From a virus (lineage: Duplodnaviria > Caudoviricetes), in IMG/VR virus record IMGVR_UViG_3300042260_000337: a DNA stretch of 64,000 nucleotides; one strand, written 5' to 3'. Under the pieces are notes generated by a model. It saw nothing but the letters and a program-made list of their open reading frames with translations. It searched no databases and was not told the origin of the DNA. Both the position numbers and the translations under genes were made by a program. Shown here one piece after another: positions 1 through 64,000 of this stretch (positions are counted from its first letter, which is position 1; each line of letters begins with the position of its first letter).

Positions 1-2
1 GT

Positions 3-3000
3 TATTCTTTCACTGGTAAAGTGGCGGGAGAAACACGTGCGTTTGACGCAGTAAGAGCCGAAATAGATGGAGACATTATAACTGAATCGGAACCAAACAT
101 CCTGAACAATTTTAGTATTCTTTCAAGAGACGACTCATTCGGTCCATCAAGTGACAGAACAGGTTTCTTTGTCTATGCTAAAGCAGGACAACTAAGATTC
201 AAGGACTTGAATTACACATCAAAAGTATCAAACAGAATAGAACAGATACTTGACACTGATATTTCGAACAGTGACGTTTGGCTTCAACGAGTTGATAGCA
301 CAGGTCAATATAGTTCAAGTGTTGCAATCCTTGATAATAGCACACGAGATACCGCCATATACAACTATTTCAGAACAGGAAATGGTGACGTTGCTTCCAT
401 AAGAACTAATGACGAAAACAGAGTTGAGATCGTATTCCCAGATGGAGTTTACGGTAATTCTGCATACGGACGATACAGATTGTGGTATAGAATTGTTGAC
501 AATACAAACTTTTCTGTTGACCGTAGCGAAATCAAAAATGCATCAATAGTTATTCCATATATTGGTGAAGACGACAAGCCATATCTGCTTACAGTAACTC
601 TACAATCAACTGTTGACTTTGTTGATAACTTCGTTGGTGAAAATTACTATAGCGTAAAAAGATTGGCACCAAAGACATATTACACGCAGGACCGAATGGT
701 CAATGGTCAGGATTATAATATCTTACCGTTGTCTCTTGGTTCAAGTGTGGTCACAAAAGTAAAAGCAGTGAATACTACATTTGCGGGGAACTCACGATAT
801 TTTGAGATGGATGATGTTACTGGTCACCATTCAACAATATCCGTAACTGGAACTGATGGGTCAATATACATTGAGGATGACCCAGTGCAAATGGAAATGT
901 TCTTCAACATGGCTAGTGGAGACATTGACAGTTTTATACGAAACGATTTGACCGCCGCAATAAATCATCAGAGTATGGTGAACGCTTATTACTATGAGCA
1001 CCGTTATGACGCTTCTGTCAACATGACTAACATTACATACAATGAATGGCAACGAGACCCAACTGACTTATCTAATAATCTGAAGGGAACATTTAGTAAT
1101 TTTTTCTCTGTCACTCAGGGAGACAGCATAAAAATTGGACATGAGTGGTATACCGTTGTAAAATATGTAGATTCAACTAAGTCAATTACTCTTGACCGCG
1201 TTGCTCCGTATGGCGAGATACTGAAAGAACGTGTCCAAGCATACGAAAGAGTGTTTATTGATTCGGTTGTTGATTCCATAAAATATGAACTTTCCGAAAA
1301 TTTCGTAAATTCATTCTATCTAGTTTATGCGTTTACATTCCCAGAATGTGGAACGACAAATTGGACTATGATGACCGAGAGTGATGTGGCTAGTTTGGGA
1401 GAAGAAGAAGCCGCATTGTTTGCCGACTTGAAAATGAAAATATATGTAAAATACTTACCTGGTATTAGAACAAATGAGTCAAGATTTGTAGTTTCTTTCA
1501 CTGGAAAGAAAATTGTATTTGAGAGTAACGACCAAGTTAAATTCTATTATAGCAATGGAAACAAACAGGTAATTGACAATTCAACTAACTTGGCAAATAC
1601 TGACACTATAATAATAAACTATGCAGAAGGTGAATATCAAGAAACAAGCAACGTAGCAGCTATGTCAAACGTTGGAATGACAGTTGGATTTGGTCCAGTT
1701 GTTAGTATCGATCACGTCAATAATACATTTGACGTGTCGTTTGCATGTGCTGGCGGTCCAGAAAATATGAACTTTATTCAGAATAATGAAACATATTTAA
1801 ATGTGTCTTACAGTCACTATATGGTTTCCCCAGAGTGTGTAGAAAAACAAGTTCCGTCTCCTGCAAATCCAATTGGGACTAGTTCCAATGGTTATATTGT
1901 TACTTTTCCACTTGATACTATTGATGAAACATTGTCCACTACCACAGAAATCGCCACAAACATAAACACCGAAAATACAGATGAATTGAAAATATCTCTT
2001 CACAATGTATCACTTTATGTCGGAACAGGAAACATTGGTAATGTGGGCAACGTAGGAAACGTAGGAAACGTAGGAAATGTAGGAAACGTAGGAAATGTTT
2101 GCGGTAACGTAGGAAATGTTTGCGGCGATGGGGTAGGCAACGTAGGAAATGGTTCATACTATGGAGACGTATATACAGTTATTACCTCAAGTCAGTTGGA
2201 AGGAGTCATGGGCCTTCATGGAAACATAACAATGGATTACATAGACCGAGCGCAGAATGATGGGCATTTCTTCTTTATTGATGAGAGTGAAATGCTATCT
2301 GGTAAAACGTTACAGACAATAGAACTTGGAGACAGAGGAACCCAAGCGCCGTTTGTCACATTAGAATCTGATTCCAATGGCGTTCAAACATTCAAGTTTA
2401 CGTTTATAAACAATCAAGATTTCAAGTTTTGCTCAGATGATTGTGACATTTTCATCAAGCAAAAAGCATATTCAGAAGTTACATTCATTACTACAGTTAA
2501 TATAACCGCATCTCAGCTTGTGTTCAGAACAGAAAGCGGAAAATTGATAGAACCTGAATATTTTGATGTTATTCTAATTTCTGATGATGTATACCGTGTT
2601 ATATTTTGGTCACCAGATGTTCCAGTTAGCACACTAGTTGATGTCCTATATTCAAATATAGGGGATTCTGAACTATATCGTTTCCACTGCCGAGTAAGGG
2701 CGCAGTTCACAGATGTTGACTATAACATATATAGAGACAAGACATATTCGACAATCGGTTCATACGTGTATGATACTTATCTGACTCCAGAAGGGTATGT
2801 TGATAATACTAAGGTCAAACTAACATCAATGGATAAGTCTGGAAATCCAAATGGACTACTGAATATATTCAAAGATCAGACATCCACTGACCATATGATT
2901 ATAGAAACATATACAAAAAATGATATTACATATACTCGTGCATCAGAATATGCAGTAGTAATTGAAGGAGATGTAAGTATTTCACTTCGTATGCCATCTA

Positions 3001-3788
3001 CTGCAAGATTGGCTTACGATATAGAATTTGGTCGTTGGTATAAAAAGGTAGACGGACTATGGGAAATCATGCCAACTACTAGTAGCGATTATACAATCGC
3101 ATCGGACGGAACACTGATATACGCCGGTGTCACATATAAGATTGTGGAAGGTAAAACATTCGTCACTGATAACTACATGAGTTTCCGTTGGGACCATTAT
3201 GCAGATAAGGACAAGCGTATTGACCCAAGCACTTCAAACATCGTAGACGTATATGTTCTATCTTCGGAGTATGTAAGAAAAGTAAATCAGTGGATAGCAA
3301 GCAACTTCAAATCACAGATGCCATCGCCTCCTACATCATATGAGTTGAAAGCGATAATGAGCAAGATAAATGACAAGTCTGCCATTGCAGACCATATAAG
3401 CTATATTCCAGTTCGTTTCAAATACTTGTTTGGTTCATACGCAGAAGAACAAAACCAAGCGGTATTCAAAGTAGTGAAAAGAAAAGGAACACCATATACC
3501 GACAGTGAAATAAAGTCAATGGTATCTGCAAAAGTAAACGAGTATTTCTCAATTGAAAATTGGGATTTCGGAGATACATTCTACTTCTCAGAGGTCGCTG
3601 CATATCTTCATAAAGAACTGAACGAGTATATTGCTTCCGTTGTGATTACTCCTAGATTCTCAAACTACAACTTTGCAGATATGCTAAGTATTACTAGCGA
3701 ACCATACGAGATGTTTTTATCTGTCACCACATCAGCAGACGTAAAAATAATCGATTCAATAACAAAATCAGAACTATCAGGTGGATAA
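3..3788 (+). CDS. Baseplate wedge-like structural protein (T4 gp6-like), 5' end outside the window
   Basis: The frame is open from base 3 (YSFTGKV...) to TAA at 3788. Motifs 'QDRMVNGQDYN', 'KVKAVN' and C-terminal 'EYF...WDFGDTFYFSEVAAYLH...ASVVITP' resemble wedge proteins of large myoviruses. It lies directly upstream of a giant structural gene. Confidence 0.7.
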   Translation, partial: YSFTGKVAGETRAFDAVRAEIDGDIITESEPNILNNFSILSRDDSFGPSSDRTGFFVYAKAGQLRFKDLNYTSKVSNRIEQILDTDISNSDVWLQRVDSTGQYSSSVAILDNSTRDTAIYNYFRTGNGDVASIRTNDENRVEIVFPDGVYGNSAYGRYRLWYRIVDNTNFSVDRSEIKNASIVIPYIGEDDKPYLLTVTLQSTVDFVDNFVGENYYSVKRLAPKTYYTQDRMVNGQDYNILPLSLGSSVVTKVKAVNTTFAGNSRYFEMDDVTGHHSTISVTGTDGSIYIEDDPVQMEMFFNMASGDIDSFIRNDLTAAINHQSMVNAYYYEHRYDASVNMTNITYNEWQRDPTDLSNNLKGTFSNFFSVTQGDSIKIGHEWYTVVKYVDSTKSITLDRVAPYGEILKERVQAYERVFIDSVVDSIKYELSENFVNSFYLVYAFTFPECGTTNWTMMTESDVASLGEEEAALFADLKMKIYVKYLPGIRTNESRFVVSFTGKKIVFESNDQVKFYYSNGNKQVIDNSTNLANTDTIIINYAEGEYQETSNVAAMSNVGMTVGFGPVVSIDHVNNTFDVSFACAGGPENMNFIQNNETYLNVSYSHYMVSPECVEKQVPSPANPIGTSSNGYIVTFPLDTIDETLSTTTEIATNINTENTDELKISLHNVSLYVGTGNIGNVGNVGNVGNVGNVGNVGNVCGNVGNVCGDGVGNVGNGSYYGDVYTVITSSQLEGVMGLHGNITMDYIDRAQNDGHFFFIDESEMLSGKTLQTIELGDRGTQAPFVTLESDSNGVQTFKFTFINNQDFKFCSDDCDIFIKQKAYSEVTFITTVNITASQLVFRTESGKLIEPEYFDVILISDDVYRVIFWSPDVPVSTLVDVLYSNIGDSELYRFHCRVRAQFTDVDYNIYRDKTYSTIGSYVYDTYLTPEGYVDNTKVKLTSMDKSGNPNGLLNIFKDQTSTDHMIIETYTKNDITYTRASEYAVVIEGDVSISLRMPSTARLAYDIEFGRWYKKVDGLWEIMPTTSSDYTIASDGTLIYAGVTYKIVEGKTFVTDNYMSFRWDHYADKDKRIDPSTSNIVDVYVLSSEYVRKVNQWIASNFKSQMPSPPTSYELKAIMSKINDKSAIADHISYIPVRFKYLFGSYAEEQNQAVFKVVKRKGTPYTDSEIKSMVSAKVNEYFSIENWDFGDTFYFSEVAAYLHKELNEYIASVVITPRFSNYNFADMLSITSEPYEMFLSVTTSADVKIIDSITKSELSGG
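2028..2150 (+). repeat. In-frame 9-bp tandem repeat (GGN AAY GTN) encoding (Gly-Asn-Val)n inside the wedge protein
   Basis: Reads GNI, 7x GNV, C, 2x GNV, C, GDGV, GNV, GNG. Codons vary synonymously (gga/ggt/ggc, aac/aat, gta/gtg/gtt). Confidence 0.95.
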
Positions 3789-3791
3789 AAT

Positions 3792-6700
3792 ATGAAAGAT
3801 AAAGTATACGATTTTCTTCCAGCACATTTAAAAAACAGCGAATTAGAGAACATTTTTAATGCTACTCTGGACCGCGTTTTTTCAAAAGGCAAAGTAGAAA
3901 AAATCAGATCATTTGTGGGTAGAAAAGAAAAGGGTATTTACAATTCCAAAAACTCTTATGTTGAATATCCATTCTCACAATCTTATCGTAATGACTATTC
4001 ATTTGAACCAGTTTATGCAAATCCTAATATACAAGATAATGTATTTTATGATGACCTATTGAACTTAATATACAATAAGGGTGGTTTGATAAATGACCAT
4101 CGTCGTCTGTTTACAAATGAATATTATACTATAAACTTGCCAATTGACGCAGATAAGTTCTGTAATTGGGCGATGTATTATTGGGTATACCCTGGGTTTG
4201 ATGAATCAATATCTGGTTCTAATCTAAAGCATTATGTGACTATTGATAAAAATCAAAACAACTGGTGGGGAGTGAATAACTCTTGGTATCATTTTGATGA
4301 TATAAAAAATTTGTTGACTGTTGATAATAAGCATCTAATCAAGAAGGCGTCTCGTCCTATTATTGAGTTTGATAAAGGACTTGAATTGTCTACAACCAGT
4401 TCTACAAAGCCAATTGAAGACTTGGATTTTGAAGAACCAACCTTCGCATTATATGGACCAACTGGGTTGTCTCAGGAAGGAAGTAAGATTTTCTCATATG
4501 TTACTGGGACTGCCGAAGATTATCCATACGATGCAGAATTGATGCTTTACCCAAAACTGATAGCTGGTGATTACCAGAGTGAATATTCATACATTATTAG
4601 CCTGCCAGAATCATTAACATGTAAATTGAACGGCGATGATTTAAGTATATACATACCAAGCAATTTCAAATACAGAAACGTCCGTCAGGAAAAACCAGAA
4701 GGATTAGTTTCATTCATTAATCTTGAATATGAACCATCATCTGAAAATGACATTGATGTTTATGTAAATGGGGTTCGCCAGATTGGAAATTATTCGTATG
4801 ATAATAGAACAATCACTCTTGATACTCCAACATCGGAATATGTTTATGTTGATTATTCCACTGCTTCTCCGATTGATGAAAAAAAGCCATATACTTTTCA
4901 ACGAGTAAATCCATCAGTTGAATATAACCCTGATGGGGTAAGTCATGTGAACGTTGAGTTTTCATACTCAACTATCTTTGAGCATTTGATTCGTATCATT
5001 GAGACGGCAGTTGGCCTTGAAGGCGAACCAATATCAAGTAGCAACTTTAGAACTTTGATTGGGACAGACAAAACGAAATTGAATGACCAAGGCAGCGTTA
5101 TGATAAAGAGTGGCGTCGATTTAGCGTTTGCTTATTTCGCAATCAACAGAGACGACTTCAACCCATTTGCTGCGGTAGAGTCACTATCAACATACTACAA
5201 TAGTTTCAAAAATAAACTAGTTTTGACCATTCAGGAAATTCTAAAGTCTGCTGACCAAGGCAATAAAACTGACACAGAGATATTAGAAGAAGCACTCAAA
5301 ACAATTTCCATCAACAAAAGCACTGTCTACAAAGTATTTGACAGTGTGTTTATGCTTGATTATGGTGTCAAAAATAATCACTACCAAGAACTGACAGTAA
5401 CAAACGTAGCCGGTTCTCTTGAACAGTTTATGCCACAATTTGACAACCCAGTTGTGAGCGACAGTGATGTGGCAGTATACGTAAATGGTGTAATTCAAAT
5501 ATATGGTCACGATTATACGATATCATCTACTGGTGGAGAAATACTATTCAAAACATATGCCCCATCTTCAACTGACATAATATCGGTTAGAAACTATATT
5601 AATCGTGAAGATTTGCGTATTCCGCCATCATCCGTAAAATTGGGCATCTCTCCTTCATACATACCATCATTTCAAACAGACAATGAATTTTCAGAACCAG
5701 TTGAGTTCATTATAGGACACGATGGGTCAAAAACACCACGTTGGAATGATAGAACAGATAACATCCTACTTGAATACGAAATCCGTGTGTATAACAAACT
5801 GTCAGTATATGAAACAAATATTGACTATATGAACTATGGAGTTTTTTCAACCGCAAACACCGACTATTCATACGCAGAAAAGAATCATATTGCTTATCCA
5901 TTCTTCAAAAAATGGATGGTCAAGAACGAAATAAGCAATATGTATAATGATACTTTCAATCCAAATGATTGGAAGACTTGGAACTACTCTGCTCTCAATT
6001 CAGCACTTCCGGGAAATTGGAGAGGTATATACAGTTATCTATATGGAACCGACAACCCACTTATTGAACCTTGGAAGGCGGCTGGATTAAGCCAGAAGCC
6101 AGAAGACTTTGATATTGACTATGGCCCTGATTACACATCTCCTTCTTTTTGGGCTATGCTTATTTCAGACAATATGCTTGATGTTCCTGTTCCAGTTTAT
6201 ACAAGTGGCGAGTTGAAGTCAATAGATGACTTACTATATAGTGGGTCAATTACAAATCAAGTTATTCAAACTCTGAAATCCGATTGGTATTTTGGTGATG
6301 GCTCACCAGTCGAAATGGCTTGGAAGCGTTCAAGTGAATATTCATTCATTTCGTTTATAGAAATGATGCTTCAACGACCATTTGATGTAATTTCAAAATA
6401 CCGTGATAAAATAAATTACATTGTATCCTTGTATACAAAAATACTTGGCATCAATTTTAATGCGGTGGAAAGAGAAAGAAACAATTACCAATTCAAACTT
6501 GGTTCTAAACTATCTGGATTTGTAAATAACTTTGTCCTTCTAAGTGAAAACGAATCTCTTGTGAACAGTAAATATTCAGAAATTCCATCTGATAATTATA
6601 ATCTGTTTATTCACGCAAGCGTTCCATCGAGAACTGAAAATTTTAGTGCTATCACAATTGAAAGAGTGTCATTGGATAAACAGTATCCAACATATTCAAT

Positions 6701-9700
6701 TGACAACACTGCCGATTATCTTGTTGGCGATATAGTTATCAATCCTAACGATGGAAAATATTACAAGAGAAAGATAGCAGGGCAGACAGATAAAGAAGAA
6801 GCGCAGTCTATCACATTTGATTATTCTGCTTGGATATTGGTTCCACAACCAAAGGTAAAACAGTTTGGTTTCAGAATCCATGGATACATTGACCTTCACC
6901 CAGAGTTCCCAGCCTTTGAATGGGACACTGCAAGTGGAGAGAAAGTATACGAAACCGTTGGTGACAAACTGGTCATTGCAAACTGGAAGCAAAATACATT
7001 CTATCGTCAAAATGATTATGTGCTGTATGACAACAAACCATTCGTTTGCTTAGAAACTCACACATCGTTGACTACATTCGGAGACTCATTGACAAAGTGG
7101 AAGGCGGTTGGAACATGGCCACGTGTGAACAAGACTTATGCTTATGGATATAATAAGGTAGACGAAACCCGTGTCAAGACATACAAGTATGGTGAAGTTC
7201 TAACTTCCGCCGATGATGTTGTTCATCTTCTTGTTGGCTATCAAGAATACCTACAATCACGAGGATGGAAGTTCCTTGATATTTTTGAGAACTCGTATCC
7301 AATCAATTTTGAAAATCTGATTCCACAATTCTTAGACTGGACAGCCGAAAATCATACAGTGGGCGAATACATTTCGCTAACGCCACTGAAAGAAAATGGC
7401 GAATTTGATTCTCCACACGGTGTTGCAAAAGTTGGTAAGGACACATTCAAAAATTACTATCGTGTTGTTGATGCCGAAGGAAATAAAATTTCCGAGAATG
7501 ACATAAGTTTCTACACAACTGGAAATTCATTGACTTGGAAATCTAGTCATCCAGTATATGGAATGATGATTGACATAACTGACATTGAACACGCTTTTGT
7601 TGTTGACCGTGTTGACTCATATAACGATATCATATATGACCCGCTAAACCATAACAGAAATCTTCGTATGCTGATTGACTGCAACCGAGCAGTTGATTGG
7701 GATGGGACAATGGCAACCGATGGCTACATTGTGTATGGAAACAAGATGATTCCAAACTTTGAAACAGTTATTGATGAAATTCAAAACTACCGAGACACCA
7801 TACTTGACCAAAGTTTAGAAAACATCAATCTGTTGAAGGCAAGCCATATTGGTTTCTTCCCACGTGAATATTTTAACCGTATGGGAATTGAACGAGAAAG
7901 CCAACTTGAATTTTACAAAGGTTTCTTAGCTGGAAAAGGAACAAAAGAAAGCATTAACCGTCTAGTAAACCTTGAAAGCAACATCACTGATATTGAAAAC
8001 AGCGATGTGTGGGCGTTCAAGATGGCAGAATATGGTAACAATAACTCACGTAGAAAAGAATCCAAAGTTGTAAACATATCAGACTTGCGAAAGACTCCTT
8101 ATGTTGTGACATATGATAACATAGAATATCCTATGGAAACAACAACTGCTATTTCACCAGTTCCTCTAAAAACTACTGGGTATGTAGATTCAACCTATAT
8201 AAGTCATGTTGTTATGAATACTTCATCTCTTACATCTCTGAATGTTTCAAAAATATTTGAAGGCGACATTGCTTGGGTTCAGTTTGATGACGACCGTGAA
8301 TGGGATGTATTGCGTTTGAGTGAGATTGCAGAAATAGTATATCTTGGTGAAACTCCTGATGCTCAACTTTACATAGCGTTGACGAATGAAATACCAACTG
8401 ATAAGGAAATATTCCTTCGTGTTGTTTCAAGTGGCATACAGCCTGAAATACAAGGATACTTCTATCCAGTGTATGAATCTACGCAGACATATAATGGAAT
8501 GCCAGTATATCTGTATCTGATTTTTGACATGAACTATGAAGCCGTGATTGTTGAAATTGATACTTCAACAAGTAACAGTGTTTACGTTCCAACTCAATCA
8601 ATCCCATATGTTGAAGCAAACGGTTCTGTAGTAAATCCAAATATTGTTGATGGCGATACCTTGGTAATCAATGGAAATTCATATGTGTATGACCCAGTTG
8701 GTGTTGGAACTACGAGAGTTCAGATATATGGTTCTGAGTTCTCAGTAAACCCATTTGTTCAGGCTGGTGAAAGAATACGAATTTCGGTATTTGATAGTTT
8801 TGGACAATTGGCGAACAACAACTCAACTGTTACATTTACTGGGACCGTTGCAGAAACTGAAAATCCTGTAACTTCTGAAATAGGAGACCAAATTAATATT
8901 GATGGGACGATACTAACTGTTGCAGCAAGTTCTGATTCGGAAATAGTAATTGTTTCTGATAATAATGAATTGACAGAAGTTCCAGTTGGCTCAACCATAT
9001 TGGTCGATGGTCAAACAGTTGCAACATTTGAGAAGATAGTAGTGAATGGAACTACTAATAATCTAACGTTGTCATCTACAAAAGCACTGAGCGTCAACGG
9101 GACAATCATTACGTTTACCGTTCCAACTGGCACAACAATAGGAACAAATTCTACTGAACTATTCTCAAATGTGACTACTCCAGTGCCATCTATTCAATTG
9201 GCCTCTGCTATGACTAATTACCTACCAGGTAATATAACTGTAAGTAACGGTATTGATGCGCCATACGTTCTCACAACGTCTGCATATACATACAATAGTA
9301 ATACAAAAGTTATAACTTTTGATACTCCGATACAAGATGGGCAAGTTGCTTCGGTTCAAACTGAAACTCAAATATTGGTCGCGGACTCAATCACCACGTC
9401 ATTTACTCTTACAGGACCGTTCAACACTGCTGACCGTATTATAGTTGGAAGCTATACAGAAGGAACAGAATATAGCATAAATGGTTCAAACATCGTGTTT
9501 GTGACTGCCCCAACTTCTGATGTTACTGTGACTTATGAGACTGACATTCTTGTAAATCAAGATAGCGTTGTGGATATTACAGTTCAACTTGTAGCACAAC
9601 CTGTGGCACAATTCTTGGATATTGATGATATCGTATCGATCATAAATGCATCATCTGCACCTGTCACTGCGAGTAAGTCAGCATCAAACTCATTGAACAT

Positions 9701-12700
9701 TGAATATTCTGGTGCGGTTCTTACAATGAACGGTTCCATATTGATAGACTTTGGCATGTCATCTACAAGTTCGTTTAGAGAGTCTACATATCAAAATGTA
9801 GTAGACCAAATAGATTCGGTCGTTGATTTGACTTCATATCTAAATTCAAACGAACAGATAGTTATAACAACAACAAACCCAACAGTTACTCTGTCTGGAA
9901 CTGCACTTACTCATATCGGTATGGATGACGGCGTATACAACGCAGTCGCCAACCCTACTAAAAACAGTATAGTTGAGCAAATCAACAACTTGAACATTCT
10001 AAATCTTCAGGCAAGTGTTACCACTTCTGGTATAGAAATATATAAAAATAATCACCTTCTAACCATCAGTGAAGTAACTACTGGCGCTATGTCAAGACTT
10101 GGATTTACAAGTTCAACGGTTGTAGTTAGGGCGTCCGACCTTATCGCAGAACAGATAAATGCACAGGCGTTTGCAAACGATAGTTCTATAGGATATGCTA
10201 GTGTTGTTGACAGTAGAATCAAGATAACAAGTCCACAAAAATCAATCGCAATTTCCAGTCTAAATGGAAATGCGCTAGATGATATAGGGATTCCTGCGGG
10301 AACATATCTGGCAACTACAACAATATTGTCCTCTGCGTCTGCCTTCAAAGACCAAATAAATTCAGTCGCTACAGACGTTACCGTGTCAATATCGAGTGAT
10401 GGACGAATGATATTTGTTGGAAACAACAACGTAATTTCGTTTGCCGGAACGGAACAAGAAATACTTGACAAGATTGGATTGTATAGAGAATACACCAGTA
10501 TCACAAGTAGTAATGACTTCAAGGTTATGGACTGGAAATCCGTGCGTTACACACCAAATTATAATGGAGAAACATTCGGTGAGTTCTATGACAATCTTGG
10601 ATTGAATGGAATATCATTTATTTGGGCTGATGAATACGATGGCAATGGTTGGGCGGTTTTGGCTCGTAAACCAGATGGAACTCTAACCGTCATGCAGCGT
10701 CAGGCACCACGAGTGAATGTTGAAAACATAAATCGTTTGATCATAACTGATGATCAAACGAATCATCGTATGTATAGTTTGTATGATCCTTTGAATTTGA
10801 AATTCCCAGGGGATGTTGGTGCTAACTTGTCATATGTTTCCTGGCAAGACCCTGCGCAGTATGAGTTTGATGTTACACGAGACAAGTGGACTGACAGTCA
10901 CGTTGGAGAATTTTGGTGGAATACCACAAACGCAAGATATTATCGCTACAATGATTATGGTGATGTCAATGGAAACATTGATGCCAACTTTGCTAGAAAA
11001 TATTGGGGAAAACTAGTTCCTAATTCTGAGATAAAAGTATATCGTTGGACTGTATCAACTACTATACCAGATGACGTAACAAAATTCAACAAAGTAGTAT
11101 ATAATGACCCAGCGACAAATTCAAATGTCGTAAAGTATTACTTCTGGACAGCCGAGTCTATCGGACAAGAGGAAGATGATTTGACGCCATCAGATGTGAA
11201 AATGATGATAGAAAATCGTAAAATGTCTGATAACTTTATTCCTATTGCGAATAACAAAATATTGGTTTCAAATAGTAAAGAAGTCCTAAAGGGACAACGA
11301 GTAAAATTTGAACTTGATTATTACACTGATAAATCAAGAAACGAATCTCATAGTGATTGGCATCTTGTATCTGAAAAAGATTCTACTCCAATCCCAGATG
11401 AATTATGTCAAGAATTTATAGATTCAATTTCTGGGGCAATTATAGAAGATAGCATTTCAAACGTTATCGTCGCAGAAGAAATTGATGAGATAGGAAATGT
11501 CATAATAAGTGGAATTGATTTCTTGAACTATTGTGACCTTACAGATTCAGTCGTTATGATCAATTCAAATTTGGTTCAGCCATCGTTTTTTAGTTACAAT
11601 GGAGACACATTGGAGATAGACTATTCATACGCCGCTATGGTTGGTGATGTAGTGAGAGTTTACAAGCTATCTAGAAACTTCAACAACTGGTTCAAAAATC
11701 TTCCAGAAGCTAGAAGAAATTTTGGATACATAGTAAATGAATATATGAAGCGAAAGGTTATAGGCGGTTTCGCATACAACTGGAAAGAATACGTGTCTGA
11801 TTATGAGAACTCATTAGTTTCTTTGGACTACTGGTCACTCAATTCAAAGTATGACACCATAGATTATTTTGAATATCTGTCAAAAACTAAGTCTTTTGAC
11901 ATGAATGGGTTGTATGAATCTGGAATACAATCCTTCAAAGTATCAACCGATGAGGATGGGTATTACTTCCCAATTGACGGTGTTCTTCGTATGGTTCATA
12001 GAACCAATACTTCGTTGAGAATTTCTCACGAAAATGTAATTACTCCAAAATTGAATACTGAGTATTATGAAAATGCACTATCAGTGCAAACAATTGAGTT
12101 TATGAATATGATGAAGGAATATGCAGAGCCATCATTTATGAAAAAACTATTCTTGGAAATGGTAAAATATATGCTGACTGAAAAGACATATCCTGATTTT
12201 ATATTCAAGACAAGTTACTTTGACTTGATTATGAAAAATAATGGACTGAAGCAAAGTGCAATATACCTAAGAGACTATTATGATGATATGATTGATTACG
12301 TCAACGATACCAAACCATATCATGCAAAAATAAGAAATGTAACCAATCGTTTCTCCACGCAGGAAAGCATGAACAATTCGGTGACTGACATTTCAAACAT
12401 GACAGTTCGTATGAAATTTGGAAATTCTGATTATTATACCATTATAGTTGACGAATCATTTGATGCTGATCCTATCATATACGATATAGATAAAAAGTTC
12501 AATCCTTCTCCCGAACCATTGACGCTAACAGTTTATATCAACGGCGTGAAAATACGAGACCAATATTATTCAATAGAAAATGGACATTTGGTTTTCAACA
12601 CAAATGGCGATATTCTTGATGGCAGCACTTCCGGGGCTATTAGTATTGAAGTCGGAGACAGAATAACCGTATCAAGAACAAATAGTCGTTATGCGTTGAA

Positions 12701-13196
12701 CAGAGTGGAAGGAAACGCCACCATAAATACAGAAAACGATTATGATGGCGGAACTCTGTTACAGTCTATAACTTCGTATACAAACGTTGCGGGGGGAATT
12801 GACACTGGTTTCATTACATCCAAGTCAAGAGATATTCTAGTGCTTACGCAAAATGGATACACAGATGAGACGAGAACAACATTGACCGAAAAGAAGTTTT
12901 TTGTTTATGACCAATTTGGTAGAGGATACATTGTTGAAGTTGACAAAATGGGAACCATCAGCCAGTTTGATGGAGATACCGTAACTGTCAACCAGCAAAG
13001 TTATTTCAAGTCTGCCAAGGGTGATACTAAACGACTATCAATATTGGACAATGGCTCACAGATAGAATTTTTCCTATATGACAAGAAGGATGGAACTGAA
13101 TTGAGAATTTCAGACCGTGGAGTTTACACTGGTAAAATGTCTAACTTCTCAAATGGAGATGCCATTTACACTGTAAAATCAGTAGTCGAAATATAA
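3792..13196 (+). CDS. Giant (3134 aa) multi-domain virion structural protein (baseplate/tail-associated)
   Basis: Uninterrupted ORF starting 3 nt after the wedge gene stop. It has repeated 'VY(V/I)NG' beta modules, two CBM5/12-like modules, a Thr/Ser/Val-rich beta region and five 'I..QIN'-type repeats. Confidence 0.7.
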   Translation: MKDKVYDFLPAHLKNSELENIFNATLDRVFSKGKVEKIRSFVGRKEKGIYNSKNSYVEYPFSQSYRNDYSFEPVYANPNIQDNVFYDDLLNLIYNKGGLINDHRRLFTNEYYTINLPIDADKFCNWAMYYWVYPGFDESISGSNLKHYVTIDKNQNNWWGVNNSWYHFDDIKNLLTVDNKHLIKKASRPIIEFDKGLELSTTSSTKPIEDLDFEEPTFALYGPTGLSQEGSKIFSYVTGTAEDYPYDAELMLYPKLIAGDYQSEYSYIISLPESLTCKLNGDDLSIYIPSNFKYRNVRQEKPEGLVSFINLEYEPSSENDIDVYVNGVRQIGNYSYDNRTITLDTPTSEYVYVDYSTASPIDEKKPYTFQRVNPSVEYNPDGVSHVNVEFSYSTIFEHLIRIIETAVGLEGEPISSSNFRTLIGTDKTKLNDQGSVMIKSGVDLAFAYFAINRDDFNPFAAVESLSTYYNSFKNKLVLTIQEILKSADQGNKTDTEILEEALKTISINKSTVYKVFDSVFMLDYGVKNNHYQELTVTNVAGSLEQFMPQFDNPVVSDSDVAVYVNGVIQIYGHDYTISSTGGEILFKTYAPSSTDIISVRNYINREDLRIPPSSVKLGISPSYIPSFQTDNEFSEPVEFIIGHDGSKTPRWNDRTDNILLEYEIRVYNKLSVYETNIDYMNYGVFSTANTDYSYAEKNHIAYPFFKKWMVKNEISNMYNDTFNPNDWKTWNYSALNSALPGNWRGIYSYLYGTDNPLIEPWKAAGLSQKPEDFDIDYGPDYTSPSFWAMLISDNMLDVPVPVYTSGELKSIDDLLYSGSITNQVIQTLKSDWYFGDGSPVEMAWKRSSEYSFISFIEMMLQRPFDVISKYRDKINYIVSLYTKILGINFNAVERERNNYQFKLGSKLSGFVNNFVLLSENESLVNSKYSEIPSDNYNLFIHASVPSRTENFSAITIERVSLDKQYPTYSIDNTADYLVGDIVINPNDGKYYKRKIAGQTDKEEAQSITFDYSAWILVPQPKVKQFGFRIHGYIDLHPEFPAFEWDTASGEKVYETVGDKLVIANWKQNTFYRQNDYVLYDNKPFVCLETHTSLTTFGDSLTKWKAVGTWPRVNKTYAYGYNKVDETRVKTYKYGEVLTSADDVVHLLVGYQEYLQSRGWKFLDIFENSYPINFENLIPQFLDWTAENHTVGEYISLTPLKENGEFDSPHGVAKVGKDTFKNYYRVVDAEGNKISENDISFYTTGNSLTWKSSHPVYGMMIDITDIEHAFVVDRVDSYNDIIYDPLNHNRNLRMLIDCNRAVDWDGTMATDGYIVYGNKMIPNFETVIDEIQNYRDTILDQSLENINLLKASHIGFFPREYFNRMGIERESQLEFYKGFLAGKGTKESINRLVNLESNITDIENSDVWAFKMAEYGNNNSRRKESKVVNISDLRKTPYVVTYDNIEYPMETTTAISPVPLKTTGYVDSTYISHVVMNTSSLTSLNVSKIFEGDIAWVQFDDDREWDVLRLSEIAEIVYLGETPDAQLYIALTNEIPTDKEIFLRVVSSGIQPEIQGYFYPVYESTQTYNGMPVYLYLIFDMNYEAVIVEIDTSTSNSVYVPTQSIPYVEANGSVVNPNIVDGDTLVINGNSYVYDPVGVGTTRVQIYGSEFSVNPFVQAGERIRISVFDSFGQLANNNSTVTFTGTVAETENPVTSEIGDQINIDGTILTVAASSDSEIVIVSDNNELTEVPVGSTILVDGQTVATFEKIVVNGTTNNLTLSSTKALSVNGTIITFTVPTGTTIGTNSTELFSNVTTPVPSIQLASAMTNYLPGNITVSNGIDAPYVLTTSAYTYNSNTKVITFDTPIQDGQVASVQTETQILVADSITTSFTLTGPFNTADRIIVGSYTEGTEYSINGSNIVFVTAPTSDVTVTYETDILVNQDSVVDITVQLVAQPVAQFLDIDDIVSIINASSAPVTASKSASNSLNIEYSGAVLTMNGSILIDFGMSSTSSFRESTYQNVVDQIDSVVDLTSYLNSNEQIVITTTNPTVTLSGTALTHIGMDDGVYNAVANPTKNSIVEQINNLNILNLQASVTTSGIEIYKNNHLLTISEVTTGAMSRLGFTSSTVVVRASDLIAEQINAQAFANDSSIGYASVVDSRIKITSPQKSIAISSLNGNALDDIGIPAGTYLATTTILSSASAFKDQINSVATDVTVSISSDGRMIFVGNNNVISFAGTEQEILDKIGLYREYTSITSSNDFKVMDWKSVRYTPNYNGETFGEFYDNLGLNGISFIWADEYDGNGWAVLARKPDGTLTVMQRQAPRVNVENINRLIITDDQTNHRMYSLYDPLNLKFPGDVGANLSYVSWQDPAQYEFDVTRDKWTDSHVGEFWWNTTNARYYRYNDYGDVNGNIDANFARKYWGKLVPNSEIKVYRWTVSTTIPDDVTKFNKVVYNDPATNSNVVKYYFWTAESIGQEEDDLTPSDVKMMIENRKMSDNFIPIANNKILVSNSKEVLKGQRVKFELDYYTDKSRNESHSDWHLVSEKDSTPIPDELCQEFIDSISGAIIEDSISNVIVAEEIDEIGNVIISGIDFLNYCDLTDSVVMINSNLVQPSFFSYNGDTLEIDYSYAAMVGDVVRVYKLSRNFNNWFKNLPEARRNFGYIVNEYMKRKVIGGFAYNWKEYVSDYENSLVSLDYWSLNSKYDTIDYFEYLSKTKSFDMNGLYESGIQSFKVSTDEDGYYFPIDGVLRMVHRTNTSLRISHENVITPKLNTEYYENALSVQTIEFMNMMKEYAEPSFMKKLFLEMVKYMLTEKTYPDFIFKTSYFDLIMKNNGLKQSAIYLRDYYDDMIDYVNDTKPYHAKIRNVTNRFSTQESMNNSVTDISNMTVRMKFGNSDYYTIIVDESFDADPIIYDIDKKFNPSPEPLTLTVYINGVKIRDQYYSIENGHLVFNTNGDILDGSTSGAISIEVGDRITVSRTNSRYALNRVEGNATINTENDYDGGTLLQSITSYTNVAGGIDTGFITSKSRDILVLTQNGYTDETRTTLTEKKFFVYDQFGRGYIVEVDKMGTISQFDGDTVTVNQQSYFKSAKGDTKRLSILDNGSQIEFFLYDKKDGTELRISDRGVYTGKMSNFSNGDAIYTVKSVVEI

Positions 13197-13210
13197 ACAT
13201 CTAACATATT

Positions 13211-13218
13211 GATAAATA
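13211..13218 (+). promoter_or_regulatory. T4-late-like promoter box GATAAATA
   Basis: Intergenic match to NATAAATA, upstream of the structural gene starting at 13248. Confidence 0.5.
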
Positions 13219-13247
13219 TAATAAATCATAACGAAGAGAGACAATAC

Positions 13248-13907
13248 ATGTTCAATGATAAAATAGAACCTTCAATAGTTGGTTCTCTTGTAATAAGAGA
13301 CAAGAACACTGGCGAGATATTGGTAAAAAAGAAAAACGCCATACACCAAGGCAACATGGCATATATAATTGCCTGTGCCTTGGCTGGCACTGCTACATCT
13401 GTAAATGTTGGTGGTGGTAGTCCTTCTATAAACTGGATGGCATTTGGCAATGGTGGTTCTGTTTCAACTACAACATTGGCATATCGTTCACCTCGCGTAT
13501 CAACTATATATGACGAGCAAAGTATGTCAACTAGCACTTCAAGTTTGTATGCTAAAACATATGAAACTCAAACGTCAAGCGTAGTATATTTTCCGGGTCA
13601 AGCACTCAGTGAAACTGAATATGTGCCAAACAGTACAGCAAAAATCGTATTCACCGTTGAACTGGACCATAATGATATTGCGGCATACACTGGTGCTACC
13701 ATACCAGAAAGTGATAGTTCTACTGATGAAGCATCATTAGCAGCATTTACATTTGACGAACTTGGTTTAGTGGCGGGTGTAACGGAAGCTGGTGTTATGC
13801 AAGAAGACAAATCGCTATTGGTTACTCATGTGGTATTCCATCCTGTTCTGTTGTCTGCGAACAGAACAATCATAATTGATTACACAATAACAATTCAAGT
13901 AAGCTAA
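13248..13907 (+). CDS. Putative virion structural protein (baseplate/tail-fibre attachment type)
   Basis: The ORF track start is TTG 13209; ATG 13248 (MFNDKIEPS) is preferred. Motifs 'EILVKKKNAIH', 'AFGNGG', 'FDELGL', 'THVVFHPVLLSANRTIIIDYTITIQ' are typical of small tail/baseplate proteins of large myoviruses. Confidence 0.55.
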   Translation: MFNDKIEPSIVGSLVIRDKNTGEILVKKKNAIHQGNMAYIIACALAGTATSVNVGGGSPSINWMAFGNGGSVSTTTLAYRSPRVSTIYDEQSMSTSTSSLYAKTYETQTSSVVYFPGQALSETEYVPNSTAKIVFTVELDHNDIAAYTGATIPESDSSTDEASLAAFTFDELGLVAGVTEAGVMQEDKSLLVTHVVFHPVLLSANRTIIIDYTITIQVS

Positions 13908-13916
13908 GAGAGAACA

Positions 13917-14789
13917 ATGGCAGTAGGCGATATAATATATGCAGCGGACTTGGCGACATTACGGACCACGCTGAACACCATTTTGAATGATAGTTCAGTT
14001 GCAAGCGGATATAATCAAGCAACAACTATTACAGCTAATCCGGCAATAACTAATATAATTGACGATGCTTTCCATGATACAATATATTCTGCGTCTGGAA
14101 TTTTAGCAAACTATTATAACATTGTAAACCCATTTTTGGTAGTAAACGCTGACGGTATTATAAATTGGGCTGATTATGCAACATCGGCAAGCACATTTAA
14201 CAGCACAATAACAACACAGCATGCTGCTCCATGGACGTATTCTGCTGGTTGGGATACAACCACTGCTACTGAACTAACGTCTGCTATTTCAAACTGGAAC
14301 GGCGCAAAGACTTTTGATTTCAATATCGCGTTTTCTTCCACTGCACATATGAACTCTTGGTTTACAGCGGGCGGCGAAATTCGTATCAGTGCTTCACATT
14401 CGTCTGCGGCAACTCCACAGGCAGTTTCTTGGCAACAACTTTGCACTGAACTAGGGACATTCCGCATATCAGTTCGTCCGACTGATACTACCGACACAAA
14501 CTTGTCTGTTAGAAAACTATACAACGATTTGACTGGTGCATATACCACTGTAAAATTGATATATGCTGATGCAACCAGTTATTCCACTAACTACATTCAA
14601 ATTCAGGCGTATAAAACCACGACTACAGTTTATGTCAGAATGATAATAAATGATGCACATGCCAACGTGTTTTCTGACATTGTATCTGGCACCACGACCG
14701 CTACAGTGTCATCTTTGAAGTTGTCTAATACGGTAGGATCAGTAAATATAACAAACCCAACGTTCACGTCAACGGCTGTGTTCGTATAA
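13917..14789 (+). CDS. Thr/Ala/Ser-rich putative virion structural protein, paralog of 14805-15731
   Basis: Shares 'F...F......WF.AGGEIRI' and 'W..L' blocks with the next gene; preceded by GAGAG; lies in the structural operon. Confidence 0.6.
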   Translation: MAVGDIIYAADLATLRTTLNTILNDSSVASGYNQATTITANPAITNIIDDAFHDTIYSASGILANYYNIVNPFLVVNADGIINWADYATSASTFNSTITTQHAAPWTYSAGWDTTTATELTSAISNWNGAKTFDFNIAFSSTAHMNSWFTAGGEIRISASHSSAATPQAVSWQQLCTELGTFRISVRPTDTTDTNLSVRKLYNDLTGAYTTVKLIYADATSYSTNYIQIQAYKTTTTVYVRMIINDAHANVFSDIVSGTTTATVSSLKLSNTVGSVNITNPTFTSTAVFV

Positions 14790-14804
14790 TCGGAGAGAGG
14801 GTTT

Positions 14805-15731
14805 ATGTCACCACAAAGTTATTATATCGGCGGTAAGATACGAGCGGAAGATTTCAATACATTTATTGGAAATATAAACGATATAGTAGGCATAGGTGCT
14901 GGGGATTCTGGTTATGGGCAAGATCATCTTGTCATGGAAGAACTATCACCAACGCAAAAAATTAGAGCATCGCATTGGAACAAATTACTAAACGCAATAC
15001 ACGTTGTTGCCGACCACCAAGGCACTTCCGTTTCTGTTCCAGAATCAACAAATGACCCACTGTTTCCTGCGGCAAATAAGGTCATTGAACTTATACCAAC
15101 TCTAACAACCGATATTGCGAATGTGGTTGCCAACAAGTTAAACTATGACCCAGCACAACTTGTGATTGAGACAAATAAGATTTCTTCGTCTCAGACATAC
15201 GTTGACCCATCATCTGGTATACCAAATTGGGTTGGAACCGTTTATTATGAATTTTCGACCAATTTTGACAATGACAACCACCGCAGACATTTTTTCAACA
15301 CTGGTGGAGAAATACGTATTGGATGTGATTTGTTACCGTCTGGTTCCGACCAACAGTCGGTAGATTGGGAAAACTTACTCAACAGTGTAGCAACGATTAA
15401 GATGAATATCAATACTACATATTCATCTACTGGGGTTGGAACTCCTGGTCCTGGGTTCAACACGCTTACCAATTCATTCCAGCTAGTATATACGAAAGGC
15501 GGAACTGGAAACTATTCGTCAAACCAACTAAACATATATGCCAAATTAAACACCAACCATGGAATCACGATTAAGGTTAGTTTTGATGATGTTCACAATC
15601 CGAGCACTGGAACTGGTTGGACTGGGGACGATTATGTTGCTGGTGTATTGACTATTCAGGTAGATCAGCAACGGGCGGATGGCGTGGTTGTAATTGCTTC
15701 TCCAACATATAGTCATATTTCTGAACTATGA
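14805..15731 (+). CDS. Putative virion structural protein, paralog of 13917-14789
   Basis: 'FFNTGGEIRIG', 'W..LL' and N-terminal 'GxGDSGYGQ' motifs; GGAG/GAGG RBS upstream. Confidence 0.6.
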   Translation: MSPQSYYIGGKIRAEDFNTFIGNINDIVGIGAGDSGYGQDHLVMEELSPTQKIRASHWNKLLNAIHVVADHQGTSVSVPESTNDPLFPAANKVIELIPTLTTDIANVVANKLNYDPAQLVIETNKISSSQTYVDPSSGIPNWVGTVYYEFSTNFDNDNHRRHFFNTGGEIRIGCDLLPSGSDQQSVDWENLLNSVATIKMNINTTYSSTGVGTPGPGFNTLTNSFQLVYTKGGTGNYSSNQLNIYAKLNTNHGITIKVSFDDVHNPSTGTGWTGDDYVAGVLTIQVDQQRADGVVVIASPTYSHISEL

Positions 15732-15733
15732 TG

Positions 15734-15762
15734 TTGACATAATATTCATTTTTTGATATACT
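15734..15762 (+). promoter_or_regulatory. Sigma70-type promoter TTGACA-17bp-TATACT
   Basis: TTGACA at 15734-15739, 17-bp spacer, TATACT at 15757-15762, followed by AGGAG RBS and ATG 15783. Confidence 0.8.
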
Positions 15763-15782
15763 TTTGGAAAAGGAGTATATCT

Positions 15783-16163
15783 ATGTCTATAGAAGAAAAA
15801 AAAGATGTTGATGTAGAGCGCCTCGAAAAGGCGCTTCATTTTTCAAATACAATGCAGACCTTCAATCTGGCAAAAAATAATCTCAAAGTTAAAACTCAAA
15901 ATCTTCTTTCATATTCTCAATATGGTGGAACTTTTAATATTACCCAAGAGTTCATTGGGTTTTTAAATGCAGTTAAATCTGCTGGTAGAAAAAATATAGT
16001 AATTCTAGACAAAAACGAAACTCCAATAAAAATCGAAGATGTGTCTGACTTTTTAGATAATGTTCTTTCTGTTTATTTTGAAGTGGTAAACGAATATAAT
16101 AATGAGTATCAAAAACTAAAAAGTTCTCGTAAGATAGAAAAGTTTTTGGACATAACAAAATGA
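15783..16163 (+). CDS. Hypothetical protein (126 aa), first gene of the enzyme island
   Basis: ATG 15783 follows AGGAG; ATGA overlap with the next gene. Confidence 0.7.
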   Translation: MSIEEKKDVDVERLEKALHFSNTMQTFNLAKNNLKVKTQNLLSYSQYGGTFNITQEFIGFLNAVKSAGRKNIVILDKNETPIKIEDVSDFLDNVLSVYFEVVNEYNNEYQKLKSSRKIEKFLDITK

Positions 16164-17017
16164 GCAGAGGCATTATAATTCTGGCAAACAATACCCCAGA
16201 TGTTAATTACGCAGCGATGGCTTGCTTATGTTCAGACTTTGCCAGACATAATTTGTCAAAGTTCGATGAAATTGCAATTATAACTAATTCAGAAACATAT
16301 GACGAAAATAAAGAACTGATTGATAAAAAATTTGACAGAGTTATAATTGATGACCATAAGCCATTTGTGAATATTAGATTGTTCAAGGATACTTCTTACC
16401 ATACATTCAAATCTGAATGGAATAATCATGGAAGGTCATCTGTATATGAATTATCTCCATATGATGAAACCTTGGTGATTGATAGCGATTACTTCGTTAT
16501 GAGTAATATATTGGACCAAGTATGGGGAAGCCAAAACGATTTTATGATAAACTCATCATTTGTGGATTTGGCTGGTCGTCAGGAAGAACGTCTTATTTAC
16601 ATAGACGAGTTTACTATTCCAATGTATTGGGCAACAGTATTCTATTTTACCAAATCTAAATTCAACGAAACATTGTTTACTCTTATAAATCATATAAGAA
16701 ACAACTATAAGTATTATTGCTTGTTATACAATTGCCCAAGTGCAATGTTTAGAAATGACTTTGTGTTTTCAATTGCATTACATATTATAAATGGAAATGT
16801 GGCAAATAATATCCCAACACTTCCATTTCAATATTTGAACAATAGTTTTGACTTGGACGATATATACAAAATAAATTCCTACAATGAAATTACCATGCTA
16901 TTTGCAAAAAAAACAGACGCTACCGATTATGTGTTTGGAAAAATAAAAAATATGGATATTCACATTATGAATAAAAAGGCCATATTGCGGCAGTTGTCGG
17001 AGTTTTTAAATGAGTAA
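16160..17017 (+). CDS. GT-A fold glycosyltransferase-like protein
   Basis: 'SPYDETLVIDSDYF' DxD motif and N-terminal 'RGIIILA' strand; paralog of 17010-17873. Confidence 0.6.
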   Translation: MSRGIIILANNTPDVNYAAMACLCSDFARHNLSKFDEIAIITNSETYDENKELIDKKFDRVIIDDHKPFVNIRLFKDTSYHTFKSEWNNHGRSSVYELSPYDETLVIDSDYFVMSNILDQVWGSQNDFMINSSFVDLAGRQEERLIYIDEFTIPMYWATVFYFTKSKFNETLFTLINHIRNNYKYYCLLYNCPSAMFRNDFVFSIALHIINGNVANNIPTLPFQYLNNSFDLDDIYKINSYNEITMLFAKKTDATDYVFGKIKNMDIHIMNKKAILRQLSEFLNE

Positions 17018-17873
17018 AGGTTATATATGCATTGCTCAGAATACCGCAGATCATGATTATTTGAACATGTCATATGCGATGGCGCTGAGTTTGAAAGCAA
17101 CACAGAAAATAAACAATGTGTGCCTGTGTGTTGATGCTCCTACAAAATCCATGCTCACTGGAAAGCACTATGCAGTTTTTGATGATATTGTAAGTATACC
17201 CTGGCACGACGATGCACAGTATAAGCCAACTTGGAAGATACATAACAAGTGGAAATACTCTCATATGACACCATTTGATGAAACAATAATTTTGGACAGT
17301 GATGTTGTATTTACTGAAAATATTGACCACTGGTGGAGCTACCTGTCAAAGCGAGACTTTTGGGCTTGCACCAACGTAAAAACGTTTCGTGGTGAAAATA
17401 TTACAGGGGACTACTACAGAAAGAAATTTACTGACTCTAACCTACCAAACATATACACAAATTTTACATATTTCAAACAATCCGACCTAACATATGAAAT
17501 AACCAGAATGGTTGAGTTCATAATGAAAAACTGGAATGAGTTTTACAAAAAATTTCTTCAAGGTGTAGGGCAAGAGTGGTTGAGCGCAGACTTGGCATAT
17601 GCCCTTGCTATTCGTCTGTTGGACGTTGAGAATGAAACATGTGATAATACCATTAAAGATGTTCCAACGTTTGTTCACATGAAGAGTTTTGTGCAGAATA
17701 TAAATATCAACAAAATAAATGCGGATTGGACAAAAAGCCTAACGAGCCAACTTTCAGATGATTTGTCTGTAACGATTGGTAATTTTAGGCAGGAAGTTCC
17801 AGTTCATTACGTTGAAAAACATTGGATGACAGAAGAAAAAATAAAGACATATGAGAGATTTCTTGGAATATGA
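17010..17873 (+). CDS. GT-A fold glycosyltransferase-like protein
   Basis: 'TPFDETIILDSDVVF' DxD motif, a late 'FVHMK' His and 'HYVEK'; resembles GT8/mannosyltransferase-like folds. Confidence 0.6.
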   Translation: MSKGYICIAQNTADHDYLNMSYAMALSLKATQKINNVCLCVDAPTKSMLTGKHYAVFDDIVSIPWHDDAQYKPTWKIHNKWKYSHMTPFDETIILDSDVVFTENIDHWWSYLSKRDFWACTNVKTFRGENITGDYYRKKFTDSNLPNIYTNFTYFKQSDLTYEITRMVEFIMKNWNEFYKKFLQGVGQEWLSADLAYALAIRLLDVENETCDNTIKDVPTFVHMKSFVQNININKINADWTKSLTSQLSDDLSVTIGNFRQEVPVHYVEKHWMTEEKIKTYERFLGI

Positions 17874-18445
17874 TAAAAAGCGTTACCAACAAAACAGTTC
17901 CGCTAAGATATGTCTATTTTAGCAACGAAGGAACAATCACAAAAATATCAAGTAAAAATGACGACGAAAGTGATGACATGTGGGCAACATTTGATATTGC
18001 AGATGTAAAGCCATTCATTGATGGTTCGTTCAAGTTTTCAGATTATGTGGTAAATAAAAATACAACGGACATGGGATACTCTATTGTTAAAAAGAGAGTG
18101 GACGTAAAAAGCCGTGCGATAGAAAGCCAGATACGAAAAATTACTACTTGTAAAGATGCTGAAATTATGATATTATTAGAACAAAATAGCATAAAGATAA
18201 AAGCAGCTAAAAGCGTAATAGAGAAAGATTTATCTTCTGACCAAGAAGTTATGATTGCTGGAAAATCAAGCCATCCATTTTTTATTACGATAAAGGATAG
18301 ACCAGATTTCATTTTACAAGAAGTTTCGGTCCCATATAACATACTGTTGACAGGAGAAACATTTTCTGAGTCAATACCATATAACCATTCAGCGGTTAGT
18401 ATCTATACACGACCGTATTTTAATACATATTCATTGGAGACATAA
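17870..18445 (+). CDS. Hypothetical protein (191 aa)
   Basis: Coupled by ATGA overlap upstream and abuts the next ATG; no motif recognised. Confidence 0.65.
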   Translation: MIKSVTNKTVPLRYVYFSNEGTITKISSKNDDESDDMWATFDIADVKPFIDGSFKFSDYVVNKNTTDMGYSIVKKRVDVKSRAIESQIRKITTCKDAEIMILLEQNSIKIKAAKSVIEKDLSSDQEVMIAGKSSHPFFITIKDRPDFILQEVSVPYNILLTGETFSESIPYNHSAVSIYTRPYFNTYSLET

Positions 18446-19426
18446 ATGGCAAAAATAGTAATCGGTGACTTAGATGTGTTTTATCTAAGCTATGATGAAC
18501 CAAACAAAGAAGAACATTGGGCGAATCTTTTGCAGAAGTTCCCGTTTGCTAAACGAGTGGATGGCGTCAAAGGATTTGACAATGCACATAAAGAATGTGC
18601 AAGGCAAAGTGAAACTGAACGTTTTATTACGATTGATGGCGACAATATTGTCAGCGACGAAAAGTTCTTTGACCTTGAAATTAGTATCCCAGAAAATACA
18701 AACATGGCAAACTCAGTTCTTAGTTGGTCGGCAAAGAATGTAGTAAACGGTCTGGTGTATGGAAATGGTGGAATTAAGTGTTGGCCAGTTCAACTTGTGT
18801 TGGACATGAAAACCCACGAAAACGCTGATAACGAATCAAAGAAGTTAGACTTCTGTTGGGATTTGAATTACATTCAAATGAACAATGTCTACTCACATGT
18901 GTTCAATGCTGGTTCTCCATTTCAGGCGTTCCGTTCAGGTTATCGTGAAGGTGTAAAGATGTCTCTGGATCAAGGACATGTTGTTCCAGCAAAGCAGTTC
19001 AAAAAACGTATATGGCCAAAGAACTATGAGCGTCTTTTGACTTGGTGCAATATAGGAGCAGACGTTGAAAATGGACTATGGGCCATATACGGCGCAAGAT
19101 TGGGATGCTTGGAAACTAATATAACAAAGTCGCTTCCAATTGATGGTATATCAAACTATGAATGGTTTAAGGATTATTTTGACGCTGAAATTCTTCCAGA
19201 ATTTAAAAATGGCGATGAGTATTGTAATAAAACCAAAGTTCACTGGAGCTACGATAAACTGTATGATGCCACACTTGATGTTGGCGACCAATTGATGGAT
19301 TCATTAGCAATGGAACTATGCGACCCGACTCCTGAGATGTCTGCGTTCTTCAAACGAGTTTATGTGAACCCACCACGGGTGGCAAACCCAATAGCCACCG
19401 AAAAACAAACTGGATGGGACAAGTAA
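18446..19426 (+). CDS. GT-A-like glycosyltransferase, paralog of the C-terminal domain of 40951-43392
   Basis: 'FYLSYDEPN', 'AKRVDGVKGFDNAHK', 'IDGDN' (DxD), 'NGLVYGNGGIKCWP', 'PFQAFRSGYRE'. Confidence 0.6.
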   Translation: MAKIVIGDLDVFYLSYDEPNKEEHWANLLQKFPFAKRVDGVKGFDNAHKECARQSETERFITIDGDNIVSDEKFFDLEISIPENTNMANSVLSWSAKNVVNGLVYGNGGIKCWPVQLVLDMKTHENADNESKKLDFCWDLNYIQMNNVYSHVFNAGSPFQAFRSGYREGVKMSLDQGHVVPAKQFKKRIWPKNYERLLTWCNIGADVENGLWAIYGARLGCLETNITKSLPIDGISNYEWFKDYFDAEILPEFKNGDEYCNKTKVHWSYDKLYDATLDVGDQLMDSLAMELCDPTPEMSAFFKRVYVNPPRVANPIATEKQTGWDK

Positions 19427-21012
19427 TGAGTAAAACTCTAGATGATTTTAACTGGGAACGGCAAAAAGGAAGTAATGACATAATATCGTCACATTCTAAT
19501 GTCGAAAATGTAAAAGTATTGCTTGATAGCAAGGGACCAGGATTTTGCCTAGCAAAATTCAAGCAAGTGACACTTCATTTGGGAACTGGGTTGGTGCATT
19601 CATGCCATCACCCTAGTCCCCATAAGATTGACAAAACCGAGTTAGAAAACAACGTAATGACATTATTCAATACGTCAAGATTGAAACAAGTTCGCAAGCA
19701 AATGCTAAACGGAGAAAGACCTCGCGAATGCGACTATTGTTGGCGCATTGAAGATAACAAAAGCACCAGCGACCGTCATTTCAAGAGTGTTGAGCCATGG
19801 GCGATTGGCGACCATGACAAAATTGCGTCATACACTGGCGACGAGGATATATTTCCCTCATATCTTGAGGTTGATTTTAGTAACGTATGTAACCTACAAT
19901 GCACTTATTGTGGACCAGAGTTCAGTTCAAAATGGGTTGAAGACCTTAAACATAACGGTCCATTGAAAGTTTTAGAGGGAACTCCAAGCGAAAGTTGGGT
20001 TCAGGGCTGGCAAGACTTAGAAACGCTAAACATAAAAAATCGTGATGTCAACCCTTATATTGATGCATTTTGGGAATGGTGGCCATCTGCATATCCACAT
20101 CTAAAACATTACCGAATTACGGGCGGTGAACCTCTGATGAGTAAAGAAACCTTCCGCAGTATGGATTGGTTTATAGAGAACCCAAACCCAAATCTTGAGT
20201 TCAGTATCAATACAAATCTTTCTGTTCCCGATAAATTGTGGGAAAAATTTGTTGAAAAGTTAAAGTTACTGAATGATGGTAAAACTGTTGCAAAGATTAC
20301 GGTTTACACCAGTGTTGAAGGATGGGGTGCAGCCGCTGAGTATGCAAGAACTGGTCTGGATTTTGAACTCTTTAAGCGTAGATTTGAAGAATTGGCTTCT
20401 ATAGGAAACGTCCGTTGTGTGATTATGGCCGCTTTCAATATATTTAGTGTCACTACATTTCAGAAACTACTTGAATGGGTGTATGAGTTAAAATGCAAGC
20501 ATAATACTAATGTTGGAGCAATAGGGATGGAAAAAGAAACTGGGTATGCGTTAGCATCTCCTAGTTTATCAGACCGTGAAACTCACAATCCAACTCTTGC
20601 TCGTTCATACGTAGTGGGGCTTGATATTCCATATTTGAGAAGTCCTGCCATGTTGGATGCACACAATATTTCGCATGAGTTGGTTGAAAAGTATTTGATA
20701 CCATCACTAGACTACATGGCAAGCCATGCTGCATGGGATTCTTGGAGTAATCATCAAGGATTTGAACGTCACGAAATTGAAAAACTTCGTAGAATTGTTG
20801 TTCATCGTATGTATCATAACAGAAAGAACGACCCAACCGACAGCCATTTTGAGACTCTTAAACAGCGGGCAATGTTTTACGACTTTGTAAATGAAAACGA
20901 CAAGCGCAGAGGGTCAAACTTTTTGAACTCGTTTCCTGAAATGACTGAGTTCTACCAGTTGTGTGAAGCCGCGAAAAAAGAGTTTATCTCGCTTCTTGGA
21001 AATAAACAGTAA
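19426..21012 (+). CDS. Radical SAM protein 1 with N-terminal twitch-type domain
   Basis: CxxxCxxC 'CNLQCTYC', 'ITGGEPL'; N-terminal 'FCLAKF...SCHH...CDYCW'. The start at 19426 (TAATG overlap) is preferred over 19414. Confidence 0.9.
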   Translation: MSKTLDDFNWERQKGSNDIISSHSNVENVKVLLDSKGPGFCLAKFKQVTLHLGTGLVHSCHHPSPHKIDKTELENNVMTLFNTSRLKQVRKQMLNGERPRECDYCWRIEDNKSTSDRHFKSVEPWAIGDHDKIASYTGDEDIFPSYLEVDFSNVCNLQCTYCGPEFSSKWVEDLKHNGPLKVLEGTPSESWVQGWQDLETLNIKNRDVNPYIDAFWEWWPSAYPHLKHYRITGGEPLMSKETFRSMDWFIENPNPNLEFSINTNLSVPDKLWEKFVEKLKLLNDGKTVAKITVYTSVEGWGAAAEYARTGLDFELFKRRFEELASIGNVRCVIMAAFNIFSVTTFQKLLEWVYELKCKHNTNVGAIGMEKETGYALASPSLSDRETHNPTLARSYVVGLDIPYLRSPAMLDAHNISHELVEKYLIPSLDYMASHAAWDSWSNHQGFERHEIEKLRRIVVHRMYHNRKNDPTDSHFETLKQRAMFYDFVNENDKRRGSNFLNSFPEMTEFYQLCEAAKKEFISLLGNKQ

Positions 21013-21016
21013 ATAA

Positions 21017-22432
21017 ATGCAACAACAGCTATCTGATTACAACTGGAATGTAAACTTAGAACAGCGACTTCAAAACATGAAGTCGCTGTTGAACTCTACT
21101 GGAACTGGATTTTGTTTGGCAAAATTCAAACAAGTTACTATGCATCTTTCTCTTGGCAAGGTGCATTCTTGCCACCATCCATATGCACACAAGATTGACC
21201 CAGTGGACGTTCAACAAAATCCAAGTTTACTGTTTAATACGCCAGTGCTGAAGACAGCTAGAAAAGAAATGTTGTCTGGTGAGCGCCCGTCAGAGTGTAA
21301 CTACTGTTGGAGAGTAGAAGATTCTGACGATGAAAACTTTTCTGATAGACATCTAAAAAGTTCCGATACCTGGGCAATTGACGATCACGATACCATTGCA
21401 TCTTACACTGGTGATGAAGATATATACCCATCGTATTTGGAAGTTAGTTTTAATAACGCATGTAATTTGAAATGTCTGTATTGCGGACCAGAGTTCAGTT
21501 CAAAATGGGCAGAAGAAATAAAGAGCAATGGGCAAATACCCTTACTATCAGGCACAAAAGACTTTGAAATACATAATTATTTTAGGCCAAATGCTATTAT
21601 AAAGAACAGAGAATATAATCCATACACTGAAGCATTTTGGAAATGGTGGCCAGAAGTATATAAGCATCTTCAGGTTTTTAGAATTACTGGCGGCGAACCT
21701 TTAATGAGCAAAGACACGTTTAAATCACTGGACTGGTTTATAGAAAACCCAAATAAAAATTTAGAATTATGTATCAATAGCAATTTCAGCGTCGAAGATT
21801 CGTTATGGAAAAAGTTTATTGACAAAATAATCACGTTGCAAAATTCAGGAAACGTTAAAACCATAACCATATATACAAGTGTTGAGGCATGGGCTGAACG
21901 TGCAGAATATATAAGAACTGGTCTTGATTTTAATTTGCTATTGAATAGAATTGATGAGTGTTTATCCAAGGGAGTTCGCGTGGATATTATGGCAGCGTTC
22001 AACATACTGTCATTATCATCATATAAGCAATTGTTACAATGGGTTTTAAGCAGAAAAAAAATATATAATAAAGATAAAACACTAATTGCAATAGATACTG
22101 CATACGTTCGTGGCCCCGACCATTTGGATGCAATATTTTTAACAAGTGACCTGTTAAATTACTTAAAAGATATTACAGATTATGTCAAACAAAATATTTC
22201 AAATGATGGATATCACATGTATGAATATGAGAAAGTATCCAGAATATATTCAACTGTTTTGAATAGAAAAATATCAACGCAATCTAAAATTAAATGCAGA
22301 GCAAAGTTTTTTGATTACATTAATGAACTTGATACTCGGTATGGCGTAAAATTTCTAAATTGCTTTCCCGAATATTCTAAATATTACAGAGTTGCAAAGA
22401 AAGCCAGAAAGAGATTTAAGGATATAAGATGA
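21017..22432 (+). CDS. Radical SAM protein 2 with N-terminal twitch-type domain, paralog of rSAM1
   Basis: 'CNLKCLYC', 'ITGGEPL'; N-terminal 'FCLAKF...SCHH...CNYCW'. Confidence 0.9.
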   Translation: MQQQLSDYNWNVNLEQRLQNMKSLLNSTGTGFCLAKFKQVTMHLSLGKVHSCHHPYAHKIDPVDVQQNPSLLFNTPVLKTARKEMLSGERPSECNYCWRVEDSDDENFSDRHLKSSDTWAIDDHDTIASYTGDEDIYPSYLEVSFNNACNLKCLYCGPEFSSKWAEEIKSNGQIPLLSGTKDFEIHNYFRPNAIIKNREYNPYTEAFWKWWPEVYKHLQVFRITGGEPLMSKDTFKSLDWFIENPNKNLELCINSNFSVEDSLWKKFIDKIITLQNSGNVKTITIYTSVEAWAERAEYIRTGLDFNLLLNRIDECLSKGVRVDIMAAFNILSLSSYKQLLQWVLSRKKIYNKDKTLIAIDTAYVRGPDHLDAIFLTSDLLNYLKDITDYVKQNISNDGYHMYEYEKVSRIYSTVLNRKISTQSKIKCRAKFFDYINELDTRYGVKFLNCFPEYSKYYRVAKKARKRFKDIR

Positions 22433-23235
22433 AAAAAATTGCAGTTATAGGGTGTAGTCACAGTTCGTATGACCAAGTTTTTCATGGACCTAGTAGCGAT
22501 GGAAAAGACTGGGTTCATCATGTGTCAACTATTGCCCCAGAGTTTGAATTTCATAGTTTTGCGTGTGAAGGGCATGGTCCATTATATTATGACTACACTC
22601 TCAAAGAGATCGCAACAAAATACGAGCCTAAGTTTTTTGACACCTTGATAGTTCAATACACGGTCGGGGGGAGATGGATATTTCCTCTTAACGCTGGAAA
22701 TCTATGGAACCCAAACCAAAATACCTATACCGATTTTGATTCGACCAATATCACTGACAACTACAAATTCTATAAGCTATTTCCGCAGCGTGTCTCATTG
22801 TCCAGAAACCGAGCGACAGCGTGGCATGTAAATAGAAAAGATTACTTGTATCGCAGAAGGATACGACAAATAGAAGTATCGTTGGATGAAATATACCAGC
22901 CCGATGGTATTGTTACAACATACGAATCAAATTTCTCAAGGACATTGGTTCCTTTATATGGTCAGTATTTTAACAATATTTTTTATTTCGATTTTAGCAA
23001 TACAATGTTTAACGCAACTACTACGGACAAAGATTTTCAATATAGAAACAATATTGGATGGGATAAACCATTTAAGAACTATGTAACAGACAAATATGGA
23101 TTAGAATACGTGGCGGAATTTTTGTTTGATAGCTCGTTTCACTGCTCAAAACTTGGAAATGAAGTGTTGGTGAATGAATATCTAAATGAGAGTCTTCTTG
23201 GGGATTATCTAGGAACAAGAGGTAAACTAGTTTGA
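22429..23235 (+). CDS. SGNH/GDSL-like hydrolase or acyltransferase
   Basis: N-terminal 'IAVIGCSHS' (block I Ser) and C-terminal 'DSSFHCSKLGN' (D..H). Confidence 0.5.
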   Translation: MKKIAVIGCSHSSYDQVFHGPSSDGKDWVHHVSTIAPEFEFHSFACEGHGPLYYDYTLKEIATKYEPKFFDTLIVQYTVGGRWIFPLNAGNLWNPNQNTYTDFDSTNITDNYKFYKLFPQRVSLSRNRATAWHVNRKDYLYRRRIRQIEVSLDEIYQPDGIVTTYESNFSRTLVPLYGQYFNNIFYFDFSNTMFNATTTDKDFQYRNNIGWDKPFKNYVTDKYGLEYVAEFLFDSSFHCSKLGNEVLVNEYLNESLLGDYLGTRGKLV

Positions 23236-24497
23236 TTAATTTACATGAAAATAAACACATATGTGCATTGGCATGGAACCATCTTCACGTTACGATAGAA
23301 GGGCGTGTTGCGCCCTGTTGCGTTTATACATCTTATACGTCAGAATCAGAGAAGCTATATAACTTGAAAACACATACTTTGTCTGAGGCTATAAACAGCC
23401 CTGGAATGAAAGAGATGCGAAAGGCAATGATTGAGGGAAAGCCCCATGGATTGTGTTCCGTATGCGATTACAATTTAGAGAATGGCATTAGGTCACCAAG
23501 GGATAAATTCAATGAACGATATATGGAACAAACTATAAATCTGATAGAAAAAACAAATCCAGATGGTTCTCTCGACATTGAAAATTTTAATCCAATATAC
23601 GTAGATTTTCGATTCAGCAATCTGTGTAATTTGAGATGCCGTATGTGTTCTATCCAAGCAAGCAGCGCATGGTACAACGAAACAGTAGAATACAACAAAC
23701 TAACAAATGGTGGACCCGTATACTATGATAAGAAGTTTGAAAACAATAATTCTAGCGAACAAGTAATACACTTACTTGACAGTGTTGAACACATGTATTG
23801 GGCTGGCGGCGAACCGTTATTACTTGATGAGCATTATTCTATACTGAAGCATTTGATAGATTCGGGTAGGGCTGCGCAAGTAAGTCTGGTTTACAACACA
23901 AACATGACGATTTCAAAATACAAAGGAACTCCTGTAGTAGAATACTGGAAGCATTTCAAACACGTATTCGTAGTTGGTAGTATAGATGGCATTGAAGCAG
24001 TGTCAGATTACATACGAACTGGATCGTCATGGGAAAAAACAAAGGAAGTTTTCGAATCATTTAAACGGTCTGGATATGAGAACATCCAAGTTCATCCGTG
24101 TTTAACTGTAAGCATGTTGAACATATTATACATTCCAGAACTTGTCAAGTGGCTGTATCAAAATAAATGGTTTGATGACGATATGGCAGAAATCGCCATA
24201 AATTTTGTTGATTACCCACCCGAAATGTCAATAAAATATATTCCAAGAGAACATAGAGAAACACTGAGTAACATGTTTTTAGAACTATACGATTGGTTAC
24301 GAGAGCGTGGCCATCCTCGGTCAGTTGATCCTTTGAATACGATACTGAAATATGTTAATGGGTTTAATTGCTCCGATGATGAAATAGAAAAAAATGTTTT
24401 GTCTCTTATAAGAAGATTGGATATATATGACATAACCGGTAAGCTGAATTGGAGAAACAGCTTACCAGAATTAGAAAAGATATTAAGTGGCTATTGA
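23232..24497 (+). CDS. Radical SAM protein 3 with N-terminal twitch-type domain
   Basis: 'CNLRCRMC', 'YWAGGEPL'; N-terminal 'CALAW...PCC...CSVC'. Confidence 0.9.
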   Translation: MINLHENKHICALAWNHLHVTIEGRVAPCCVYTSYTSESEKLYNLKTHTLSEAINSPGMKEMRKAMIEGKPHGLCSVCDYNLENGIRSPRDKFNERYMEQTINLIEKTNPDGSLDIENFNPIYVDFRFSNLCNLRCRMCSIQASSAWYNETVEYNKLTNGGPVYYDKKFENNNSSEQVIHLLDSVEHMYWAGGEPLLLDEHYSILKHLIDSGRAAQVSLVYNTNMTISKYKGTPVVEYWKHFKHVFVVGSIDGIEAVSDYIRTGSSWEKTKEVFESFKRSGYENIQVHPCLTVSMLNILYIPELVKWLYQNKWFDDDMAEIAINFVDYPPEMSIKYIPREHRETLSNMFLELYDWLRERGHPRSVDPLNTILKYVNGFNCSDDEIEKNVLSLIRRLDIYDITGKLNWRNSLPELEKILSGY

Positions 24498-24920
24498 CTT
24501 TATCATGGTATAGTTTATGTTGTGCTTGAACATCCATACCATTAAGAATTCCTCCATTTTCCATTCTTCATTCTTGACCGCATGTAATGGGGTATTAACA
24601 AGATTGTTTACTGAATGAACCCATCTTGAAAATGTTGTCATTTTGATAAAGGTCATAAATGAATCTGCGTAAAATGTATTATAATTGTCAATAAAGCATA
24701 CCGTGTTTTTTTCTGCTCCATATATATAATCGGTGCGATTTTTTTCTGAAATATTATCTAATGAAAAACTTCTTGGTGAGCATATGACTCCCTTTACTTG
24801 AAGTTTTGTTTTTAGGGTTTCGCTGCTGATATTTTTCATTGCAAGTTGCCATGCTTTTTTATAATGGTTCGAATCTATTCTTGATTCTGGAATTATCCCT
24901 GTTATATATTGTTCAACCAT
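24483..24920 (-). CDS. Hypothetical protein (145 aa), possibly related to the C-terminal half of the 'RYD' family
   Basis: Overlaps the stop of 24913-25884 by 8 nt. Its C-terminal 'EEFLMVWMFKHNI' resembles 'HELIYDIFAKNNI' in 31514-32350. Confidence 0.55.
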   Translation of the reverse strand: MVEQYITGIIPESRIDSNHYKKAWQLAMKNISSETLKTKLQVKGVICSPRSFSLDNISEKNRTDYIYGAEKNTVCFIDNYNTFYADSFMTFIKMTTFSRWVHSVNNLVNTPLHAVKNEEWKMEEFLMVWMFKHNINYTMIKSIAT

Positions 24921-25884
24921 TGTTCCAATAGCTTCCTATTTTTATAAAATCGTCGTTGTCGTTTGGGTTAAGTTCTTTTATTTCTTTATTTGGTCTTGCA
25001 ACAATCATATGTATTTCGTCATGAATATCATTGATAAGTCTTTCTTCAATATTATTCATAGTTCCTCCGTCTTTCCATCTTTCTGAAATGCCTGGTGTTC
25101 TTATAATTGGAACTGAGATCGGACTTCCAAGTCTTCCGAATAGAACATGGAAGTTCATAAAGTCCCTAAATGCTTCATACTTTGGAAATGAGGTGTTTCC
25201 GTATATAGAAGTTTTTTTATGCATATAATCAATCATCTCATAGCATATTCTATCTGCCGCCGCCCCTGTAAATACAATCAACAAGTCATTTATCATATTA
25301 CAAAACATCGTATAGCGCCCAGGGTCGTTTCCTACGTATGCGTGGTTGGATGCGGGACTTATAATAGAATCTGGATCATTTGGCCAAACTTTTAAGTCAT
25401 CTGACGATTTTATTTTTTCTATTAGTTGTGGTATATAATCCATTGGCCTAAAGATTACATCATATCTTAGCATTATCACAGCGTCATAAAATATACCAGT
25501 CTCGGCCTCATATTTCTGTTTTAACAAAAGGCTATCAATCACCCCCGCTGGGGACAATACGCCATGATGATTGAACTCTGTTCTTTCTTTGTTTTCATTT
25601 TGTGTGATTAACTCAAACGGGTCAGTTACAAAATGAATACTTTTTGGATTCAATACATCTGTTATGGTTTTTCTAATATGGTCAACCTCATCATCATTTA
25701 TTGTTTCAACGCCCATCTCCATCAAGCGTCTTGATGCGTGAAATGATAGGCTGTTTTTTGTTGAACAAAATATGTCTATGTTTTCTACATTTATATTGTC
25801 GATTATAGATTTTAAATGTGGCAGACAAACGTCTCCTGAACGATATTGGCCATAAAAACATATAGCCAAGTTTACTATATTCAT
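24913..25884 (-). CDS. 'CxxGQxR/RYD' family glycosyltransferase-like protein (paralog 1)
   Basis: 'NLAICFYGQYR' and 'YDAVIMLRYDVIF'; GGAG RBS; GATAAATA box at 25904-25911. Confidence 0.55.
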   Translation of the reverse strand: MNIVNLAICFYGQYRSGDVCLPHLKSIIDNINVENIDIFCSTKNSLSFHASRRLMEMGVETINDDEVDHIRKTITDVLNPKSIHFVTDPFELITQNENKERTEFNHHGVLSPAGVIDSLLLKQKYEAETGIFYDAVIMLRYDVIFRPMDYIPQLIEKIKSSDDLKVWPNDPDSIISPASNHAYVGNDPGRYTMFCNMINDLLIVFTGAAADRICYEMIDYMHKKTSIYGNTSFPKYEAFRDFMNFHVLFGRLGSPISVPIIRTPGISERWKDGGTMNNIEERLINDIHDEIHMIVARPNKEIKELNPNDNDDFIKIGSYWNNG

Positions 25885-25902
25885 ATGATAAACTCCTTCG
25901 CT

Positions 25903-26880
25903 TTATTTATCTTGGGTTGTAATCCATATACTCATTATTTTGTCAAAGTCATCTTCGTTTGATGGGTTCATATTATTGATGTCTGGATGTGGCCTGACTA
26001 GAGCAAACATTGGCTGAGTTTTTAAGTTGCAATTCGCTCTTTCATCAAAGTTATGTATGTCACCACTTGCTTCATTTTTATTTTTTGGATACTTGGTGAT
26101 ATGCGGGGCATCTATATGATGGAGCGAAATTCTATTTGCTAGATGTGTTAGCATACTGTGGCAATCATACATATGTTTGTATTTACTATACTTATGATTT
26201 TCATTGGTATATACACCAACAACAGTATCAACTAAGTTGACAAGTTCGTAACACAACCTGTCTGCGCCCGAACCAGTAAATGCAATAAATAAATCTGCAA
26301 TAGGATTTGGAAGAATGCTATATGGATGTGTTACATTCATTAAAAATGCGTCATTTATGATTCCCGCTATTATCGAATCTGGGTCGTTGGGCCATATCTT
26401 CAAATCATCTTCTTTTTGCATCTGGTATATGAATTTTTGTATGTAATCAATCGGTCTTATCATTATATCATATCTCATCAAAATTACGGCATCATAAAAC
26501 ATTTCATTCTCTGCTTCATATTGCTGTTTTAACAAAATAGAATCGATGATGCCAGTGAATACATAAAAATCTTTGCGAACATCTGAGTTCATTCTTTCTA
26601 TATCGTCCACTAGGACATTTATTCTTTTAGGAGAGAGTAATTTTTTTAAGGTGTTGACTGTTTTTTCAATTTCGCTGGCATCAACTGAATATACTGAGTT
26701 TATATCAATTTCAGAAATTGACCCATCTGCGGTATGATATGAAACTGTATCTTTTACTGAACAAAATATGTCAACGTTGACATTTTTTATTTGAGTGAGC
26801 ACATCTTTCAAATGCGGAACACATATGTCGCCCGTTCTGTATTGACCATAAAAACAAATTGCAAGATTAGTTATTTTCAT
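25903..26880 (-). CDS. 'CxxGQxR/RYD' family glycosyltransferase-like protein (paralog 2)
   Basis: 'NLAICFYGQYR' and 'YDAVILMRYDIMI'; closely similar to paralog 1. Start is 26880 or 26886. Confidence 0.55.
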   Translation of the reverse strand: MKITNLAICFYGQYRTGDICVPHLKDVLTQIKNVNVDIFCSVKDTVSYHTADGSISEIDINSVYSVDASEIEKTVNTLKKLLSPKRINVLVDDIERMNSDVRKDFYVFTGIIDSILLKQQYEAENEMFYDAVILMRYDIMIRPIDYIQKFIYQMQKEDDLKIWPNDPDSIIAGIINDAFLMNVTHPYSILPNPIADLFIAFTGSGADRLCYELVNLVDTVVGVYTNENHKYSKYKHMYDCHSMLTHLANRISLHHIDAPHITKYPKNKNEASGDIHNFDERANCNLKTQPMFALVRPHPDINNMNPSNEDDFDKIMSIWITTQDK

Positions 26881-26885
26881 ATTCA

Positions 26886-26913
26886 TATTTATGTCAAAAT
26901 AAATGCATAAATA
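26886..26913. promoter_or_regulatory. Back-to-back T4-late-like boxes CATAAATA (minus 26886-26893; plus 26906-26913)
   Basis: Both boxes lie in the divergent intergenic gap. The minus box is 5 nt from ATG 26880. Confidence 0.65.
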
Positions 26914-26934
26914 TAATAATAGTAGGATTTAATT

Positions 26935-28236
26935 TTGACACAACCAATAGATTATAAGAATAACAAAAGAATATGTTCTCTTGCGTGGACACACCTTCAT
27001 GTGACCACTACAGGAAGGGTTGCGCCTTGTGGGCAGTATGTTAATTCAAAATCCCCAGACATAAAACTTGCGAACATACAGGATAGTTCATTGGATGAAT
27101 GTATCAATAGTTCTGGGATGAAATACATTCGTTCCATGATGCTACAGAATAAGCCGAATGAGATGTGTTCATTGTGCGAATACAAAATGCAACAGGGTAT
27201 TGAATCTACTAAAGACAGGTTCAATGCATTATATTTGGAAAAAACTAAATTTGCCATTGAAGCCACACGAGCCGATGGCCATATTGATATAGATGACTAC
27301 AAACCTGTGTTCTTTGATGTTAGATTTGGAAATCTTTGTAATCTTCGATGCCGAATGTGCAACTGGGAAGCAAGTAGTGCATGGTTTGATGAAACAAAGG
27401 AAATAGGAAAACAAAACCTAGTGACCTTTGATACTATAAGATTGGATGATTCAAGCCCAAAATTTGTAGCAAATGGAGCGTATGATAAGATAGAACATCT
27501 TTTGCAGTATGCAGAAAAAATGTATTTTGCTGGAGGTGAACCACTTCTCATGGAAGAACACTACCGAGCACTTCAATATCTAATTGATTCGGGAAAATCC
27601 AAAGATGTCGAATTGCATTACAGCACCAACTATACTATTTCAAAATACAAAGGCAAACTGGTTGCAGATTATTGGAAAGAGTTCAAACAAGTAATAGTGG
27701 CTGGTAGCGTGGATGGCATCGAAGAAGTTTCTGACTACATACGAACAGGATCGTCGTGGGAAAAGATGAAACAGGTTGTATCTGAAATGAAACCGCAGGG
27801 CGACGAATACAATAACATAACCCTGTCTCCATGTTTTTCTGTAAGTATAATGAATATATTTCATAGCCCAAGATTTTTTAAATGGTGTTTTGAAAATGGA
27901 TGGTTTGAAAAAAATCTATCCGTAATCGCCATTAATTATGTAGATTATCCTCCAGATTTGAGTATAAAATATTTGCCTTATGCAGCAAAGAAAACTGTAG
28001 AAGAAGAATATGTTGATTTATCAAGATGGCTAATTGAAAATGGACACCCATTGAGTGCTAAAGTTGTAAACGAAATTATAACGTATATGAATGGGGGAGA
28101 TATCACACAAGCTGATATCGATTATAGAATGAGTCAAGCGGTAAACAGAATGGATGTGTATGACAAAACATCGCATCTCAATTGGAAAGAAACACTACCA
28201 GAGTTGAAACATGCTCTTTTAGCATATATAAAATAG
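26935..28236 (+). CDS. Radical SAM protein 4 with N-terminal twitch-type domain, paralog of rSAM3
   Basis: 'CNLRCRMC', 'YFAGGEPL'; N-terminal 'CSLAW...PCG...CSLC'. TTG start after AGGA. Confidence 0.9.
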   Translation: MTQPIDYKNNKRICSLAWTHLHVTTTGRVAPCGQYVNSKSPDIKLANIQDSSLDECINSSGMKYIRSMMLQNKPNEMCSLCEYKMQQGIESTKDRFNALYLEKTKFAIEATRADGHIDIDDYKPVFFDVRFGNLCNLRCRMCNWEASSAWFDETKEIGKQNLVTFDTIRLDDSSPKFVANGAYDKIEHLLQYAEKMYFAGGEPLLMEEHYRALQYLIDSGKSKDVELHYSTNYTISKYKGKLVADYWKEFKQVIVAGSVDGIEEVSDYIRTGSSWEKMKQVVSEMKPQGDEYNNITLSPCFSVSIMNIFHSPRFFKWCFENGWFEKNLSVIAINYVDYPPDLSIKYLPYAAKKTVEEEYVDLSRWLIENGHPLSAKVVNEIITYMNGGDITQADIDYRMSQAVNRMDVYDKTSHLNWKETLPELKHALLAYIK

Positions 28237-28239
28237 TTC

Positions 28240-28268
28240 TTGAAGTTATTATATAAATTTGGTATAAT
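28240..28268 (+). promoter_or_regulatory. Sigma70-type promoter TTGAAG-17bp-TATAAT
   Basis: -35 at 28240-28245 and -10 at 28263-28268, followed by GAGG RBS and ATG 28299. Confidence 0.7.
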
Positions 28269-28298
28269 GTAATAAAATATTCAAAAAAGAGGTATCCA

Positions 28299-29339
28299 AT
28301 GAATACATATAGAGTCACATATCGTGTTGAGAGTAGCAATATAGAAAAAGCTGCTGACGCCATAGTATTGGGGCAAAGTGTCGGTAATCCAGACATTCGT
28401 TCTTCATATGAAGAAGCAGACGGAATACAACAAAGCAAAGCGGAATTGATTTCCATCAACGGCAACGAGGTAGTGATTGACTTCAAGTGGAGAAACTTGC
28501 ACTCCACGACTGATATTGGTCAAATGCTTTGCACCATAAATGGCGGGCAGAGCGATATCGCACTGTTGGAATCATGCAGAATCGTTGGTCTTGAACTGAA
28601 CCAACCGTTTGTAAAGAAGTCTCCGCACAAGACATTAGTCAAAAGAAATCGTCCAGCAATTGGTAGTATTGTGAAACCAAAAGCTGGACTTACCTCCGAA
28701 CAATTGCGAGACATCACAACACAAATGTGTGATGGCGGAATTGACTTTATTAAAGAAGATGAAATTTTGGCTGACGCTGCGTATCTTCCACTCAGACAGA
28801 GATTGGATATTGTTCAGCCAATTATGGAAAAATATCCTGAAACCGTGTATACATATTGCACAAATGGAAATCCAGAACATCTAGTTTCTCAGCTTGATAT
28901 GGTGAAAGAGTGCAATGGCGATGGAGTTCATATTAATTTCTGGAGCGGCCTTGGGGCTTATTCTGATAGCAACCAACGAGGGTTCTTCACACATTTCCAA
29001 CGAAGTGGAATTAGAGTATTGACTGATCCTAGAAATCCGTGGGGAATTGATTGGCCTGTGTTGGTCAAAATGGCAATTTATCAAGGCATTGATAGTATAC
29101 ATGTTGGTATGATTGGCGGGTATTATCCTGGCGACCATCAAGAGGTTAGAGATGCAGTCAAGCTATGTCAAGAACACAATGTGTGGGCTGCGTTAAGCTG
29201 TGGAATGACACCAGACATAGCGAAGTCAATTCGTGATGAGATTGGAGACCATTGGCTTGCAAATGTTGGCGGATGGTTGCACACTGGGGACAGCATCGAA
29301 CAGAAAATAACTGAATTGCGGATGGCATTTGATGCTTAA
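28299..29339 (+). CDS. RuBisCO-like protein (form IV / RLP)
   Basis: 'SIVKPKAGL' (K175/K177 equivalents), 'GGIDFIKEDE' (carbamylated Lys motif), 'DSIHVG', 'LSCG', 'NVGG'. Confidence 0.9.
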   Translation: MNTYRVTYRVESSNIEKAADAIVLGQSVGNPDIRSSYEEADGIQQSKAELISINGNEVVIDFKWRNLHSTTDIGQMLCTINGGQSDIALLESCRIVGLELNQPFVKKSPHKTLVKRNRPAIGSIVKPKAGLTSEQLRDITTQMCDGGIDFIKEDEILADAAYLPLRQRLDIVQPIMEKYPETVYTYCTNGNPEHLVSQLDMVKECNGDGVHINFWSGLGAYSDSNQRGFFTHFQRSGIRVLTDPRNPWGIDWPVLVKMAIYQGIDSIHVGMIGGYYPGDHQEVRDAVKLCQEHNVWAALSCGMTPDIAKSIRDEIGDHWLANVGGWLHTGDSIEQKITELRMAFDA

Positions 29340-30030
29340 TGTATTGCAGTTGTGTGCTGGTAAAGGGTCAAGGTTTGCAGAATACTCGCAAACCCCTAAA
29401 CCATTTTTAGATGTTCACGGCGACCCAATGTTTGTCGCTGCAATCAAATCTTTGAATTTGGGAAATGATGTTCGCCATCATTTCCTATTTCAAGAACGTG
29501 CGCTAACACAATACAAACCTTCGCAATATGTTGATGGATTGTTTTATGGCATAGACCATTACACTGATGGCGCAGCTACAAGCGCCGCATATGTTATAAG
29601 AAACAATAAGTTTCGACACGAACCATGGTTGATAGTTGACTGTGACTTTATAGTATCATACGATTCTACAACATTCAAATCCGTATACAATCACACGAAT
29701 TGTATTTTCGTTCAAAACCGTTCATTTGATATAAAAAGTAGCTATAGCTGCGTTGACTCAAACATGAATATATTAGGTGTGGCAGAAAAGCAACCTATCA
29801 GTAGATATCGCAACAGCGGTCAATACCATTGGGTTTCTGGCGATGTTTTTATCCAGTCGTATGATTTTTATACAGATAATGGATTGGTGTCTCTTGGTGA
29901 ATACTATACTGCTCCACTATATAACTATGCAATACAGAATGGAATACCAACCATGGCGATTGAGGTTGATAGTTTTACTCCGATAGGAACGCCTATGGAT
30001 TACGAAAGGTATATACATGAGATTCGCTAA
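29332..30030 (+). CDS. Sugar-phosphate nucleotidyltransferase (NTP_transferase fold)
   Basis: 'LCAGKGSRF', 'PKPFLDV', 'TDGAATS', 'VDCD', 'VAEKQPIS', 'GTPMDY'. Confidence 0.85.
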   Translation: MLNVLQLCAGKGSRFAEYSQTPKPFLDVHGDPMFVAAIKSLNLGNDVRHHFLFQERALTQYKPSQYVDGLFYGIDHYTDGAATSAAYVIRNNKFRHEPWLIVDCDFIVSYDSTTFKSVYNHTNCIFVQNRSFDIKSSYSCVDSNMNILGVAEKQPISRYRNSGQYHWVSGDVFIQSYDFYTDNGLVSLGEYYTAPLYNYAIQNGIPTMAIEVDSFTPIGTPMDYERYIHEIR

Positions 30031-30340
30031 ATTATCTGATTTCAAAGGTGGGTGGGTGATTGGAGACTTTGAACCCACTATGCTAAAAACAGACCAGTTT
30101 GAGGTAGCAGTTTTGCACCACACGGCTGGAAAACAAATAGAAAAACACTATCAAGTTATCGCTACTGAATACAATGTCATGATTAGTGGCAAAATGAATG
30201 TAAATGGAACTATCGTCACGTCAGGTGACGTATTTACATATGAACCAATGGAAATTACAGAAGTTGAAGTTCTGGAAGATACAGTGGTCATATGTGTCAA
30301 AACCCCAAGTATTCCAAACGATAAAGTGGTAATTGACTGA
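30017..30340 (+). CDS. Small cupin-fold protein
   Basis: 'KGGWVIGDFEP', 'HYQVIATEYN', 'CVKTPS'; 107 aa. Confidence 0.7.
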   Translation: MRFAKLSDFKGGWVIGDFEPTMLKTDQFEVAVLHHTAGKQIEKHYQVIATEYNVMISGKMNVNGTIVTSGDVFTYEPMEITEVEVLEDTVVICVKTPSIPNDKVVID

Positions 30341-30780
30341 TGCCAATTTTTATCGCACATCGTGGAAATACGAATGGTATAGAATTATCGTTTGAGAATA
30401 GAATAGACTATCTTGGTCACGCACTATCTATTGGGTATGGAATAGAATGTGATGTATGCTACTGGAAAGACAAATATTATTTTGGGCATGATGCGCCGCA
30501 AGAAGAGATAGATACTAATATCCTGTTAGCAGATAATTCATTTTGTCATGCGAAAGATATGCAATCTTTGCTGTATCTGAACTCAATTGGTGCTAATTGT
30601 TTTTGGCATGAAAGCGATAAAATGACATACACTAGTAAAGGAAATATATGGTGCTATCCAGGTGTATTTCCAATTTCAAAAAACGCAGTATGGCTTGATT
30701 TGTTGGGAATACCATTGCCTGAAAATATACATCATACAATATATGGTATTTGTGGAGATACATTCATAAATACCATATGA
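30340..30780 (+). CDS. Minimal GDPD/PLC-like phosphodiesterase
   Basis: 'FIAHRGN', 'IECDV', 'FGHD', 'CHAKD', 'FWHESD', 'ICGD'. Confidence 0.7.
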   Translation: MPIFIAHRGNTNGIELSFENRIDYLGHALSIGYGIECDVCYWKDKYYFGHDAPQEEIDTNILLADNSFCHAKDMQSLLYLNSIGANCFWHESDKMTYTSKGNIWCYPGVFPISKNAVWLDLLGIPLPENIHHTIYGICGDTFINTI

Positions 30781-31517
30781 ATGTAAATATTATAAGTCAA
30801 TTCATTTCTGGAAGAAGCGGTGCAAAAGTTTATTTGGCCGAAAAAAATGGTATTGTCGGTGTCTATAAAACAAACGTAAAAGACCCATATGGTGTTTACG
30901 AATTATCAAAAAAACTTCCGTTTCGGACGCCAGAGATATATGATATTTCCGATGATTCTATATTCATGGAATACATAAACGGCAGACCATTAAAAGATGT
31001 TCTAAGAGACAATGATCCTATAAAAATAGAAATAGTATCTGACTTTATATTATCTTATGTAGATTACGCATTAAATTCTTCTCTGGGAATGTATGATTTC
31101 TCAGAAATAATAAACAAAAAAATAGAACAGGTTTCTGAATTTGTTTCAACGTCATATCTTTCAAACATAAAAACCGTCTATCCAACATCAATAACCCACG
31201 GTGATTTCACGTTTGATAATATGATATATTGTGAGAACGAGGTTTGTCTGATTGACTTGTCGCCAACTCCATTTACAAGTGTATATTTTGATATGAACAA
31301 GTTGAGACAAGATTTGACTGGATATTGGTTTGTCCGACAAGAGCCTTCTTATGCTCCTTGGGTGTCGGCATGTAACAAAATATATAGCATCATAGATACT
31401 AAGCACCCTAGCATGTTTGACGATGGACTTTACAATCTGATGATTTCAAGAATACTCCCATATTGCAAGAATAATGATTTTGATTTTAATTACGTGTTGA
31501 ATATGTTAATCGGTTAA
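30777..31517 (+). CDS. Aminoglycoside/choline kinase-like phosphotransferase
   Basis: 'GRSGAKV' Gly loop, 'MEYING', 'HGDFTFDN' catalytic loop, 'LID'. ATG 30777 overlaps the upstream TGA and has CATAAATA 4 nt upstream. Confidence 0.75.
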   Translation: MNVNIISQFISGRSGAKVYLAEKNGIVGVYKTNVKDPYGVYELSKKLPFRTPEIYDISDDSIFMEYINGRPLKDVLRDNDPIKIEIVSDFILSYVDYALNSSLGMYDFSEIINKKIEQVSEFVSTSYLSNIKTVYPTSITHGDFTFDNMIYCENEVCLIDLSPTPFTSVYFDMNKLRQDLTGYWFVRQEPSYAPWVSACNKIYSIIDTKHPSMFDDGLYNLMISRILPYCKNNDFDFNYVLNMLIG

Positions 31518-32350
31518 GTTTGCGTTTTTGCCCATAAGTCTTTATATTTGAACCAAGTGTCTCTTTCAAGTATATCCAAGTGTTCTAACCCATCTCTTAC
31601 TATAGTTACGTTGACTTTTGTTTGAGATAATTCATTCTTAAACTCGTGCATTTCAATATTATTTTTGGCAAATATGTCATATATTAGCTCGTGTATATTT
31701 GTTATGGTGTCATCTAACACTCTATCAGACTGACGCCTTTTACCAAATTCCCCTACGTATTTTATAAGTTCACTTGCGAATATATCCATTGAATTACCAA
31801 TAGAAAAAAAAGCAACATCTTGTAACATTTTTATTATGTTGCCTTTTTTGTTGTAGTTTCCCATTCTGAAATGAAATACATGATTTGGATTTGTAAAGTT
31901 TTTTGCATTCATCAGGCTGTTTACAATAAAATCTAACGTTTCGTGCATTGGATATATTATTGAATCATATCGCTGTAAAATTGTTATGTCGTAATGAAAA
32001 TTATTCAATGCTTCATATTCTGATTTGAGTAGAATACTATCGGCAAATGCTAAATGTATTTTTTGTATCTTGTCATAATCGCACAGATCGTCCAATCTTT
32101 TTGGAATTATGCGCAATGACTTCGGATTGTATATTTTTGATATTTTTTCTGCAATTTCATTTGCATCATCTGTTTCAATTATACCAAGTTTTCTTTTATC
32201 AGTAAACCATTCGTAATATGTTTTAGCACTACAAAAATAATCAATTTCGTAATTTTCATTATCGTAATACTTTTTTATGTATTTTGAGGTATATTCTAAT
32301 TTTCTTGGCTGACCGTATAAACATACTGCTATTTTTATTTTTTTATTCAT
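31514..32350 (-). CDS. 'CxxGQxR/RYD' family glycosyltransferase-like protein (paralog 3)
   Basis: 'KIAVCLYGQPR' and 'YDITILQRYDSII'. Confidence 0.55.
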   Translation of the reverse strand: MNKKIKIAVCLYGQPRKLEYTSKYIKKYYDNENYEIDYFCSAKTYYEWFTDKRKLGIIETDDANEIAEKISKIYNPKSLRIIPKRLDDLCDYDKIQKIHLAFADSILLKSEYEALNNFHYDITILQRYDSIIYPMHETLDFIVNSLMNAKNFTNPNHVFHFRMGNYNKKGNIIKMLQDVAFFSIGNSMDIFASELIKYVGEFGKRRQSDRVLDDTITNIHELIYDIFAKNNIEMHEFKNELSQTKVNVTIVRDGLEHLDILERDTWFKYKDLWAKTQT

Positions 32351-32813
32351 ATAGTATTTTTACCTTTAGGTTTGCTGACAATATGTATTTCATTATGTAA
32401 TGTGTAAATACTTTTGATTTGTATTCGTAATTGAAATTGGTCGAATAGTCGATGAAATACTTATATGATGATGTTAGTTTCAAAAATGTTGGATATGAGC
32501 AATAAAAGTTTCTGAAATCATTAAGTCTTAGCATCGCACCCTCTTTTATGTAAATGTAGTCTTCCTCTAGTTGTATAGTTGTAAAGTCATAGTTTTTCAT
32601 AAATGAATAAGAACTAGACATTGGACTGAGGGCCAAGCATCCAAACGTTTTATGTGTATTTTCAAAAAATGATTGACTATAAAATAGAAGTGCATTTTTG
32701 TAATGCAAATGAAATAATCGCAATATATCTTCGACCTCAAGTTCGCACTTTGGTATTGTTATATGTGAATTACTGGGAATTTCTTCGCTTATGAATAATG
32801 GATAATATGTCAT
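32343..32813 (-). CDS. Hypothetical protein (156 aa), possibly a remnant or half-domain of the 'RYD' family
   Basis: Sandwiched between paralogs 3 and 4 with tight coupling; 'LRLNDF' resembles the family's 'IND/ISD' segment. Confidence 0.5.
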   Translation of the reverse strand: MTYYPLFISEEIPSNSHITIPKCELEVEDILRLFHLHYKNALLFYSQSFFENTHKTFGCLALSPMSSSYSFMKNYDFTTIQLEEDYIYIKEGAMLRLNDFRNFYCSYPTFLKLTSSYKYFIDYSTNFNYEYKSKVFTHYIMKYILSANLKVKILYE

Positions 32814-32815
32814 TT

Positions 32816-33769
32816 TTATAAATTAGAATCTGCGATTGTTTTCAATAAGTTTGAATTTAATATGACTGGCTGTGCATGAGAATAAGATGGCGCAAAGTTT
32901 TCCGATATAAATTTATCATACATATGATCAAAGTTGAAGTCCTTTCTCATCAAAATGAATTTGTAAAACTTCGTGGTCAATATCATGTTTAGTGATATCA
33001 AACTAACATATAAGCATTGCTCAAATGCCATTCGTCTTCCAAATAATGAAATTGTCTGGTGATTGGTAATAAACATTTGTGACAACAACTTATTCATGAC
33101 CATATCTGTTTTTTCAGATTTCTTTATCACAAACCATTGGTCGCTTATTCCATTCGGTAAAACATCATCTATGTTTGTTCTTGGAAGTTTGAAATTGTCC
33201 CAAGTGCTATATGATGGTAATAATATATCTGCGTCCATTTTATCAATGTGGGTTACGACTTCTTTAAAATCAGTGTCAAAAAATGAATCGTATCTGATTT
33301 TTAGTATATAATCAAATTTTGTATTATTGCTATTTTCGTATTCACAAACTAAATTATAGGATTTCATCCAAGCATATGGCTGAGAATAATAATTACAAAA
33401 ATCTACATATGTAGCGTAATCTTTAATGTCGTTGTTGCCAGTAAAAAGGTTGTTATATTTTGAGTTTGAAAGGAATGTATTATCGTTGATAAATTTTTTT
33501 ATTTCCTCATATATTGATTTCTGTGAAATCTCTACGGTGTTTGATGGGCATCCGAGGTCCGATACTGTAATGGTTTCTTTTTCAAACGCATCGTTATTTA
33601 AAACAAATGAGTTGGTTTTAATCTGGTCTGGTAAGTTATCATTGCTCCATACCTGATAGAAAAATGTAATATCGCAATTTTTCAAATCAGAAAGTAATGG
33701 AAACACATAGTCTTTCCATTTATCATATAGATTTCTTGTATTACCAGTAACTAAAATCGCAACTTTCAT
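32816..33769 (-). CDS. 'RYD' family glycosyltransferase-like protein (paralog 4)
   Basis: 'KVAILVTGNTR', 'FDYILKIRYDSFF', 'ISDQWF'. Confidence 0.55.
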   Translation of the reverse strand: MKVAILVTGNTRNLYDKWKDYVFPLLSDLKNCDITFFYQVWSNDNLPDQIKTNSFVLNNDAFEKETITVSDLGCPSNTVEISQKSIYEEIKKFINDNTFLSNSKYNNLFTGNNDIKDYATYVDFCNYYSQPYAWMKSYNLVCEYENSNNTKFDYILKIRYDSFFDTDFKEVVTHIDKMDADILLPSYSTWDNFKLPRTNIDDVLPNGISDQWFVIKKSEKTDMVMNKLLSQMFITNHQTISLFGRRMAFEQCLYVSLISLNMILTTKFYKFILMRKDFNFDHMYDKFISENFAPSYSHAQPVILNSNLLKTIADSNL

Positions 33770-33781
33770 TATTTTTCACAC

Positions 33782-33807
33782 ACATAAATATCATATCATA
33801 TTTATGT
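33782..33807. promoter_or_regulatory. Palindromic pair of late-like boxes ACATAAATAT-N6-ATATTTATGT between divergent genes
   Basis: Plus CATAAATA at 33783-33790 and minus CATAAATA at 33799-33806, forming 10-bp inverted arms. Confidence 0.65.
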
Positions 33808-33819
33808 AAGAAGGAAGCC

Positions 33820-34851
33820 ATGAGAATAATAATACCGTGCGCTGGAAAAAGCTCCAGATTTCAAAACACCAGACCAAAATATTTGCTAACGATGCCAGAT
33901 GGCCGAATGATGTTACAGCAAGCAGCCGACCCTTACATCGAAAATGGATACCATGTAACATTTGTAGTTGTTAGAGATCATTCCGAAAAGTATGAGTCTG
34001 AGTATGCGATACGAAAGGCATACGGAGACACGGTTGATGTGGTAGTGCTTGATGATTTCACATCTGGTCCAGCCGAAACCATATACCACGTAATCAAGGA
34101 TTGGAATGATACTACATTTGCCGTGAATGACTGCGATAGCTTTTTTGATTTCACTCCAATTGAAGAAAATTATGTAGTGTATGCCGATTTAAATAATTAT
34201 CCACTGGTGAATGGCATACATGCGAAAAGTTTCATAATAAAGGATGAAACCAGAATAACAGACATAATAGAAAAAAAGATATCCAGTGGATTTATTTGTA
34301 TCGGAGGATATGGATTTAAAAGTTCATCCGACTTCATAAAAAGTTATACGCAGATAAAAGACAATGCGTCAAATGAAATATTTTTGTCTCATGTAATAAA
34401 ACAGATGATGTTAAACGGTGAAAATGTGGTAGCAATTGAAGGTTCAAATTATATTGATTGTGGAACCTACGAATCATATGTTGAAAATATGAAAAATCAT
34501 ATGGCAATCTTTTGTGATATTGATGGTATTATTTTTAAAAACCAATCCAGATACTTTAAAAATAGTCATTCAAATGAGCCAACAATAAACCCATCGGCTA
34601 TTCAATTCTTAAAAGAAAGAATTGCATTGGGTGCCACTGTGATATTTACAACTGCAAGAAAAGAAGACACACGAGATGTCACCGAAACGGCAATCAGAAA
34701 AGCAGGAATTGATAATTTTCGCATCATATATGATTTGCCACACGCCCCAAGACTACTGATAAACGATGTTCATTACTCAAACCCTTGGCCAGCCGCAAGC
34801 GCAATCAATGCTCCTCGGAATGATGATGACTTTTGGAGAATGTTTAGTTAG
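33820..34851 (+). CDS. Nucleotidyltransferase fused to a C-terminal HAD phosphatase domain
   Basis: N-terminal 'IPCAGKSSRF...PKYLL', 'GPAET', 'VNDCD'; C-terminal 'IFCDIDG' (HAD motif I), 'FTTAR', 'LIND'. Confidence 0.8.
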   Translation: MRIIIPCAGKSSRFQNTRPKYLLTMPDGRMMLQQAADPYIENGYHVTFVVVRDHSEKYESEYAIRKAYGDTVDVVVLDDFTSGPAETIYHVIKDWNDTTFAVNDCDSFFDFTPIEENYVVYADLNNYPLVNGIHAKSFIIKDETRITDIIEKKISSGFICIGGYGFKSSSDFIKSYTQIKDNASNEIFLSHVIKQMMLNGENVVAIEGSNYIDCGTYESYVENMKNHMAIFCDIDGIIFKNQSRYFKNSHSNEPTINPSAIQFLKERIALGATVIFTTARKEDTRDVTETAIRKAGIDNFRIIYDLPHAPRLLINDVHYSNPWPAASAINAPRNDDDFWRMFS

Positions 34852-35713
34852 GGTGATACCCATTGTTAGCATGTTCTGGGCCAATCCACATGCTAAAATT
34901 TTGCAATTCTTCTTGTTGCCCATCCCTATTCATATCAGTATAGTTTTCAGTTACAATCATGTTTTTTCTTAGAACTCGTTCTTCAAAATTTACAATTGTT
35001 CGTTCAAACTGTCTGCCGACCACGAAATTGTAAAATCCCTCTTCAACCCATATCAGCTTTCTTTCCGCCCCTCCAGTGTTAATAAACAGTATTTCATGCA
35101 TATTAGTGAAATCATTCAATCCACTTGGGGTAAATCCAAACCAACGGTCATTGCTTCCAATTTTGTTATACCCACCAGCAATTATATGAAAATCTTTAGT
35201 TATGAAGTTTTTCTTTGACTGGTCAATATTCATTATTACATTTGAAATTTCTGATATGAAATCATGATGATTTACTACTAAATCATATCTCCATCTTAAA
35301 ATCAAATCGTAGTTAGACAGGTCACATGAGTTGACTATTTTTTCAACTGCATAAAATTGACCCAATGTATTTACATATGAAATATACGCTGGATAATCTA
35401 CATAATAACTATTGTCGGCAGTTTCAGAAAAATCAGAATAAATGATTGATTTTGGAGATATGCGCTTTATTACTTTTTCTTGAAGTGATATGTCTTCAGT
35501 CGGAAGATATTCGTAATAGCTGTTGAATCTTATTTCTTCATCGCCATCAAAGTTTTCTGGAAATCTACGTTCATTTGTCCATAGATGCATATAATAGTCA
35601 ATATCTATGTCATACATAGAAGATAGACGTTCAAATACGCCAAACACTGCGTCAAAGTTTTTTGGATTTGTATTACACAATCCACATAACATTATTGCTA
35701 TTTTTTTTCTCAT
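34844..35713 (-). CDS. 'RYD' family glycosyltransferase-like protein (paralog 5)
   Basis: Probable start ATG 35713 (MRKKIAIMLCG); 'YDLILRWRYDLVV', 'SNDRWF'. Confidence 0.55.
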   Translation of the reverse strand: MRKKIAIMLCGLCNTNPKNFDAVFGVFERLSSMYDIDIDYYMHLWTNERRFPENFDGDEEIRFNSYYEYLPTEDISLQEKVIKRISPKSIIYSDFSETADNSYYVDYPAYISYVNTLGQFYAVEKIVNSCDLSNYDLILRWRYDLVVNHHDFISEISNVIMNIDQSKKNFITKDFHIIAGGYNKIGSNDRWFGFTPSGLNDFTNMHEILFINTGGAERKLIWVEEGFYNFVVGRQFERTIVNFEERVLRKNMIVTENYTDMNRDGQQEELQNFSMWIGPEHANNGYHPN

Positions 35714-35718
35714 AAAAC

Positions 35719-35732
35719 TATTTATATAAATA
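35719..35732. promoter_or_regulatory. Perfect palindrome TATTTATATAAATA: two overlapping T4-late consensus boxes (TATAAATA on each strand)
   Basis: The minus box 35719-35726 is 5 nt from ATG 35713. The plus box 35725-35732 is 5 nt from ATG 35738. Confidence 0.75.
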
Positions 35733-35737
35733 TGAAT

Positions 35738-36643
35738 ATGATAGAATATGCATACATAGAAACCACAAACTACTGTAACCTTCAATGCACTTTTTGTAAC
35801 CGGCATGAAGTGATTGGTGCGTTACAGCATATGTCTATACCAAAGTTTATTGAACTGATGGAGAAGATAAAGCATCATCCAATCAATACCGCCAAGCTAA
35901 TGGGAATGGGCGAACCATTCATGCATCCAAAGTTCAACGAGATTTGTAGAATATTCAAGCAATATTTTCCAGATGCATTTTTGATTGTAGCTACTAACTG
36001 TCAATACAAAATACGTCCTTGGTTTGAAGAGTGCCTTCAACACATAGACATGCTGTATCTCAGCATTGATGGATACGAAGATAGTTATGAGACATATCGC
36101 CCGCCAAGCAAGTGGGAAAAGCTAATGCAATTCTTAGAACAAATGAAAGATATACCTCGCCATGGTTGTCGTATAGTGTGTAACTATGTTGTCAACCCAG
36201 GAAACGTGTCGGACATTCAATTAGTGCATGATAACATAGTGATTCCATATAAACTGGAGCAGCTTAGATTGAACATTGCACAAGATTGGAGTGAAGACCG
36301 TAGTATGCCTGGTGGATATACCAAAGAGCAGCTTGAATATTTGCAATCCGAATGGAAAGACTGTATACAAGGTAAGAGCGAATGGAATTATTCAGATTGC
36401 TTCTGGGTAAAAAACGGACTTTACGTCACAGTTGAAGGACGAGTTTTGGCTTGCTGTATGAACACGGCGGCAAAACAGTTTGGTAATATTTTTGAAGATA
36501 GTATAGAGAACATTCAAAACGGAGATGATTTCCAAACAGTAAAAAATGGTTGTGCGACAAACAATCCTACATCTCATTGTAAAAATTGTAGTTACAAAGA
36601 ATTGGTCCCAATGCTAAAACAAATAGGAATACACAATGCCTAA
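35738..36643 (+). CDS. Radical SAM protein 5 with C-terminal SPASM/twitch domain
   Basis: 'CNLQCTFC', 'GMGEPF'; C-terminal 'CFW...VTVEGRVLACC...CKNC'. Start is 35732 or 35738. Confidence 0.9.
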   Translation: MIEYAYIETTNYCNLQCTFCNRHEVIGALQHMSIPKFIELMEKIKHHPINTAKLMGMGEPFMHPKFNEICRIFKQYFPDAFLIVATNCQYKIRPWFEECLQHIDMLYLSIDGYEDSYETYRPPSKWEKLMQFLEQMKDIPRHGCRIVCNYVVNPGNVSDIQLVHDNIVIPYKLEQLRLNIAQDWSEDRSMPGGYTKEQLEYLQSEWKDCIQGKSEWNYSDCFWVKNGLYVTVEGRVLACCMNTAAKQFGNIFEDSIENIQNGDDFQTVKNGCATNNPTSHCKNCSYKELVPMLKQIGIHNA

Positions 36644-37649
36644 GATGAATACTCACTTACTTTCGGTTAGTAGAACATCGCCACCGTATGCGGACCCAAA
36701 CAAAGTTCGGTTACATGCAAGTGAAAGAGACTATCCATATTCAGATGTTATATGGAACGACTTTTTATCAAGATTGAAACCGACTGACATAATGTATTAT
36801 CCAAACATTGACTGTGCATACGATGTGTTGGGACAATTTTGTGGAATGCAAAAGCACAACTTGACGTTGTTTGACGGAAGTTCAAATGGGATACGAAATA
36901 TTTTCTCTCTATTTGTTACGCCTCACTCAAAAGTCATAAGCACAAATCCTTCGTTTCCAATGTATCGGGTATACGCAGATATGTATCAAGCAGAATTTAC
37001 TGCAATTGACTACACGTATGAAGTATTTCCATTACGTGAAATGATAGATGCTATTGATGAAAACACGTCAGTGGTGATTATAAGTAATCCAAGTAGTCCT
37101 GTTGGGGATGTCATTTCATATGATGACTTGATTGCTATCTCCAACAAATGCCACGACAATAATGCATTGCTAATTGTGGATGAGGCATACATAGAATTTA
37201 GCGATGCAAAAACCATGGCGGCATATGCTACCACTCACGACCATGTTATTGTTTTGCGAACATTCAGTAAAGCATTTGGAAGTGCGGGTGCGAGAATTGG
37301 ATATGCAATTTCAACTGAAACCAATAAGAATCATCTGACACTGGTTCGCAGTATGAATGAAATATCTGGGTGCAGTGTAAAATGGATGGAAACACTATGC
37401 GACCACAAATCGGACGCAAAAAATTATATTGAGGCGGTTATAAAAAACCGAAACATTATTGAAACACAAAACATCATACGTGGTAGGTCAGTAATATGCA
37501 GTCAGACTAATTTTATTCATGTGTCCGATTTGGTGTTACCATATGATTTTGTATACCGATCATGCAAGATGCCTTGGACCGATATACAATATTCTCGCAT
37601 AAGTATTCCTGCAAATGTAAATACTGCTGATAGGCTGATTCAATACTAA
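36636..37649 (+). CDS. PLP-dependent fold-type I enzyme (HisC/CobD-like aminotransferase or decarboxylase)
   Basis: 'SNPSSPVG', 'VDEAYIEF', 'LRTFSKAFGSAGARIGY' (PLP Lys). Confidence 0.85.
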   Translation: MPKMNTHLLSVSRTSPPYADPNKVRLHASERDYPYSDVIWNDFLSRLKPTDIMYYPNIDCAYDVLGQFCGMQKHNLTLFDGSSNGIRNIFSLFVTPHSKVISTNPSFPMYRVYADMYQAEFTAIDYTYEVFPLREMIDAIDENTSVVIISNPSSPVGDVISYDDLIAISNKCHDNNALLIVDEAYIEFSDAKTMAAYATTHDHVIVLRTFSKAFGSAGARIGYAISTETNKNHLTLVRSMNEISGCSVKWMETLCDHKSDAKNYIEAVIKNRNIIETQNIIRGRSVICSQTNFIHVSDLVLPYDFVYRSCKMPWTDIQYSRISIPANVNTADRLIQY

Positions 37650-38413
37650 CGAATGAGAGAAACGTATGTAAGTTTCGTTTCGTTGAACTCTTTGTATTTC
37701 CAATCTTTGCCGAGTGATTTCACCTTAGCAGTAACACCGTAATAGCCAACTTGTTTTGTAAGTTCTTCTTTAGTTGTAAAGAAACTTACAAGGTCGCCAT
37801 CATTCGCAATAGCATTGATAGACCACCCAGAGTAGTTGTCGCCAGTAACCCTACGAACTGAAATGTTTTCAATCGCCAGTTTTAGCTTCTCACCCTCTTT
37901 GCCAAGATGCTTACTGTTGGAAATTCGTTCTTTGTATGCACGTTCCTTTTCTTGGTTCTCGCTATAGAACGGAAGATAGGCAACAATACCAAAGTCGGTT
38001 GACATTACTTCTGGTTTTGCAATAATCTTCAGAACATTCCCTTCGTAACCCTCTGCATCATTGGTGAGTGCTTTGAACATGAAATCGAGTTGCAATGAAG
38101 AAAGCAATTCAGTTGCTTCGGTCACTCGCTCTTTTACAAGAGCAGGGTAATGGACTAAAAGCATGGTCACCAGCGTATAGTTTGAAAGTTTTACCACTTC
38201 AAACGAATCATATTCATCGCCTCTGTGGTCGATCTTTCTTACATATTCTGACTTTCCGCCCTTCTTCACATATTCGTTATCGTTCAACTCTTTTGCAATA
38301 ATTGCGGCTGCAATCACATTTTCAAGCGGAGTATCACCTTGAGTGCGATAGTCTGCATCAAATACGAGACGCTTGCCCTTGTAAGAGTAAATAGAAAATT
38401 CTGAATATTCCAT
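37646..38413 (-). CDS. Hypothetical phage protein with probable C-terminal OB-like fold
   Basis: 255-aa ORF with a GGGAG RBS-like element and its own sigma70-like promoter; C-terminal 'HLGKEGEKL...GVTAKVK...TKLTYV'. Confidence 0.6.
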   Translation of the reverse strand: MEYSEFSIYSYKGKRLVFDADYRTQGDTPLENVIAAAIIAKELNDNEYVKKGGKSEYVRKIDHRGDEYDSFEVVKLSNYTLVTMLLVHYPALVKERVTEATELLSSLQLDFMFKALTNDAEGYEGNVLKIIAKPEVMSTDFGIVAYLPFYSENQEKERAYKERISNSKHLGKEGEKLKLAIENISVRRVTGDNYSGWSINAIANDGDLVSFFTTKEELTKQVGYYGVTAKVKSLGKDWKYKEFNETKLTYVSLIR

Positions 38414-38439
38414 CTCGCATCTCTCCCATGTTTGCTTAC

Positions 38440-38468
38440 ACAGTATAGTGATTCGATGAATTTGTCAA
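38440..38468 (-). promoter_or_regulatory. Sigma70-type promoter (TTGACA with TACTGT at 17 bp or TATACT at 15 bp)
   Basis: tgtcaa at 38463-38468 and agtata at 38442-38447 on the plus strand. Confidence 0.55.
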
Positions 38469-38469
38469 G

Positions 38470-38477
38470 CATAAATA
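38470..38477 (+). promoter_or_regulatory. T4-late-like box CATAAATA
   Basis: Intergenic, upstream of the AGGA RBS and ATG 38512 that start the long plus-strand run. Confidence 0.55.
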
Positions 38478-38511
38478 ATGTTGGTAGTTTATAACTAAGA
38501 AGGAATTATAC

Positions 38512-39255
38512 ATGCTATACGCAAACGGATGTAGTTTCACGGCTGGAACAGGATTAGATGATGAAGAAAAGGCGTGGCCTTTTCTTCTAGGTGACTTGAT
38601 GGGAATTGATAGAGATAGAGTTCTCACCGAAGCAAACAAGGGAGTGAGCAATCAGTATATTGTTCGTTCTGCCATTACTTCGTTGAGTAATTTGCTTGAG
38701 ATTGGCGACCGTCCATTTGTTGCCATTGGTCTTACTGCGCCATCCCGTAGAGAATTTTATTACAGCAAAAATGGTGGAAAACTAATACACAACATTCCAT
38801 CTCCAGAGTTTCAACATATTGATGGATTAGATGACACATCAAATTCTGAACTACATGTGTTCAACAATCTGTATATCAAATACTTGTGGAACCCCGTATA
38901 CGATTTTCATTTGTATATGACACATGTATTGACATTACAGAATTTTCTCAAAGCAAACGACTTGGATTATATCATATTCAACAGTTTGAATCTTACTCCA
39001 AATCTTACTGAAGAAAACAAGTTTGAAGCGTTGTGCCATCAAGCCAACATGAGTGCTGTATTCAAACAGTTTGATATGAACCGAATATATGAAGACCAGA
39101 CATTTTTTACATACATGTATGACAGAGGTCTATACTTCACGGATGAAGGAACTGATGCATTTATGCATCCAAATGAACAAGCACATAAAGAATGGGCAGA
39201 TGTTCTAATGAGAGACATCACTGCTACTATGATAAAGGAAAGAATGAAGAGATGA
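38512..39255 (+). CDS. SGNH/GDSL-like hydrolase or acyltransferase
   Basis: 'YANGCSFTAG', 'GVSNQYIVR', C-terminal 'DAFMHPNEQAH'. Confidence 0.65.
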   Translation: MLYANGCSFTAGTGLDDEEKAWPFLLGDLMGIDRDRVLTEANKGVSNQYIVRSAITSLSNLLEIGDRPFVAIGLTAPSRREFYYSKNGGKLIHNIPSPEFQHIDGLDDTSNSELHVFNNLYIKYLWNPVYDFHLYMTHVLTLQNFLKANDLDYIIFNSLNLTPNLTEENKFEALCHQANMSAVFKQFDMNRIYEDQTFFTYMYDRGLYFTDEGTDAFMHPNEQAHKEWADVLMRDITATMIKERMKR

Positions 39256-39377
39256 TAGGATATATCAAAGATTTTTGGGCGATTGTAACATATCCATATA
39301 GAGATTGGAAACGCCGAAAAGAACTAAAAAAGAGAATTGAAGAACTACGCAAGCGCGATCCATTCATATACAAGTAA
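39252..39377 (+). CDS. Small basic protein (41 aa, MIGYIKDF...KRDPFIYK)
   Basis: ATGA overlap with the upstream gene; ends 9 nt before the carbamoyltransferase. Confidence 0.65.
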   Translation: MIGYIKDFWAIVTYPYRDWKRRKELKKRIEELRKRDPFIYK

Positions 39378-39386
39378 GGTTTTGAC

Positions 39387-40907
39387 ATGAAAGTAATGGG
39401 AATATCTGGTGCATTGAATCATGATGCGGCAGTCTCTATCGTAGAAGATAGTCAAATACTATATGCATCACACAGTGAGAGATATAGTAAAATCAAAAAC
39501 GATTGTAACCTGAATAGTGAAATTATACAGGATGCACTGTCACACGGCAAGCCAGATGTTATAGCTTGGTATGAAAACCCATATCTCAAAAAGACCAGAC
39601 AACTATGGGCTGGACAGTATGGTTATGCAACAGACATAAACGACATACCAAGACGATACATAAACCAGAATTTCCCACAGTTGAAAAACATTCCCATTGA
39701 GTATCAGTCTCATCATTACACACATGCCGCGAGTGGATATTTCACAAGCAAGTATTCCGATGCTTGCATCATCGTGCTAGACAGTATAGGCGAATGGGAA
39801 ACTTTCACCATATGGAATGGCAGCGGAACCACAATGGATAAGATATACAGTCAATCATATCCTCACTCTGTTGGGTTGTTCTATTCTGCAATGACACAAC
39901 GTCTTGGCCTAAAACCGCAGGAAGATGAATATATTCTGATGGGTATGGCGGCATATGGAGATGCATATCGTAAAGTAAATGGTGTTCCTCTTGTGTATCA
40001 GATATTCCGAGACTTTGGTATTCGGTTTCACCATGACAATAAAGTGGTTTTCTTCAAAGAGAACCTACATCGCGGATGCAAGTGGTGGATGCCAGAGTTG
40101 AATACTGAACAAGACCATTTTGATATTGCAGCGGCGACACAGCTTGTATATGAAATAATATTGCGACAGGTAGTAACCCACGCCAAGAAGTTATGCAGTA
40201 GCAAAAATCTGGTGTTGATGGGCGGATGTGCGTTGAACTGTTCAGCAAATTCGACTATCACCGAAGAATACGACAGTGTGTGGATAATGCCAAATCCAGG
40301 TGATGCTGGTTCGTGCATCGGTGCAACTCAAAAGTTTTTCAACCAGCGTATCAACTGGAGCACTCCGTATCTTGGATATGATATAAAAGGTGAATATCCT
40401 ATTGAGAATGTGCTTGATGATTTGCTAAAGGGAAATATATGCGGCATTGCATCGGGTCGTGCTGAATTTGGTCCAAGAGCATTAGGAAATAGAACGCTAA
40501 CTGCTGACCCACGTGGTGATGAAATCAAAGACAGAATGAACGAAATAAAGAAACGACAAAAGTTTCGTCCATTTGCTCCTATGATTTTAGAAGAAGATGC
40601 CAGCGACTATTTTGCATTGCCAACAAACATAGTTCAGTCTCCTTATATGCAGTATGTTGCAACATGTAAGTATCCAAAAGATTTTCCAGCTATCATACAC
40701 GCTGATGGAACATCTCGTGTTCAGACAGTCAATTCAACTCAGCATCCTCAGTTGTATGAGTTGCTGAAATCATTCAAGGACAAGACTGGATGCCCTATGT
40801 TGGTGAATACTTCTCTGAACATAAAGGGTATGCCAATCGTCAACGACGAAGAAGACGCCAAAAAATTTCAAGCGTATTATGGCATAAACGTCTTTACATC
40901 TGTGTAA
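39387..40907 (+). CDS. Carbamoyltransferase (NodU/CmcH family)
   Basis: 'HDAAVS', 'ERYSKIKND', 'HHYTHAASG', 'EYILMGMAAYG', 'GGCALNCSAN', 'EFGPRALGNR', 'RQKFRPFAP', 'DGTSRVQTV', 'LVNTSLN'. Confidence 0.95.
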   Translation: MKVMGISGALNHDAAVSIVEDSQILYASHSERYSKIKNDCNLNSEIIQDALSHGKPDVIAWYENPYLKKTRQLWAGQYGYATDINDIPRRYINQNFPQLKNIPIEYQSHHYTHAASGYFTSKYSDACIIVLDSIGEWETFTIWNGSGTTMDKIYSQSYPHSVGLFYSAMTQRLGLKPQEDEYILMGMAAYGDAYRKVNGVPLVYQIFRDFGIRFHHDNKVVFFKENLHRGCKWWMPELNTEQDHFDIAAATQLVYEIILRQVVTHAKKLCSSKNLVLMGGCALNCSANSTITEEYDSVWIMPNPGDAGSCIGATQKFFNQRINWSTPYLGYDIKGEYPIENVLDDLLKGNICGIASGRAEFGPRALGNRTLTADPRGDEIKDRMNEIKKRQKFRPFAPMILEEDASDYFALPTNIVQSPYMQYVATCKYPKDFPAIIHADGTSRVQTVNSTQHPQLYELLKSFKDKTGCPMLVNTSLNIKGMPIVNDEEDAKKFQAYYGINVFTSV

Positions 40908-40921
40908 ATTTTTGATATAAT
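40893..40921 (+). promoter_or_regulatory. Sigma70-type promoter TTTACA-17bp-TATAAT
   Basis: -35 at 40893-40898 and -10 at 40916-40921, followed by AGGAG RBS and ATG 40951. Confidence 0.7.
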
Positions 40922-40950
40922 ATTACAGATATTAGACTATAGGAGAAACT

Positions 40951-43392
40951 ATGGCGTTTGATGGATTTTTTCTCACCACTAAACAAGATGTGGATGCCAG
41001 ATCAAGATTTGAAAAAATAAAATCGCAGCTTCCAAATATAAAGATGCTTCATATTCCAAAGGATACGTGGGAAGACAATACCATGGTATCTGCGGTTGTT
41101 GAAGCAGTCCAAGAAGTCAACACTAGGTATTTTTGGGTTATAGACCCAGATGTTTTAGTTGATGACGAATTTGATTTTTCTTTTGAGCCTGATGAATGGA
41201 ATAAAGATGTTCTTCATTATTGGAACTGCGAAACTAGAAACGACACCAACCGAGTAGTTGGAATAAAACTGTATAAGACAAAAGATGTTTTTATTGGAGT
41301 TGACGAATATGTTAATAAGTCTTATTACTTAGATGTCCCTCATTTAAATCATACAACAACTCTTCCATCTTATTCACCAACAAAAGAAATATACGATGTT
41401 TTTCGTGTGAATAACATATATGACATTGAGCCATACGCAAATCAATCATACACTACTATGTTTTGGATGATTGATAACGCTGTGTCTCCATATATGAAAG
41501 ATATTGACACATTTGAGATTTCTCCATACGATCAGGGGCTTATTCATAATTTCTCTGTGAAATTACCAAATGGGTCGGTTGTTATAAATGGGATTCGACT
41601 GGTTCCAAAACGTTATGACTTGACTATGCAAAAGGACATGTATGACGTATTGGGCGATGTGGACAATGTAGAAATCGTATATGCCAGAACACCAGAAGAT
41701 GCAATTGAACTAGCTAATTCATACTCATTTTGGATGGTAAATCCAGATTTAGAATTGATAGAGCCATCTGTAATAGATGAGTTCTATCCAAACATTCATG
41801 ACCCCATATCCGCGCATGTGTATAAAATTCAATCCAAGTCAGGGAACGATTTTGGATACGGCGGTATAATGTTTTTGAATAAAAAATATAGTGCGGGTTC
41901 TATTAGTCATCTTGACCGTTTTGCAATGACAACTCCATCCGTATGCAGGGTTCCAATATATAATAGCAGGGACCACCATGATGTCTTCGTGAATAAGTCA
42001 AAAGATGATTACCTTTATTGGTATGTGGATTCAGCAATATCAACTCTTGACGAGTTCAAATACGATTTTTATCCTGATATATATAGCATGAATAATGTCT
42101 TCACTTTCAATGGTGGCGGCGGTGGGACAGGGGTTTATTTTGTAAATCGTAAGTTCTTGTCTCAGTTTGAATTGACAGAAGAAGATTTTCTTTATGACCG
42201 TTTTCAGAATCTAAAACATATTGACCAAGTGGTAAGCAAGTCTGCGTCACATCCAGTGTTTTATTTTGACGAAGGATTGTATCCAGAAAATACTAAAAAA
42301 ATCAAATCTATATCTGATATTCAGGTAATAGACTCAACTGATTTAGAAGCTGCATATGTGCAAGCTGCTACTCTTACGACCACAGGATATTTCTGGGCAA
42401 TTGATAATGATGTTGAACTGAAAGATTTCAATTTTCCAAGATCGTATTATGTTGACCGAGCAAACAAATCACACTATGTTGTGTGGCCCAAAGAGAACCC
42501 ATACACGGGTCTTGTTTACCAATATGGCGGCGTAAAGTTGTGTCCATCTGAAGCAACCCTGCATCTAAAACCAGATGCCGACAAAATTCGTAGAACCAAC
42601 TTTGCCAATAAAATTCACGTCAAAACGCCAACGGCAAGGTCGCGTGATATACCATATGATACCATATTTCTAAGTTACAATGAACCATTTGCCGATGAGA
42701 ACTACGAAAAACTATTGAAAAGAGTTCCAAATGCAAAACGTGTTCATGGCGTTAAGGGTATCTTTAATGCACACAAGAAGGCAGCGGAACTGGCAGAAAC
42801 AAAAATGTTTTATGTAGTGGACGCTGATGCCATTCTACTTGACGAGTTTGAATTTGAATACTTTCCTAACTATTGGGATGAAGACACCGTTCACACTTGG
42901 CGTTCAAAGAACCCAGTGAATGGATTGGTATATGGATATGGAGGTCTGAAACTATTTCCTACTAAACTATTGAGAAATGCAACCGATTGGAAAATTGACT
43001 TCACCACATCGGTGACCGATAAATTCAAACCCATGCAAGTGGTTGCAAACTACACTGCATTTAATACCGACCCATTCAACACTTGGAAATCCGCATTTCG
43101 TGAATGCACTAAACTAGCAGCAAACATCATTCAACGTGGTGACTCTACAGTAAACAATGAAAGACTTACTACATGGTGTGAAGTTGGTGCAGACAAACCT
43201 TTTGGCGAATACGCCATTGCGGGTGCCAAAATGGGAAAGGCACATGGAACTAAATATTCAACAAATGAAGTTGAAATTTCTAAGATAAACGATTTTGAAT
43301 GGCTAAAAGCCAAATTTGAGGAAACATACAATGACAACAGCAACAAGAGAACGCAGAGCAAGAAGAAACTCCAAAATAAAAAAGCACGATGA
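40951..43392 (+). CDS. 813-aa protein of tandem GT-A-like repeats with a C-terminal glycosyltransferase-like domain
   Basis: Five related motifs: YFWVIDPD, SFWMVNPD, LYWYVDSA, YFWAIDND, MFYVVDAD. The last domain matches 18446-19426 ('FLSYNEP', 'GVKGIFNAHK'). Confidence 0.6.
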   Translation: MAFDGFFLTTKQDVDARSRFEKIKSQLPNIKMLHIPKDTWEDNTMVSAVVEAVQEVNTRYFWVIDPDVLVDDEFDFSFEPDEWNKDVLHYWNCETRNDTNRVVGIKLYKTKDVFIGVDEYVNKSYYLDVPHLNHTTTLPSYSPTKEIYDVFRVNNIYDIEPYANQSYTTMFWMIDNAVSPYMKDIDTFEISPYDQGLIHNFSVKLPNGSVVINGIRLVPKRYDLTMQKDMYDVLGDVDNVEIVYARTPEDAIELANSYSFWMVNPDLELIEPSVIDEFYPNIHDPISAHVYKIQSKSGNDFGYGGIMFLNKKYSAGSISHLDRFAMTTPSVCRVPIYNSRDHHDVFVNKSKDDYLYWYVDSAISTLDEFKYDFYPDIYSMNNVFTFNGGGGGTGVYFVNRKFLSQFELTEEDFLYDRFQNLKHIDQVVSKSASHPVFYFDEGLYPENTKKIKSISDIQVIDSTDLEAAYVQAATLTTTGYFWAIDNDVELKDFNFPRSYYVDRANKSHYVVWPKENPYTGLVYQYGGVKLCPSEATLHLKPDADKIRRTNFANKIHVKTPTARSRDIPYDTIFLSYNEPFADENYEKLLKRVPNAKRVHGVKGIFNAHKKAAELAETKMFYVVDADAILLDEFEFEYFPNYWDEDTVHTWRSKNPVNGLVYGYGGLKLFPTKLLRNATDWKIDFTTSVTDKFKPMQVVANYTAFNTDPFNTWKSAFRECTKLAANIIQRGDSTVNNERLTTWCEVGADKPFGEYAIAGAKMGKAHGTKYSTNEVEISKINDFEWLKAKFEETYNDNSNKRTQSKKKLQNKKAR

Positions 43393-44278
43393 GTTATACG
43401 ATACTCTAGGCGTTGACCCTTCTCTTACTGTGGACCAGAATGTCGTTATGGACGTTGGAGTGGAAATTGAAGAGATAATTTCCAACGAGAGCCGTAACCG
43501 AAGAAAGAAGCGCCCGCTGGCGATGGTCGACTACGACTATCAAGCGATGGCGATTGAATATTCAATGGAAAATGTTCCACAGCAACTTGGAAACTACCGT
43601 AATTCCATGGACTTTTTGGCTCATATTAACTTGATTGGCAACGACAAAATTGTTGATAGGTTGAAGTCTGTGATATATAATTTCCCAAATATAGACATGA
43701 GTAGCTTTCTTAATAAAGAGAACGCAAAACTTTATTCTTGGATTTGTCAGCATCTAAGTTATACACTGGGGGAAAAGTATATCGGGTCGGTCTATGTTCT
43801 TGGTGGTGGCATGGGTCTGCTAGGAGCAATGTTACTAGATACAAAACTGCGTTTCGAGAACATCCGTAGTTTTGATATCAACGGCGCTGGCCAATTTTTG
43901 GCAGACGAGATGATGGCGGCAGAACTTCTAATGGATTGGCGGTTCAAGGCAACTACAAAAGACCTATTTGATATTGACTACGCTCGTAATCTATTCTCGT
44001 GCCGCCTACAAAATGGTTCTTTGAGTGACCCATTCAAAGAAATACCAGGAACCGTTATTAACACGAACATGAGTTACTTGAAGAACAACAAAGACTGGTA
44101 TGAAATGATTCCAGATTTGCGCCGTGTGGTTATTGTTGGGGAAACTGGTGATGATGTTCCATATCCATTCCCAAGTTCACAGGCGTTTAACAAGAAGTTT
44201 CCGATGAGCTATGAACTCTATACTGGTGTTCTCAATGTAGGCAAAAAACAGTTCTTTATGAAAATAGGACACAGATGA
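43331..44278 (+). CDS. Class I SAM-dependent methyltransferase-like (Rossmann) protein
   Basis: 'VYVLGGGMGLLG', 'IRSFDIN', 'VINTNM'. GAGG lies upstream of ATG 43331; the basic N-terminus overlaps the upstream gene by 62 nt. Confidence 0.55.
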   Translation: MTTATRERRARRNSKIKKHDELYDTLGVDPSLTVDQNVVMDVGVEIEEIISNESRNRRKKRPLAMVDYDYQAMAIEYSMENVPQQLGNYRNSMDFLAHINLIGNDKIVDRLKSVIYNFPNIDMSSFLNKENAKLYSWICQHLSYTLGEKYIGSVYVLGGGMGLLGAMLLDTKLRFENIRSFDINGAGQFLADEMMAAELLMDWRFKATTKDLFDIDYARNLFSCRLQNGSLSDPFKEIPGTVINTNMSYLKNNKDWYEMIPDLRRVVIVGETGDDVPYPFPSSQAFNKKFPMSYELYTGVLNVGKKQFFMKIGHR

Positions 44279-45363
44279 TATATCGCTACGAAGATGTTAG
44301 GGTTGTCCATTTAGAACTTACTGAACGGTGCCAAGCATCTTGCCCAATGTGTGATAGAAATATGAGGGGCGGCAAGTTAAATCCTAACTTGTCGCTCAAC
44401 GAACTATCATTGTCAGACATCAAAAATATGTTTTTGCCAGATTTTGTAAAGCAACTGCAACGTCTGTATATGTGTGGTAACTTTGGTGATCCAATTGTTG
44501 CAGATGATACATTAGAAATTTTTGAATATTTTCGTAGTCAAAACCAAAATGTGACGCTTGGGATGAATACAAACGCTGGTGCAAAGAAACCAGAATGGTG
44601 GAGAGAACTAGCTAAGGTGTTGGGTCCAAACTCATACGTGAATTTTTCATTTGATGGATTGAAAGACACCAACCACCTTTATCGTCAAGGCGTCAACTGG
44701 GATATCGCAATCACAAATGCAGAGGCGTTCATAGAGGCTGGCGGAAAGGCACATTGGGATTTCCTCATATTTGAACATAATGAACACCAAGTGGAGCAAG
44801 CTCGTGAACTAAGTCAGCGTATGGGATTTCATAAGTTCACACCAAAAAAAACTGCACGTTTTTATTCGACTGCCCGCGCTGATGGCAAAGAAGAGCACCA
44901 AGCGGTAAACCGTAAAGGCGAAGAACAACAGCTATTGCAAAAGCCAAAAGAAGTCAAGTATCAAAACAAAGAGATTTCCCGCATCAACGAGTTAAAAGAA
45001 AAATACGGCTCGTTGGAATCATATTTCGATAATGTTCAAATCAAGTGTAAAGTGGCAGAAGAAAAAAACCTTTTTGTGTCGGCTGAAGGATTGGTTCTTC
45101 CTTGCTGTTGGGTTGCTGGTAACATGTATAAGTGGTGGCAAGTTCCTGGCGAAAACCAAGTATGGGAACTCATTCAGCAGTCTGGCGGCAAGGATAAATT
45201 TGACGCAAAAGTTCATGGCATAGCTGGTGTTCTCAACAATGAATACTTTTCACATCGGTTAGTTGACAGTTGGGGCAAACCAAATATACACTCTGGAAAA
45301 TCTAAAGTATGTTCTGAAAAATGCGGAATAGAGTTCGATCCATTTAGTGCGCAGTTCAAATGA
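44275..45363 (+). CDS. Radical SAM protein 6 with C-terminal twitch-type Cys domain
   Basis: 'CQASCPMC', 'MCGNFGDP'; C-terminal 'CKV...VSAEGLVLPCCW...CSEKC'. Confidence 0.9.
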   Translation: MIYRYEDVRVVHLELTERCQASCPMCDRNMRGGKLNPNLSLNELSLSDIKNMFLPDFVKQLQRLYMCGNFGDPIVADDTLEIFEYFRSQNQNVTLGMNTNAGAKKPEWWRELAKVLGPNSYVNFSFDGLKDTNHLYRQGVNWDIAITNAEAFIEAGGKAHWDFLIFEHNEHQVEQARELSQRMGFHKFTPKKTARFYSTARADGKEEHQAVNRKGEEQQLLQKPKEVKYQNKEISRINELKEKYGSLESYFDNVQIKCKVAEEKNLFVSAEGLVLPCCWVAGNMYKWWQVPGENQVWELIQQSGGKDKFDAKVHGIAGVLNNEYFSHRLVDSWGKPNIHSGKSKVCSEKCGIEFDPFSAQFK

Positions 45364-45908
45364 AATTTGTGAACCTACAAGAGAAATTCAGCACCTTCAA
45401 ATACTATCAGTTTGATAGTCTTTTGCCGTTGAATATAGTTCAACAAGCGGCAGAAGAAAGCAAGAGGTTCACTCCATTCCTTGTAGAAAAGACAAGGACT
45501 AGCAACACGCAACGAATATGGATGAACCAATTATGGATGACTGTGTTCAGTGAAATTGCTGAACAATTCGATTCCGATGAAGCAAAAGAAATGTTTAGCG
45601 ATATAACGGGAACTGACTATAGAAAGATGAGAACTCGTCCCGAACTGTGTATTGACAAACAAGGGTCATGGCTTGAACCCCATGTGGATGACCCCGCAAA
45701 AGAACTTACGCTTCAACTATATCTGAGTGGACATGGGCGAAGCACTACCATAGGAACCACTTCGACTGAAATAAGTATAGGTAGCGGATGGTTCTTTGTA
45801 AACACTGCAACCGAGTGGCATCGTCTTCCGCCATTGGAAAACGATAGGACTAGTATCATTATTAATTATGTCAATGAAAAGTGGAATGATAAAACTGTGC
45901 TTGTATGA
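45360..45908 (+). CDS. 2OG-Fe(II) oxygenase-like protein
   Basis: HxD 'EPHVD', distal His 'EWH', 'RTSIIINY'. Confidence 0.75.
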   Translation: MKFVNLQEKFSTFKYYQFDSLLPLNIVQQAAEESKRFTPFLVEKTRTSNTQRIWMNQLWMTVFSEIAEQFDSDEAKEMFSDITGTDYRKMRTRPELCIDKQGSWLEPHVDDPAKELTLQLYLSGHGRSTTIGTTSTEISIGSGWFFVNTATEWHRLPPLENDRTSIIINYVNEKWNDKTVLV

Positions 45909-46864
45909 TTGATCGTATATTCTTTGAACATTCAAATCTGTATATTGACTGGCAACTGAGTGACATTTGTAATTACAAATGTCACTATTGTAATTTTGAG
46001 AGTAAAGGGGGAATGAACCCTTGGCCAGAATTAGAAGCCGCTAAACAGTTAGTAGATGAAATAGTTCGTAATAGCAACCATGGGTATAGAACGTATAACC
46101 TTCTTGGTGGAGAGCCAACACTATGGAAATACTACGGTGAACTTTGCCAATATATAAAGTCAGTTGATGACAATTGTGTCATACAGACATTGACCAACGG
46201 TTCAAGAACTCTACGATGGTGGCAGAAGTTTGCTCCGTATATGGACAAGGTTGTTATAAGCCATCACAGTGCATCGTCGTCGGCTGAACATACATCGGAT
46301 GTAACAAAGATATGCTCATCGCATTGCAGTGTGAGTGTTCAAGTATTGATGGATGCTACTAACTTTGACGAGTGTGTTGAGCACTTTGATTATCTTATCA
46401 CAAATAATATAGGTTCAAGGATAGTAGCAAAGAAGGCTGAAACTACGCTAGGAAGCGGTAAATGGATGGAATACACTCCATCTCAACAGGAATGGCTTAT
46501 TCATAGCTTTCAAAGAACAAGAGATAATGAGTATCAACCCAGTCCATATATCAGAACTAAGTCGGTCATTGACCGAAAGGTAATGGCGGGAAATGGAGAA
46601 AAACGCTGGTTATCCAGTAATAAAGAGATTATACTAAATGGCTGGAACCATTTCAAAGGTTGGCGTTGTAATATTGGAATTGATATGCTTTCAATTCGTC
46701 CTAACGGAGATATAAAACCGAGTAGTGCTTGTTTCAATGAGGTAATACTTGGTAATTATAAGAATGATGATTTTGTTCTAATTCTTCCGTTAGCAGGGTA
46801 TGAGTGTAAATATGATAGTTGTTTTTGTGGGGCGGATATAGAAATTGAAAAATACAAACAGTGA
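45905..46864 (+). CDS. Radical SAM protein 7 with C-terminal SPASM/twitch domain
   Basis: 'CNYKCHYC', 'LGGEPT'; C-terminal 'GWRCNIG...AC...CKYDSCFC'. Confidence 0.9.
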   Translation: MIDRIFFEHSNLYIDWQLSDICNYKCHYCNFESKGGMNPWPELEAAKQLVDEIVRNSNHGYRTYNLLGGEPTLWKYYGELCQYIKSVDDNCVIQTLTNGSRTLRWWQKFAPYMDKVVISHHSASSSAEHTSDVTKICSSHCSVSVQVLMDATNFDECVEHFDYLITNNIGSRIVAKKAETTLGSGKWMEYTPSQQEWLIHSFQRTRDNEYQPSPYIRTKSVIDRKVMAGNGEKRWLSSNKEIILNGWNHFKGWRCNIGIDMLSIRPNGDIKPSSACFNEVILGNYKNDDFVLILPLAGYECKYDSCFCGADIEIEKYKQ

Positions 46865-48017
46865 TACTTTCTGTGCATTACCTTGGATGCACATTGCAAC
46901 CAGCCCCGGCGGAACCTTTCGTGTGTGCTGTAATAGCGACAACAAGAATAATAAAATATTGAAAGAGGATGGAACTCCATTCAAGATATACAAAGATTCG
47001 ATTGCAGATGCAAAGAACTCTCCTACCTATAAACTGATAAAAGAACAGATGTTGAATGGCGTTCAACCACCAACATGCAAAAGGTGCTTCAAGCAAGAAG
47101 AAGCTGGATTTGAAAGTAGTCGCCAAGTTTATAACCACGTTTGGGCAAATCGGGTAAAACTGAATGAAGATACGGAGACATTGTATCTTGACTTGCGATT
47201 GGGAAATCAATGCAATTTGAAATGCAGAATGTGTAACCCATATTCAAGTAACCAGTGGGTGAATGAGTGGGAACAATTGTATGGTAAGTTTTCTGAGAAT
47301 GAAAGAACTTGGCTAACTGACATGGGATGGCAGAAATCAGATAGAATAAACAAAAATCTATTTGAACTTGCACATACTGTTGAAGAAATATATCTAACGG
47401 GCGGCGAACCCACGCTTATCAAAGAGCAAGACTTATTACTTGATTACTGTATTGAAAATGATTTAGCCAAAAATATAAATCTCAAATACAATACAAATCT
47501 CACACATGTTCCAAAAACTCTAATTGACAAATGGGTAAAGTTTAAAGGAGTGTTGTTGAATTGTAGTATTGATGCGTATGGCGATTTGAATACGTATATA
47601 CGTAATCCTATCAAATGGTCAAAGATTGCCAGAAACTTTGAAAAGGTAAAAAGAATACCAAATGTCAAGTTGGATGTATGTATCACTGTTCAAATATACA
47701 ATATTCTTTACATGAATGATTTGCTTGATTGGGTAATAAATCAAGACCTTCCAAACACCATGATATTTTTCAACATTCTAGAAGAACCTGACCAATTGAA
47801 TATAAAATCTTTACCACTAGAGTTAAAAAAAATGGCAGCATCAAGATTGAAGCCATACTTTCATTTGCCAAAGCTATCGGGTGTTATTGACTATATGATG
47901 ATTGAGCAGCGCAACGATTGGAGTAAGTTTATTGAGTTCACAAAGACAGTTGACGCAATGCGAAATGAAAGTATAGTTTCTGTTGTCCCAGAGTTCAAGG
48001 AATACTTCAGTGATTGA
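46845..48017 (+). CDS. Radical SAM protein 8 with N-terminal twitch-type domain
   Basis: N-terminal 'FCALPW...VCC...CKRC'; 'CNLKCRMC', 'LTGGEPT'. Confidence 0.9.
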   Translation: MKNTNSDTFCALPWMHIATSPGGTFRVCCNSDNKNNKILKEDGTPFKIYKDSIADAKNSPTYKLIKEQMLNGVQPPTCKRCFKQEEAGFESSRQVYNHVWANRVKLNEDTETLYLDLRLGNQCNLKCRMCNPYSSNQWVNEWEQLYGKFSENERTWLTDMGWQKSDRINKNLFELAHTVEEIYLTGGEPTLIKEQDLLLDYCIENDLAKNINLKYNTNLTHVPKTLIDKWVKFKGVLLNCSIDAYGDLNTYIRNPIKWSKIARNFEKVKRIPNVKLDVCITVQIYNILYMNDLLDWVINQDLPNTMIFFNILEEPDQLNIKSLPLELKKMAASRLKPYFHLPKLSGVIDYMMIEQRNDWSKFIEFTKTVDAMRNESIVSVVPEFKEYFSD

Positions 48018-49116
48018 TTGCTTTGCTACCCGAAATAGCTTTCAAGTGGACGCCCAAGGCAAAGTGTCTCCTTGTTGCAAGTTCAAGGGTAATTATTCGC
48101 ATATTGATGAATACCAAACTGTTGGGGATATTTTTTCTGACCCTCGCCTTTCCGCATTGCGAGAAAATCATCGGCAGGATATTTGGACAAAATCTTGTGT
48201 CAGATGCGAGCAAGATGAGGCGTCACAGAAGCAAAGTCGTAAGCAGATGTATGAAGTCATTGGACTTAGCAACGACGATTTTTTTGTTGATGTGAGCCTT
48301 GGAAACTACTGCAACTTGAAGTGCAGAATGTGTAGCCCAGAAAATAGTTCTCAATGGGTATCAGATTACAACGCACTGATTGCCGAAGGTTTAGTATCGG
48401 CAGTAAAATATACGAACTATCTTATGAGTGAGCATACAATAGAAATGATTGCATCTTTCATTGACACTGTGAAAGGTAGAATTGTCATAGAAGTAAAAGG
48501 TGGTGAGCCTCTATTGATGCCAAACAGCCAATCATTTTTTGTGCGATTGAGTGAGTGTGTTAATTCAAAAAACATAGAGATATGGATTGCAAGTAACGGG
48601 ACAAAAATACCAGATTGGTTTTCTGACTGTATTAACCGATTCAAAAAAGTTGAATTGAGTATAAGCGTCGATGGCAGCGGAAAGGTTTATAATTATATTC
48701 GCGGGTCAAAACATTCGTATGAGGATATACTATTAAATTCAGCTAATCTTTCTAATATAGAAAACGTTGTTCTTCGTTTTAATGTTGTTGTTCAAAATTT
48801 AAATATAAAAAACGTTGCTGACTTGTATGATGATTTATTTTCGATAGTAAAATCCCATAATAGAATAACTCTCATTGTATTACGATTTCCTGAGTATTAT
48901 CAATCAAACATATATCCAGACAGAGAGAAGCAGCCCATATATATCAGTTGGGCTGGTAGAACAATAAAATACAATCCGAGCTATAATGCGATGGCAAACG
49001 TATTTCTTATGCCAAACGATGAGGTTCAATGGAAAGCCTTTCAAAAAATAACAGAGGTTCTTGATAGTCGCAGACATCAAGACATTTCGGAGATAGACAA
49101 ATGTTTGAAGATATAA
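48010..49116 (+). CDS. Radical SAM protein 9 with N-terminal twitch-type domain
   Basis: N-terminal 'C...PCC...CVRC'; 'CNLKCRMC', 'KGGEPL'. GTG 48010 is preferred over 47983 because it couples to the upstream stop. Confidence 0.88.
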   Translation: MIDCFATRNSFQVDAQGKVSPCCKFKGNYSHIDEYQTVGDIFSDPRLSALRENHRQDIWTKSCVRCEQDEASQKQSRKQMYEVIGLSNDDFFVDVSLGNYCNLKCRMCSPENSSQWVSDYNALIAEGLVSAVKYTNYLMSEHTIEMIASFIDTVKGRIVIEVKGGEPLLMPNSQSFFVRLSECVNSKNIEIWIASNGTKIPDWFSDCINRFKKVELSISVDGSGKVYNYIRGSKHSYEDILLNSANLSNIENVVLRFNVVVQNLNIKNVADLYDDLFSIVKSHNRITLIVLRFPEYYQSNIYPDREKQPIYISWAGRTIKYNPSYNAMANVFLMPNDEVQWKAFQKITEVLDSRRHQDISEIDKCLKI

Positions 49117-49922
49117 GCAACCGACCAAGAATAGACCCACTCACCGAACAAGTGTTGAATGAGTATAACCTTTACTACTACGAATGTCCGTTGAATGAAA
49201 TCCCGTTTCAGTCATGTGGCAGCAAAGAGTATATTCCAGATGATACCATACTGTTTCATTATCGCAATCTGAACTATCACTTGTTGTCATACACAAACTA
49301 TTTCAAGCCAATCATTGGAAATATAGTGAGAACTGGATGCTGGTTGGTGACGGATATGACAAGAAATGGAATACAGAGTCCACTCAGTATGTTTGAAACA
49401 CATGTCCATCCTGGAAAAAAAAGATATATGGTTGCAAACTATTTACAGGTTGACAGAGTTCCAATATTGTGGCAAACTAAACAGTCGCATCCTACCTATC
49501 AAAAAGTATCAAACATGTCAGACCTTTCGGATGTATACAAAAACAACTTTAGCACTCGTGTTGAAGTGTATGAAAATGAAATGAAGTTAGAATGTAGCTG
49601 GCATGGCGCTACCAACAGCCGCGATGCCAAGGGGTATGACAACTGGTGGAAGATAAGCAATGAATCTATAGGTTCAAACGTTATACTTGACTACATCACT
49701 CGCTACGGTGTTCGCATCAATGACACCAGTGTTCCATTTTATATATTGGTGGATGATGACCTTCATTTTGATTGGTGGCAGTTGTATTTTCATTTTGACC
49801 CAACTGTATATCGCAAAGTGTGTAAGACTGGTAAAATAGAAATCATAAATACCTTTGCAAATAACAAAGAAACTATTTACGATTGTAACCTTATGAAAAC
49901 TCTATTGCGGCCAAATTTATGA
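49101..49922 (+). CDS. Hypothetical protein (273 aa)
   Basis: Coupled ORF. 'HPGKKRYMVA' faintly recalls a ParB/Srx-like motif (weak). Confidence 0.6.
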   Translation: MFEDISNRPRIDPLTEQVLNEYNLYYYECPLNEIPFQSCGSKEYIPDDTILFHYRNLNYHLLSYTNYFKPIIGNIVRTGCWLVTDMTRNGIQSPLSMFETHVHPGKKRYMVANYLQVDRVPILWQTKQSHPTYQKVSNMSDLSDVYKNNFSTRVEVYENEMKLECSWHGATNSRDAKGYDNWWKISNESIGSNVILDYITRYGVRINDTSVPFYILVDDDLHFDWWQLYFHFDPTVYRKVCKTGKIEIINTFANNKETIYDCNLMKTLLRPNL

Positions 49923-50545
49923 ATAAATCAAACTCATTAGAACATTTGTTTCCACTTCACCTTTTAATGAAACGAAAGTCCGAGTTTAGGACAGTAATTG
50001 ATGTTGGCGTGAATAAGATTCGATACTTGGAGTTTTATAGCCAATATTTTGACAACGTAATAGGAGTGGAGCCAAATCCTATTACATATAGTGAAATGTC
50101 AAACTGGTTACCAAGTAATGTTAGATTGGATGGCATATGTCTATCTAATATTTCTAACGTTACTACCTTTTATGGATGCATGTTGGATTCTGGTTATAGC
50201 ACGATGATACGAGATAGATATAATCAACTCATTGAAGACGGCGAGTTTTCTAAAGACGATTTTATTGAATATCATATTCCAACCGATAAGATTGATAATA
50301 TTTACAAGAATGAAAATTCAGTTGACCTTATTAAAATTGATGCAGAATATGAAGATATAAACATATTTCTAGGTGCGATTGACTTGGTGAATAGGAATAG
50401 ACCTATAATTCAAATTGAACACATAGAACATCATATTAACACTGATGTGTTTTTTGATACGATTAAAGAAATTAACTATGTTGAGATAAAACCATACTTT
50501 GAAAGTAGAAATTATTTTTTCATACCGAAAGAAGATATTATATGA
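49919..50545 (+). CDS. FkbM-family methyltransferase
   Basis: 'VIDVGVN', 'GVEPNP', 'LIKIDAE', 'RPIIQIE'. Confidence 0.8.
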   Translation: MNKSNSLEHLFPLHLLMKRKSEFRTVIDVGVNKIRYLEFYSQYFDNVIGVEPNPITYSEMSNWLPSNVRLDGICLSNISNVTTFYGCMLDSGYSTMIRDRYNQLIEDGEFSKDDFIEYHIPTDKIDNIYKNENSVDLIKIDAEYEDINIFLGAIDLVNRNRPIIQIEHIEHHINTDVFFDTIKEINYVEIKPYFESRNYFFIPKEDII

Positions 50546-51948
50546 GCAATGAATATCCCAGTAAAACATTTTGTGCCTTGCCGTGGGTTCACCTAAGCAC
50601 CAGACCTGATGGTTCAATGCGAGTGTGTTGCACCGCAAACGCATCAAGTGTTGGCCCAACGAATGACAAAGAACATGGTGGTATGGTTGGTGTCCTCAAA
50701 GATGATATGGGAAAGCCAAGTAACCTCAACGTAACCGATTTCCTTACCAGTTGGAACAGCACGTATATGAAGAACGTGCGAAGACAAATGATGAATGGTG
50801 AAATACCGCCATCTTGCACCAAATGCTTCAAGGAAGAAGCCGCTGGCCACAATTCAAAAAGAATGTGGGAAACCAATTATTGGTCACAACGTGTTGACAT
50901 AAAACAACTGGTTGCCGATACAACTCCAGATGGTGAAGTTCCGCCGAAACTATCCTATATTGATTTAAGATTTGGAACAAAGTGCCAACTTGCTTGTGTC
51001 ATGTGCAGTCCACATGATAGTAGCAGTTGGATCAAAGACTGGATGGTGATACACCCACAAATTCAGAACCCATCCCTAAAAGAAAACACTCAGTGGGCAG
51101 ACAAAGGTTCCATCAACGGCAGTAGCTACAACTGGCACAGAAACAATCCTGTGTTCTGGCAGCAGTTTTATGAACAAATTCCAAATATGCAGCAAATTTA
51201 TTTCGCTGGTGGAGAAAGTCTTATCATTGATGAGCACTATGAGATATTGGAAGAATGTATTCGTCAGGGTCATGCCAAGAACTTAGAGCTACGATATAAC
51301 TCAAACGGCGTTGAATGGAGAGAAGACCTCTTTGACCTGTGGAAAGAGTTCAAACTGGTTCGCTTTCATTATTCCGTTGATAGTATTGGCGACATGAATA
51401 GTTATATTCGTTACCCAAGTGAATGGAAACGAACAGAAGAAGTATTTCATATCCTTGATAACGAAACCCCAGACCATGTAGAAATAACTGTAGCTTGTGC
51501 TGTGCAAGCACTCAACATATACTATCTGCCAGACTTTATCAAGTGGAAATTAGAACAAAACTTTAAGAAAATCAACATGTGGCCATTCGGCGCTGGCGGC
51601 ATAAACTATCACTTTGTGTATCATCCGCCTCACCTGAACGTCAAAGTGTTGCCAGCTTGGTTCAAAGCAGAGTGCCGTAAAAAATATGAAGAGTTTTATC
51701 CTTGGTGGGAAGAAAACTGGGAAAAAGGTATACCAGAATGGCATCGCGGTAAAGTCACGTTTGACATGTGGAAGAACGCTGGATATGGATTGAAGCGGTT
51801 AGAAGGAATGCTTCAATTTATGGAGAGTGAGGATTGGAGCAATCGCCTACCAGAGATGGAAGAATTTTTGAAGTTGTGTGACCGTCAACGCAATCAATCT
51901 TTTTCTGCTACATTCCCAGAAATGAAGGATATATTCAAATATGACTGA
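50542..51948 (+). CDS. Radical SAM protein 10 with N-terminal twitch-type domain
   Basis: N-terminal 'FCALPW...VCC...CTKC'; 'CQLACVMC', 'FAGGE'. Confidence 0.92.
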   Translation: MSNEYPSKTFCALPWVHLSTRPDGSMRVCCTANASSVGPTNDKEHGGMVGVLKDDMGKPSNLNVTDFLTSWNSTYMKNVRRQMMNGEIPPSCTKCFKEEAAGHNSKRMWETNYWSQRVDIKQLVADTTPDGEVPPKLSYIDLRFGTKCQLACVMCSPHDSSSWIKDWMVIHPQIQNPSLKENTQWADKGSINGSSYNWHRNNPVFWQQFYEQIPNMQQIYFAGGESLIIDEHYEILEECIRQGHAKNLELRYNSNGVEWREDLFDLWKEFKLVRFHYSVDSIGDMNSYIRYPSEWKRTEEVFHILDNETPDHVEITVACAVQALNIYYLPDFIKWKLEQNFKKINMWPFGAGGINYHFVYHPPHLNVKVLPAWFKAECRKKYEEFYPWWEENWEKGIPEWHRGKVTFDMWKNAGYGLKRLEGMLQFMESEDWSNRLPEMEEFLKLCDRQRNQSFSATFPEMKDIFKYD

Positions 51949-53257
51949 TAGATTGCATTGCCCAATGAGTTATGCGGTGTATAAGTTCCAACCAGAAATT
52001 GGAGAATTTTCCGCTTGCTGTGACGCAGTTGTGTATAAATTCAATAAAGACTGGTTTGAAGAATTGGGGCCAGATTATTTTGAAAAGTTTCCAACTCTTA
52101 TCGACCGTAAAAAAGCATTATACAATGACGAGCGGCACATTGACTGCAAGCAATGTTGGGAAAAAGAAGACATCGGACTTCGTAGTATGCGTCAAATATT
52201 TGGACCACGGTATACGAGTTTACATAATAACCGAAATTTGTTAGTTGACAAGGCATACGTGTCGCGTGTGGAATTATGGATGAACTCTACTTGTAATGTC
52301 GGATGCTTTATGTGCAACTTGGGTAACAGTAACACTCTTCGAAAAATATGGAGTGACACGTTTGATTCAAATGGTCACGATGGAAAAGGGTATGATAGTT
52401 GGATAAACCAAAACAACTACCAAACGGACTATAGAGAAACGTTCACTGGATACATGATAGACTTTGCAGTCAATGCATTAAAAAATGCAGAGCATGGAAT
52501 GAATATCGCTTATTTGGGTGGAGAGCCGACACTTCACAATGAAATGTATGACCATGCTGACATTTTTATTGAGGCAGCAAAAGAAAATGTGAAACTAGGA
52601 AAAGATTTCATAATACAGATTGTGACAAATGGAACTAGTAAACCAAAATTGAACGAACGGTTCATGGGGATGTTTCAGAAGTATAAAGAAGCTGGTTGGA
52701 ATACATCCATAATGTTGAGCCAAGATGCGGCAGACAAATATGTTGATGTGCGACATGGTTCAGACTTCAACGCAATAAAAAACAATTTTTCATCTTGGAT
52801 ATCTGCCAATAGCCTTATTGACAGCATAAAAAGTCATACGGTAATTAGTAATTTGAACCTTCCGTATATGGACAACATGGCAAGATACTTGCATGATACC
52901 ATTTTAAATAATTACATTGGCGATAGAGAATTAGAAATAAACTTTAATACATTGACACATCCTAAATGGATGCATTTAAAATATCTTCCACGAAAATATG
53001 CTGAAACTCAGATACTAAATGCAAAAGATATTCTGACAACGGTAAAATCTGAATTTGGTATAAGGATTAACACAGAAGTATTTGATGAGATATTAAGAGT
53101 ATTGCCCGAACAAATATCCCAAGACGATGCAGAAATGATTTTTTCTAAATACAAATATGTTGCAGCACAATACAAAAAAGTGTATAATGGTTGGGATTTC
53201 TTTGAAACATTTGAACACTTAAAACCATTTGCAGAAGAGTATGGAATAGATATATGA
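51941..53257 (+). CDS. Radical SAM protein 11 with N-terminal twitch-type domain
   Basis: N-terminal 'HCP...ACC...CKQCW'; 'CNVGCFMC', 'LGGEPT'. Confidence 0.88.
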   Translation: MTDRLHCPMSYAVYKFQPEIGEFSACCDAVVYKFNKDWFEELGPDYFEKFPTLIDRKKALYNDERHIDCKQCWEKEDIGLRSMRQIFGPRYTSLHNNRNLLVDKAYVSRVELWMNSTCNVGCFMCNLGNSNTLRKIWSDTFDSNGHDGKGYDSWINQNNYQTDYRETFTGYMIDFAVNALKNAEHGMNIAYLGGEPTLHNEMYDHADIFIEAAKENVKLGKDFIIQIVTNGTSKPKLNERFMGMFQKYKEAGWNTSIMLSQDAADKYVDVRHGSDFNAIKNNFSSWISANSLIDSIKSHTVISNLNLPYMDNMARYLHDTILNNYIGDRELEINFNTLTHPKWMHLKYLPRKYAETQILNAKDILTTVKSEFGIRINTEVFDEILRVLPEQISQDDAEMIFSKYKYVAAQYKKVYNGWDFFETFEHLKPFAEEYGIDI

Positions 53258-54465
53258 GTTTTTGCGCTATAAACGACAAAACCGAAAAGAAACTGATGGT
53301 GATATGGGACTTAGGCAGAAAATGCACATATGCCTGTAGCTATTGCCCGCCACATAGAAAGAATAGTTGGAGTGCGGTTGCAAGTTTTGAAGAACTGAAA
53401 AAGACCGCTGATGACTTGGAGCGATACAGCGAGTTGTTGAATGAGTATCGAGACACTCCGTTTCGAGTCTCTGCCAGCTTCACTGGCGGCGAACCAACAG
53501 TAAACCCTGCGTTCTTTGATTTCTTGGTATACCTTCAGGAAAAATACCCACACTGGAACCGAACACTGACCACCAACGGATTTTACTCAGAGAGAAAACT
53601 TCGTTTGGTTATGAAGAACACTAACTTCACAACCCTAAGTTACCACTGTGAAGGCTCACCCGAACAAAAGAAGCGTGTCCGAGAAAACATCAAGATTATG
53701 GTGGAAGAAGGATACGGCTTCAAGGTAAACGTTATGTTTCATGAGCGCCAAGATTATTTTGATGAGTGCGTTGAACTCTGTAAATGGTTTGACGAAATGG
53801 GTGTGAAGTATATCCCGCGTATTATTGGTGACCAAGGCGACATCAAACAAGGTCTAAAAGACAAGACAGTTCATACATATACCGCCGACCAAATGAAATG
53901 GTTTACTGACTATTGGAATGCCAAAAATGGCAAGAAGGTGGAAAGTAAAATCGGCATACCAAACGAAAAGGTAGTGGGACAGACTATCGGACGCCCATGC
54001 TGCGGCGATAGGAAGATGGAAATTCTTGACAACGATGAATGGGTCCAAACTAAGTTTATCACCAACAACAACTTCCAAGGATGGAGTTGTATGATTAACT
54101 GGTATTTCCTGTATATTCACCAAGAGATCGACAAGATTTGGTTTCACCAGACTTGTCAAGTGAATCTTAATGGCGAAGTGAACCCCATATGCAACGTGAG
54201 TAATTTTGGGACTTTTATTGATGGCATGGAAACTCAAATGAAATCTGGTAGCATACCTTACATACGATGCCCAAAGACACACTGTGGTTGCGGTCTATGC
54301 GTTCCGAAAGCAAAAACAAATGATGTTGCGTTGGCACTATTCAAGTCTCATACAAAGAATATACAGCCTGAACTTATGGAAACAAAAGACCATCAAAATG
54401 ATTTGGGTTCGCTGAAGCACATGGTTGAATTGTATGACAAATCAAATGGCAACGAGACAATATAA
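53254..54465 (+). CDS. Radical SAM protein 12 with C-terminal Cys-rich SPASM-like domain
   Basis: 'WDLGRKCTYACSYC', 'FTGGEPT'; C-terminal 'GWSC...TC...CPKTHCGCGLC'. Confidence 0.9.
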   Translation: MSFCAINDKTEKKLMVIWDLGRKCTYACSYCPPHRKNSWSAVASFEELKKTADDLERYSELLNEYRDTPFRVSASFTGGEPTVNPAFFDFLVYLQEKYPHWNRTLTTNGFYSERKLRLVMKNTNFTTLSYHCEGSPEQKKRVRENIKIMVEEGYGFKVNVMFHERQDYFDECVELCKWFDEMGVKYIPRIIGDQGDIKQGLKDKTVHTYTADQMKWFTDYWNAKNGKKVESKIGIPNEKVVGQTIGRPCCGDRKMEILDNDEWVQTKFITNNNFQGWSCMINWYFLYIHQEIDKIWFHQTCQVNLNGEVNPICNVSNFGTFIDGMETQMKSGSIPYIRCPKTHCGCGLCVPKAKTNDVALALFKSHTKNIQPELMETKDHQNDLGSLKHMVELYDKSNGNETI

Positions 54466-54476
54466 TAGGAGATAGG

Positions 54477-55178
54477 ATGATACTTGAATGCGAAATATCT
54501 GGGCAAAAGATTGACTTTGATATACCAGAAAAATATAAGAAGATAGGCGTAAATTGTAGTGGCGGCGCAGACAGTAGTATTCTCCTGTTGATGGTAATTC
54601 AATACCTTGTTGATAACAACCGAACTGATACTACGGTATCCGTTACAACTTGTTCTAATGACAAGAAGGGTAGATGGAACGGTAGACGTGCTGCTGATGT
54701 AATTGAATACGCAATGAACAAGACCAAGTTTCAAAACTTCGATTTGCATTATACATATTATCGTGACGTTCAAGACGAGAAATACTTTCATGAGGTAGAA
54801 AACAAGCTATTTTCTGATGGCAGAGTAGATATGTTCGTTAGTGGAATAACGAGTAACCCACCTATCGGGGAAACGGTTGAAAACATCAAAGGTCAGACGA
54901 TTGTGTTGTCTGATGATATGCTTCCGTCTAGGAATGGCACTAACCACCAACTATGGTATTACGATAATGCAAAAGCATTTTACACTCCATATGCCAACGT
55001 TGATAAAAGATTTGTCGCGTCTATGTATAATAAATATGACGCAAATGATTTGTTTGATTTGACTCGTAGTTGTGAGTCAATCCCCGACGAAGGGGAAGAC
55101 ATATCAGTTTTTGAAAAGACACCATGTGGTAAGTGCTGGTGGTGTTTAGAACGTAAATGGGCATTTGGGAGATTCTAA
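54477..55178 (+). CDS. QueC-like PP-loop ATP pyrophosphatase (copy 1)
   Basis: PP-loop 'VNCSGGADSS'; 'LTRSCE', 'CGKCWWCLERKWAFG'. Confidence 0.75.
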   Translation: MILECEISGQKIDFDIPEKYKKIGVNCSGGADSSILLLMVIQYLVDNNRTDTTVSVTTCSNDKKGRWNGRRAADVIEYAMNKTKFQNFDLHYTYYRDVQDEKYFHEVENKLFSDGRVDMFVSGITSNPPIGETVENIKGQTIVLSDDMLPSRNGTNHQLWYYDNAKAFYTPYANVDKRFVASMYNKYDANDLFDLTRSCESIPDEGEDISVFEKTPCGKCWWCLERKWAFGRF

Positions 55179-55891
55179 TGAGTTTGGTTCTTACAGGAAA
55201 AAGTGGAGAGACCGTAGAAATCGTTCTACTTCCGAAATACAAAAAGGTTGCAGTAAATTGTAGCGGCGGTGCAGATAGTAGTATACTCCTATATATTCTT
55301 GCCAAATACATAAAGGATAACAATCTTGATGTCAAGTTGAGTGTGTTGACATGCAGCACCGATGTAAAAGATCGTTGGACTGGCAGAAAAGCAGAACTTG
55401 TTACCAATTACATAATTGAAAATGTTGGTTCTGGAATAATAGATATGCATTATATCTATTTCAGAGAACGACCAAAACTTGAAGATTTCCATGAAATAGA
55501 AAATTCGTTGTTTTCTGATGGTAGAGCGCACCTAATCGTAAGTGGTATAACATCGAACCCGCCAGATGGGGCATCGGTAGAAGATATTGACGGCAACACA
55601 ATAGACTTGTCTTTGGGAGCGCAAGCAAACAGAAATGGGTCGGACCATGACATATGGCATATTTCTACCGATGGCAAAGGAGACTTTTGGAGTCCATTTG
55701 CGAATGTGGATAAGAAGTTCATAGCAGACCAGTATGATGCGTATGGAGTGAGAGACACGCTTCTTCCTCTCACACGAAGCTGCGAAAAGAAAACTCCATT
55801 GGATGCAAAGTTTGACCCAATGTTTGAGGAAACTCCTTGTGGCATTTGTTGGTGGTGCTTAGAACGAAAGTGGGCATTCGGGTATTTCTGA
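55178..55891 (+). CDS. QueC-like PP-loop ATP pyrophosphatase (copy 2)
   Basis: 'VNCSGGADSS', 'LTRSCE', 'CGICWWCLERKWAFG'; ATG 55178 in a TAATG overlap. Confidence 0.75.
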   Translation: MSLVLTGKSGETVEIVLLPKYKKVAVNCSGGADSSILLYILAKYIKDNNLDVKLSVLTCSTDVKDRWTGRKAELVTNYIIENVGSGIIDMHYIYFRERPKLEDFHEIENSLFSDGRAHLIVSGITSNPPDGASVEDIDGNTIDLSLGAQANRNGSDHDIWHISTDGKGDFWSPFANVDKKFIADQYDAYGVRDTLLPLTRSCEKKTPLDAKFDPMFEETPCGICWWCLERKWAFGYF

Positions 55892-57096
55892 TGACTGATA
55901 AGCGTTATGTATGCAGCAAAATGTTCACAGATATGAACATAAAATTTCCATATAACTGTGTGAAAAATTGCTGCAAATCCAACGATTATGTATCTTCGGT
56001 AGAAGATTTGAAGTCTGATGATTTTTTTATTTTCAACACCGAATATATGCGCCGTAAAAAAGACATGGTTCTGAATAACCAACTTCCAACTGGTGGATGT
56101 GATACATGTATAAAAATGGGAGACCACAGTTTATTTGAAGAATGGAACGTGTGGGGACGTGATATGCAAGATGATCACGACATACTAGTAGATGATATGT
56201 TCAATACATACGAAATGGTGTTATCTAGTGCATGTGATTTGAAATGCATTTATTGTTCACCTAAAGATAGTTCAAGTTGGGCGAAAGAAAAGGGTGTTCC
56301 GCAAAACAAAGGAAATGATGAATGGAAACACCTAGTTATTTCTAAATTAATCTCATCATTGAAAACAAAAGTATTCAGAGACGATAACATATATACATTT
56401 TTTTTCAGTGGCGGCGAACCAACATATAACCCAGAAACATTGGATTTTGTGAATGAAATATTAAAATATGTTCCAACCGACCGAACACGAATTTGTATAA
56501 GCACCAATGCAAATACCAAACCTAAAGTATTCAAAAAATACTTGGATGCTATACAATCCGACTTGAGCGTGAATTGGATATTTGATTGCAGTATAGATGG
56601 AATCAAAGAAGTATGCGAGGCAATAAGATACGGTATTTCTTGGAACACAGCAATTAAAAACATAGAAGTATTACTTCAACAGCCAAACGTAACGGTCAGA
56701 ATATCTCCGACCGTAAATCTATACAGTGTTCCAACTATGAATGAATATATCAAATATTTTATTGAATTATTTGACAAATATGGTAAAATACATCACGAGA
56801 TGTTTAATTACAATATGGCACAAGAGTCGGGAATGTCTCCTGCTAACTTACCATCAGGGTATAAAAAATGTCTTGATGAACCAATTGAACAATTGAAAGA
56901 ATTGGGCATATCTTATTATGAACATTTAGAAAATGTAAGAAATATAATAGGAACTGACCACAACGAATATAAAACACAATGTATGAAAACTACATTTGAA
57001 TATTTCAAAACAAAACGCCCAACCACTAATTGGGAGGAATTATTTCCTCACATAGTAGATATAATAGGAAAAAATGACGGAAATAAACAAAGATAG
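55891..57096 (+). CDS. Radical SAM protein 13 with N-terminal twitch-type domain
   Basis: N-terminal 'VCSK...NCC...CDTC'; 'CDLKCIYC', 'FSGGEPT'. ATG 55891 in a TGATG overlap. Confidence 0.88.
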   Translation: MTDKRYVCSKMFTDMNIKFPYNCVKNCCKSNDYVSSVEDLKSDDFFIFNTEYMRRKKDMVLNNQLPTGGCDTCIKMGDHSLFEEWNVWGRDMQDDHDILVDDMFNTYEMVLSSACDLKCIYCSPKDSSSWAKEKGVPQNKGNDEWKHLVISKLISSLKTKVFRDDNIYTFFFSGGEPTYNPETLDFVNEILKYVPTDRTRICISTNANTKPKVFKKYLDAIQSDLSVNWIFDCSIDGIKEVCEAIRYGISWNTAIKNIEVLLQQPNVTVRISPTVNLYSVPTMNEYIKYFIELFDKYGKIHHEMFNYNMAQESGMSPANLPSGYKKCLDEPIEQLKELGISYYEHLENVRNIIGTDHNEYKTQCMKTTFEYFKTKRPTTNWEELFPHIVDIIGKNDGNKQR

Positions 57097-58243
57097 TCTG
57101 TATTGGTCGCAATACGATTTTACAAAAATACCATTTGACGACTTAGTTTCAGTGGGACAGAGAACCCTTCTCTATCGTGATTTGTTTTCGGTGAGTTGGC
57201 TACTTGGTAGGTTCTGTAACTACAAGTGTTCATATTGCTGGCCATATGCCAGAAGTGACAAAAAGGACCATCGCCCCACTGCCCTCTGTCTAGCTACTAT
57301 AGACGAAATAAAAAGACAGGCCAGAGATAACGGATTCAACAGCTTTCATTTCAGTCTATCGGGTGGCGAACCAACATTCCATCCTGGTTATTTAGATATG
57401 TTGGGTCACCTAGCAAATGATGTAGAAAATACAAACTTTACCAGTATTCATATGACTACAAACATGGCACGTAAGATGGATTGGCATCAAAAATATTGTG
57501 ATATTGCGGCTAAATTCAATCGTGCATCAATCACTGCGAGTTACCATAGTGAGTTCGCAGATAAAGACGAGTTCGTAGATAAACTGCATTTGTGTATGGA
57601 GCACGATGTTCAGGTAACAATCAATATGGTGTTGGTGCCTGAATGGTTTGATAGAGACTGGCAGAACGCACTGTATTTTCATGAGCGTGGAATAAACGTC
57701 ACGTTGAAACCACAAAGTGATACATCGGCCAGTAGGGTAGTAGATGGATACACGCCAGAACAACTTGCTATCATGCGCAATGGAATGCCCCAGAGAGACT
57801 ATACGAAGGCCATACAAGAGCAACGTGGCATCAAGGTAGTCAGACCCACACCGAAGCTAGGAAGCCTCTGGAAAGCCGATATGGAAGCAGGAGACGATAA
57901 GTCAGTTCCAGCTATGATGCAAGTTGAGTTTCAAGATAGCACTGGACAGAAGTGGTATATGGACCAAGCAGAACGATTCAATGCTTTTGGCTTCAACAAA
58001 TTCAAAGGATGGGAATGTTCTAGTGGATTTCGTGGCATCATCATCCGTGAGCCTGATGGGTCAATAAAGCGTTCATATAGCTGTTCTGACGAACCCCTTG
58101 GGTATATTGAAAGCGGGTTCAAGTTATTTGATTCCCCGAAACCTTGCATAAGTGAAAGCTGTGTATCAAGTGCAGATAGTAAAATACCGAAACGAAAGCC
58201 GGGAGCGAAAATTCCACTGTATCCAAAAGACCCTATAAAGTAA
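57074..58243 (+). CDS. Radical SAM protein 14 with C-terminal Cys-rich domain, related to rSAM12 and rSAM7
   Basis: 'WLLGRFCNYKCSYC', 'LSGGEPT'; C-terminal 'GWEC...SC...CISESCVS'. Confidence 0.9.
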   Translation: MTEINKDSLYWSQYDFTKIPFDDLVSVGQRTLLYRDLFSVSWLLGRFCNYKCSYCWPYARSDKKDHRPTALCLATIDEIKRQARDNGFNSFHFSLSGGEPTFHPGYLDMLGHLANDVENTNFTSIHMTTNMARKMDWHQKYCDIAAKFNRASITASYHSEFADKDEFVDKLHLCMEHDVQVTINMVLVPEWFDRDWQNALYFHERGINVTLKPQSDTSASRVVDGYTPEQLAIMRNGMPQRDYTKAIQEQRGIKVVRPTPKLGSLWKADMEAGDDKSVPAMMQVEFQDSTGQKWYMDQAERFNAFGFNKFKGWECSSGFRGIIIREPDGSIKRSYSCSDEPLGYIESGFKLFDSPKPCISESCVSSADSKIPKRKPGAKIPLYPKDPIK

Positions 58244-58270
58244 AAAGACCCCCAATTGGGGGTCTTTTTT
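58242..58270. terminator. Bidirectional intrinsic terminator AAAAAGACCCCC-AATT-GGGGGTCTTTTT
   Basis: Perfect inverted repeat with T-tails on both strands, between convergent rSAM14 and thymidylate synthase. Confidence 0.9.
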
Positions 58271-59144
58271 ATACTGCCATTTCTGCTTTGATGAATGGAT
58301 GTGGGTCATATCCTTCTATAGAGAAATGTTCCATTTTGAAATCATCGATATTCTTGATTGATGGGTCGATGATAAGTTTTGGAAATGGCATAGATTCTCT
58401 ATCAAGTTGGGTATTTACTGCATCAATATGATTTTCATATATATGCCCATCCCCAATGACGTGAACAAACTCACCAACTTTCAAATCACAAACCTGTGCA
58501 ATCATATGTGTCAACAATGAGTATGAAGCAATGTTGAACGGAACGCCAAGAAACAAATCAGCACTTCTTTGATACAGGCTACACGACAATTCCCCAAAGT
58601 TTGATACATAAAACTGAGAAAAGGTGTGGCATGGTGGTAGTGCCATCTTACCGATATCGGATACATTCCATGCGGATAGAAGATGTCGGCGGGATTGTGG
58701 ATTTTTTTTGATACCATCAATCAACATAGCAAGTTGGTCAATACCATTCCAATTACGCCATTGGACACCATATACAGGACCAAGTTTCTTTACTGTGTCC
58801 GTGTTTTCGTATCCCAGTGCTTTGCCCTGTTCATCGGCATTTGCAGTCCATATGGTGGTTTTACCTATTAGATTTTCTCTTGGTTCTCCATAATGGATTT
58901 CTGCCAGTCTGCGTTCATCATCGGACCCTTCAATGAACCACAGAAGTTCACTCAAAACGCTTTTGAAATTTACTTTTTTTGTAGTAAGTAAGGGGAAACC
59001 TCGGCGTAAGTCAAAGTTCATGGTTGTCATAAATCTTGAAATGGTGCCAACCCCAGTTCTTTCTTTGTCTCTGGTTTCCCCCGTATGGAGTGTAGTATGA
59101 AGAAGATCAAGATACATATCTTCTTCCCAGTTTGTATTTGACAT
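58269..59144 (-). CDS. thyA: Thymidylate synthase
   Basis: 'RTGVGT', 'FPLLTTKK', 'ELLWFI', 'LGPVYGVQWR', 'ALPPCH', 'YQRSADLFLGVPFNIASY', 'HIYENH'; no intron visible. Confidence 0.97.
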   Translation of the reverse strand: MSNTNWEEDMYLDLLHTTLHTGETRDKERTGVGTISRFMTTMNFDLRRGFPLLTTKKVNFKSVLSELLWFIEGSDDERRLAEIHYGEPRENLIGKTTIWTANADEQGKALGYENTDTVKKLGPVYGVQWRNWNGIDQLAMLIDGIKKNPQSRRHLLSAWNVSDIGKMALPPCHTFSQFYVSNFGELSCSLYQRSADLFLGVPFNIASYSLLTHMIAQVCDLKVGEFVHVIGDGHIYENHIDAVNTQLDRESMPFPKLIIDPSIKNIDDFKMEHFSIEGYDPHPFIKAEMAV

Positions 59145-59153
59145 ATATTCCTC

Positions 59154-59477
59154 TTATTCTTTTGGTAGTTTACCTTGGTCATTATCTCCAAAGTGTGCGG
59201 ATAACAACCGCTTCACATTGAATATAACACTGTCTTGGATTAGTGGAACGTTCACCAATACTTCAATATCTTCAATTTGGTCATGTTGATGTGCCACTTT
59301 TTCCCAATTTAGATTTCCAGTCATTGGCAATGGTTTTAGTAGTTCTTCGCCAGATAACGATATTTCGCCGCCATTTTTTAGTTTTACAACGATTTCTCTG
59401 ACAAACGAATTAGGAATGCTCAGTGGCATGATTTCTTCCATAATACGTTCAAATTCGGACTCTCTATCGAATTCCAT
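59154..59477 (-). CDS. Hypothetical protein (107 aa)
   Basis: GGAG RBS; ORF in series with thyA. Confidence 0.7.
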   Translation of the reverse strand: MEFDRESEFERIMEEIMPLSIPNSFVREIVVKLKNGGEISLSGEELLKPLPMTGNLNWEKVAHQHDQIEDIEVLVNVPLIQDSVIFNVKRLLSAHFGDNDQGKLPKE

Positions 59478-59488
59478 GTAGTGTCTCC

Positions 59489-59525
59489 TAATAATAAGGG
59501 GCGAGAGTTTCGCCCCTTATTATTA
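59489..59525 (-). terminator. Stem-loop (16-bp arms, 5-nt loop), probable terminator or processing site
   Basis: taataataaggggcga / tcgccccttattatta is a perfect inverted repeat just after the 208-aa gene stop. Confidence 0.7.
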
Positions 59526-59526
59526 C

Positions 59527-60153
59527 TTATGCACTTTCGGTAGTCTCTGTTTTTGGTTTTGACGCCTTGCTTCGTTTTGGTTTTTCTGCTGGTTTTAGTT
59601 CAAACGATGCTGGCCTTAGACTTGGGTCATACTTGTATGCTTCTTCTCGTTTACGCTGTGCATCTGCTTCTAGTAGCTGTGCCTGAACGAGTAAGTTCTG
59701 TGCGATTTGACGAGATTCTTCTGATTTGCTTTCTGCAACATTCATATCAATGCGAGATTCAGTTTGAACAGGAGCAGTATTTTCGGTTAGAAGTCCAGCT
59801 TCAATCTTGTGCATCTGTTCAAGGATTTCGTTTAGGGAAACATTAGTCGACGTGTTTGGCGTCATGATGATGTTCTTGGTAGGAATCTTTGATAGTAGAC
59901 CTTCTGTGTGAAGGGTAGTGAGCATCTGCCCGCCATGCCAAAATACTTTGCGCGAAAGGACTTCATACATTTGCTTTGCTGATTGACCCTCATTGGATTC
60001 TACAGCATCCATAAGTGCTTGATGATAACGGTCTGGCAGTGAATCGCTGAATACAACAAGTGCGTTTTCAGGTTCGTCTGGTAGTTCCATGAACACGACT
60101 ACAAGTCGTTGTCCAGTTGCTGCGTGTCTTCCCACGTGTTTCATAAAAGCCAT
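59527..60153 (-). CDS. Hypothetical protein (208 aa)
   Basis: Clean ORF coupled to the upstream 78-aa gene by a TAATG overlap. Confidence 0.7.
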   Translation of the reverse strand: MAFMKHVGRHAATGQRLVVVFMELPDEPENALVVFSDSLPDRYHQALMDAVESNEGQSAKQMYEVLSRKVFWHGGQMLTTLHTEGLLSKIPTKNIIMTPNTSTNVSLNEILEQMHKIEAGLLTENTAPVQTESRIDMNVAESKSEESRQIAQNLLVQAQLLEADAQRKREEAYKYDPSLRPASFELKPAEKPKRSKASKPKTETTESA

Positions 60154-60389
60154 TACTCAGTGGTTCCCTCTGCTGGTGCGGACACTTCCTGTGTTTCTGC
60201 ATTGGCAGAACGTGCTGCTTGAATAGCATCAAGAAAAGCCCTTAGTTTGTTTACAACTGTGCCAACGGCCTGAAGTTCAGTTGCTTGAAATGCGCCACGT
60301 TTTGCGGCCAAATCAATGATAGCATACGCATTTGCAACATCAGTAATTGTGATGTTGGTATCTGCGGTTTGATTGGTTTCTTCCGACAT
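60153..60389 (-). CDS. Hypothetical protein (78 aa)
   Basis: GGAG RBS; 'IIDLAAKRGAF'. Confidence 0.7.
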   Translation of the reverse strand: MSEETNQTADTNITITDVANAYAIIDLAAKRGAFQATELQAVGTVVNKLRAFLDAIQAARSANAETQEVSAPAEGTTE

Positions 60390-60408
60390 TTTATACTCCT
60401 TAGTAATA

Positions 60409-60446
60409 ATTATGGTAATATGAAAACATATTCATATTACCATAAT
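60409..60446. repeat. Perfect 16-bp inverted repeat with 6-bp spacer overlapping a promoter
   Basis: attatggtaatatgaa (60409-60424) / ttcatattaccataat (60431-60446). Confidence 0.9.
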
Positions 60447-60470
60447 ATAAAATTTATGATTGTTTGTCAA
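60442..60470 (-). promoter_or_regulatory. Sigma70-type promoter TTGACA-17bp-TATTAT
   Basis: tgtcaa at 60465-60470 and ataata at 60442-60447 on the plus strand; points toward the operon ending in thyA. Confidence 0.7.
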
Positions 60471-60474
60471 GCAA

Positions 60475-61020
60475 TTATGCAACCATATTTACTTTTTCTT
60501 CTGGCCAATTCAAATAGATTAGCCATTCTTTATAACGAACGTTCAGAATTACTGATTTGCTATTCGCAATTTGGAAAAAGTCTGGTTTGGTTGGTTTCTT
60601 TTTAGGAACAATTCTTTCATTGTTACCTTTTTCATGGTTACACCATTTACATGCAGTGACAATGTTTTCCCAGTTGGTTCTTCCGCCCTTGGACTTTGGC
60701 AGAACATGGTCTAACGTCAAATCTTTTGGTTGAAATATGTCACCGCAATATTGGCATATATGCTTGTCTCGTGCAAACACATTACTTCTGTTGAAGTTGA
60801 TTCCTTGCTTTGAACGAGAGATATACTCTCTTGTTGAGACTACACTTGGAACGCGCATGGTTATAGATTGGCTGTGAACTTCCCAATCTGGGTGCCATTC
60901 CAAAACGTTGATGCGGTCAAGAACAAGAAGTTTTATACTTTCTTGCCAAGTCAACGTTGATAAAGGAAGAATGCTTAGTGGTCTTCCATCTGAGTTTAGT
61001 AGTAGTGTATCATTGCTCAT
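60475..61020 (-). CDS. HNH endonuclease (McrA-like, Zn-binding)
   Basis: 'NVFARDKHICQYCG', 'TLDHVLPKSKGG', 'WENIVTACKWCNHEKG'. ATG 61020 lies 5 nt after GATAAATA (61026-61033). Confidence 0.9.
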   Translation of the reverse strand: MSNDTLLLNSDGRPLSILPLSTLTWQESIKLLVLDRINVLEWHPDWEVHSQSITMRVPSVVSTREYISRSKQGINFNRSNVFARDKHICQYCGDIFQPKDLTLDHVLPKSKGGRTNWENIVTACKWCNHEKGNNERIVPKKKPTKPDFFQIANSKSVILNVRYKEWLIYLNWPEEKVNMVA

Positions 61021-61030
61021 AGTAATATTT

Positions 61031-61066
61031 ATCCCTGATTGCCAAGGCAATCAGGGATTGCCTTGG
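61031..61066 (-). other. Two mutually exclusive stem-loops between the VWA gene stop and the HNH start
   Basis: Arms 61031-61043/61046-61058 (13 bp) and 61042-61052/61056-61066 (11 bp) share the central segment. Confidence 0.75.
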
Positions 61067-61070
61067 GCTT

Positions 61071-62396
61071 CTATTTCGCGTAGTAAGCGTGTTCGCCAAA
61101 CGGCGGAACGATACGGTCATTGCCATGGATGACAAAGAGAGTGTCGCAGTAGTGTTCGTCACCCCAAGACCCGTAAGGATATCCATCGGTGAACATGACA
61201 AACTTTTGAGGTTGGATGTCATTTTCTTCCATGAACGTCCAGTTGCACACGAAGTCAGTGCCGCCGCAACCAATAATCTGGTAGTCATTGATTTCATCGG
61301 CATTCATTGGGGTAAACTCTTTGAACGATTCTTCGTATACACGAGTGTCAAAGGTCCATACCCGAAGACGGAAATCTTGGAACTGGGTCATAATTCCTTG
61401 AATTTCGCCCATGAAATCTTGCAGCATATCATGCGAGATAGAACCAGAAACGTCCAGACCAATGCAAACATCGACCATTTGGTCAGGGTCTTGTGCAGGA
61501 AGATAGATTCCCATGGAACGAGACTTTTTGGATTGGCGCATCCAAGTGTAGTCATTTTTGAGGCAGCTTTGAACACTCAGGTTCAGAAGCTCCCGCCAAT
61601 CCATCTTGGGTTCAGTCATGGACTGAATCAGACGACGAATTTCACCGGGGGTATTGCCAGCACCAGCCGATTGAGCGGCTTGCAGAACCGCTTGCCGCAT
61701 CTGGTCTTTGATAGCCTTGGCTTCTTCTTTGGTGACCTTGATTGGACCCTTGCGACCAGTCGGATCGTTTTGCATCTTGCCATCTTGGCCATCGCCATCC
61801 GTGCCTTCGTTGCCGAACAGGTGCATATCAAGAGTCTGCTTGCCTTTGCCTTCACCAGATTCTTTCAGTTTCTGGTAAATTTCTTCGGTATACATACCGT
61901 GATATTTACGGTCATACAGCGCAGATTTCGGCATCTTACCGATGTTGCTTTCAACGCAACCTTGGTTGACTTTGTAGTCAGCAGCAACGTTCCAGAGTTG
62001 TGGGTCACGGTCGGATTCAGCATAGTCAAACAGACGACCACCCTCGCCGCAGTGCGAGTAGACACAGTGAAGAACTTCGTGACCAACCACAAAGTCAATT
62101 TCTTCTGGCGTCAACGTGCGGAAGAAGTTGGGGTTGTAATAGAAATGCTTGCCATCCACCGCAGCCGTAGGACACCAGCCCTCGGTTTCAACCAGTTTCA
62201 GACGAGTTGCCAAGGTGCCGAAGAACGGATGCTTGATAAGCATACGAACACGACCAGAAACGATCATTTCTTTGACCGCAGCATCGGTATATTCAAATAC
62301 TACGGGTTCAGGAGAGTCTTTGTCAATCTCAATGCCGTTCTGTTCAAGAACATCATCAAGAAGATCGTCAAGCGACTTGGCGGGTTGATTCGACAT
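61071..62396 (-). CDS. Metallopeptidase-like (HExxH) plus VWA-like domain protein (DUF2201 type)
   Basis: 'PTAAVDG', 'HEVLH', 'WNVAADY', MIDAS-like 'DVSGS', 'GCGGTDF', 'MFTDGY'. ATG 62396 is preferred. Confidence 0.85.
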   Translation of the reverse strand: MSNQPAKSLDDLLDDVLEQNGIEIDKDSPEPVVFEYTDAAVKEMIVSGRVRMLIKHPFFGTLATRLKLVETEGWCPTAAVDGKHFYYNPNFFRTLTPEEIDFVVGHEVLHCVYSHCGEGGRLFDYAESDRDPQLWNVAADYKVNQGCVESNIGKMPKSALYDRKYHGMYTEEIYQKLKESGEGKGKQTLDMHLFGNEGTDGDGQDGKMQNDPTGRKGPIKVTKEEAKAIKDQMRQAVLQAAQSAGAGNTPGEIRRLIQSMTEPKMDWRELLNLSVQSCLKNDYTWMRQSKKSRSMGIYLPAQDPDQMVDVCIGLDVSGSISHDMLQDFMGEIQGIMTQFQDFRLRVWTFDTRVYEESFKEFTPMNADEINDYQIIGCGGTDFVCNWTFMEENDIQPQKFVMFTDGYPYGSWGDEHYCDTLFVIHGNDRIVPPFGEHAYYAK

Positions 62397-62426
62397 GGGT
62401 ATAACCTTTCTTGTTTCTACTCTAAC

Positions 62427-62456
62427 ACTATACCCCATATGGGCACGAAGAGTCAA
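62427..62456 (-). promoter_or_regulatory. Sigma70-type promoter TTGACT-18bp-TATAGT
   Basis: agtcaa at 62451-62456 and actata at 62427-62432 on the plus strand. Confidence 0.65.
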
Positions 62457-62497
62457 GTTTTATTTGTAAGTTACTAAGTAAAGTAACTTAGAAAAGA

Positions 62498-62521
62498 TTA
62501 GAGGGGCCGAAGCCCCTCTAA
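62498..62521 (-). terminator. Intrinsic terminator with C(UUCG)G tetraloop
   Basis: TTAGAGGGGC-TTCG-GCCCCTCTAA followed by TCTTTTCT on the minus strand, right after the ATPase stop. Confidence 0.85.
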
Positions 62522-62525
62522 GTTA

Positions 62526-63653
62526 TCAGGCATTGTGGGCTTCAATGATCAGCTTGCCATACTTCTTGAAGAAGTCACCGATGCAAGGAACCTTGCGGGG
62601 TTCAAGCGGCAGCTTGTAGACCTTGAGTGCCGTGCGACCGCCAAGGACAGTCATTTCGGTATCAAAGTTGTCCATCATGAAGCGGAAGAAGTTTTCTGCC
62701 ATTTCATAGAGTTTGTCCATGTCGTTCTTGCCGTTCTTGTCAACGAACTCTTTCAGTTCGTAGCAGAGCGAAGCAGTCAGCGAGAACATCGCGGAGATTT
62801 CGTTGCTACCCTTGGGCAGATGCTTCACACGACCTTCGAGAATGTCGGTCGGGTTGGGCATAGCCTGTGCCATCTGGCGGTGAGCCATGAACTTGGTTGC
62901 AACACCATCGCCAACCGTGCCAGCAAGAAGATCGTGCAGACGATGGTTGCTGATGTTTTCGTTTTCTTTGGGCAGAAGGTCCGAAACGAAGGTCCAAGAA
63001 CGGGGGGTCGAGAACGACCGCGATGCCGTGCGAGGGTCAAAGTTGAACAGGTCCATCTTGTTGGAAGTCAGGTAGCCGATGACTTCAGGGTGGATGCGAT
63101 GTTCCATCGCCCAAGTCTGCCAGTCTTCAAAGTCCACAGTGATTTCAAGGTGGACGAAACGGTTGGCGAGAGGCGAAGGCATACGATATGCAACACCACG
63201 GTCGCTTTCACGGTTACCAGCAGCAACGATAAGAACGTTGTCAGGCAGCTTATACGAACCAAGGCGGCGGTTCAGAATAAGTTGGTAGGCAGCAGCTTGC
63301 ACCGACTGAGGCGCTTGGTTCATTTCGTCAAGGAACAGAACCACATTTTCATACTGGGATGCCAGTTCTTCATCGGGAAGGTCGGAAGGTTCCGCCCATT
63401 CCATCTTGCCCGTCACTTCATTGAAGTGAGGAATACCGCGAAGGTCGGTCGGCTCCATCAGAGCCAGACGCAAGTCGATCATGTAACCGTTGATTTCTTG
63501 CGTGATGCTTTCAACGATTTCGGACTTGCCGACACCGGGCGGACCCCAGATGAACACGGGGCGCTTGCGGCGGAACGCATACGCGATTTCAGCTTTCAGA
63601 TCGCTCGGCTTGGTGAGACGAACTTCCATATCTGCGGTAGAAACTTTAGCCAT
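62526..63653 (-). CDS. AAA+ ATPase (MoxR/dynein-related), partner of the VWA protein
   Basis: Walker A 'GPPGVGKS', Walker B 'LFLDE', 'AAGN', 'LANRF', 'TPRSW'. Confidence 0.92.
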   Translation of the reverse strand: MAKVSTADMEVRLTKPSDLKAEIAYAFRRKRPVFIWGPPGVGKSEIVESITQEINGYMIDLRLALMEPTDLRGIPHFNEVTGKMEWAEPSDLPDEELASQYENVVLFLDEMNQAPQSVQAAAYQLILNRRLGSYKLPDNVLIVAAGNRESDRGVAYRMPSPLANRFVHLEITVDFEDWQTWAMEHRIHPEVIGYLTSNKMDLFNFDPRTASRSFSTPRSWTFVSDLLPKENENISNHRLHDLLAGTVGDGVATKFMAHRQMAQAMPNPTDILEGRVKHLPKGSNEISAMFSLTASLCYELKEFVDKNGKNDMDKLYEMAENFFRFMMDNFDTEMTVLGGRTALKVYKLPLEPRKVPCIGDFFKKYGKLIIEAHNA

Positions 63654-63694
63654 TGGTGAGAACCTTTCTGTTTTGTCTCGGTGATTACTGTTTG

Positions 63695-63723
63695 ATATTA
63701 GCTGATTCTGTTGAAGAAGTCAA
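63695..63723 (-). promoter_or_regulatory. Sigma70-type promoter TTGACT-17bp-TAATAT
   Basis: agtcaa at 63718-63723 and atatta at 63695-63700. A second candidate, TTGACA-17bp-TATAAA, lies at 63771-63799. Confidence 0.6.
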
Positions 63724-63795
63724 GAGGCTTTTTGCTGTCGGCTTCTTCTTTTTTCGTCGCTACAGGATTGTTTATATCCTGATTCGCGTCCCTTG

Positions 63796-64000
63796 TCAAA
63801 CACTTTCTTCAAGGGAAGCGAGAACTTCGTTGATGGCTTCCTGAATGGGAAACTCATCTTTTGCAGCATAGGGCAGACCAAGGTTGAAGCAGAAGTAATC
63901 TGCGCCATACATCAGGTCAAACTTGTCAAACCATTCGCCCTGAATAATCCATTTCAGAGCCTGAATTTCGTCCTTCGCGCCAGTGACCATAAGACCCTGA
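63796..64000 (-). CDS. Short hypothetical protein, possibly truncated by the window edge
   Basis: 64-aa ORF from ATG 63990; the frame stays open to the window end. Confidence 0.45.
   Translation of the reverse strand, partial: QGLMVTGAKDEIQALKWIIQGEWFDKFDLMYGADYFCFNLGLPYAAKDEFPIQEAINEVLASLEESV

Follow-up and report, generated by a model that had tools for sequence, protein, structure and literature searches.

The island occupies about 42 kb of the window (the whole 64,000-nucleotide stretch that was analysed) and comprises 44 ORFs in the ORF listing, from g06 (ATG at 15783) to g49 (stop at 58243), 36 of them on the + strand and 8 on the − strand; its host is an uncultured jumbo phage. Packing is tight: most of the ORFs abut or overlap, and only 8 gaps of 15 nt or more are present inside the island. 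Upstream, with a gap of 21 nt between g05 and g06, lies a structural operon (g01-g05, 3..15731, + strand): g01 (3-3788), a baseplate wedge gene (phrog_10646, 5e-140) matching in tblastn the baseplate wedge proteins of Rak2/GAP32-type jumbo phages; g02 (3792-13196), encoding a 3134-aa virion protein that matches the PA5oct 'virion structural protein'; and g03-g05 (13209-15731), encoding Ser/Thr-rich fibre-like proteins. All five have syntenic homologs in G007, a complete IMG/VR jumbo phage of 342.6 kb. The island ends at a bidirectional intrinsic terminator (58246..58263) located between the convergent genes g49 and g50, a perfect palindrome with a 7-bp G+C-rich stem and a 4-nt loop, bordered on opposite sides by an A-run and a T-run. 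The original prediction of about 45 tightly coupled genes running directly from the structural operon to a perfect bidirectional terminator is borne out by this layout. The conserved right boundary is g50 (58269..59144, − strand), a ThyA gene outside the pathway.

The gene order includes a conserved 5′ block (g06-g10, 15783..19426, + strand), found in the same order in three related contigs (L001, L002, L004) and in G007, with a small protein without family (g06), two GT8-like GT-A proteins carrying DxD (g07, g08), a protein of no family (g09) and a 'SYxEP' GT-A protein (g10). It is followed, in 19414..24497 (+ strand), by three N-terminal-twitch radical SAM genes (g11, g12, g14; NF033640, CX3CX2C) and g13. 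The variable middle (g15-g31, 24483..38413; Pfam and NCBIfam families) has the lowest GC of the island (0.30-0.34) and is swapped for other genes in G007; g15, g25 and g31 have no assigned family. Next come a conserved block (g32-g36, 38512..45363, + strand), with homologs of g32-g34 in L001 and of g32-g36 in G007, and a 3′ radical SAM block (g37-g49, 45360..58243, + strand; Pfam Radical_SAM hits). A conserved frame (g06-g12, g32-g36, g43 and g49) flanks a replaceable middle, an arrangement resembling, by analogy, the cassette variation of surface-glycan loci. None of the 44 ORFs encodes a membrane protein.

Profile searches matched Radical_SAM in 14 island proteins, the number predicted originally, and CX3CX2C is present in all 14. 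Nine are N-terminal-twitch paralogs (NF033640 type), all of which keep four N-terminal Cys (alignment A1); the NF033640 scan covered five of these nine, and all five passed the 170-bit cut-off (g11, 299; g14, 354; g39, 377; g43, 415; g48, 172 bits). The g12 protein is 47% identical to g11. Further radical SAM genes are g18 (N_Twi) and g29 (with a C-terminal SPASM) in the variable middle and g36 in the conserved block; the 3′ block runs g37, g38, g39, g40, g41 (no family), g42 (FkbM), g43, g44, g45, g46/g47, g48, g49. The g43 protein shows 78-86% identity to its best 120 metagenome homologs, and g43 and g49 share 58-67% identity with their Bdellovibrionota orthologs; g38 and g49 have weak viperin- and MoaA-like similarity. 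No characterised close relative was found for any of the island's radical SAM enzymes, and a sequence relation of the twitch enzymes to BtrN was not detectable in PDB searches. SPASM/twitch enzymes are typical peptide maturases, NCBIfam shows weak similarity to maturases of sactipeptides and ranthipeptides, the best PDB sequence match of the N_Twi profile is SkfB, and the neighbouring genes encode long Ser/Thr-rich structural proteins, all of which would fit direct modification of a peptide or virion protein (RiPP-like cross-links, epimerisation, methylation). We consider this very unlikely: every maturase score falls far under its cut-off, an RRE/PqqD domain is absent from 14/14 enzymes in profile searches, the island's few gaps showed neither a precursor-like small ORF nor a repeat peptide, and the constant partners of these enzymes, in phages and bacteria alike, are glycosyltransferases and nucleotidyltransferases.

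About nine GT-A-like transferases are encoded in the island. The model of g08, a paralog of g07, matched glycogenin, LARGE1 and UGGT at 1e-8 (Foldseek), that of g10 matched WrtF, SunS, RmlT, TarS and PBCV-1 A64R at 1e-4 to 1e-3, a PBCV-1 capsid glycosyltransferase being among its structure matches, and the TM-scores of these GT-A fold matches were low (0.3-0.5). The paralog of g10 is the C-terminal 'SYxEP' GT-A domain of g34, an 813-aa protein of the conserved block. The DxD motifs are invariant (alignments A2 and A3). The predicted pairs of DxD and 'SYxEP' proteins were recovered with GT-A folds, and the five predicted 'RYD' proteins form two paralog groups, g16/17/24 and g26/28; in the structure atlas, g16 lies near GT92, GT25 and GT8 and near viral clusters labelled 'capsular polysaccharide biosynthesis'.

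The donor-synthesis and tailoring genes include a cassette in the variable middle encoding a short RuBisCO-like protein (g19, RLP; RuBisCO_large profile, 3e-28), a nucleotidylyltransferase (g20), a cupin-like protein (g21), a GDPD-like protein (g22) and a kinase-like protein (g23); on other phage-like contigs, the RLP-nucleotidyltransferase pair recurs by GT25/GT2, KdsA/KdsB-like and FkbM genes. Two sugar-1-phosphate nucleotidylyltransferases were identified with the NTP transferase profile, one of them fused to a HAD domain (g27). The same region encodes g30, a HisC/CobD-like PLP enzyme (aminotransferase class I/II profile), and the conserved block a NodU/TobZ-type carbamoyltransferase (g33; Carbam_trans_N 2e-39, Carbam_trans_C 4e-53). 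Of the enzyme classes assigned at first reading, the two nucleotidyltransferases, HAD, RLP, carbamoyltransferase and PLP enzyme were all matched by profiles, as was one of the two methyltransferases (FkbM, g42); the other, g35 (class-I methyltransferase-like), stays at the motif or sub-threshold level, its C-terminus resembling Methyltransf_31 clusters with a score of 0.94. The same level applies to the cupin g21, the phosphodiesterase-like g22 (HRG motif), the kinase-like g23 (HGDFTFDN motif; Bud32/RIO-like at 1e-10, under the cut-off), the 2OG-like g37, the two SGNH proteins (g13, an SGNH-like motif only, and g32, DUF6071) and the QueC-like PP-loop pair g46/g47 (SGGxDS and a C-terminal Cys cluster, alignment A9).

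This enzyme set is like that of aminoglycoside and nucleoside antibiotic clusters (TobZ/NodU-type carbamoyltransferase, aminotransferase, APH/Bud32-like kinase, HAD, nucleotidyltransferases and glycosyltransferases), and twitch radical SAM enzymes such as BtrN are found in aminoglycoside-type pathways. The product might be a free small molecule of nucleoside, aminoglycoside or sugar type, released or kept intracellular during infection, with a possible use against competitors, host defences or grazers. The soluble nature of all the island proteins, the weak similarity of g38 and g49 to viperin and MoaA, which act on nucleotides, and the high identity levels of g43 and g49 (58-86%), which fit a fixed small substrate, agree with this reading. 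It is nonetheless improbable: neither an exporter nor a resistance gene is present, about nine transferases exceed what a small molecule would need, and a cassette-variable middle at a fixed post-fibre position across lineages suits a surface polymer better.

Hypermodification of DNA or nucleotides, with a glycan or other adducts on bases, was weighed in the same way. Phage GT-A enzymes, whose genes often neighbour those of thymidylate synthase homologs, of APH-type kinases and of a second glycosyltransferase, can glycosylate 5hmC, and DNA glycosylation is known for phage GT-A enzymes that have their top PDB match, the PBCV-1 capsid glycosyltransferase, in common with the island (bioRxiv 10.1101/2023.12.21.572611); the island abuts ThyA, and its QueC-like PP-loop proteins and QueE-/viperin-like radical SAM enzymes show weak similarity of this kind. 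Against this, g50 scores above both equivalog cut-offs for ThyA (NF002497, 347 bits against 327; TIGR03284, 344 bits against 108) and relatives carry ThyX in its place, which favours plain dTMP synthesis over hydroxymethylation. Profile searches found no TGT/DpdA, QueD or FolE in the window, and neither TGT nor Tet_JBP among five large contigs of relatives, of which two are complete (a weak test, the Tet_JBP control having matched nowhere). Since the island is also joined to structural, not replication, genes, and its bacterial homologs are placed among GT2 genes, a DNA target seems remote.

The late-type promoter boxes predicted earlier were only partly recovered. The T4 late consensus TATAAATA is not enriched (3 sites, 6.2 expected); a different box, NATAAATA, has 16 sites, about 10 of them correctly oriented and within about 50 nt of the start of the gene downstream, including one ahead of the structural gene g03 (13211-13218) and others at the heads of island sub-operons. 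A divergent CATAAATA pair lies between g17 and g18 (26886..26913), with like pairs or single boxes at 33783-33806, 38470-38477 and 25904-25911. Judged from sequence, the NATAAATA sites are putative promoters.

The island does not stand alone. It is an enlarged form of a module whose core recurs in aquatic phages, across hundreds of contigs, and in the chromosomes of Bdellovibrionota, predatory bacteria of the Bdellovibrio type. A gene for the terminal enzyme, g49, is present in at least 581 stretches of viral DNA; large contigs of relatives have 14-18 radical SAM genes, and the versions of close relatives are equal in size or larger (about 55 kb in G007, where synteny extends from the baseplate wedge gene to ThyA). 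Carrier phages include Vibrio phage K566/K567 and Ralstonia phage RsoM2USA. In this window, and equally in L001, L002/L004 and G007, the island follows immediately on fibre/baseplate genes, a position conserved in three phage lineages. In Bdellovibrionota, the core genes (g34 C-terminus, g35, g36, g43, g49) adjoin GT2 genes and co-occur with two GT2 families, SDR, B12-rSAM and, in one locus, a PMT_2-type GT-C; these GT2 and PMT_2/ArnT-like neighbours indicate an envelope glycan in the bacteria. The phage enzymes might likewise remodel the host envelope, acting during infection on undecaprenyl-linked O-antigen/capsule units or on the LPS core, and the altered surface might block superinfection or adsorption of progeny to lysing cells. 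GT8 and GT2 are enzyme families classically associated with LPS, KdsA/KdsB-like genes occur in an RLP-containing relative, and PMC7029224 reads the GT/radical-SAM cassettes of the pelagimyophage 'host recognition cluster' in this way. Such a target is compatible with the lack of membrane proteins, since soluble GT-A enzymes also use undecaprenyl-linked host intermediates. We regard it as unlikely, however: no flippase, polymerase, ligase, priming transferase or other membrane protein is found among the 44 ORFs, the island continues the late structural operon with the same promoter-like box, an unusual timing for surface conversion, and 42-55 kb is a very large cost for exclusion.

The island's probable function is to synthesise and tailor a sugar or glycan, based on the two GT-A folds, the nucleotidylyltransferases, the carbamoyl- and methyltransferases and the bacterial clusters among GT2 genes. 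This part of the original proposal is supported; its other part, the virion as acceptor, is plausible, its chances falling slightly short of even. The virion is favoured by the fibre/baseplate synteny in the three lineages, the NATAAATA box that g03 shares with the sub-operons of the island, the absence of membrane proteins, the canonical ThyA and the lack of TGT/TET in relatives. Gene content is established, as are the folds, the synteny and the distribution; we infer a soluble cytoplasmic pathway with the following substrates, product, timing and acceptor: unusual nucleotide-activated sugars would be made by the short RLP, the kinase-like protein, the HAD domain and the two sugar-1-phosphate nucleotidylyltransferases, and moved by the roughly nine GT-A-type transferases (GT8-like g07/g08, 'SYxEP' g10/g34 and the five 'RYD' proteins). 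The product would be heavily tailored by the 14 radical SAM enzymes through oxygen-independent chemistry (e.g. oxidation, epimerisation, deoxygenation, C-methylation), carbamoylated by g33, methylated by g35 and g42, and possibly amidated or converted to an amidine by g46/g47 and g30. The likeliest acceptor would be a virion protein encoded in the neighbouring fibre/baseplate module, whose synthesis and decoration would both fall late in infection. This explanation as a whole, a soluble sugar pathway with such an acceptor, is given an even chance.

As had been supposed, no biochemically described pathway matches this composition. The nine twitch paralogs share the architecture of NF033640 N_Twi_rSAM, an N-terminal 4-Cys twitch followed by the CX3CX2C core, a family that was defined computationally; the island has nine copies plus five other radical SAM types. 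BtrN-type enzymes, radical SAM proteins with one auxiliary cluster, act on a sugar/aminocyclitol, but their twitch domain is C-terminal and not N-terminal as in the island. TobZ/NodU O-carbamoyltransferases combine Kae1-like and YrdC-like domains and use sugar hydroxyls as acceptor; g33 carries both carbamoyltransferase domains (Pfam), but scores 142 bits against the 1000-bit NodU equivalog cut-off. Similar modules have been mentioned in passing by metagenome papers. The pelagimyophage 'host recognition cluster' (PMC7029224) is likewise a large variable region by tail-fibre genes with GT8-type and radical SAM cassettes, and 12 radical SAM genes had already been noted in one marine viral genome of T4-like type (PMC5332604). 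In their excerpted text these papers list genes only, with Fe-S cluster demand or host O-chain modification as readings (the latter, in PMC7029224, being the only published reading of similar islands), and make no mention of Bdellovibrionota. The phage described here differs from the pelagimyophages, as it belongs to a jumbo lineage that is distant from Rak2/PA5oct and about 340 kb in genome length. In phage DNA glycan hypermodification by GT-A/GT-B enzymes (bioRxiv 10.1101/2023.12.21.572611, Pyle et al., where the term 'radical SAM' is absent), GT-A genes also cluster with sugar-modifying enzymes, sometimes near thymidylate synthase; in contrast, no partner of the 5mYOX/TET or hydroxymethylase kind is present in the window, which has a canonical ThyA. 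Virion glycosylation is described for mycobacteriophages (Freeman et al. 2023, cited in PMC12619734). Virion-glycosylation systems act on structural proteins, as the island would in the favoured reading. To our knowledge, none of the PBCV-1, Mimivirus and mycobacteriophage systems uses radical SAM enzymes or comprises some 44 genes. The fibril glycans of Mimivirus are a further case of virus-encoded virion glycosylation. As proposed for the island, these systems, the capsid glycosyltransferases of chlorovirus PBCV-1 among them, work in the cytoplasm with soluble virus-encoded GT-A and sugar-nucleotide enzymes, and their genes lie next to structural ones.

The 44 ORFs of the island (g06 to g49; ATG at 15783, stop codon at 58243; 36 on the plus strand and 8 on the minus strand) overlap or abut in most cases, and begin 21 nt after the end of the structural operon. 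The original prediction of tightly packed enzyme genes placed straight after the structural genes was confirmed, as was the bidirectional terminator at the end of the island, a 7-bp G+C-rich palindrome with A and T runs alongside, facing the convergent ThyA gene g50 (58269-59144, minus strand) that follows directly. The structural operon encodes a baseplate wedge protein (g01, 3-3788; match to the PHROG baseplate wedge family at 5e-140), whose nearest cultured relatives are in Rak2/GAP32-type jumbo phages at about 30% identity; a 3134 aa protein (g02) matching a "virion structural protein" of PA5oct; and the Ser/Thr-rich fibre-like proteins g03 to g05. The source of the window is an uncultured jumbo myovirus.

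The island belongs to a module with a wide distribution. No cultured phage matched the DNA of the island or of the related contig L002 at near identity, and the protein search with the radical SAM enzyme g43 gave only weak matches: in Ralstonia phage RsoM2USA, in Vibrio phage K566/K567 and in one viral contig from a single cell. Small versions of the module are present in these cultured Ralstonia and Vibrio phages, at genes 199-204 of RsoM2USA and at about 161.5-166 kb of K566/K567 (OZ196521). Metagenomes contain more than 3800 homologs of g43, the best 120 being 78-86% identical, and relatives of the radical SAM gene g49 were found in at least 581 IMG/VR stretches. Among the matches listed, the g49 loci typically have 6-8 radical SAM ORFs within 10 kb, and conserve the right boundary (Thy, g51, g52, g54, g55). 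A compact version of about 16 kb, with the order and place seen in the window, occurs on contigs of 174 and 215 kb (homologs of the fibre-like g04/g05, g06-g07-g08-g10-g34C-g35-g36...g43...g49, where g34C is the C-terminus of g34, then a convergent ThyX gene). The more distant IMG/VR contig L001 encodes g07, g08, g10, six tandem genes of the N-terminal-twitch radical SAM family NF033640 (N_Twi, to which g43 belongs), DUF6071, a carbamoyltransferase and a protein resembling g34; ahead of these genes lies a short match to the C-terminal end of the structural protein g03. The complete genome G007 (342,607 bp) has terminal repeats and matches the whole window in gene order, with identities of 39% for g01, 43% for g02, 37-74% for g06-g10 (g09 lowest), 46-74% for g32-g36, 65% for g43, 76% for g49 and 69% for ThyA. 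Its island measures about 55 kb and differs from that of the window in the middle section. Comparison with G007 and the other relatives therefore divides the window's island into a conserved frame and a replaceable centre, the latter including the RuBisCO-like protein (RLP) cassette, the "RYD" proteins, g27 and g29-g30. Five large relatives have 14-18 radical SAM genes each; 14 is a normal number for the lineage, and the window is a large, not an exceptional, example. The earlier statement that no phage pathway of this composition and size had been described holds for biochemistry, where no description of the pathway exists, but relatives with similar islands are common. Two metagenome studies (PMC7029224, PMC5332604) mention, between them, viral radical SAM cassettes and a viral genome with 12 radical SAM genes.

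The predicted 14 radical SAM products were all recovered, each with a match to Pfam Radical_SAM (PF04055; E-values from 1e-4 to 3e-14, with g11, g12 and g44 slightly under the gathering score) and the CX3CX2C motif. Nine are N_Twi paralogs (g11, g12, g14, g18, g39, g40, g43, g44, g48), with a SPASM-type cysteine domain in N-terminal position: Pfam SPASM matches fall at residues ~10-95, before the Radical_SAM domain. The five proteins scored against the whole-protein NF033640 model passed its curated cut-off of 170 bits (g11 299, g14 354, g39 377, g43 415, g48 172 bits), and g12, g18, g40 and g44 were placed in the family by paralogy. In alignment A1 the nine paralogs all keep C11, C29, C75, C78 and C132/C136/C139, and they share the NF033640 architecture of an N-terminal four-cysteine twitch and a CX3CX2C core; as a locus-search query this alignment was too divergent. 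The remaining five enzymes are g38/g45/g49, which form one group and are weakly viperin- or MoaA-like; g36; and g29, with a classical C-terminal SPASM domain. PDB profile searches with g10, g36, g43, g49 and g46/47 found nothing nearer than generic radical SAM or PP-loop folds and, judged by sequence, the radical SAM enzymes of the island are all remote from every solved structure. Direct modification of a peptide is a minor alternative for these enzymes: RiPP maturases are recognised by an RRE/PqqD domain and a precursor peptide gene, but no such domain was found in profile searches of the island's radical SAM proteins, and no gap in the island is big enough to hold a precursor gene.

Three groups of putative transferases had been proposed from sequence motifs, and structural comparisons support them to different degrees. 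The two "DxD GT-A" proteins (g07, g08) were corroborated: the AlphaFold model of g08 (pLDDT 70) matches glycogenin, LARGE1, UGGT and LH3 (1e-8 to 1e-6, prob 1.0, TM 0.4-0.5), one Asp of the DSD motif is invariant in the GT8-like g07/g08 family (alignment A3), and the GT8-like profile reaches the glycogenin sequence at E 0.13. For the two "SYxEP" proteins (g10, g34; GT2-like) a GT-A fold is likely, but the Pfam score did not reach the threshold (Glycos_transf_2, 19.9 bits vs a cut-off of 23.3). The g10 model matches WrtF, SunS, RmlT, TarS and the PBCV-1 capsid glycosyltransferase (1e-4 to 1e-3, TM ~0.3), D64 and D66 (DGD) are invariant in the family formed by g10 and the g34 C-terminus (alignment A2), and the g10 profile gave no PDB sequence match. 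The third group, the five "RYD" proteins, consists of g16, g17, g24, g26 and g28; the atlas model of g16 has viral "capsular polysaccharide biosynthesis", GT92, GT25 and GT8 neighbours. Within the island, only the annotated g28 (34844-35806, minus strand) begins with a "transmembrane-like" segment, which probably results from a start codon placed too far upstream: when g28 is aligned with its paralog g26, the real start would fall near 35713, and such a start leaves an 18-nt divergent gap to g29 with two overlapping opposed TATAAATA boxes (a near-palindrome; 35719-35732).

The rest of the predicted enzyme inventory was confirmed in part. Profiles support g20 and g27 as sugar-1-phosphate nucleotidylyltransferase-like (g27 fused to a HAD phosphatase), g42 as an FkbM methyltransferase, g30 as a HisC/CobD-like PLP enzyme, and g33 as a NodU/TobZ-type carbamoyltransferase (Carbam_trans_N 137 bits, cut-off 24; Carbam_trans_C 180 bits, cut-off 27), under the NodU equivalog cut-off (142 vs 1000 bits); the labels cupin, phosphodiesterase, kinase, 2OG oxygenase, SGNH, PP-loop and "second methyltransferase" have a motif or a sub-threshold score as their basis. 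The candidate form IV RLP g19 (28299-29339, plus strand; 346 aa) scores above the cut-off for the RuBisCO large-subunit catalytic domain (PF00016, 99 bits vs 30) but is missing most of the N-terminal domain; the alignment shows KPKAGL and FIKEDE, with HFQR where HFHR is expected, and no named RLP equivalog was reached (OiaX, 74 vs 700 bits; MtnW, 46 vs 409 bits). It belongs to a short RLP family of about 1800 metagenome proteins (330-400 aa), repeatedly adjoining a nucleotidyltransferase and glycosyltransferases (loci L168 and L169), once on a 493-kb contig; on unrelated phage-like contigs, the RLP-nucleotidyltransferase pair again has GT25/GT2, KdsA/KdsB-like, FkbM and radical SAM genes as neighbours. 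Salvage of SAM by-products was considered for this cassette, whose RLP, cupin, APH-like kinase, HAD and aminotransferase mirror MtnW/D/K/X/E. It was rejected as the main reading because MtnA-, MtnB- and MtnN-type genes are absent, the nucleotidyltransferases resemble sugar-1-P enzymes, and the RLP-nucleotidyltransferase pair recurs beside glycosyltransferases elsewhere. Donor synthesis, as originally proposed, is the better reading, and the short RLP may have a new function in nucleotide-sugar synthesis. L168, a 66-kb phage-like contig with an RLP/GT25 island, also encodes a homolog of the curli protein CsgF (16554-17065); curli genes have likewise been reported in pelagimyophages (PMC7029224).

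Bacteria have the same core. Species-representative genomes were scanned for g43, and orthologs 58-63% identical were found in many Bdellovibrionota, including complete 2-3 Mb chromosomes, at loci also encoding homologs of g49 (62-67%), g36, g45, g46/47, g34C, g35 and sometimes g33; the Bdellovibrionota carriers are so far all MAGs. The N_Twi family occurs in 27 of the 121 sampled Bdellovibrionota genomes, with 7-16 copies in individual genomes and none in 14 control genomes. The bacterial cluster is most often accompanied by two GT2 families of glycosyltransferases, an SDR and a B12-radical SAM protein, and one locus includes a PMT_2-type GT-C. The maximum-likelihood tree built from g43 orthologs unites the phage sequences in a single clade (99/98), nested among Bdellovibrionota and sister to Bacteriovoracaceae (97/98); the direction of transfer between phages and bacteria is only suggested, since the root rests on very long paralog branches. 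Nine GTDB MAG contigs of up to 161 kb (L005-L008, L028, L030, L032-L034) carry the phage-type module under the labels Flavobacteriaceae, Neisseriaceae, Planctomycetota, Rickettsiales, Gammaproteobacteria, Verrucomicrobiales, Acidimicrobiaceae and Chloroflexota. All but L028 are in the tree, within the phage clade, and these contigs are probably phage DNA mis-binned into MAGs. Literature searches on Bdellovibrio with radical SAM, and on cyanophage with carbamoyltransferase, found nothing relevant. The constant partners in phages and bacteria are glycosyltransferases and sugar-nucleotide enzymes, with no RRE or precursor peptide; consequently, we consider that the system quite probably synthesises a sugar or glycan with heavy radical tailoring, a free metabolite being a minor alternative for its product.

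The thymidylate synthase locus beyond the terminator is occupied by ThyA in the window and in G007, and by ThyX (Thy1) in L002, L004 and a 174-kb JGI contig, a non-orthologous displacement at a fixed position. Further right, the HNH endonuclease gene g53 (60475-61050, minus strand) separates g52 from the DUF2201 gene g54, with a 321-nt gap alongside; it looks like a mobile homing-endonuclease insertion, because g52 is followed directly by g54 in many related loci. GC content climbs from ~0.37 and reaches 0.43-0.50 across g54 and g55 (the MoxR-AAA and DUF2201/VWA genes; window positions 60000-64000), and the long mirror ORFs opposite them (61089-62477 and 62535-63659, both plus strand), which have no family match, are probably artefacts of composition. 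Two more strong hairpins with A/T-rich arms alongside lie between minus-strand genes (59478-59526 and 62457-62525), where they probably terminate the transcription units of g52 and g55.

The acceptor of the glycan may be the virion, the host envelope or DNA. Phage GT-A enzymes can glycosylate 5hmC and are often encoded near thymidylate synthase genes (bioRxiv 10.1101/2023.12.21.572611), a precedent for DNA as the acceptor; against it, the ThyA of the window is canonical and relatives have ThyX at the same position. DNA hypermodification in phages needs a hydroxymethylase/TET-type oxygenase, or DpdA/TGT and preQ0 genes, and the island shows neither set: profile searches of the window did not find TGT, QueD or FolE, TGT was not found in five related contigs (G007-G011), and a Tet_JBP search of related contigs was negative, with an uninformative control. 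Decoration of the host envelope is the published interpretation of similar pelagimyophage regions (PMC7029224), and is consistent with the LPS-type glycosyltransferase families and with the bacterial context of the module. Wzx/Wzy- or ABC-dependent O-antigen and capsule loci, however, need a set of membrane proteins (a priming transferase, a flippase or ABC transporter, a polymerase or ligase), whereas none of the 44 island products has a credible transmembrane segment (the two weak hydrophobic stretches are the g28 start-codon artefact and the Rossmann motif of g35). These fully soluble proteins are compatible with decoration of the virion, which is also favoured by the position of the island, fixed behind fibre/baseplate genes in at least three lineages (with fibre-gene adjacency in four genomes), by the 21-nt junction, by a promoter-like box common to a structural gene and the island, and by the virion glycosylation of chloroviruses, mimivirus and mycobacteriophages.

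The "late-type" promoter boxes initially reported are a mixed case. The window holds no excess of the T4 late consensus (TATAAATA and GATAAATA occur 3 times each vs ~6 expected), but the placement of NATAAATA near start codons fits: about 10 of its 16 sites precede a start codon, correctly oriented, by no more than ~50 nt, and positions of this kind make up ~2% of the sequence. Among these sites are one before the structural gene g03 and the pairs located in the island's three divergent gaps. NATAAATA is informative only by its position relative to gene starts, and these boxes are promoter-like, with a putative function and timing.

A broader scheme proposes a dedicated "radical glycan" pathway, independent of oxygen, that phages would have in common with predatory Bdellovibrionota. 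Its core (the g34C transferase, the methyltransferase-like g35 and the radical SAM enzymes g36, g43 and g49) would build a previously unknown sugar; growing sets of N_Twi paralogs would diversify this sugar on the attack apparatus, namely phage fibres/baseplate and the predator surface; the short RLP would feed a new nucleotide-sugar route; and the phage copies of the module would derive from a Bacteriovoracaceae-like donor. With all these steps taken jointly, we regard the scheme as rather doubtful. The module is abundant in aquatic viromes and connects phages to predatory bacteria, so that its product may have a bearing on host recognition, particle stability in water or defence evasion. The question can be addressed at the bench, since small versions exist in cultured phages and the module is present in many Bdellovibrionota genomes (MAGs so far). 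A virion glycan would open up a family of 14 or more radical enzymes that are as yet uncharacterised, among them a computationally defined family without known substrate, and a new context for RuBisCO-like proteins. If the product is a virion glycan, the island would also surpass in size every virus-encoded glycosylation system so far known from bacteriophages, and be the first reliant on radical SAM chemistry. Virus-encoded glycan synthesis beside structural genes was already known; what is new is a version dominated by radical SAM enzymes and common to phages and predatory bacteria.

Follow-up and report, generated by a model that had tools for sequence, protein, structure and literature searches.

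Nine radical SAM (rSAM) genes of an uncultured jumbo myovirus carry a twitch domain ahead of the catalytic core, in the inverse of the conventional order. They lie in the window, the stretch of 64,000 nucleotides analysed here, which is part of a phage genome of about 380 kb. The genes are intact, old paralogs that purifying selection maintains; recurrent partner families accompany them in synteny or, elsewhere, are fused to them (Table 1). Judging from gene context, we think that the best reading of the N_Twi enzymes is the tailoring of a sugar or glycan, predicted to be a surface glycan, with about an even chance of being right.

Radical SAM genes of the island

The CX3CX2C motif occurs in exactly 14 window ORFs of at least 100 aa, against a mean of 0.16 carriers (maximum 3) when the residues of the same 56 ORFs were shuffled 500 times, so the count of fourteen made in the first-pass annotation holds. 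Its statement that a GGEP-type motif follows in most of them also agrees with our search, which found GGEP or GGES 45-75 residues downstream of the rSAM motif in 12 of the 14, the exact motif being absent from 35732 and 44275 (genes are named by their first position). Likewise, four cysteines precede the rSAM motif in all nine ORFs said to have an N-terminal cluster, and the five said to have a C-terminal one (35732, 44275, 45905, 53254 and 57074) do have it. Our ORF calling differs from the earlier one in four starts (19414/19426, 35732/35738, 47983/48010 and 55837/55891, ours first). All 14 reading frames are intact, and Pfam and NCBIfam searches found in them no Pfam family other than Radical_SAM, SPASM and Fer4_12. 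As had been noted before, no window ORF matched an Fe-S assembly or flavodoxin family.

Table 1. Features of the window discussed in the text
Feature	Position	Strand	Evidence
Baseplate wedge subunit, cut by window edge	3-3788	+	phrog_10646, E 5e-140
Virion structural protein, 3134 aa	3792-13196	+	phrog_10938, E 7e-181
Two GT8-like glycosyltransferase paralogs	16160-17017 and 17010-17873	+	profile match, synteny
GT-A-fold protein immediately 5′ of first N_Twi	18446..19426	+	AF2 model, pLDDT 87.4
N_Twi_rSAM paralog 1, 532 aa	19414..21012	+	NF033640 298.9 bits, profile 3-398 of 398
N_Twi_rSAM paralog 2, 471 aa	21017..22432	+	NF033640 302.6 bits
N_Twi_rSAM paralog 3, 421 aa	23232..24497	+	NF033640 354.2 bits; Pfam SPASM 11-79 (38.2 bits) ahead of Radical_SAM 128-286
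N_Twi_rSAM paralog 4, 433 aa	26935..28236	+	NF033640 339.4 bits; SPASM 14-81
Conventional rSAM, C-terminal SPASM/twitch, 303 aa	35732..36643	+	Radical_SAM 9-157; SPASM 223-286, E 5e-10
DUF6071 (SGNH-like N-terminus) and NodU/CmcH-type carbamoyltransferase	38512..40907	+	Pfam
813-aa protein, C-terminal third a GT-A-like module as in 18446	40951..43392	+	paralogy
rSAM, C-terminal C-x18-CC...C-x3-C domain, 362 aa	44275..45363	+	conserved Cys
Compact rSAM, 319 aa	45905..46864	+	Radical_SAM 52 bits; three conserved C-terminal Cys
N_Twi_rSAM paralog 5, 390 aa	46845..48017	+	NF033640 376.8 bits, profile 1-398
N_Twi_rSAM paralog 6, 377 aa	47983..49116	+	NF033640 202.8 bits; SPASM 13-75
FkbM-family methyltransferase	49919..50545	+	PF05050, E 1.5e-10
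Core N_Twi_rSAM, 468 aa	50542..51948	+	NF033640 415.1 bits
Divergent N_Twi-like rSAM, 438 aa	51941..53257	+	NF033640 144 bits (cut-off 170)
rSAM, eight conserved C-terminal Cys, 403 aa	53254..54465	+	Radical_SAM 43 bits
Two PP-loop ATPase paralogs	54477-55178 and 55157-55891	+	SGGxDS and C...CxxCxxC, QueC-like layout
N_Twi_rSAM paralog 9	55837..57096	+	NF033640 171.8 bits, barely above cut-off
rSAM, C-x21-C-x20-C-x4-C tail, 389 aa	57074..58243	+	conserved Cys

The 14 rSAM genes form three families: the nine N_Twi, two of the conventional C-terminal SPASM/twitch type and three compact ones with C-terminal Cys clusters of their own. Gene 35732 is the only one of the five recognised by Pfam SPASM; none of the fetched loci contained a relative, and it reached the cut-off of no NCBIfam family. 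The C-terminal clusters of the other four are kept across each one's own family. In 44275, C258, C277, C278, C346 and C350 are kept at a frequency of at least 0.96 in 121 relatives; in 45905, C255, C301 and C306 are invariant; and for 53254, all 32 relatives retain C249, C250, C279, C301, C339, C344, C346 and C349, which would be enough for two auxiliary clusters. The C-terminal domain of 44275 aligns with the N-terminal domain of N_Twi (hhalign probability 75%, E 2.4e-5), and by its sequence this protein looks like a non-permuted counterpart of N_Twi. It belongs to the conserved island core: 79 of 80 related loci contain a relative, at identities with a median of 30% and a maximum of 76%. So does 57074, the final gene of the island, whose orthologues were found in 35 loci (median identity 70%) and on Bdellovibrionota chromosomes (59-65%). 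The best NCBIfam match of 45905 is to prokaryotic viperin, but its 52 bits lie below the cut-off of 180 and it is therefore not a member.

The relocated twitch domain

The family named in the first-pass annotation, N_Twi_rSAM, was the correct one. In our HMM search the NCBIfam model NF033640, which has the same order of twitch and then rSAM core, covered all nine proteins full length, eight of them above its curated cut-off of 170 bits. We found no characterised member, substrate, structure or paper for this family in the searched literature and PDB. It is only a catalogue entry there; here nine of its genes are arrayed within an island of a phage genome, with one copy below the cut-off. The N-terminal pattern of the nine is C-x17/18-C(C/H/G)-x40-60-CxxC. 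Its four cysteines are invariant in the nine and in 72 diverse relatives (mean identity about 20%), in which CX3CX2C and GGE are invariant as well, and the core has GGEP, TN and SxDG motifs of the SPASM/twitch type. When the N-domain profile was compared with the whole PDB, BtrN was the sole match. The domain aligns to BtrN residues 166-238, and all four invariant cysteines fall on C169, C187, C232 and C235, the ligands of its auxiliary cluster. Thus a genuine twitch domain has been relocated to the N-terminus, and the inverted architecture proposed earlier is borne out by both BtrN and the domain order of NF033640.

BtrN, the founding twitch enzyme (PDB 4M7S/4M7T), is the 2-deoxy-scyllo-inosamine dehydrogenase of butirosin biosynthesis and oxidises a carbohydrate-like aminocyclitol. 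However, its twitch domain follows the core, and the N_Twi proteins are 130-280 residues longer, with a helical C-terminal region absent from BtrN. Sequence similarity does not extend beyond the twitch domain and generic core, and the two may or may not share a reaction.

Among solved structures, the catalytic core comes closest in both sequence and fold to SPASM/twitch enzymes that mostly modify peptides: TigE (8VPO, E 4.6e-17), then SkfB (6EFN), CteB (5WGG), anSME (anSMEcpe, 4K36) and SuiB, with structural matches (Z 10-11, at most 10.9) confined to the generic rSAM core. This counts against a sugar substrate. Together with the position of the island immediately 3′ of structural genes, it could mean that the rSAM enzymes act like RiPP maturases and anSME and cross-link, epimerise or oxidise a protein or peptide, be it a tail fibre, the giant virion protein or a precursor that escaped recognition. 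We nevertheless consider this unlikely. In SPASM/twitch maturases and anSME the auxiliary domain is C-terminal, usually with two clusters, whereas N_Twi has one, at the N-terminus; the maturases act on peptides with leader recognition, while no precursor was found in the window, nor any conserved small ORF or shared N-terminal tag among the island proteins. Since Radical_SAM, SPASM and Fer4_12 were the only Pfam families in the 14 proteins, none of them has a Pfam-recognised RRE (peptide-recognition) domain. The partners are GT-A/GT8-like proteins, with fusions to methyltransferase and PP-loop domains, and not peptidases or transporters, and BtrN, the sole solved twitch-domain relative, acts on a small carbohydrate.

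The nine paralogs, mutually 20-48% identical, represent at least seven old lineages, the nearest relative of each lying mostly in another genome. Paralog 1 (with 19426 as another possible ATG start, and CH in place of the twitch CC) belongs to the subfamily found in a conserved GT module and has orthologues in 175 viral contigs at 40-62% identity; paralog 2 is its tandem duplicate (47% identity). Paralogs 3 and 4 share 48% identity, and the anSME model aligns through its SPASM part (profile 274-358 of 412) with residues 12-97 of the latter as well. Paralog 5 is the most compact and most canonical copy, and the start of paralog 6 is uncertain (TTG 47983 or GTG 48010). For paralog 9, which lies 3′ of two PP-loop genes, ATG 55891 (401 aa) is likely the true start rather than 55837, since it gives a 1-nt overlap with the upstream stop and places the first Cys at residue 8, as in the paralogs. 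The core gene (50542; AF2 model pLDDT 87.5) is the one copy kept throughout the phage clade, with an orthologue in 80 of 80 related loci at 77-85% aa identity. A peptide-pattern search found no close relative of 51941-53257 in IMG/VR, and every invariant column is present in it despite its score.

In related phages the N_Twi genes are under strong purifying selection: the core gene has a median dN/dS of 0.04 and the variable paralogs one of 0.067 (maximum 0.22). Loss of SAM-binding residues, or dN/dS near 1, in most copies had been named beforehand as the first ground for refutation; the residues are kept and selection is purifying, so that ground fails. The high copy number and the sub-threshold 51941-53257 could suggest that the array consists mostly of degenerating or redundant duplicates that serve no purpose individually, but this has hardly any chance of being right: all 14 frames are intact, catalytic and cluster residues are invariant, the low dN/dS already contradicts it, and several of these divergent paralogs have their own orthologues in other genomes.

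Phage and bacterial settings

The rSAM genes occupy a hypervariable island, about 42 kb long, that follows the genes for the baseplate and the giant virion protein. That the window is phage DNA was missed in the first-pass annotation, and so was the fact that such arrays are typical of this entire phage clade: related IMG/VR genomes of 382-383 kb have 10 matches each, all in one island, fragments have 4 to 17, and the 80 loci hold 58 N_Twi clusters at 40% identity. The module 15753/GT8-like/GT8-like/x/GT-A/N_Twi/GT-A is kept in 63-75 of the 80; the GT8-like pair is syntenic with the 19414-type N_Twi in 66-68, and 18446 adjoins it in 72.

The cultured Ralstonia phage RsoM2USA (MG752970) has the same GT8-like/GT8-like/small ORF/GT-A/N_Twi/GT-A module in its ORF348-354 and ORF202 region (32-48% aa identity; ORF349 is 35% identical to paralog 1), also downstream of a giant virion protein. 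Its second N_Twi gene accompanies DUF6071 paralogs and a carbamoyltransferase 50% identical to that of the window, but it has two N_Twi genes only, against nine here. ORF361, which was detected in virions by mass spectrometry (PMC8504454), weakly matches two stretches of the 3134-aa protein (24-30% identity) in a syntenic position. The genes of the module and those around the second N_Twi gene are all annotated as hypothetical, and the paper is silent on them (PMC8504454).

Pelagimyophages have, between gp14 and the giant gene VrlC, 'host recognition clusters' in which GT8 enzymes and 'radical SAM cassettes' accompany tail fibres and for which modification of the host O-antigen was proposed; the rSAM genes are mentioned only, with no family, architecture or count (Zaragoza-Solas et al. 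2020, PMC7029224). These clusters, in cyanomyophages too, are likewise hypervariable and located in the structural region after a giant gene, VrlC (PMC7029224). The genomes of these phages measure about 150 kb, whereas the window's lineage, at about 380 kb, is nearer to RsoM2USA.

A new finding is that the mixed cassette is also present, with the N_Twi family expanded, in predatory Bdellovibrionota, the cellular reservoir, which the first-pass annotation had missed too. In bacterial genomes the immediate N_Twi neighbours are mostly unrelated to glycosylation (3 GT1 among 76).

Partner genes and predicted substrates

The profile of the GT8-like family (A4) matches glycogenin (GT8) over residues 5-108 (E 1e-4), and D108 and D110 (DxD) are nearly invariant. 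Residues 3-155 of the 18446 model match GT-A glycosyltransferases (Z 8-9.6), with D64 and D66 (DGD) invariant. This protein is a paralog of 40951 (36% identity to its residues 570-790), which has a weak GT2 match (19.9 bits, under the gathering score) and which occurs in shortened form beside N_Twi genes of RsoM2USA and Bdellovibrionota. The five-member 24913 family provides further GT-A-like leads. The FkbM gene overlaps the core N_Twi start by 4 nt, and a fusion of FkbM and N_Twi (P0261) is known from other sequence; N_Twi and PP-loop fusions occur in six related loci, and there are 34 tandem N_Twi-N_Twi proteins. In the PP-loop pair SGG-DS and four Cys are invariant, with weak PP-loop matches only in the PDB. 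The carbamoyltransferase scores 142 bits with the NodU model, under its cut-off, and the island also holds nucleotidyltransferases, a kinase, a HAD phosphatase, an aminotransferase and SGNH-like proteins.

The QueC-like Cys layout of the PP-loop proteins, the TobZ/NodU-type carbamoyltransferase, the aminotransferase, the kinase and a RuBisCO-like protein could instead belong to a pathway whose product is not a glycan but a small molecule, or else a nucleotide or DNA base in modified form (aminocyclitol, nucleoside-type or deazapurine-like), with the rSAM enzymes as steps. The twitch homology to BtrN, an aminoglycoside pathway enzyme, speaks for this, as do the best matches of the three compact rSAMs, all sub-threshold, to viperin, MoaA and QueE, which act on nucleotides. 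We regard it as quite improbable, however: the neighbouring ThyA scores above the equivalog cut-offs for thymidylate synthase and thus looks like an ordinary one, not a hydroxymethylase, no window ORF has a Pfam match to QueD, FolE or TGT/DpdA, and four to nine GT-A-type genes would be left unexplained. The extreme variability of gene content around one core, with its 58 N_Twi clusters, better fits a diversifying surface structure than a fixed metabolite.

For sugar tailoring we count the twitch homology to BtrN, the synteny of the GT module, the carbamoyltransferase, NTP transferases, HAD, aminotransferase, FkbM, the fusions and a few sugar-pathway families inside larger bacterial arrays; against it, besides the relatives of the core, stand the bacterial neighbours and the weak assignments of the partner GTs (the E and Z values above, Pfam below threshold). 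The earlier proposal of sugar or glycan substrates is therefore supported in part: the link to GT-A/GT8-like genes is strong and conserved in phages, while most immediate neighbours in bacteria are of other kinds. From the context we infer a sugar as substrate, the type of reaction, and decoration of the virion or the host envelope.

The island would build and tailor a carbohydrate structure. SAM bound at the CX3CX2C cluster of an N_Twi enzyme would be reductively cleaved, and the 5′-deoxyadenosyl radical would abstract H from one defined position of a nucleotide-sugar or of a sugar residue already within the glycan. The second [4Fe-4S] cluster, in the N-terminal twitch domain, would, as BtrN does, take the electron of the substrate radical. 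An alcohol would thereby be converted to a ketone, from which epimerisation, amination, deoxygenation or C-C/C-O coupling may follow. Paralogs could differ by the position or the sugar attacked, and methyltransferases, PP-loop amidating enzymes and carbamoyltransferases could then process the same intermediate.

The larger bacterial arrays hold DegT sugar aminotransferase, PGM/PMM, SDR, AsnB-type amidotransferase and GDSL families. A classical-looking GT2, called so by its N-terminal motif only, also adjoins two N_Twi genes.

Radical SAM enzymes of the island

The CX3CX2C motif occurs in exactly 14 of the 56 substantial ORFs of the window, as the first-pass annotation had counted, whereas it turned up in a mean of 0.16 and a maximum of three ORFs when the residues of each ORF were shuffled (500 trials). 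A GGEP or GGES motif lies 45-75 residues downstream in 12 of the 14; exact GGEP is absent from 35732 and 44275 (genes are named by their start), both of which still pass Pfam PF04055. The gathering threshold of that profile (29.5 bits) is exceeded by 11 of the 14, with 19414 (29.1), 21017 (28.7) and 51941 (23.1) just under it. The motif, predicted to hold the SAM-binding [4Fe-4S] cluster, is invariant in the N_Twi alignments and has a frequency of at least 0.99 in the four other families with relatives (44275, 45905, 53254 and 57074). Only a few ORF start codons are in doubt.

The earlier assignment to N_Twi_rSAM stood up to an HMM check: the NCBIfam profile NF033640 matched nine ORFs over their full length, and eight reach its curated cut-off of 170 bits and are thus members, 55837 only narrowly. 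At 144 bits 51941-53257 is not a member by this cut-off and is better called a divergent relative, in which every invariant residue is retained. The five other radical SAM (rSAM) ORFs gave 26-66 bits in the core region only and are not members. Invariant columns of the nine-ORF alignment comprise four N-terminal cysteines, the three rSAM cysteines, S160, W163, G223, G224, E225, N255, S278 and R290. The cysteine cluster that had been described ahead of the rSAM motif in these nine ORFs is indeed present, with the spacing C-x17/18-C-x40-60-C-x2-C.

Coordinates of island and flanking features, with NF033640 scores of the N_Twi ORFs
Feature	Start or span	Strand	NF033640 (bits)	Remarks
N_Twi	19414		298.9	
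N_Twi	21017		302.6	
N_Twi	23232		354.2	
N_Twi	26935		339.4	
N_Twi	46845		376.8	
N_Twi	47983		202.8	
N_Twi (core)	50542-51948		415.1	
N_Twi-related	51941-53257		144	
N_Twi	55837		171.8	
Five-member paralog family	24913-26886, 31514-32350, 32816-33769, 34844-35806	-		N-terminal (L/F)YGQxR-type motif, no Pfam match
Two PP-loop ATPase paralogs	54477-55891			upstream of N_Twi 55837; SGGxDS and four invariant Cys

When a profile of 37 N_Twi N-terminal domains (A8) was compared with 177,635 distinct PDB sequences, BtrN was the sole match (E 1e-4, BtrN residues 166-238), and the alignment placed the four invariant N_Twi cysteines on BtrN C169, C187, C232 and C235, the ligands of its auxiliary [4Fe-4S] cluster. 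A full-length N_Twi profile likewise reaches BtrN via the N-terminal domain. Since BtrN was the only PDB match and all four cysteines align with it, the N-terminal domain is, on the strength of these alignments, a genuine twitch domain with ligands for one predicted cluster, relocated to the N-terminus. Only these four cysteines are invariant in the domain, and none other is conserved outside CX3CX2C (72 sequences); each N_Twi enzyme would then carry two predicted cluster sites. The second SPASM cysteine set is absent, which fits the single auxiliary cluster of a BtrN-type twitch. Pfam SPASM matches six of the nine ORFs, located before Radical_SAM, with three scores above the gathering value of 21.5 bits (38.2, 38.8 and 28.5) and three below. 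A conventional SPASM identity (PF13186 or TIGR04085) was rejected because the order is inverted and the cysteines of the second cluster are missing.

The AlphaFold2 model of the core N_Twi protein has high confidence (pLDDT 87.5, pTM 0.89) and resembles solved structures only as a generic rSAM barrel (SkfB, viperin, BlsE, MoaA, GDGT-MAS, SuiB, CteB and anSME; Z at most 10.9, TM 0.25-0.35 by query), and the Foldseek, VIA-align and AFDB-Swiss-Prot searches gave no functional hint. Its counterparts among AlphaFold DB clusters and in the ESM Atlas are unnamed proteins (TM 0.7-0.92), the Atlas clusters being 97-100% viral.

In the remaining five enzymes the rSAM motif comes first and the cysteine clusters stand at the end, as had been noted from the sequence. 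Four have clusters conserved within their own families: the 44275 family keeps C258, C277, C278, C346 and C350 at 0.96 or more (121 sequences), the 57074 family has C315, C358 and C363 at 1.0 and C337 at 0.89, and the 53254 and 45905 families have eight and three conserved cysteines, respectively. For the fifth, 35732-36643, the fetched loci contain no relatives; it alone of the five has a Pfam SPASM match, in the conventional C-terminal place. When the 44275-family C-terminal domain was aligned with the N_Twi N-terminal domain (hhalign; probability 75%, E 2.4e-5), the first cysteine, the G-x-v-x-P-C-C hairpin and the last cysteine pair coincided, and the 44275 family looks like a non-permuted form of N_Twi. 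Viperin, QueE and MoaA were considered for 45905, 53254 and 57074 and rejected, all scores being below the equivalog cut-offs (viperin_w_prok 52.4 against 180, QueE 31.5 against 206, MoaA about 36 against 284).

Maintenance and partners of the array

The window N_Twi paralogs share 20-48% pairwise identity and include only two tandem-duplicate pairs, 19414/21017 (47%) and 23232/26935 (48%); in a tree of 121 sequences, every window paralog outside these pairs is closest to a sequence from another genome. The 80 related loci that were compared contain 323 N_Twi ORFs, which group into 58 clusters at 40% identity; the median locus has 8 rSAM ORFs per 21 kb and the richest has 13. The core gene has an orthologue in all 80 loci (77-85% identity) and 57074 in 35 (median 70%), and homologues of 44275 occur in 79, the majority of them distant (median identity 30%, maximum 76%); for most remaining island genes these loci offer no close counterpart. 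Because synonymous sites are saturated between the core and 57074 genes and their nearest orthologues, with dN only 0.13-0.19, dN/dS was taken from closer pairs among the relatives instead of from the window genes. Its median was 0.04 for the core (n = 40 pairs) and 0.067, with a maximum of 0.22, for the variable paralog families (n = 60 pairs). The N_Twi copies are old genes, each individually maintained; decay of the copies is excluded, as the enzymes are intact and the old paralogs are under purifying selection.

N_Twi genes are tightly syntenic with, or fused to, genes for GT-A-type proteins, methyltransferases and PP-loop enzymes. A conserved module has the order 15753, the two GT8-like genes 16160 and 17010, 17870, 18446, an N_Twi gene of the 19414 subfamily and a short homologue of the 40951 C-terminus, and its parts were found in 63-75 of 80 loci that had been retrieved with 19414 as query. 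The 16160/17010 family profile matches glycogenin (GT8) at E 1e-4 over residues 5-108, with D108 and D110 (DxD) nearly invariant, and has no Pfam match at E 1e-3. In the 18446 model (pLDDT 87.4), residues 3-155 match many GT-A enzymes (Z 8-9.6, rmsd 3.1-4.0, about 135-140 aligned residues), among them the viral glycosyltransferases STIV A197, PBCV-1 A64R and Mimivirus R699, with same-fold nucleotidyltransferases scoring nearly as high. DGD is invariant in the 18446 family, whose profile had no meaningful match to PDB sequences. The C-terminus of 40951 is a second candidate GT-A partner. In the ESM Atlas, GT-A-like proteins are also among the structural neighbours of a virus-specific family of five paralogs (24913, 25903, 31514, 32816 and 34844). 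The Atlas relatives of this family are nearly all viral (Uroviricota, Nucleocytoviricota), and the clusters structurally close to it include capsular-polysaccharide, GT92, GT25, GT8 and sulfotransferase-like ones.

The FkbM methyltransferase and core N_Twi genes overlap at the start of the latter, and outside the window the two domains occur in one FkbM-N_Twi fusion protein (P0261). The PP-loop paralogs have a QueC-like layout, SGGxDS followed by TRSC...CGxCWWCxER, and their family matches PDB entries in the PP-loop motif only; amidation of a carboxylate or sulfur insertion are candidate roles. In six related phage loci (L020, at 12571-15054, L022, L024, L026, L029 and L080) a PP-loop domain is fused to the N_Twi C-terminus, and 34 long proteins are tandem N_Twi fusions. 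The island further encodes a RuBisCO-like protein, two MobA-like nucleotidyltransferases (one fused to a HAD phosphatase), a RIO-like kinase, a class I/II aminotransferase, DUF6071 and a NodU-type carbamoyltransferase. Some of these lie in a cassette at 28299-31517, made up of the RuBisCO-like protein, a nucleotidyltransferase, a small ORF, a protein whose IAHRG N-terminus is GDPD-like and the RIO-like kinase, which suggests an unusual activated sugar or polyol phosphate. The RuBisCO-like protein is best matched by RuBisCO large-subunit models, then by 3-oxo-isoapionate-4-phosphate decarboxylase and MtnW enolase models, all far under their cut-offs.

From the intact two-site enzymes, the inverted twitch, the purifying selection, the location in the structural region and the synteny and fusion with these partners, we infer, with confidence and doubt about evenly balanced, that the N_Twi enzymes tailor sugars, in which case the auxiliary twitch cluster would take up the electron of the substrate radical as in BtrN. 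Protein or peptide substrates, which we consider unlikely, are the main rival, since the nearest characterised relatives of the N_Twi core are peptide maturases. None of the 14 ORFs has a Pfam family beyond those related to rSAM, and hence none has a Pfam-recognised RRE of the RiPP type. In the ORFs of 100 aa or more we saw neither a conserved small ORF as adjacent precursor nor an N-terminal tag common to the neighbouring proteins. A non-glycan small molecule or a nucleotide as the product is less probable than a protein or peptide substrate. DNA hypermodification was set aside, as ThyA passes the thymidylate synthase equivalog cut-offs and transglycosylase and deazapurine genes are absent from the window.

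Phage setting and a cultured relative

The array has a fixed position in the structural and host-recognition region. The first two ORFs of the window encode a baseplate wedge subunit (phrog_10646) and a virion structural protein of 3134 aa (phrog_10938), and thymidylate synthase, an HNH endonuclease and a DUF2201/MoxR-AAA pair lie downstream of the island. In SAR11 T4-like phages a hypervariable 'host recognition cluster' lies between the giant VrlC gene and gp14 (Zaragoza-Solas et al., PMC7029224). The cultured Ralstonia phage RsoM2USA (344 kb) has the same module behind the giant protein ORF361, which was detected in virions by mass spectrometry (PMC8504454). Identity to the window is 32% for ORF353 and 40% for ORF352 (against the GT8-like genes), 48% for ORF350 (against 18446), 44% for ORF348 (against the C-terminus of 40951) and 35-37% for ORF349 (against the N_Twi genes). 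A second RsoM2USA N_Twi gene has three DUF6071-like genes at its flanks, together with a carbamoyltransferase gene that shares 50% identity with 39387. All these genes are annotated as hypothetical.

Compared by megablast with 50,697 GenBank phage records, 24 kb of the window gave no match. The core N_Twi protein has 3,878 metagenome relatives (E at most 1e-5), of which the best 120 share 78-86% identity with it. In IMG/VR it has 330, among which are two records (382 and 383 kb) that are complete by CheckV estimate. These two hold 10 N_Twi family matches each, and fragments hold 17, 14 and 4; in the related IMG/VR genomes nearly all matches lie in one island per genome. The moraphages, with genomes of up to 307 kb, are a separate lineage, described in a paper that makes no mention of radical SAM (PMC12619734).

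Three Logan contigs that encode protein P0263 (L083-L085) represent a phage-like lineage in which four rSAM genes, at least one of them N_Twi, are interleaved with an SbcCD-like nuclease pair (Metallophos and SMC_N/AAA_23); N_Twi arrays are thus present in more than one phage clade. In the minus-strand segment 60475-63653, the neighbours of the HNH endonuclease are a MoxR-type AAA ATPase and a DUF2201 metallopeptidase/VWA-like protein. Opposite each of the ORFs 61071-62456 and 62526-63653 runs an ORF of the same length on the other strand, and GC rises to 0.50 in this segment, compared with 0.37 in the island.

Neither sigma-70-like nor terminator-like sites are enriched in the window, and the T4-type late promoter box TATAAATA occurs three times where 6.2 were expected. 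At 35719-35732 the palindrome TATTTATATAAATA puts this box on both strands, in a probable short gap between the divergent genes 34844-35806 (-) and 35732-36643 (+), whose longest ORFs overlap. With only three boxes, below chance, it is the position of TATTTATATAAATA that is notable and not the count.

N_Twi arrays in Bdellovibrionota

A scan of one genome per GTDB species with the signature [FL]GNxCNLxCxMCxP gave at least 120 loci; among the matches listed, 84 were from Bdellovibrionota, and 115 of the 120 loci listed had an ORF that scores 100 bits or more against the family profile. In even samples, each of which includes a centre genome picked for having the family, N_Twi was found in 26 of 121 Bdellovibrionota and 2 of 121 Pseudomonadota genomes. 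None of 14 control genomes reached the family cut-off, and four had sub-threshold matches (one search). The closed 1.9-Mb Bdellovibrionales chromosome OZ220490.1 (genome G006; loci L171, L172, L179 and L287-L290) has at least 16 copies that exceed the cut-off, nearly all of them grouped into three tandem arrays, and four other genomes have 13, 9, 7 and 1. N_Twi_rSAM arrays are a feature of predatory Bdellovibrionota.

The immediate bacterial neighbours are mostly unrelated housekeeping genes; 76 of them included 8 further rSAMs and 3 GT1, and a Pfam tally found no dominant partner family. Among 62 non-rSAM ORFs of the large bacterial arrays there were three GDSL, two SDR and two class I/II aminotransferase proteins, and one each of DegT sugar aminotransferase, PGM/PMM and AsnB-type amidotransferase. 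The mixed cassette of the window recurs on a 936-kb Bdellovibrionia contig (genome G010; loci L240 and L291-L292) at 45-65% identity, with rSAMs of the 44275, 53254 and 57074 types (the last at 65%), a core N_Twi (63%), 40951C-like and 43316-like genes and a PP-loop protein.

More tentatively than the sugar tailoring itself, we propose that this mixed cassette, common to giant phages and predatory Bdellovibrionota, may be a hitherto undescribed system in which radical chemistry edits a surface or host-recognition polymer. Its members would be the N_Twi, 44275-type and 57074-type rSAMs, the GT-A proteins, the PP-loop enzymes and the methyltransferases, and each paralog would install a different radical-derived change on sugars (oxidation, epimerisation or a cross-link) during or after assembly; fast turnover of the paralogs would diversify the structure that meets the prey cell. 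If this is true, the N_Twi family would contain dozens of new radical-SAM reactions.

Auxiliary-cluster radical-SAM enzymes have been a repeated source of new chemistry. N_Twi_rSAM is a very large family, with matches below E 1e-30 in 7,384 clusters at 50% identity, here given a concrete biological setting in the host-recognition/glycan island of abundant aquatic jumbo phages, and its conserved partners and natural fusions narrow down the substrate. The family is already catalogued, and 'radical SAM cassettes' in such islands are mentioned once in the literature. In the literature that we searched we found no paper that assigns these cassettes to N_Twi_rSAM or aligns the twitch with BtrN residue by residue, and none that describes the conserved GT module also present in a cultured phage, the natural N_Twi fusions, or the N_Twi expansion and same mixed cassette in Bdellovibrionota. 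Experiments could start from RsoM2USA, whose minimal set has two N_Twi genes, or from Bdellovibrionota that can be cultivated, for instance Halobacteriovorax. If the N_Twi enzymes do edit sugars, phages own a large and fast-evolving toolkit for unusual glycans, with a bearing on host range, phage-phage competition and enzyme discovery.

Some of the matches attributed to metagenome-assembled genomes are probably phage contigs. A 33-kb contig binned as Crocinitomicaceae (L260, JBDNIA010000282.1) carries orthologues of the core N_Twi (76%), 44275 (53%) and 46845 (50%). Either it belongs to a related phage and was mis-binned, or it hints at a Flavobacteriales host.

Follow-up and report, generated by a model that had tools for sequence, protein, structure and literature searches.

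The window analysed here is a 64,000-nucleotide stretch of DNA carried by a marine T4-type jumbo phage. Positions 28299 to 31517 hold five translationally coupled genes, which encode, in order, a RuBisCO-like protein (RLP), a nucleotidyltransferase (NT), a cupin, a miniature GDPD-like phosphodiesterase (mini-GDPD) and a kinase. The features of this cassette are as follows:

28240..28268, + strand: sigma70-type promoter, TTGAAG-17 nt-TGgTATAAT, a 10/12 match with an extended -10
28287..28292, + strand: Shine-Dalgarno sequence AAGAGG of the RLP gene
28299..29339, + strand: RLP, 346 aa, assigned to the 'form IV-like' clade, with the predicted carbamyl-lysine/Mg site kept and with Q60, G123, Q294 and Y334
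29329 (TTG) or 29332 (ATG)..30030, + strand: sugar-1-phosphate-type NT, 232-233 aa; its subfamily is uncharacterised, and PDB 4evw is the closest relative with a solved structure
30017..30340, + strand: single-domain cupin, 107 aa, with an HxH(x)4E(x)6G-type motif in which the second His is Q in the window copy
30340..30780, + strand: mini-GDPD, 146 aa, with HRG, EN, ExD and HD motifs
30777..31517, + strand: APH/RIO-fold small-molecule kinase, 246 aa from ATG; the frame is open from TTG 30750, and ATG 30777 is the likelier start

Neighbouring genes overlap by 8-11 nt (RLP/NT), 14 nt (NT/cupin), 1 nt (cupin/mini-GDPD) and 4 nt (mini-GDPD/kinase), which confirms the overlapping or abutting arrangement described in the original prediction. 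The promoter that it placed before the cassette was also found, in the 62-nt gap between the upstream gene and RLP. In this AT-rich region, promoter-like matches occur about as often as chance predicts (29 observed, 28.4 expected). The architecture and position of this promoter are conserved in two diverged relatives, L001 (RLP 72% identical; TTGACA-17-TGtTATTAT) and L145 (RLP 85% identical; TTGAAA-17-TGtTATATT).

The RLP scores 99.4 bits against PF00016 (cut-off 30.1), which places it in the RuBisCO large-subunit superfamily. Its AF2 model (pLDDT 90.9) has the two-domain fold of an N-terminal alpha/beta domain and a TIM barrel, and 342 of its 346 residues superpose on residues 33-426 of spinach RuBisCO with a Z of about 33.5. 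Comparison with RLPs and with RuBisCO forms I, II/III and III by VIA-align gave Z values of 33-34.5 and an rmsd of 2.7-2.9 Å over 342/346 residues. RuBisCO numbering was transferred by profile alignment to RuBisCO chains. The residues kept are K175/K177 (K126/K128 in the RLP), K201-E-D203-E204 (K152-E-D154-E155), R295 (R235), H327 (H268), S379 (S300) and G403/404 (G324/325), whereas E60 is replaced by Q26, H294 by Q234, K334 by Y275, N123 by G83 and H298 by I238. The earlier manual assignments, namely retained K175/K177, KEDE, R295, H327 and S379 with E60Q, H294Q and no K334, are all correct in this alignment. Across 136 homologues from phages and cellular genomes this signature does not vary, including the carbamylatable Lys201, the Mg ligands D203/E204 and K175, except that position 295 is R or K and position 298 is variable.

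Judged by these residues, the carbamylated-lysine/Mg2+ enolisation machinery (K175, K177, K201, D203, E204) is kept, as are the residues at both phosphate sites (R/K295, H327, S379, G381, G403/404). All those that serve only to add CO2, to hydrate or to cleave the C-C bond are lost (E60Q, N123G, H294Q, K334Y). E60, N123, H294 and the loop-6 K334, which mark the carboxylating RuBisCOs of forms I-III, are absent from the RLP family, and the protein, lacking the residues needed for carboxylation, is predicted to be unable to fix CO2.

Two characterised RLP types were tried and rejected. The DK-MTP-1-P enolase MtnW is excluded by its equivalog models (TIGR03332, 32.4 against 513.6 bits; NF007095, 45.6 against 409 bits), and the RLP has no methionine-salvage gene context (mtnK/A/B/X/D); its neighbours are NT, cupin, mini-GDPD, GT-like and radical SAM genes. 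The 3-oxo-isoapionate-4-phosphate decarboxylase OiaX (NF042437) is excluded at 74.3 against 700 bits. In the family profile, PDB 2oek, which like 2zvi is an MtnW/YkrW methionine-salvage RLP, scores 88 bits and falls below the form II/III and form III RuBisCOs at 138 bits. Relatives occur on 385 IMG/VR contigs, and a Beckwithbacteria copy (L106) falls within the family of the window. The RLP most probably belongs to the 'form IV-like' clade of phages and Beckwithbacteria of Jaffe et al. (Mol Biol Evol 2019, PMC6389311), a placement that rests on the T4-type phage carrying it, the Beckwithbacteria member and the lack of a preferred classical RLP model. That report left the function of the clade open and did not describe its gene neighbourhood. 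The RLP itself is not new, because phage RLPs of this clade had already been reported there (PMC6389311).

The NT carries the GxGxR...KP motif as LCAGKGSRF...PKP. The window copy reaches 21.9 bits against Pfam (PF00483/PF12804 fold), below the gathering threshold of 27 bits. The family profile matches PDB 4evw at E 2e-35 and GMPP, RmlA and GlmU at 1e-13 to 1e-8, and it also matches HddC and MurU among the sugar-1-phosphate nucleotidyltransferases. All 23 of 23 members match sugar-1-phosphate NT models, in every case under the cut-offs of those models. The cupin was recognised by its language-model features, which match Cupin_2 clusters, and by a weak profile match in the PDB. The four mini-GDPD motifs are invariant in 17 homologues, and its Atlas model has a TM of 0.77 to a 225-aa GDPD cluster. 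Its profile matches GDPD chains no better than E 1e-3, over the first 55 residues; there is no match to Pfam PF03009, and 146 aa is too short for a full barrel. The kinase has the catalytic loop HGDxxxxN as HGDFTFDN, with 24.0 bits for PF01163 (cut-off 22) and 16.4 for PF01636 (cut-off 23.2). Its nearest Atlas clusters are of the APH/RIO/choline-kinase type, and its PDB matches all have E > 0.05.

The cassette is flanked by the following genes:

24913..25884, - strand: DUF7796-like / GT-A-like paralogue
25903..26886, - strand: DUF7796-like / GT-A-like paralogue
26935..28236, + strand: radical SAM enzyme with an N-terminal twitch domain (NF033640), the upstream neighbour, taken as context and not as core
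31514..32350, - strand: DUF7796-like protein of GT-A-like fold, a candidate for transferring the product; its gene converges on the kinase gene and overlaps it by 4 nt
32816..33769, - strand: DUF7796-like paralogue, from an iterated profile match
33820..34851, + strand: second NT, fused to a HAD phosphatase domain (context)
34844..35806, - strand: DUF7796-like paralogue, from an iterated profile match

The DUF7796 model is of no more than medium confidence (pLDDT 76, TM 0.45-0.6). Foldseek matched it to GT-A enzymes in the PDB (E 1e-6, TM 0.42-0.47) and to WavE, TOD1/MUCI70 and GT entries in AFDB (E 1e-12 to 1e-8, TM 0.5-0.6). R127-x-D129 and D178 are invariant, and the classical DxD is absent.

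Synteny was compared across 27 phage RLP lineages with no more than 75% identity between lineages. RLP and NT lie within 3 kb of each other in 26 of these, a cupin is near the RLP in 23, a mini-GDPD in 19 (within 3 kb in 15) and a GT-A-like DUF7796 gene in 23. Among 156 NT matches, 150 lie no more than 3 kb from an RLP, compared with 38% of the flanking DNA, although these loci are not independent. The conserved core is RLP and NT, with cupin, mini-GDPD and the GT-A-like DUF7796 protein. Natural fusions also occur: the cupin follows the NT C-terminally in one clade (L066/74/75/79/80), mini-GDPD is fused to NT in L127, and there are HAD-NT fusions. The kinase is limited to the window, L001 and L145, that is, to 2/27 phage lineages, and is a clade-specific addition to the module. 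The five-gene set put forward earlier is not conserved as such, because the kinase occurs only in the clade of the window and is missing from 25/27 lineages. Phosphorylation by this kinase is thus a lineage-specific entry step at best, and in most lineages no dedicated means of placing phosphate on C1 was seen.

The module also occurs in 36 cellular lineages, including complete chromosomes of Ca. Pelagibacter, Turneriella and a Verrucomicrobium, and Legionella isolates. It lies in polysaccharide/LPS loci of SAR11, Legionella, CPR bacteria and DPANN archaea, next to genes for GT2, GT1 and GT9 enzymes, methyltransferases, GDP-mannose dehydratase/epimerases, a Wzx-like flippase, Bac_transf, WavE, DegT and LicD. 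Culturable carriers are Legionella drozanskii, L. maceachernii, L. nautarum, Azospirillum oleiclasticum and Nonomuraea rosea. The search for the cassette in bacterial glycan loci, suggested as a check on the original prediction, recovered the core module there, but not the kinase.

In Legionella, a LicD family gene (E 3e-43) is divergently adjacent to RLP-NT, and cupin and GDPD are absent. This LicD is more easily reconciled with a phospho-alcohol (CDP-X) donor than with a glycosyl one. Models for such phosphodiester substituents are the decorations with phosphocholine, ribitol-phosphate and glycerol-phosphate. The RLP could accordingly supply a phosphorylated polyol, ketose or acid, which the NT would convert to CDP-X or NDP-X, and a LicD-type enzyme or a reversed mini-GDPD would install X-phosphate as a phosphodiester on LPS, capsule or virion glycan. 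Two further observations point the same way: a GDPD-type phosphodiesterase is a conserved partner and, on a Micrarchaeota contig, forms one protein with the NT, and some NT members weakly match inositol-1-phosphate cytidylyltransferase and IspD. However, the NT family is nearest to RmlA, GMPP, GlmU and MurU and not to IspD, TarI or LicC, LicD accompanies the module in one cellular lineage only, and the usual transferase-like partner is GT-A-like. Phosphodiester decoration is regarded as unlikely.

SDR dehydratase/epimerase genes occur near the module in 6/27 phage lineages and several cellular loci. The cupins RmlC and FdtA of NDP-sugar pathways act on NDP-4-keto sugars, and by this precedent the NT could act first on a common sugar-1-phosphate, as RmlA does before RmlC or FdtA. 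RLP and cupin would then epimerise or isomerise an NDP-keto-sugar, with the nucleotide diphosphate in one phosphate site of the RLP. This order of events is distinctly improbable, since no keto-forming dehydratase or oxidoreductase is a constant partner, and the NT+cupin fusion has the domain order of PMI-GMP enzymes, in which the cupin substrate is a sugar phosphate. In addition, the characterised RuBisCO-superfamily enzymes known to us all act on small phosphate esters and none on nucleotide sugars.

In the phage glycan island, about 14 genes code for radical SAM enzymes, whose by-products are 5'-deoxyadenosine and methionine. The cassette might recycle the resulting 5-deoxyribose or methylthioribose, given that its parts resemble those of salvage routes known from B. 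subtilis (the mtn genes) and R. rubrum (the MTA-isoprenoid shunt). The kinase would correspond to MtnK, the RLP to MtnW or the R. rubrum MTRu-1-P isomerase, the cupin to MtnD or MTXu-5-P methylsulfurylase, and a HAD phosphatase in L001 to MtnX. The radical SAM gene is directly upstream of the RLP in the window, L001 and L145, and in the L006 clade the RLP has a MetK gene nearby. Salvage is nevertheless very unlikely. The RLP reaches only 32-46 bits on MtnW models with cut-offs of 409-514, the universal partner NT has no place in such routes, the kinase is confined to two lineages and HAD is rare. The N-twitch radical SAM gene is within 10 kb of the RLP in only 8/27 lineages, and no radical SAM genes were found in the scanned flanks of Legionella (LicD, membrane and amino-acid-metabolism genes) and SAR11 (LPS-type genes).

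The preferred reading, to which we give a probability of about 0.6, is that the cassette is the donor-synthesis module of the large glycan island of the phage, in which the RLP enolises a keto-sugar phosphate and the NT activates the product. The gene context gives good support to a biosynthetic role, that of producing a nucleotide-activated donor, because the RLP is linked to NT, cupin, mini-GDPD and GT-like genes both in phages and in glycan loci. The earlier proposal of a biosynthetic RLP making an activated sugar agrees with the gene context in the 27 phage lineages and the cellular glycan loci, but its kinase step is lineage-specific at best, and nothing in the analysis speaks for a branched-chain sugar.

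The pathway may be pictured as follows. A phosphorylated keto-sugar or close analogue would be drawn from host metabolism, and the RLP would most likely enolise it and thereby isomerise or epimerise it. The metal-type cupin would probably carry out a neighbouring isomerase step, like the cupin domain of bifunctional PMI-GMP enzymes. Phosphate must reach the anomeric position, probably through the APH-fold kinase in the clade of the window and through a PMM-type mutase or HAD fusions in others. The NT would then form the NDP-activated product, and the GT-A-like DUF7796 proteins (LicD in Legionella) would transfer it onto a glycan. The mini-GDPD would serve some phosphodiester step. The active-site signature, the conserved synteny, the fusions and the glycan-locus setting are direct results of the analysis, from which we infer the order of these steps, the substrate class and the target glycan, on the virion or the host surface.

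More broadly, it can be hypothesized, at roughly even odds, that the RLP branch with Q60/G123/Q294/Y334 and an intact carbamyl-lysine/Mg site is anabolic. Its product would be an unusual phosphate of a sugar or sugar-like compound, activated with a nucleotide and built into surface or virion glycans, and this role would be common to jumbo phages, SAR11, Legionella, CPR bacteria and DPANN archaea. In a concrete version, the RLP would interconvert a 1-phospho-ketose and an aldose-1-phosphate, or epimerise a ketose (bis)phosphate, via an enediolate.

To our knowledge, every RLP characterised so far works in catabolism or salvage, as in methionine salvage, the MTA-isoprenoid shunt and the breakdown of apiose and acid sugars. 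The proposed role, if true, would for the first time give the RuBisCO fold a function in biosynthesis directed at glycans. It would give glycobiology a new sugar donor and the RuBisCO active site a new evolutionary use, and it would bear on surface-glycan variation in marine jumbo phages and SAR11. The 'form IV-like' phage clade has been without an assigned function since 2018, and its constant partners make a role directly testable. The module consists of four small soluble enzymes that can be reconstituted, and its carriers include abundant or culturable organisms.

Several known systems resemble the module in part. MtnW/YkrW shares the fold, the carbamyl-lysine/Mg2+ site, the lack of carboxylase activity and, by our reading of the window RLP, probably enolisation, whereas the window RLP is about 60 residues shorter and lacks mtn gene context. 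Bifunctional type II phosphomannose isomerase/GDP-mannose pyrophosphorylase (PMI-GMP) enzymes of the ManC/AlgA/XanB type also have an NT with a small cupin behind it, one clade here fuses the two in that N-to-C order, and the role would likewise be donor synthesis for a surface polysaccharide; however, the module sequences are far under any family cut-off, and RLP and mini-GDPD are added. The salvage systems AmgK-MurU, LicA-LicC and NahK pair an anomeric kinase with an NT; here too an APH-fold kinase is encoded with an NT, and the window NT weakly matches MurU. In contrast, the kinase here is not a general partner, and no equivalog threshold is reached. OiaX and OiaC are described as RLPs of apiose catabolism (Carter et al. 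2018, as cited in PMC6389311). They act on a phosphorylated oxo-sugar acid, and OiaX is the second-best NCBIfam match of the window RLP; unlike the module, they are catabolic and lie among transporters, kinases and dehydrogenases, with no NT or GT genes. The closest relatives are the form IV-like RLPs of Jaffe et al. (PMC6389311), which are likewise divergent, including in key residues, group with Beckwithbacteria and occur in many environments on phage contigs of myovirus type and of >200 kb. To that description the present analysis adds the constant NT, cupin, mini-GDPD and GT-A-like partners with their fusions, and the spread of the module to glycan loci of SAR11, Legionella, Turneriella, Verrucomicrobia and DPANN archaea.

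Five plus-strand genes at 28299-31517 encode a RuBisCO-like protein (RLP; 346 aa, 28299-29339), a nucleotidyltransferase (NT), a cupin, a small GDPD-like phosphodiesterase (mini-GDPD) and a kinase. As the original prediction described, the genes overlap or abut, with stop/start overlaps of 8-11, 14, 1 and 4 nt. The first gene, RLP, has a strong ribosome-binding site (AAGAGG), and the 62-nt gap on its 5' side contains TTGAAG-17 nt-TGgTATAAT. Promoter-like matches were not enriched in this AT-rich region (29 vs 28.4 expected), and the scan alone is not significant. The same layout of -35 element, 17-nt spacer and TGn-extended -10 element is found at the same RLP-upstream site in two diverged relatives, L001 (RLP 72% identical) and L145 (RLP 85% identical). 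The cassette's own sigma70-type promoter, which had also been predicted, is therefore accepted on positional conservation and not on scan statistics. The T4 late-promoter box TATAAATA is absent from this gap, where the best match reached 7/8 positions. An exact box is present at 35719-35732 as one palindrome, read on both strands between divergent genes, and within 15-59 kb it occurs elsewhere only at 17699.

The window comes from the genome of a marine, uncultured jumbo phage of T4 type, and a thymidylate synthase and a carbamoyltransferase are also encoded in it. A 3134-aa ORF (3792-13196, plus strand) lies between a baseplate wedge gene directly before it (21-3788) and the glycan island after it. 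No RLP relative was found by tblastn in the INPHARED phage records, window positions 1-20000 had no DNA match there, and a close relative of this phage is absent from that collection. A scan of the window for Rfam families and tRNAs found none. At 60000-64000, the GC content reaches 0.43-0.50, up from about 0.37, and long ORFs occupy both strands. The minus-strand ORFs (61071-62456 and 62526-63653) mirror ORFs on the plus strand and match a PHROG of HNH endonuclease and a PHROG of ATPase.

The product of the first gene is homologous to the large subunit of RuBisCO (PF00016, 99.4 bits vs a cut-off of 30.1). Its AF2 model (pLDDT 90.9) superposes 342 of 346 residues on residues 33-426 of spinach RuBisCO (Z about 33.5, rmsd 2.7-2.8 A), indicating that the RLP is a compacted large subunit; about 30 N-terminal residues, about 50 C-terminal residues and part of the loop length are missing. 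In profile alignments to RuBisCO chains, K175, K177, K201-E-D203-E204, R295, H327, S379 and G403/404 (form I numbering) are kept, while E60->Q, H294->Q, K334->Y, N123->G and H298->I are replaced. Every residue named in the original prediction was confirmed by these alignments. Across 136 homologues from phages and cells, Q60, P65, G123, K175, K177, K201, D203, E204, Q294, Y334, S379, C380, G381 and G403 are invariant. H327 (134/136) and G404 (133/136) are nearly so, and position 295 is R or K in all sequences except one. Judged from this conservation, the active site of the family is predicted to be catalytic and under constraint, with the enolisation apparatus and residues at both phosphate sites retained. 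None of the residues linked by established enzymology of RuBisCO to CO2 addition, hydration and cleavage is retained.

The RLP could be assigned to no RuBisCO form by structural search, in which all forms and RLPs tie at Z 33-34.5; its placement relative to the classical forms is based on HMM scores, PDB profile ranking and a published tree. Identity as MtnW or OiaX was ruled out, since the RLP scored 32-46 bits with MtnW models (cut-offs 409-514) and 74 bits with the OiaX model (cut-off 700); the expectation that it is not an MtnW-type enolase was thus borne out. Its relatives number over 1,700 among database proteins and are carried by 385 IMG/VR contigs. On myovirus-type and 200-kb phage contigs, some 80 'form IV-like' RLPs of unknown function, clustering with Beckwithbacteria, had been described by Jaffe et al. 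(PMC6389311). The family of the window RLP contains a Beckwithbacteria copy and is therefore the same clade, of which this RLP is a new member. In a midpoint-rooted tree of family members only, the window pairs with L001 inside a phage clade. Literature searches turned up only the GOS paper besides Jaffe et al.; no description of an RLP-NT module was found in the open-access literature, and a paywalled account is possible.

The product of the second gene is a nucleotidyltransferase carrying the GxGxR...KP signature. When 23 orthologues were combined into a profile, its best match was 4evw, an uncharacterised Vibrio 'NDP-sugar pyrophosphorylase' (E 2e-35), followed by mannose-1-P guanylyltransferases, RmlA, HddC, GlmU and MurU. 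These matches point to a sugar-1-phosphate type of NT, though a separate subfamily. The third product is a cupin of 107 aa whose motif resembles HxH(x)4E(x)6G. The earlier term 'minimal phosphodiesterase' is apt for the fourth product (146 aa), in which the GDPD motifs HRG, EN, ExD and HD are invariant and whose Atlas model reaches TM 0.77 against GDPD models. The fifth gene, which most likely starts at ATG 30777, encodes a putative small-molecule kinase of APH/RIO/choline-kinase-like type; it contains an HGDxxxxN loop and had no significant match to PDB sequences.

Five minus-strand paralogues related to DUF7796 are interleaved with the plus-strand genes of putative donor synthesis:

24913-25884, minus strand, DUF7796-related paralogue
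25903-26886, minus strand, DUF7796-related paralogue
31514-32350, minus strand, DUF7796-related paralogue, convergent with the kinase gene
32816-33769, minus strand, DUF7796-related paralogue
34844-35806, minus strand, DUF7796-related paralogue

A DUF7796-like model (pLDDT 76) resembles GT-A glycosyltransferases and members of the WavE and TOD1/MUCI70 families; the corresponding profile had no sequence match in the PDB.

The recurrence of the cassette was examined in 89 phage loci, whose ORFs were searched using an iterated profile for each window protein. Among 27 RLP lineages of no more than 75% mutual identity, NT occurs within 3 kb of RLP in 26, cupin in 23, mini-GDPD in 19 (15 within 3 kb), the DUF7796-related family in 23 and the kinase in two, the window and L001. 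L145, another member of the window's clade, has the five-gene order of the window. NT matches lie at most 3 kb from RLP in 150 of 156 cases, a range holding 38% of the flanking DNA; the loci are interrelated, which inflates the significance of co-occurrence and makes the lineage counts the fairer measure. The predicted five-gene unit is therefore specific to one clade, as the kinase counts reveal, whereas its RLP-NT core recurs. The conserved module is RLP and NT, usually with cupin, mini-GDPD and a DUF7796-like protein. Clades other than that of the window have a PMM-type mutase and a phosphoribosyltransferase adjoining RLP. In L006/L007 (8001-16200), an RLP clade at 40% identity, RLP is followed by these two genes, phosphoribosyltransferase first, and by two radical SAM (rSAM) enzymes, a carbamoyltransferase and a phage-encoded SAM synthetase (MetK).

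When cellular genomes were scanned, with one genome taken for each species, another 36 lineages proved to have the module. Among the carriers are Turneriella and Verrucomicrobia chromosomes, the complete chromosome of a Ca. Pelagibacter, Legionella drozanskii, L. maceachernii, L. nautarum, Azospirillum oleiclasticum, Nonomuraea rosea, Francisellaceae, Elusimicrobia, Planctomycetes, Patescibacteria and many Woese-/Nanoarchaeota. The module lies in surface-polysaccharide loci there, flanked by genes for GT2, GT1 and GT9 enzymes, methyltransferases, GDP-mannose dehydratase/epimerases, a Wzx-type flippase, Bac_transf, WavE, DegT and carbamoyltransferase. In the Ca. Pelagibacter sp. chromosome (L101, 6810-9122), mini-GDPD, NT and RLP are flanked by a 2-hydroxyacid dehydrogenase, a GT9 heptosyltransferase and a CMP-sugar synthetase-like gene. 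This SAR11 RLP nests beside phage contigs in the family tree, which suggests exchange between phage and host.

The cassette is read as a donor-synthesis module, with a probability of roughly 0.6. Beside the observed gene identities, active-site signature, synteny, fusions and glycan context, we infer the substrate, the target and the sequence in which the steps occur. RLP, with cupin, would use enolisation to convert a keto-sugar phosphate or analogue. The phosphate would be moved to the anomeric carbon, probably by the APH-fold kinase in the window's clade and elsewhere by a mutase, HAD solutions or host enzymes. NT would form the NDP derivative, and GT-A-like DUF7796 proteins, or LicD, would transfer the activated product. 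Nothing was found in support of the branched-chain sugar in the original prediction. The reverse order, in which NT acts first and RLP and cupin then tailor an NDP-keto-sugar, is improbable.

In Legionella/Tatlockia, a LicD-family gene is divergent from and adjoins RLP-NT, and both cupin and mini-GDPD are absent:

L139:6773-7621, minus strand, LicD-family phosphotransferase gene (E 3e-43); also in L135, L136 and L138

This arrangement hints at possible transfer of the product as a phospho-substituent in these genomes. A phospho-alcohol (CDP-X) decoration put on by LicD or a GDPD-type enzyme is an unlikely alternative to the donor-synthesis reading. A Mtn-like set salvaging radical-SAM by-products is highly improbable: NT is universal, the kinase is rare and the Legionella locus has no rSAM, all of which count against it.

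The cassette's partners are also connected by natural fusions (NT+cupin, NT+GDPD and HAD+NT):

Window 33820-34851, plus strand, second NT, fused to a HAD (acid-phosphatase/PNKP-type) domain
L127:9947-11464, minus strand, NT(38-267)+GDPD-like(290-501) fusion, Micrarchaeota MAG contig
L066:8841-9956, minus strand, NT(1-243)+cupin(248-351) fusion; also in L074, L075, L079 and L080, a single phage/GVMAG clade

HAD_2+NT fusions also occur in L056 and in the Pelagibacter (SAR11) chromosome (L101:686-2056). A 706-aa 'RLP-NT fusion' of Azospirillum (L110) was rejected, as RLP and the long ORF occupy separate reading frames of a high-GC contig and no Pfam family matched that ORF; no RLP fusion is claimed. 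The NT+cupin fusion shares its domain order with the bifunctional PMI-GMP enzymes.
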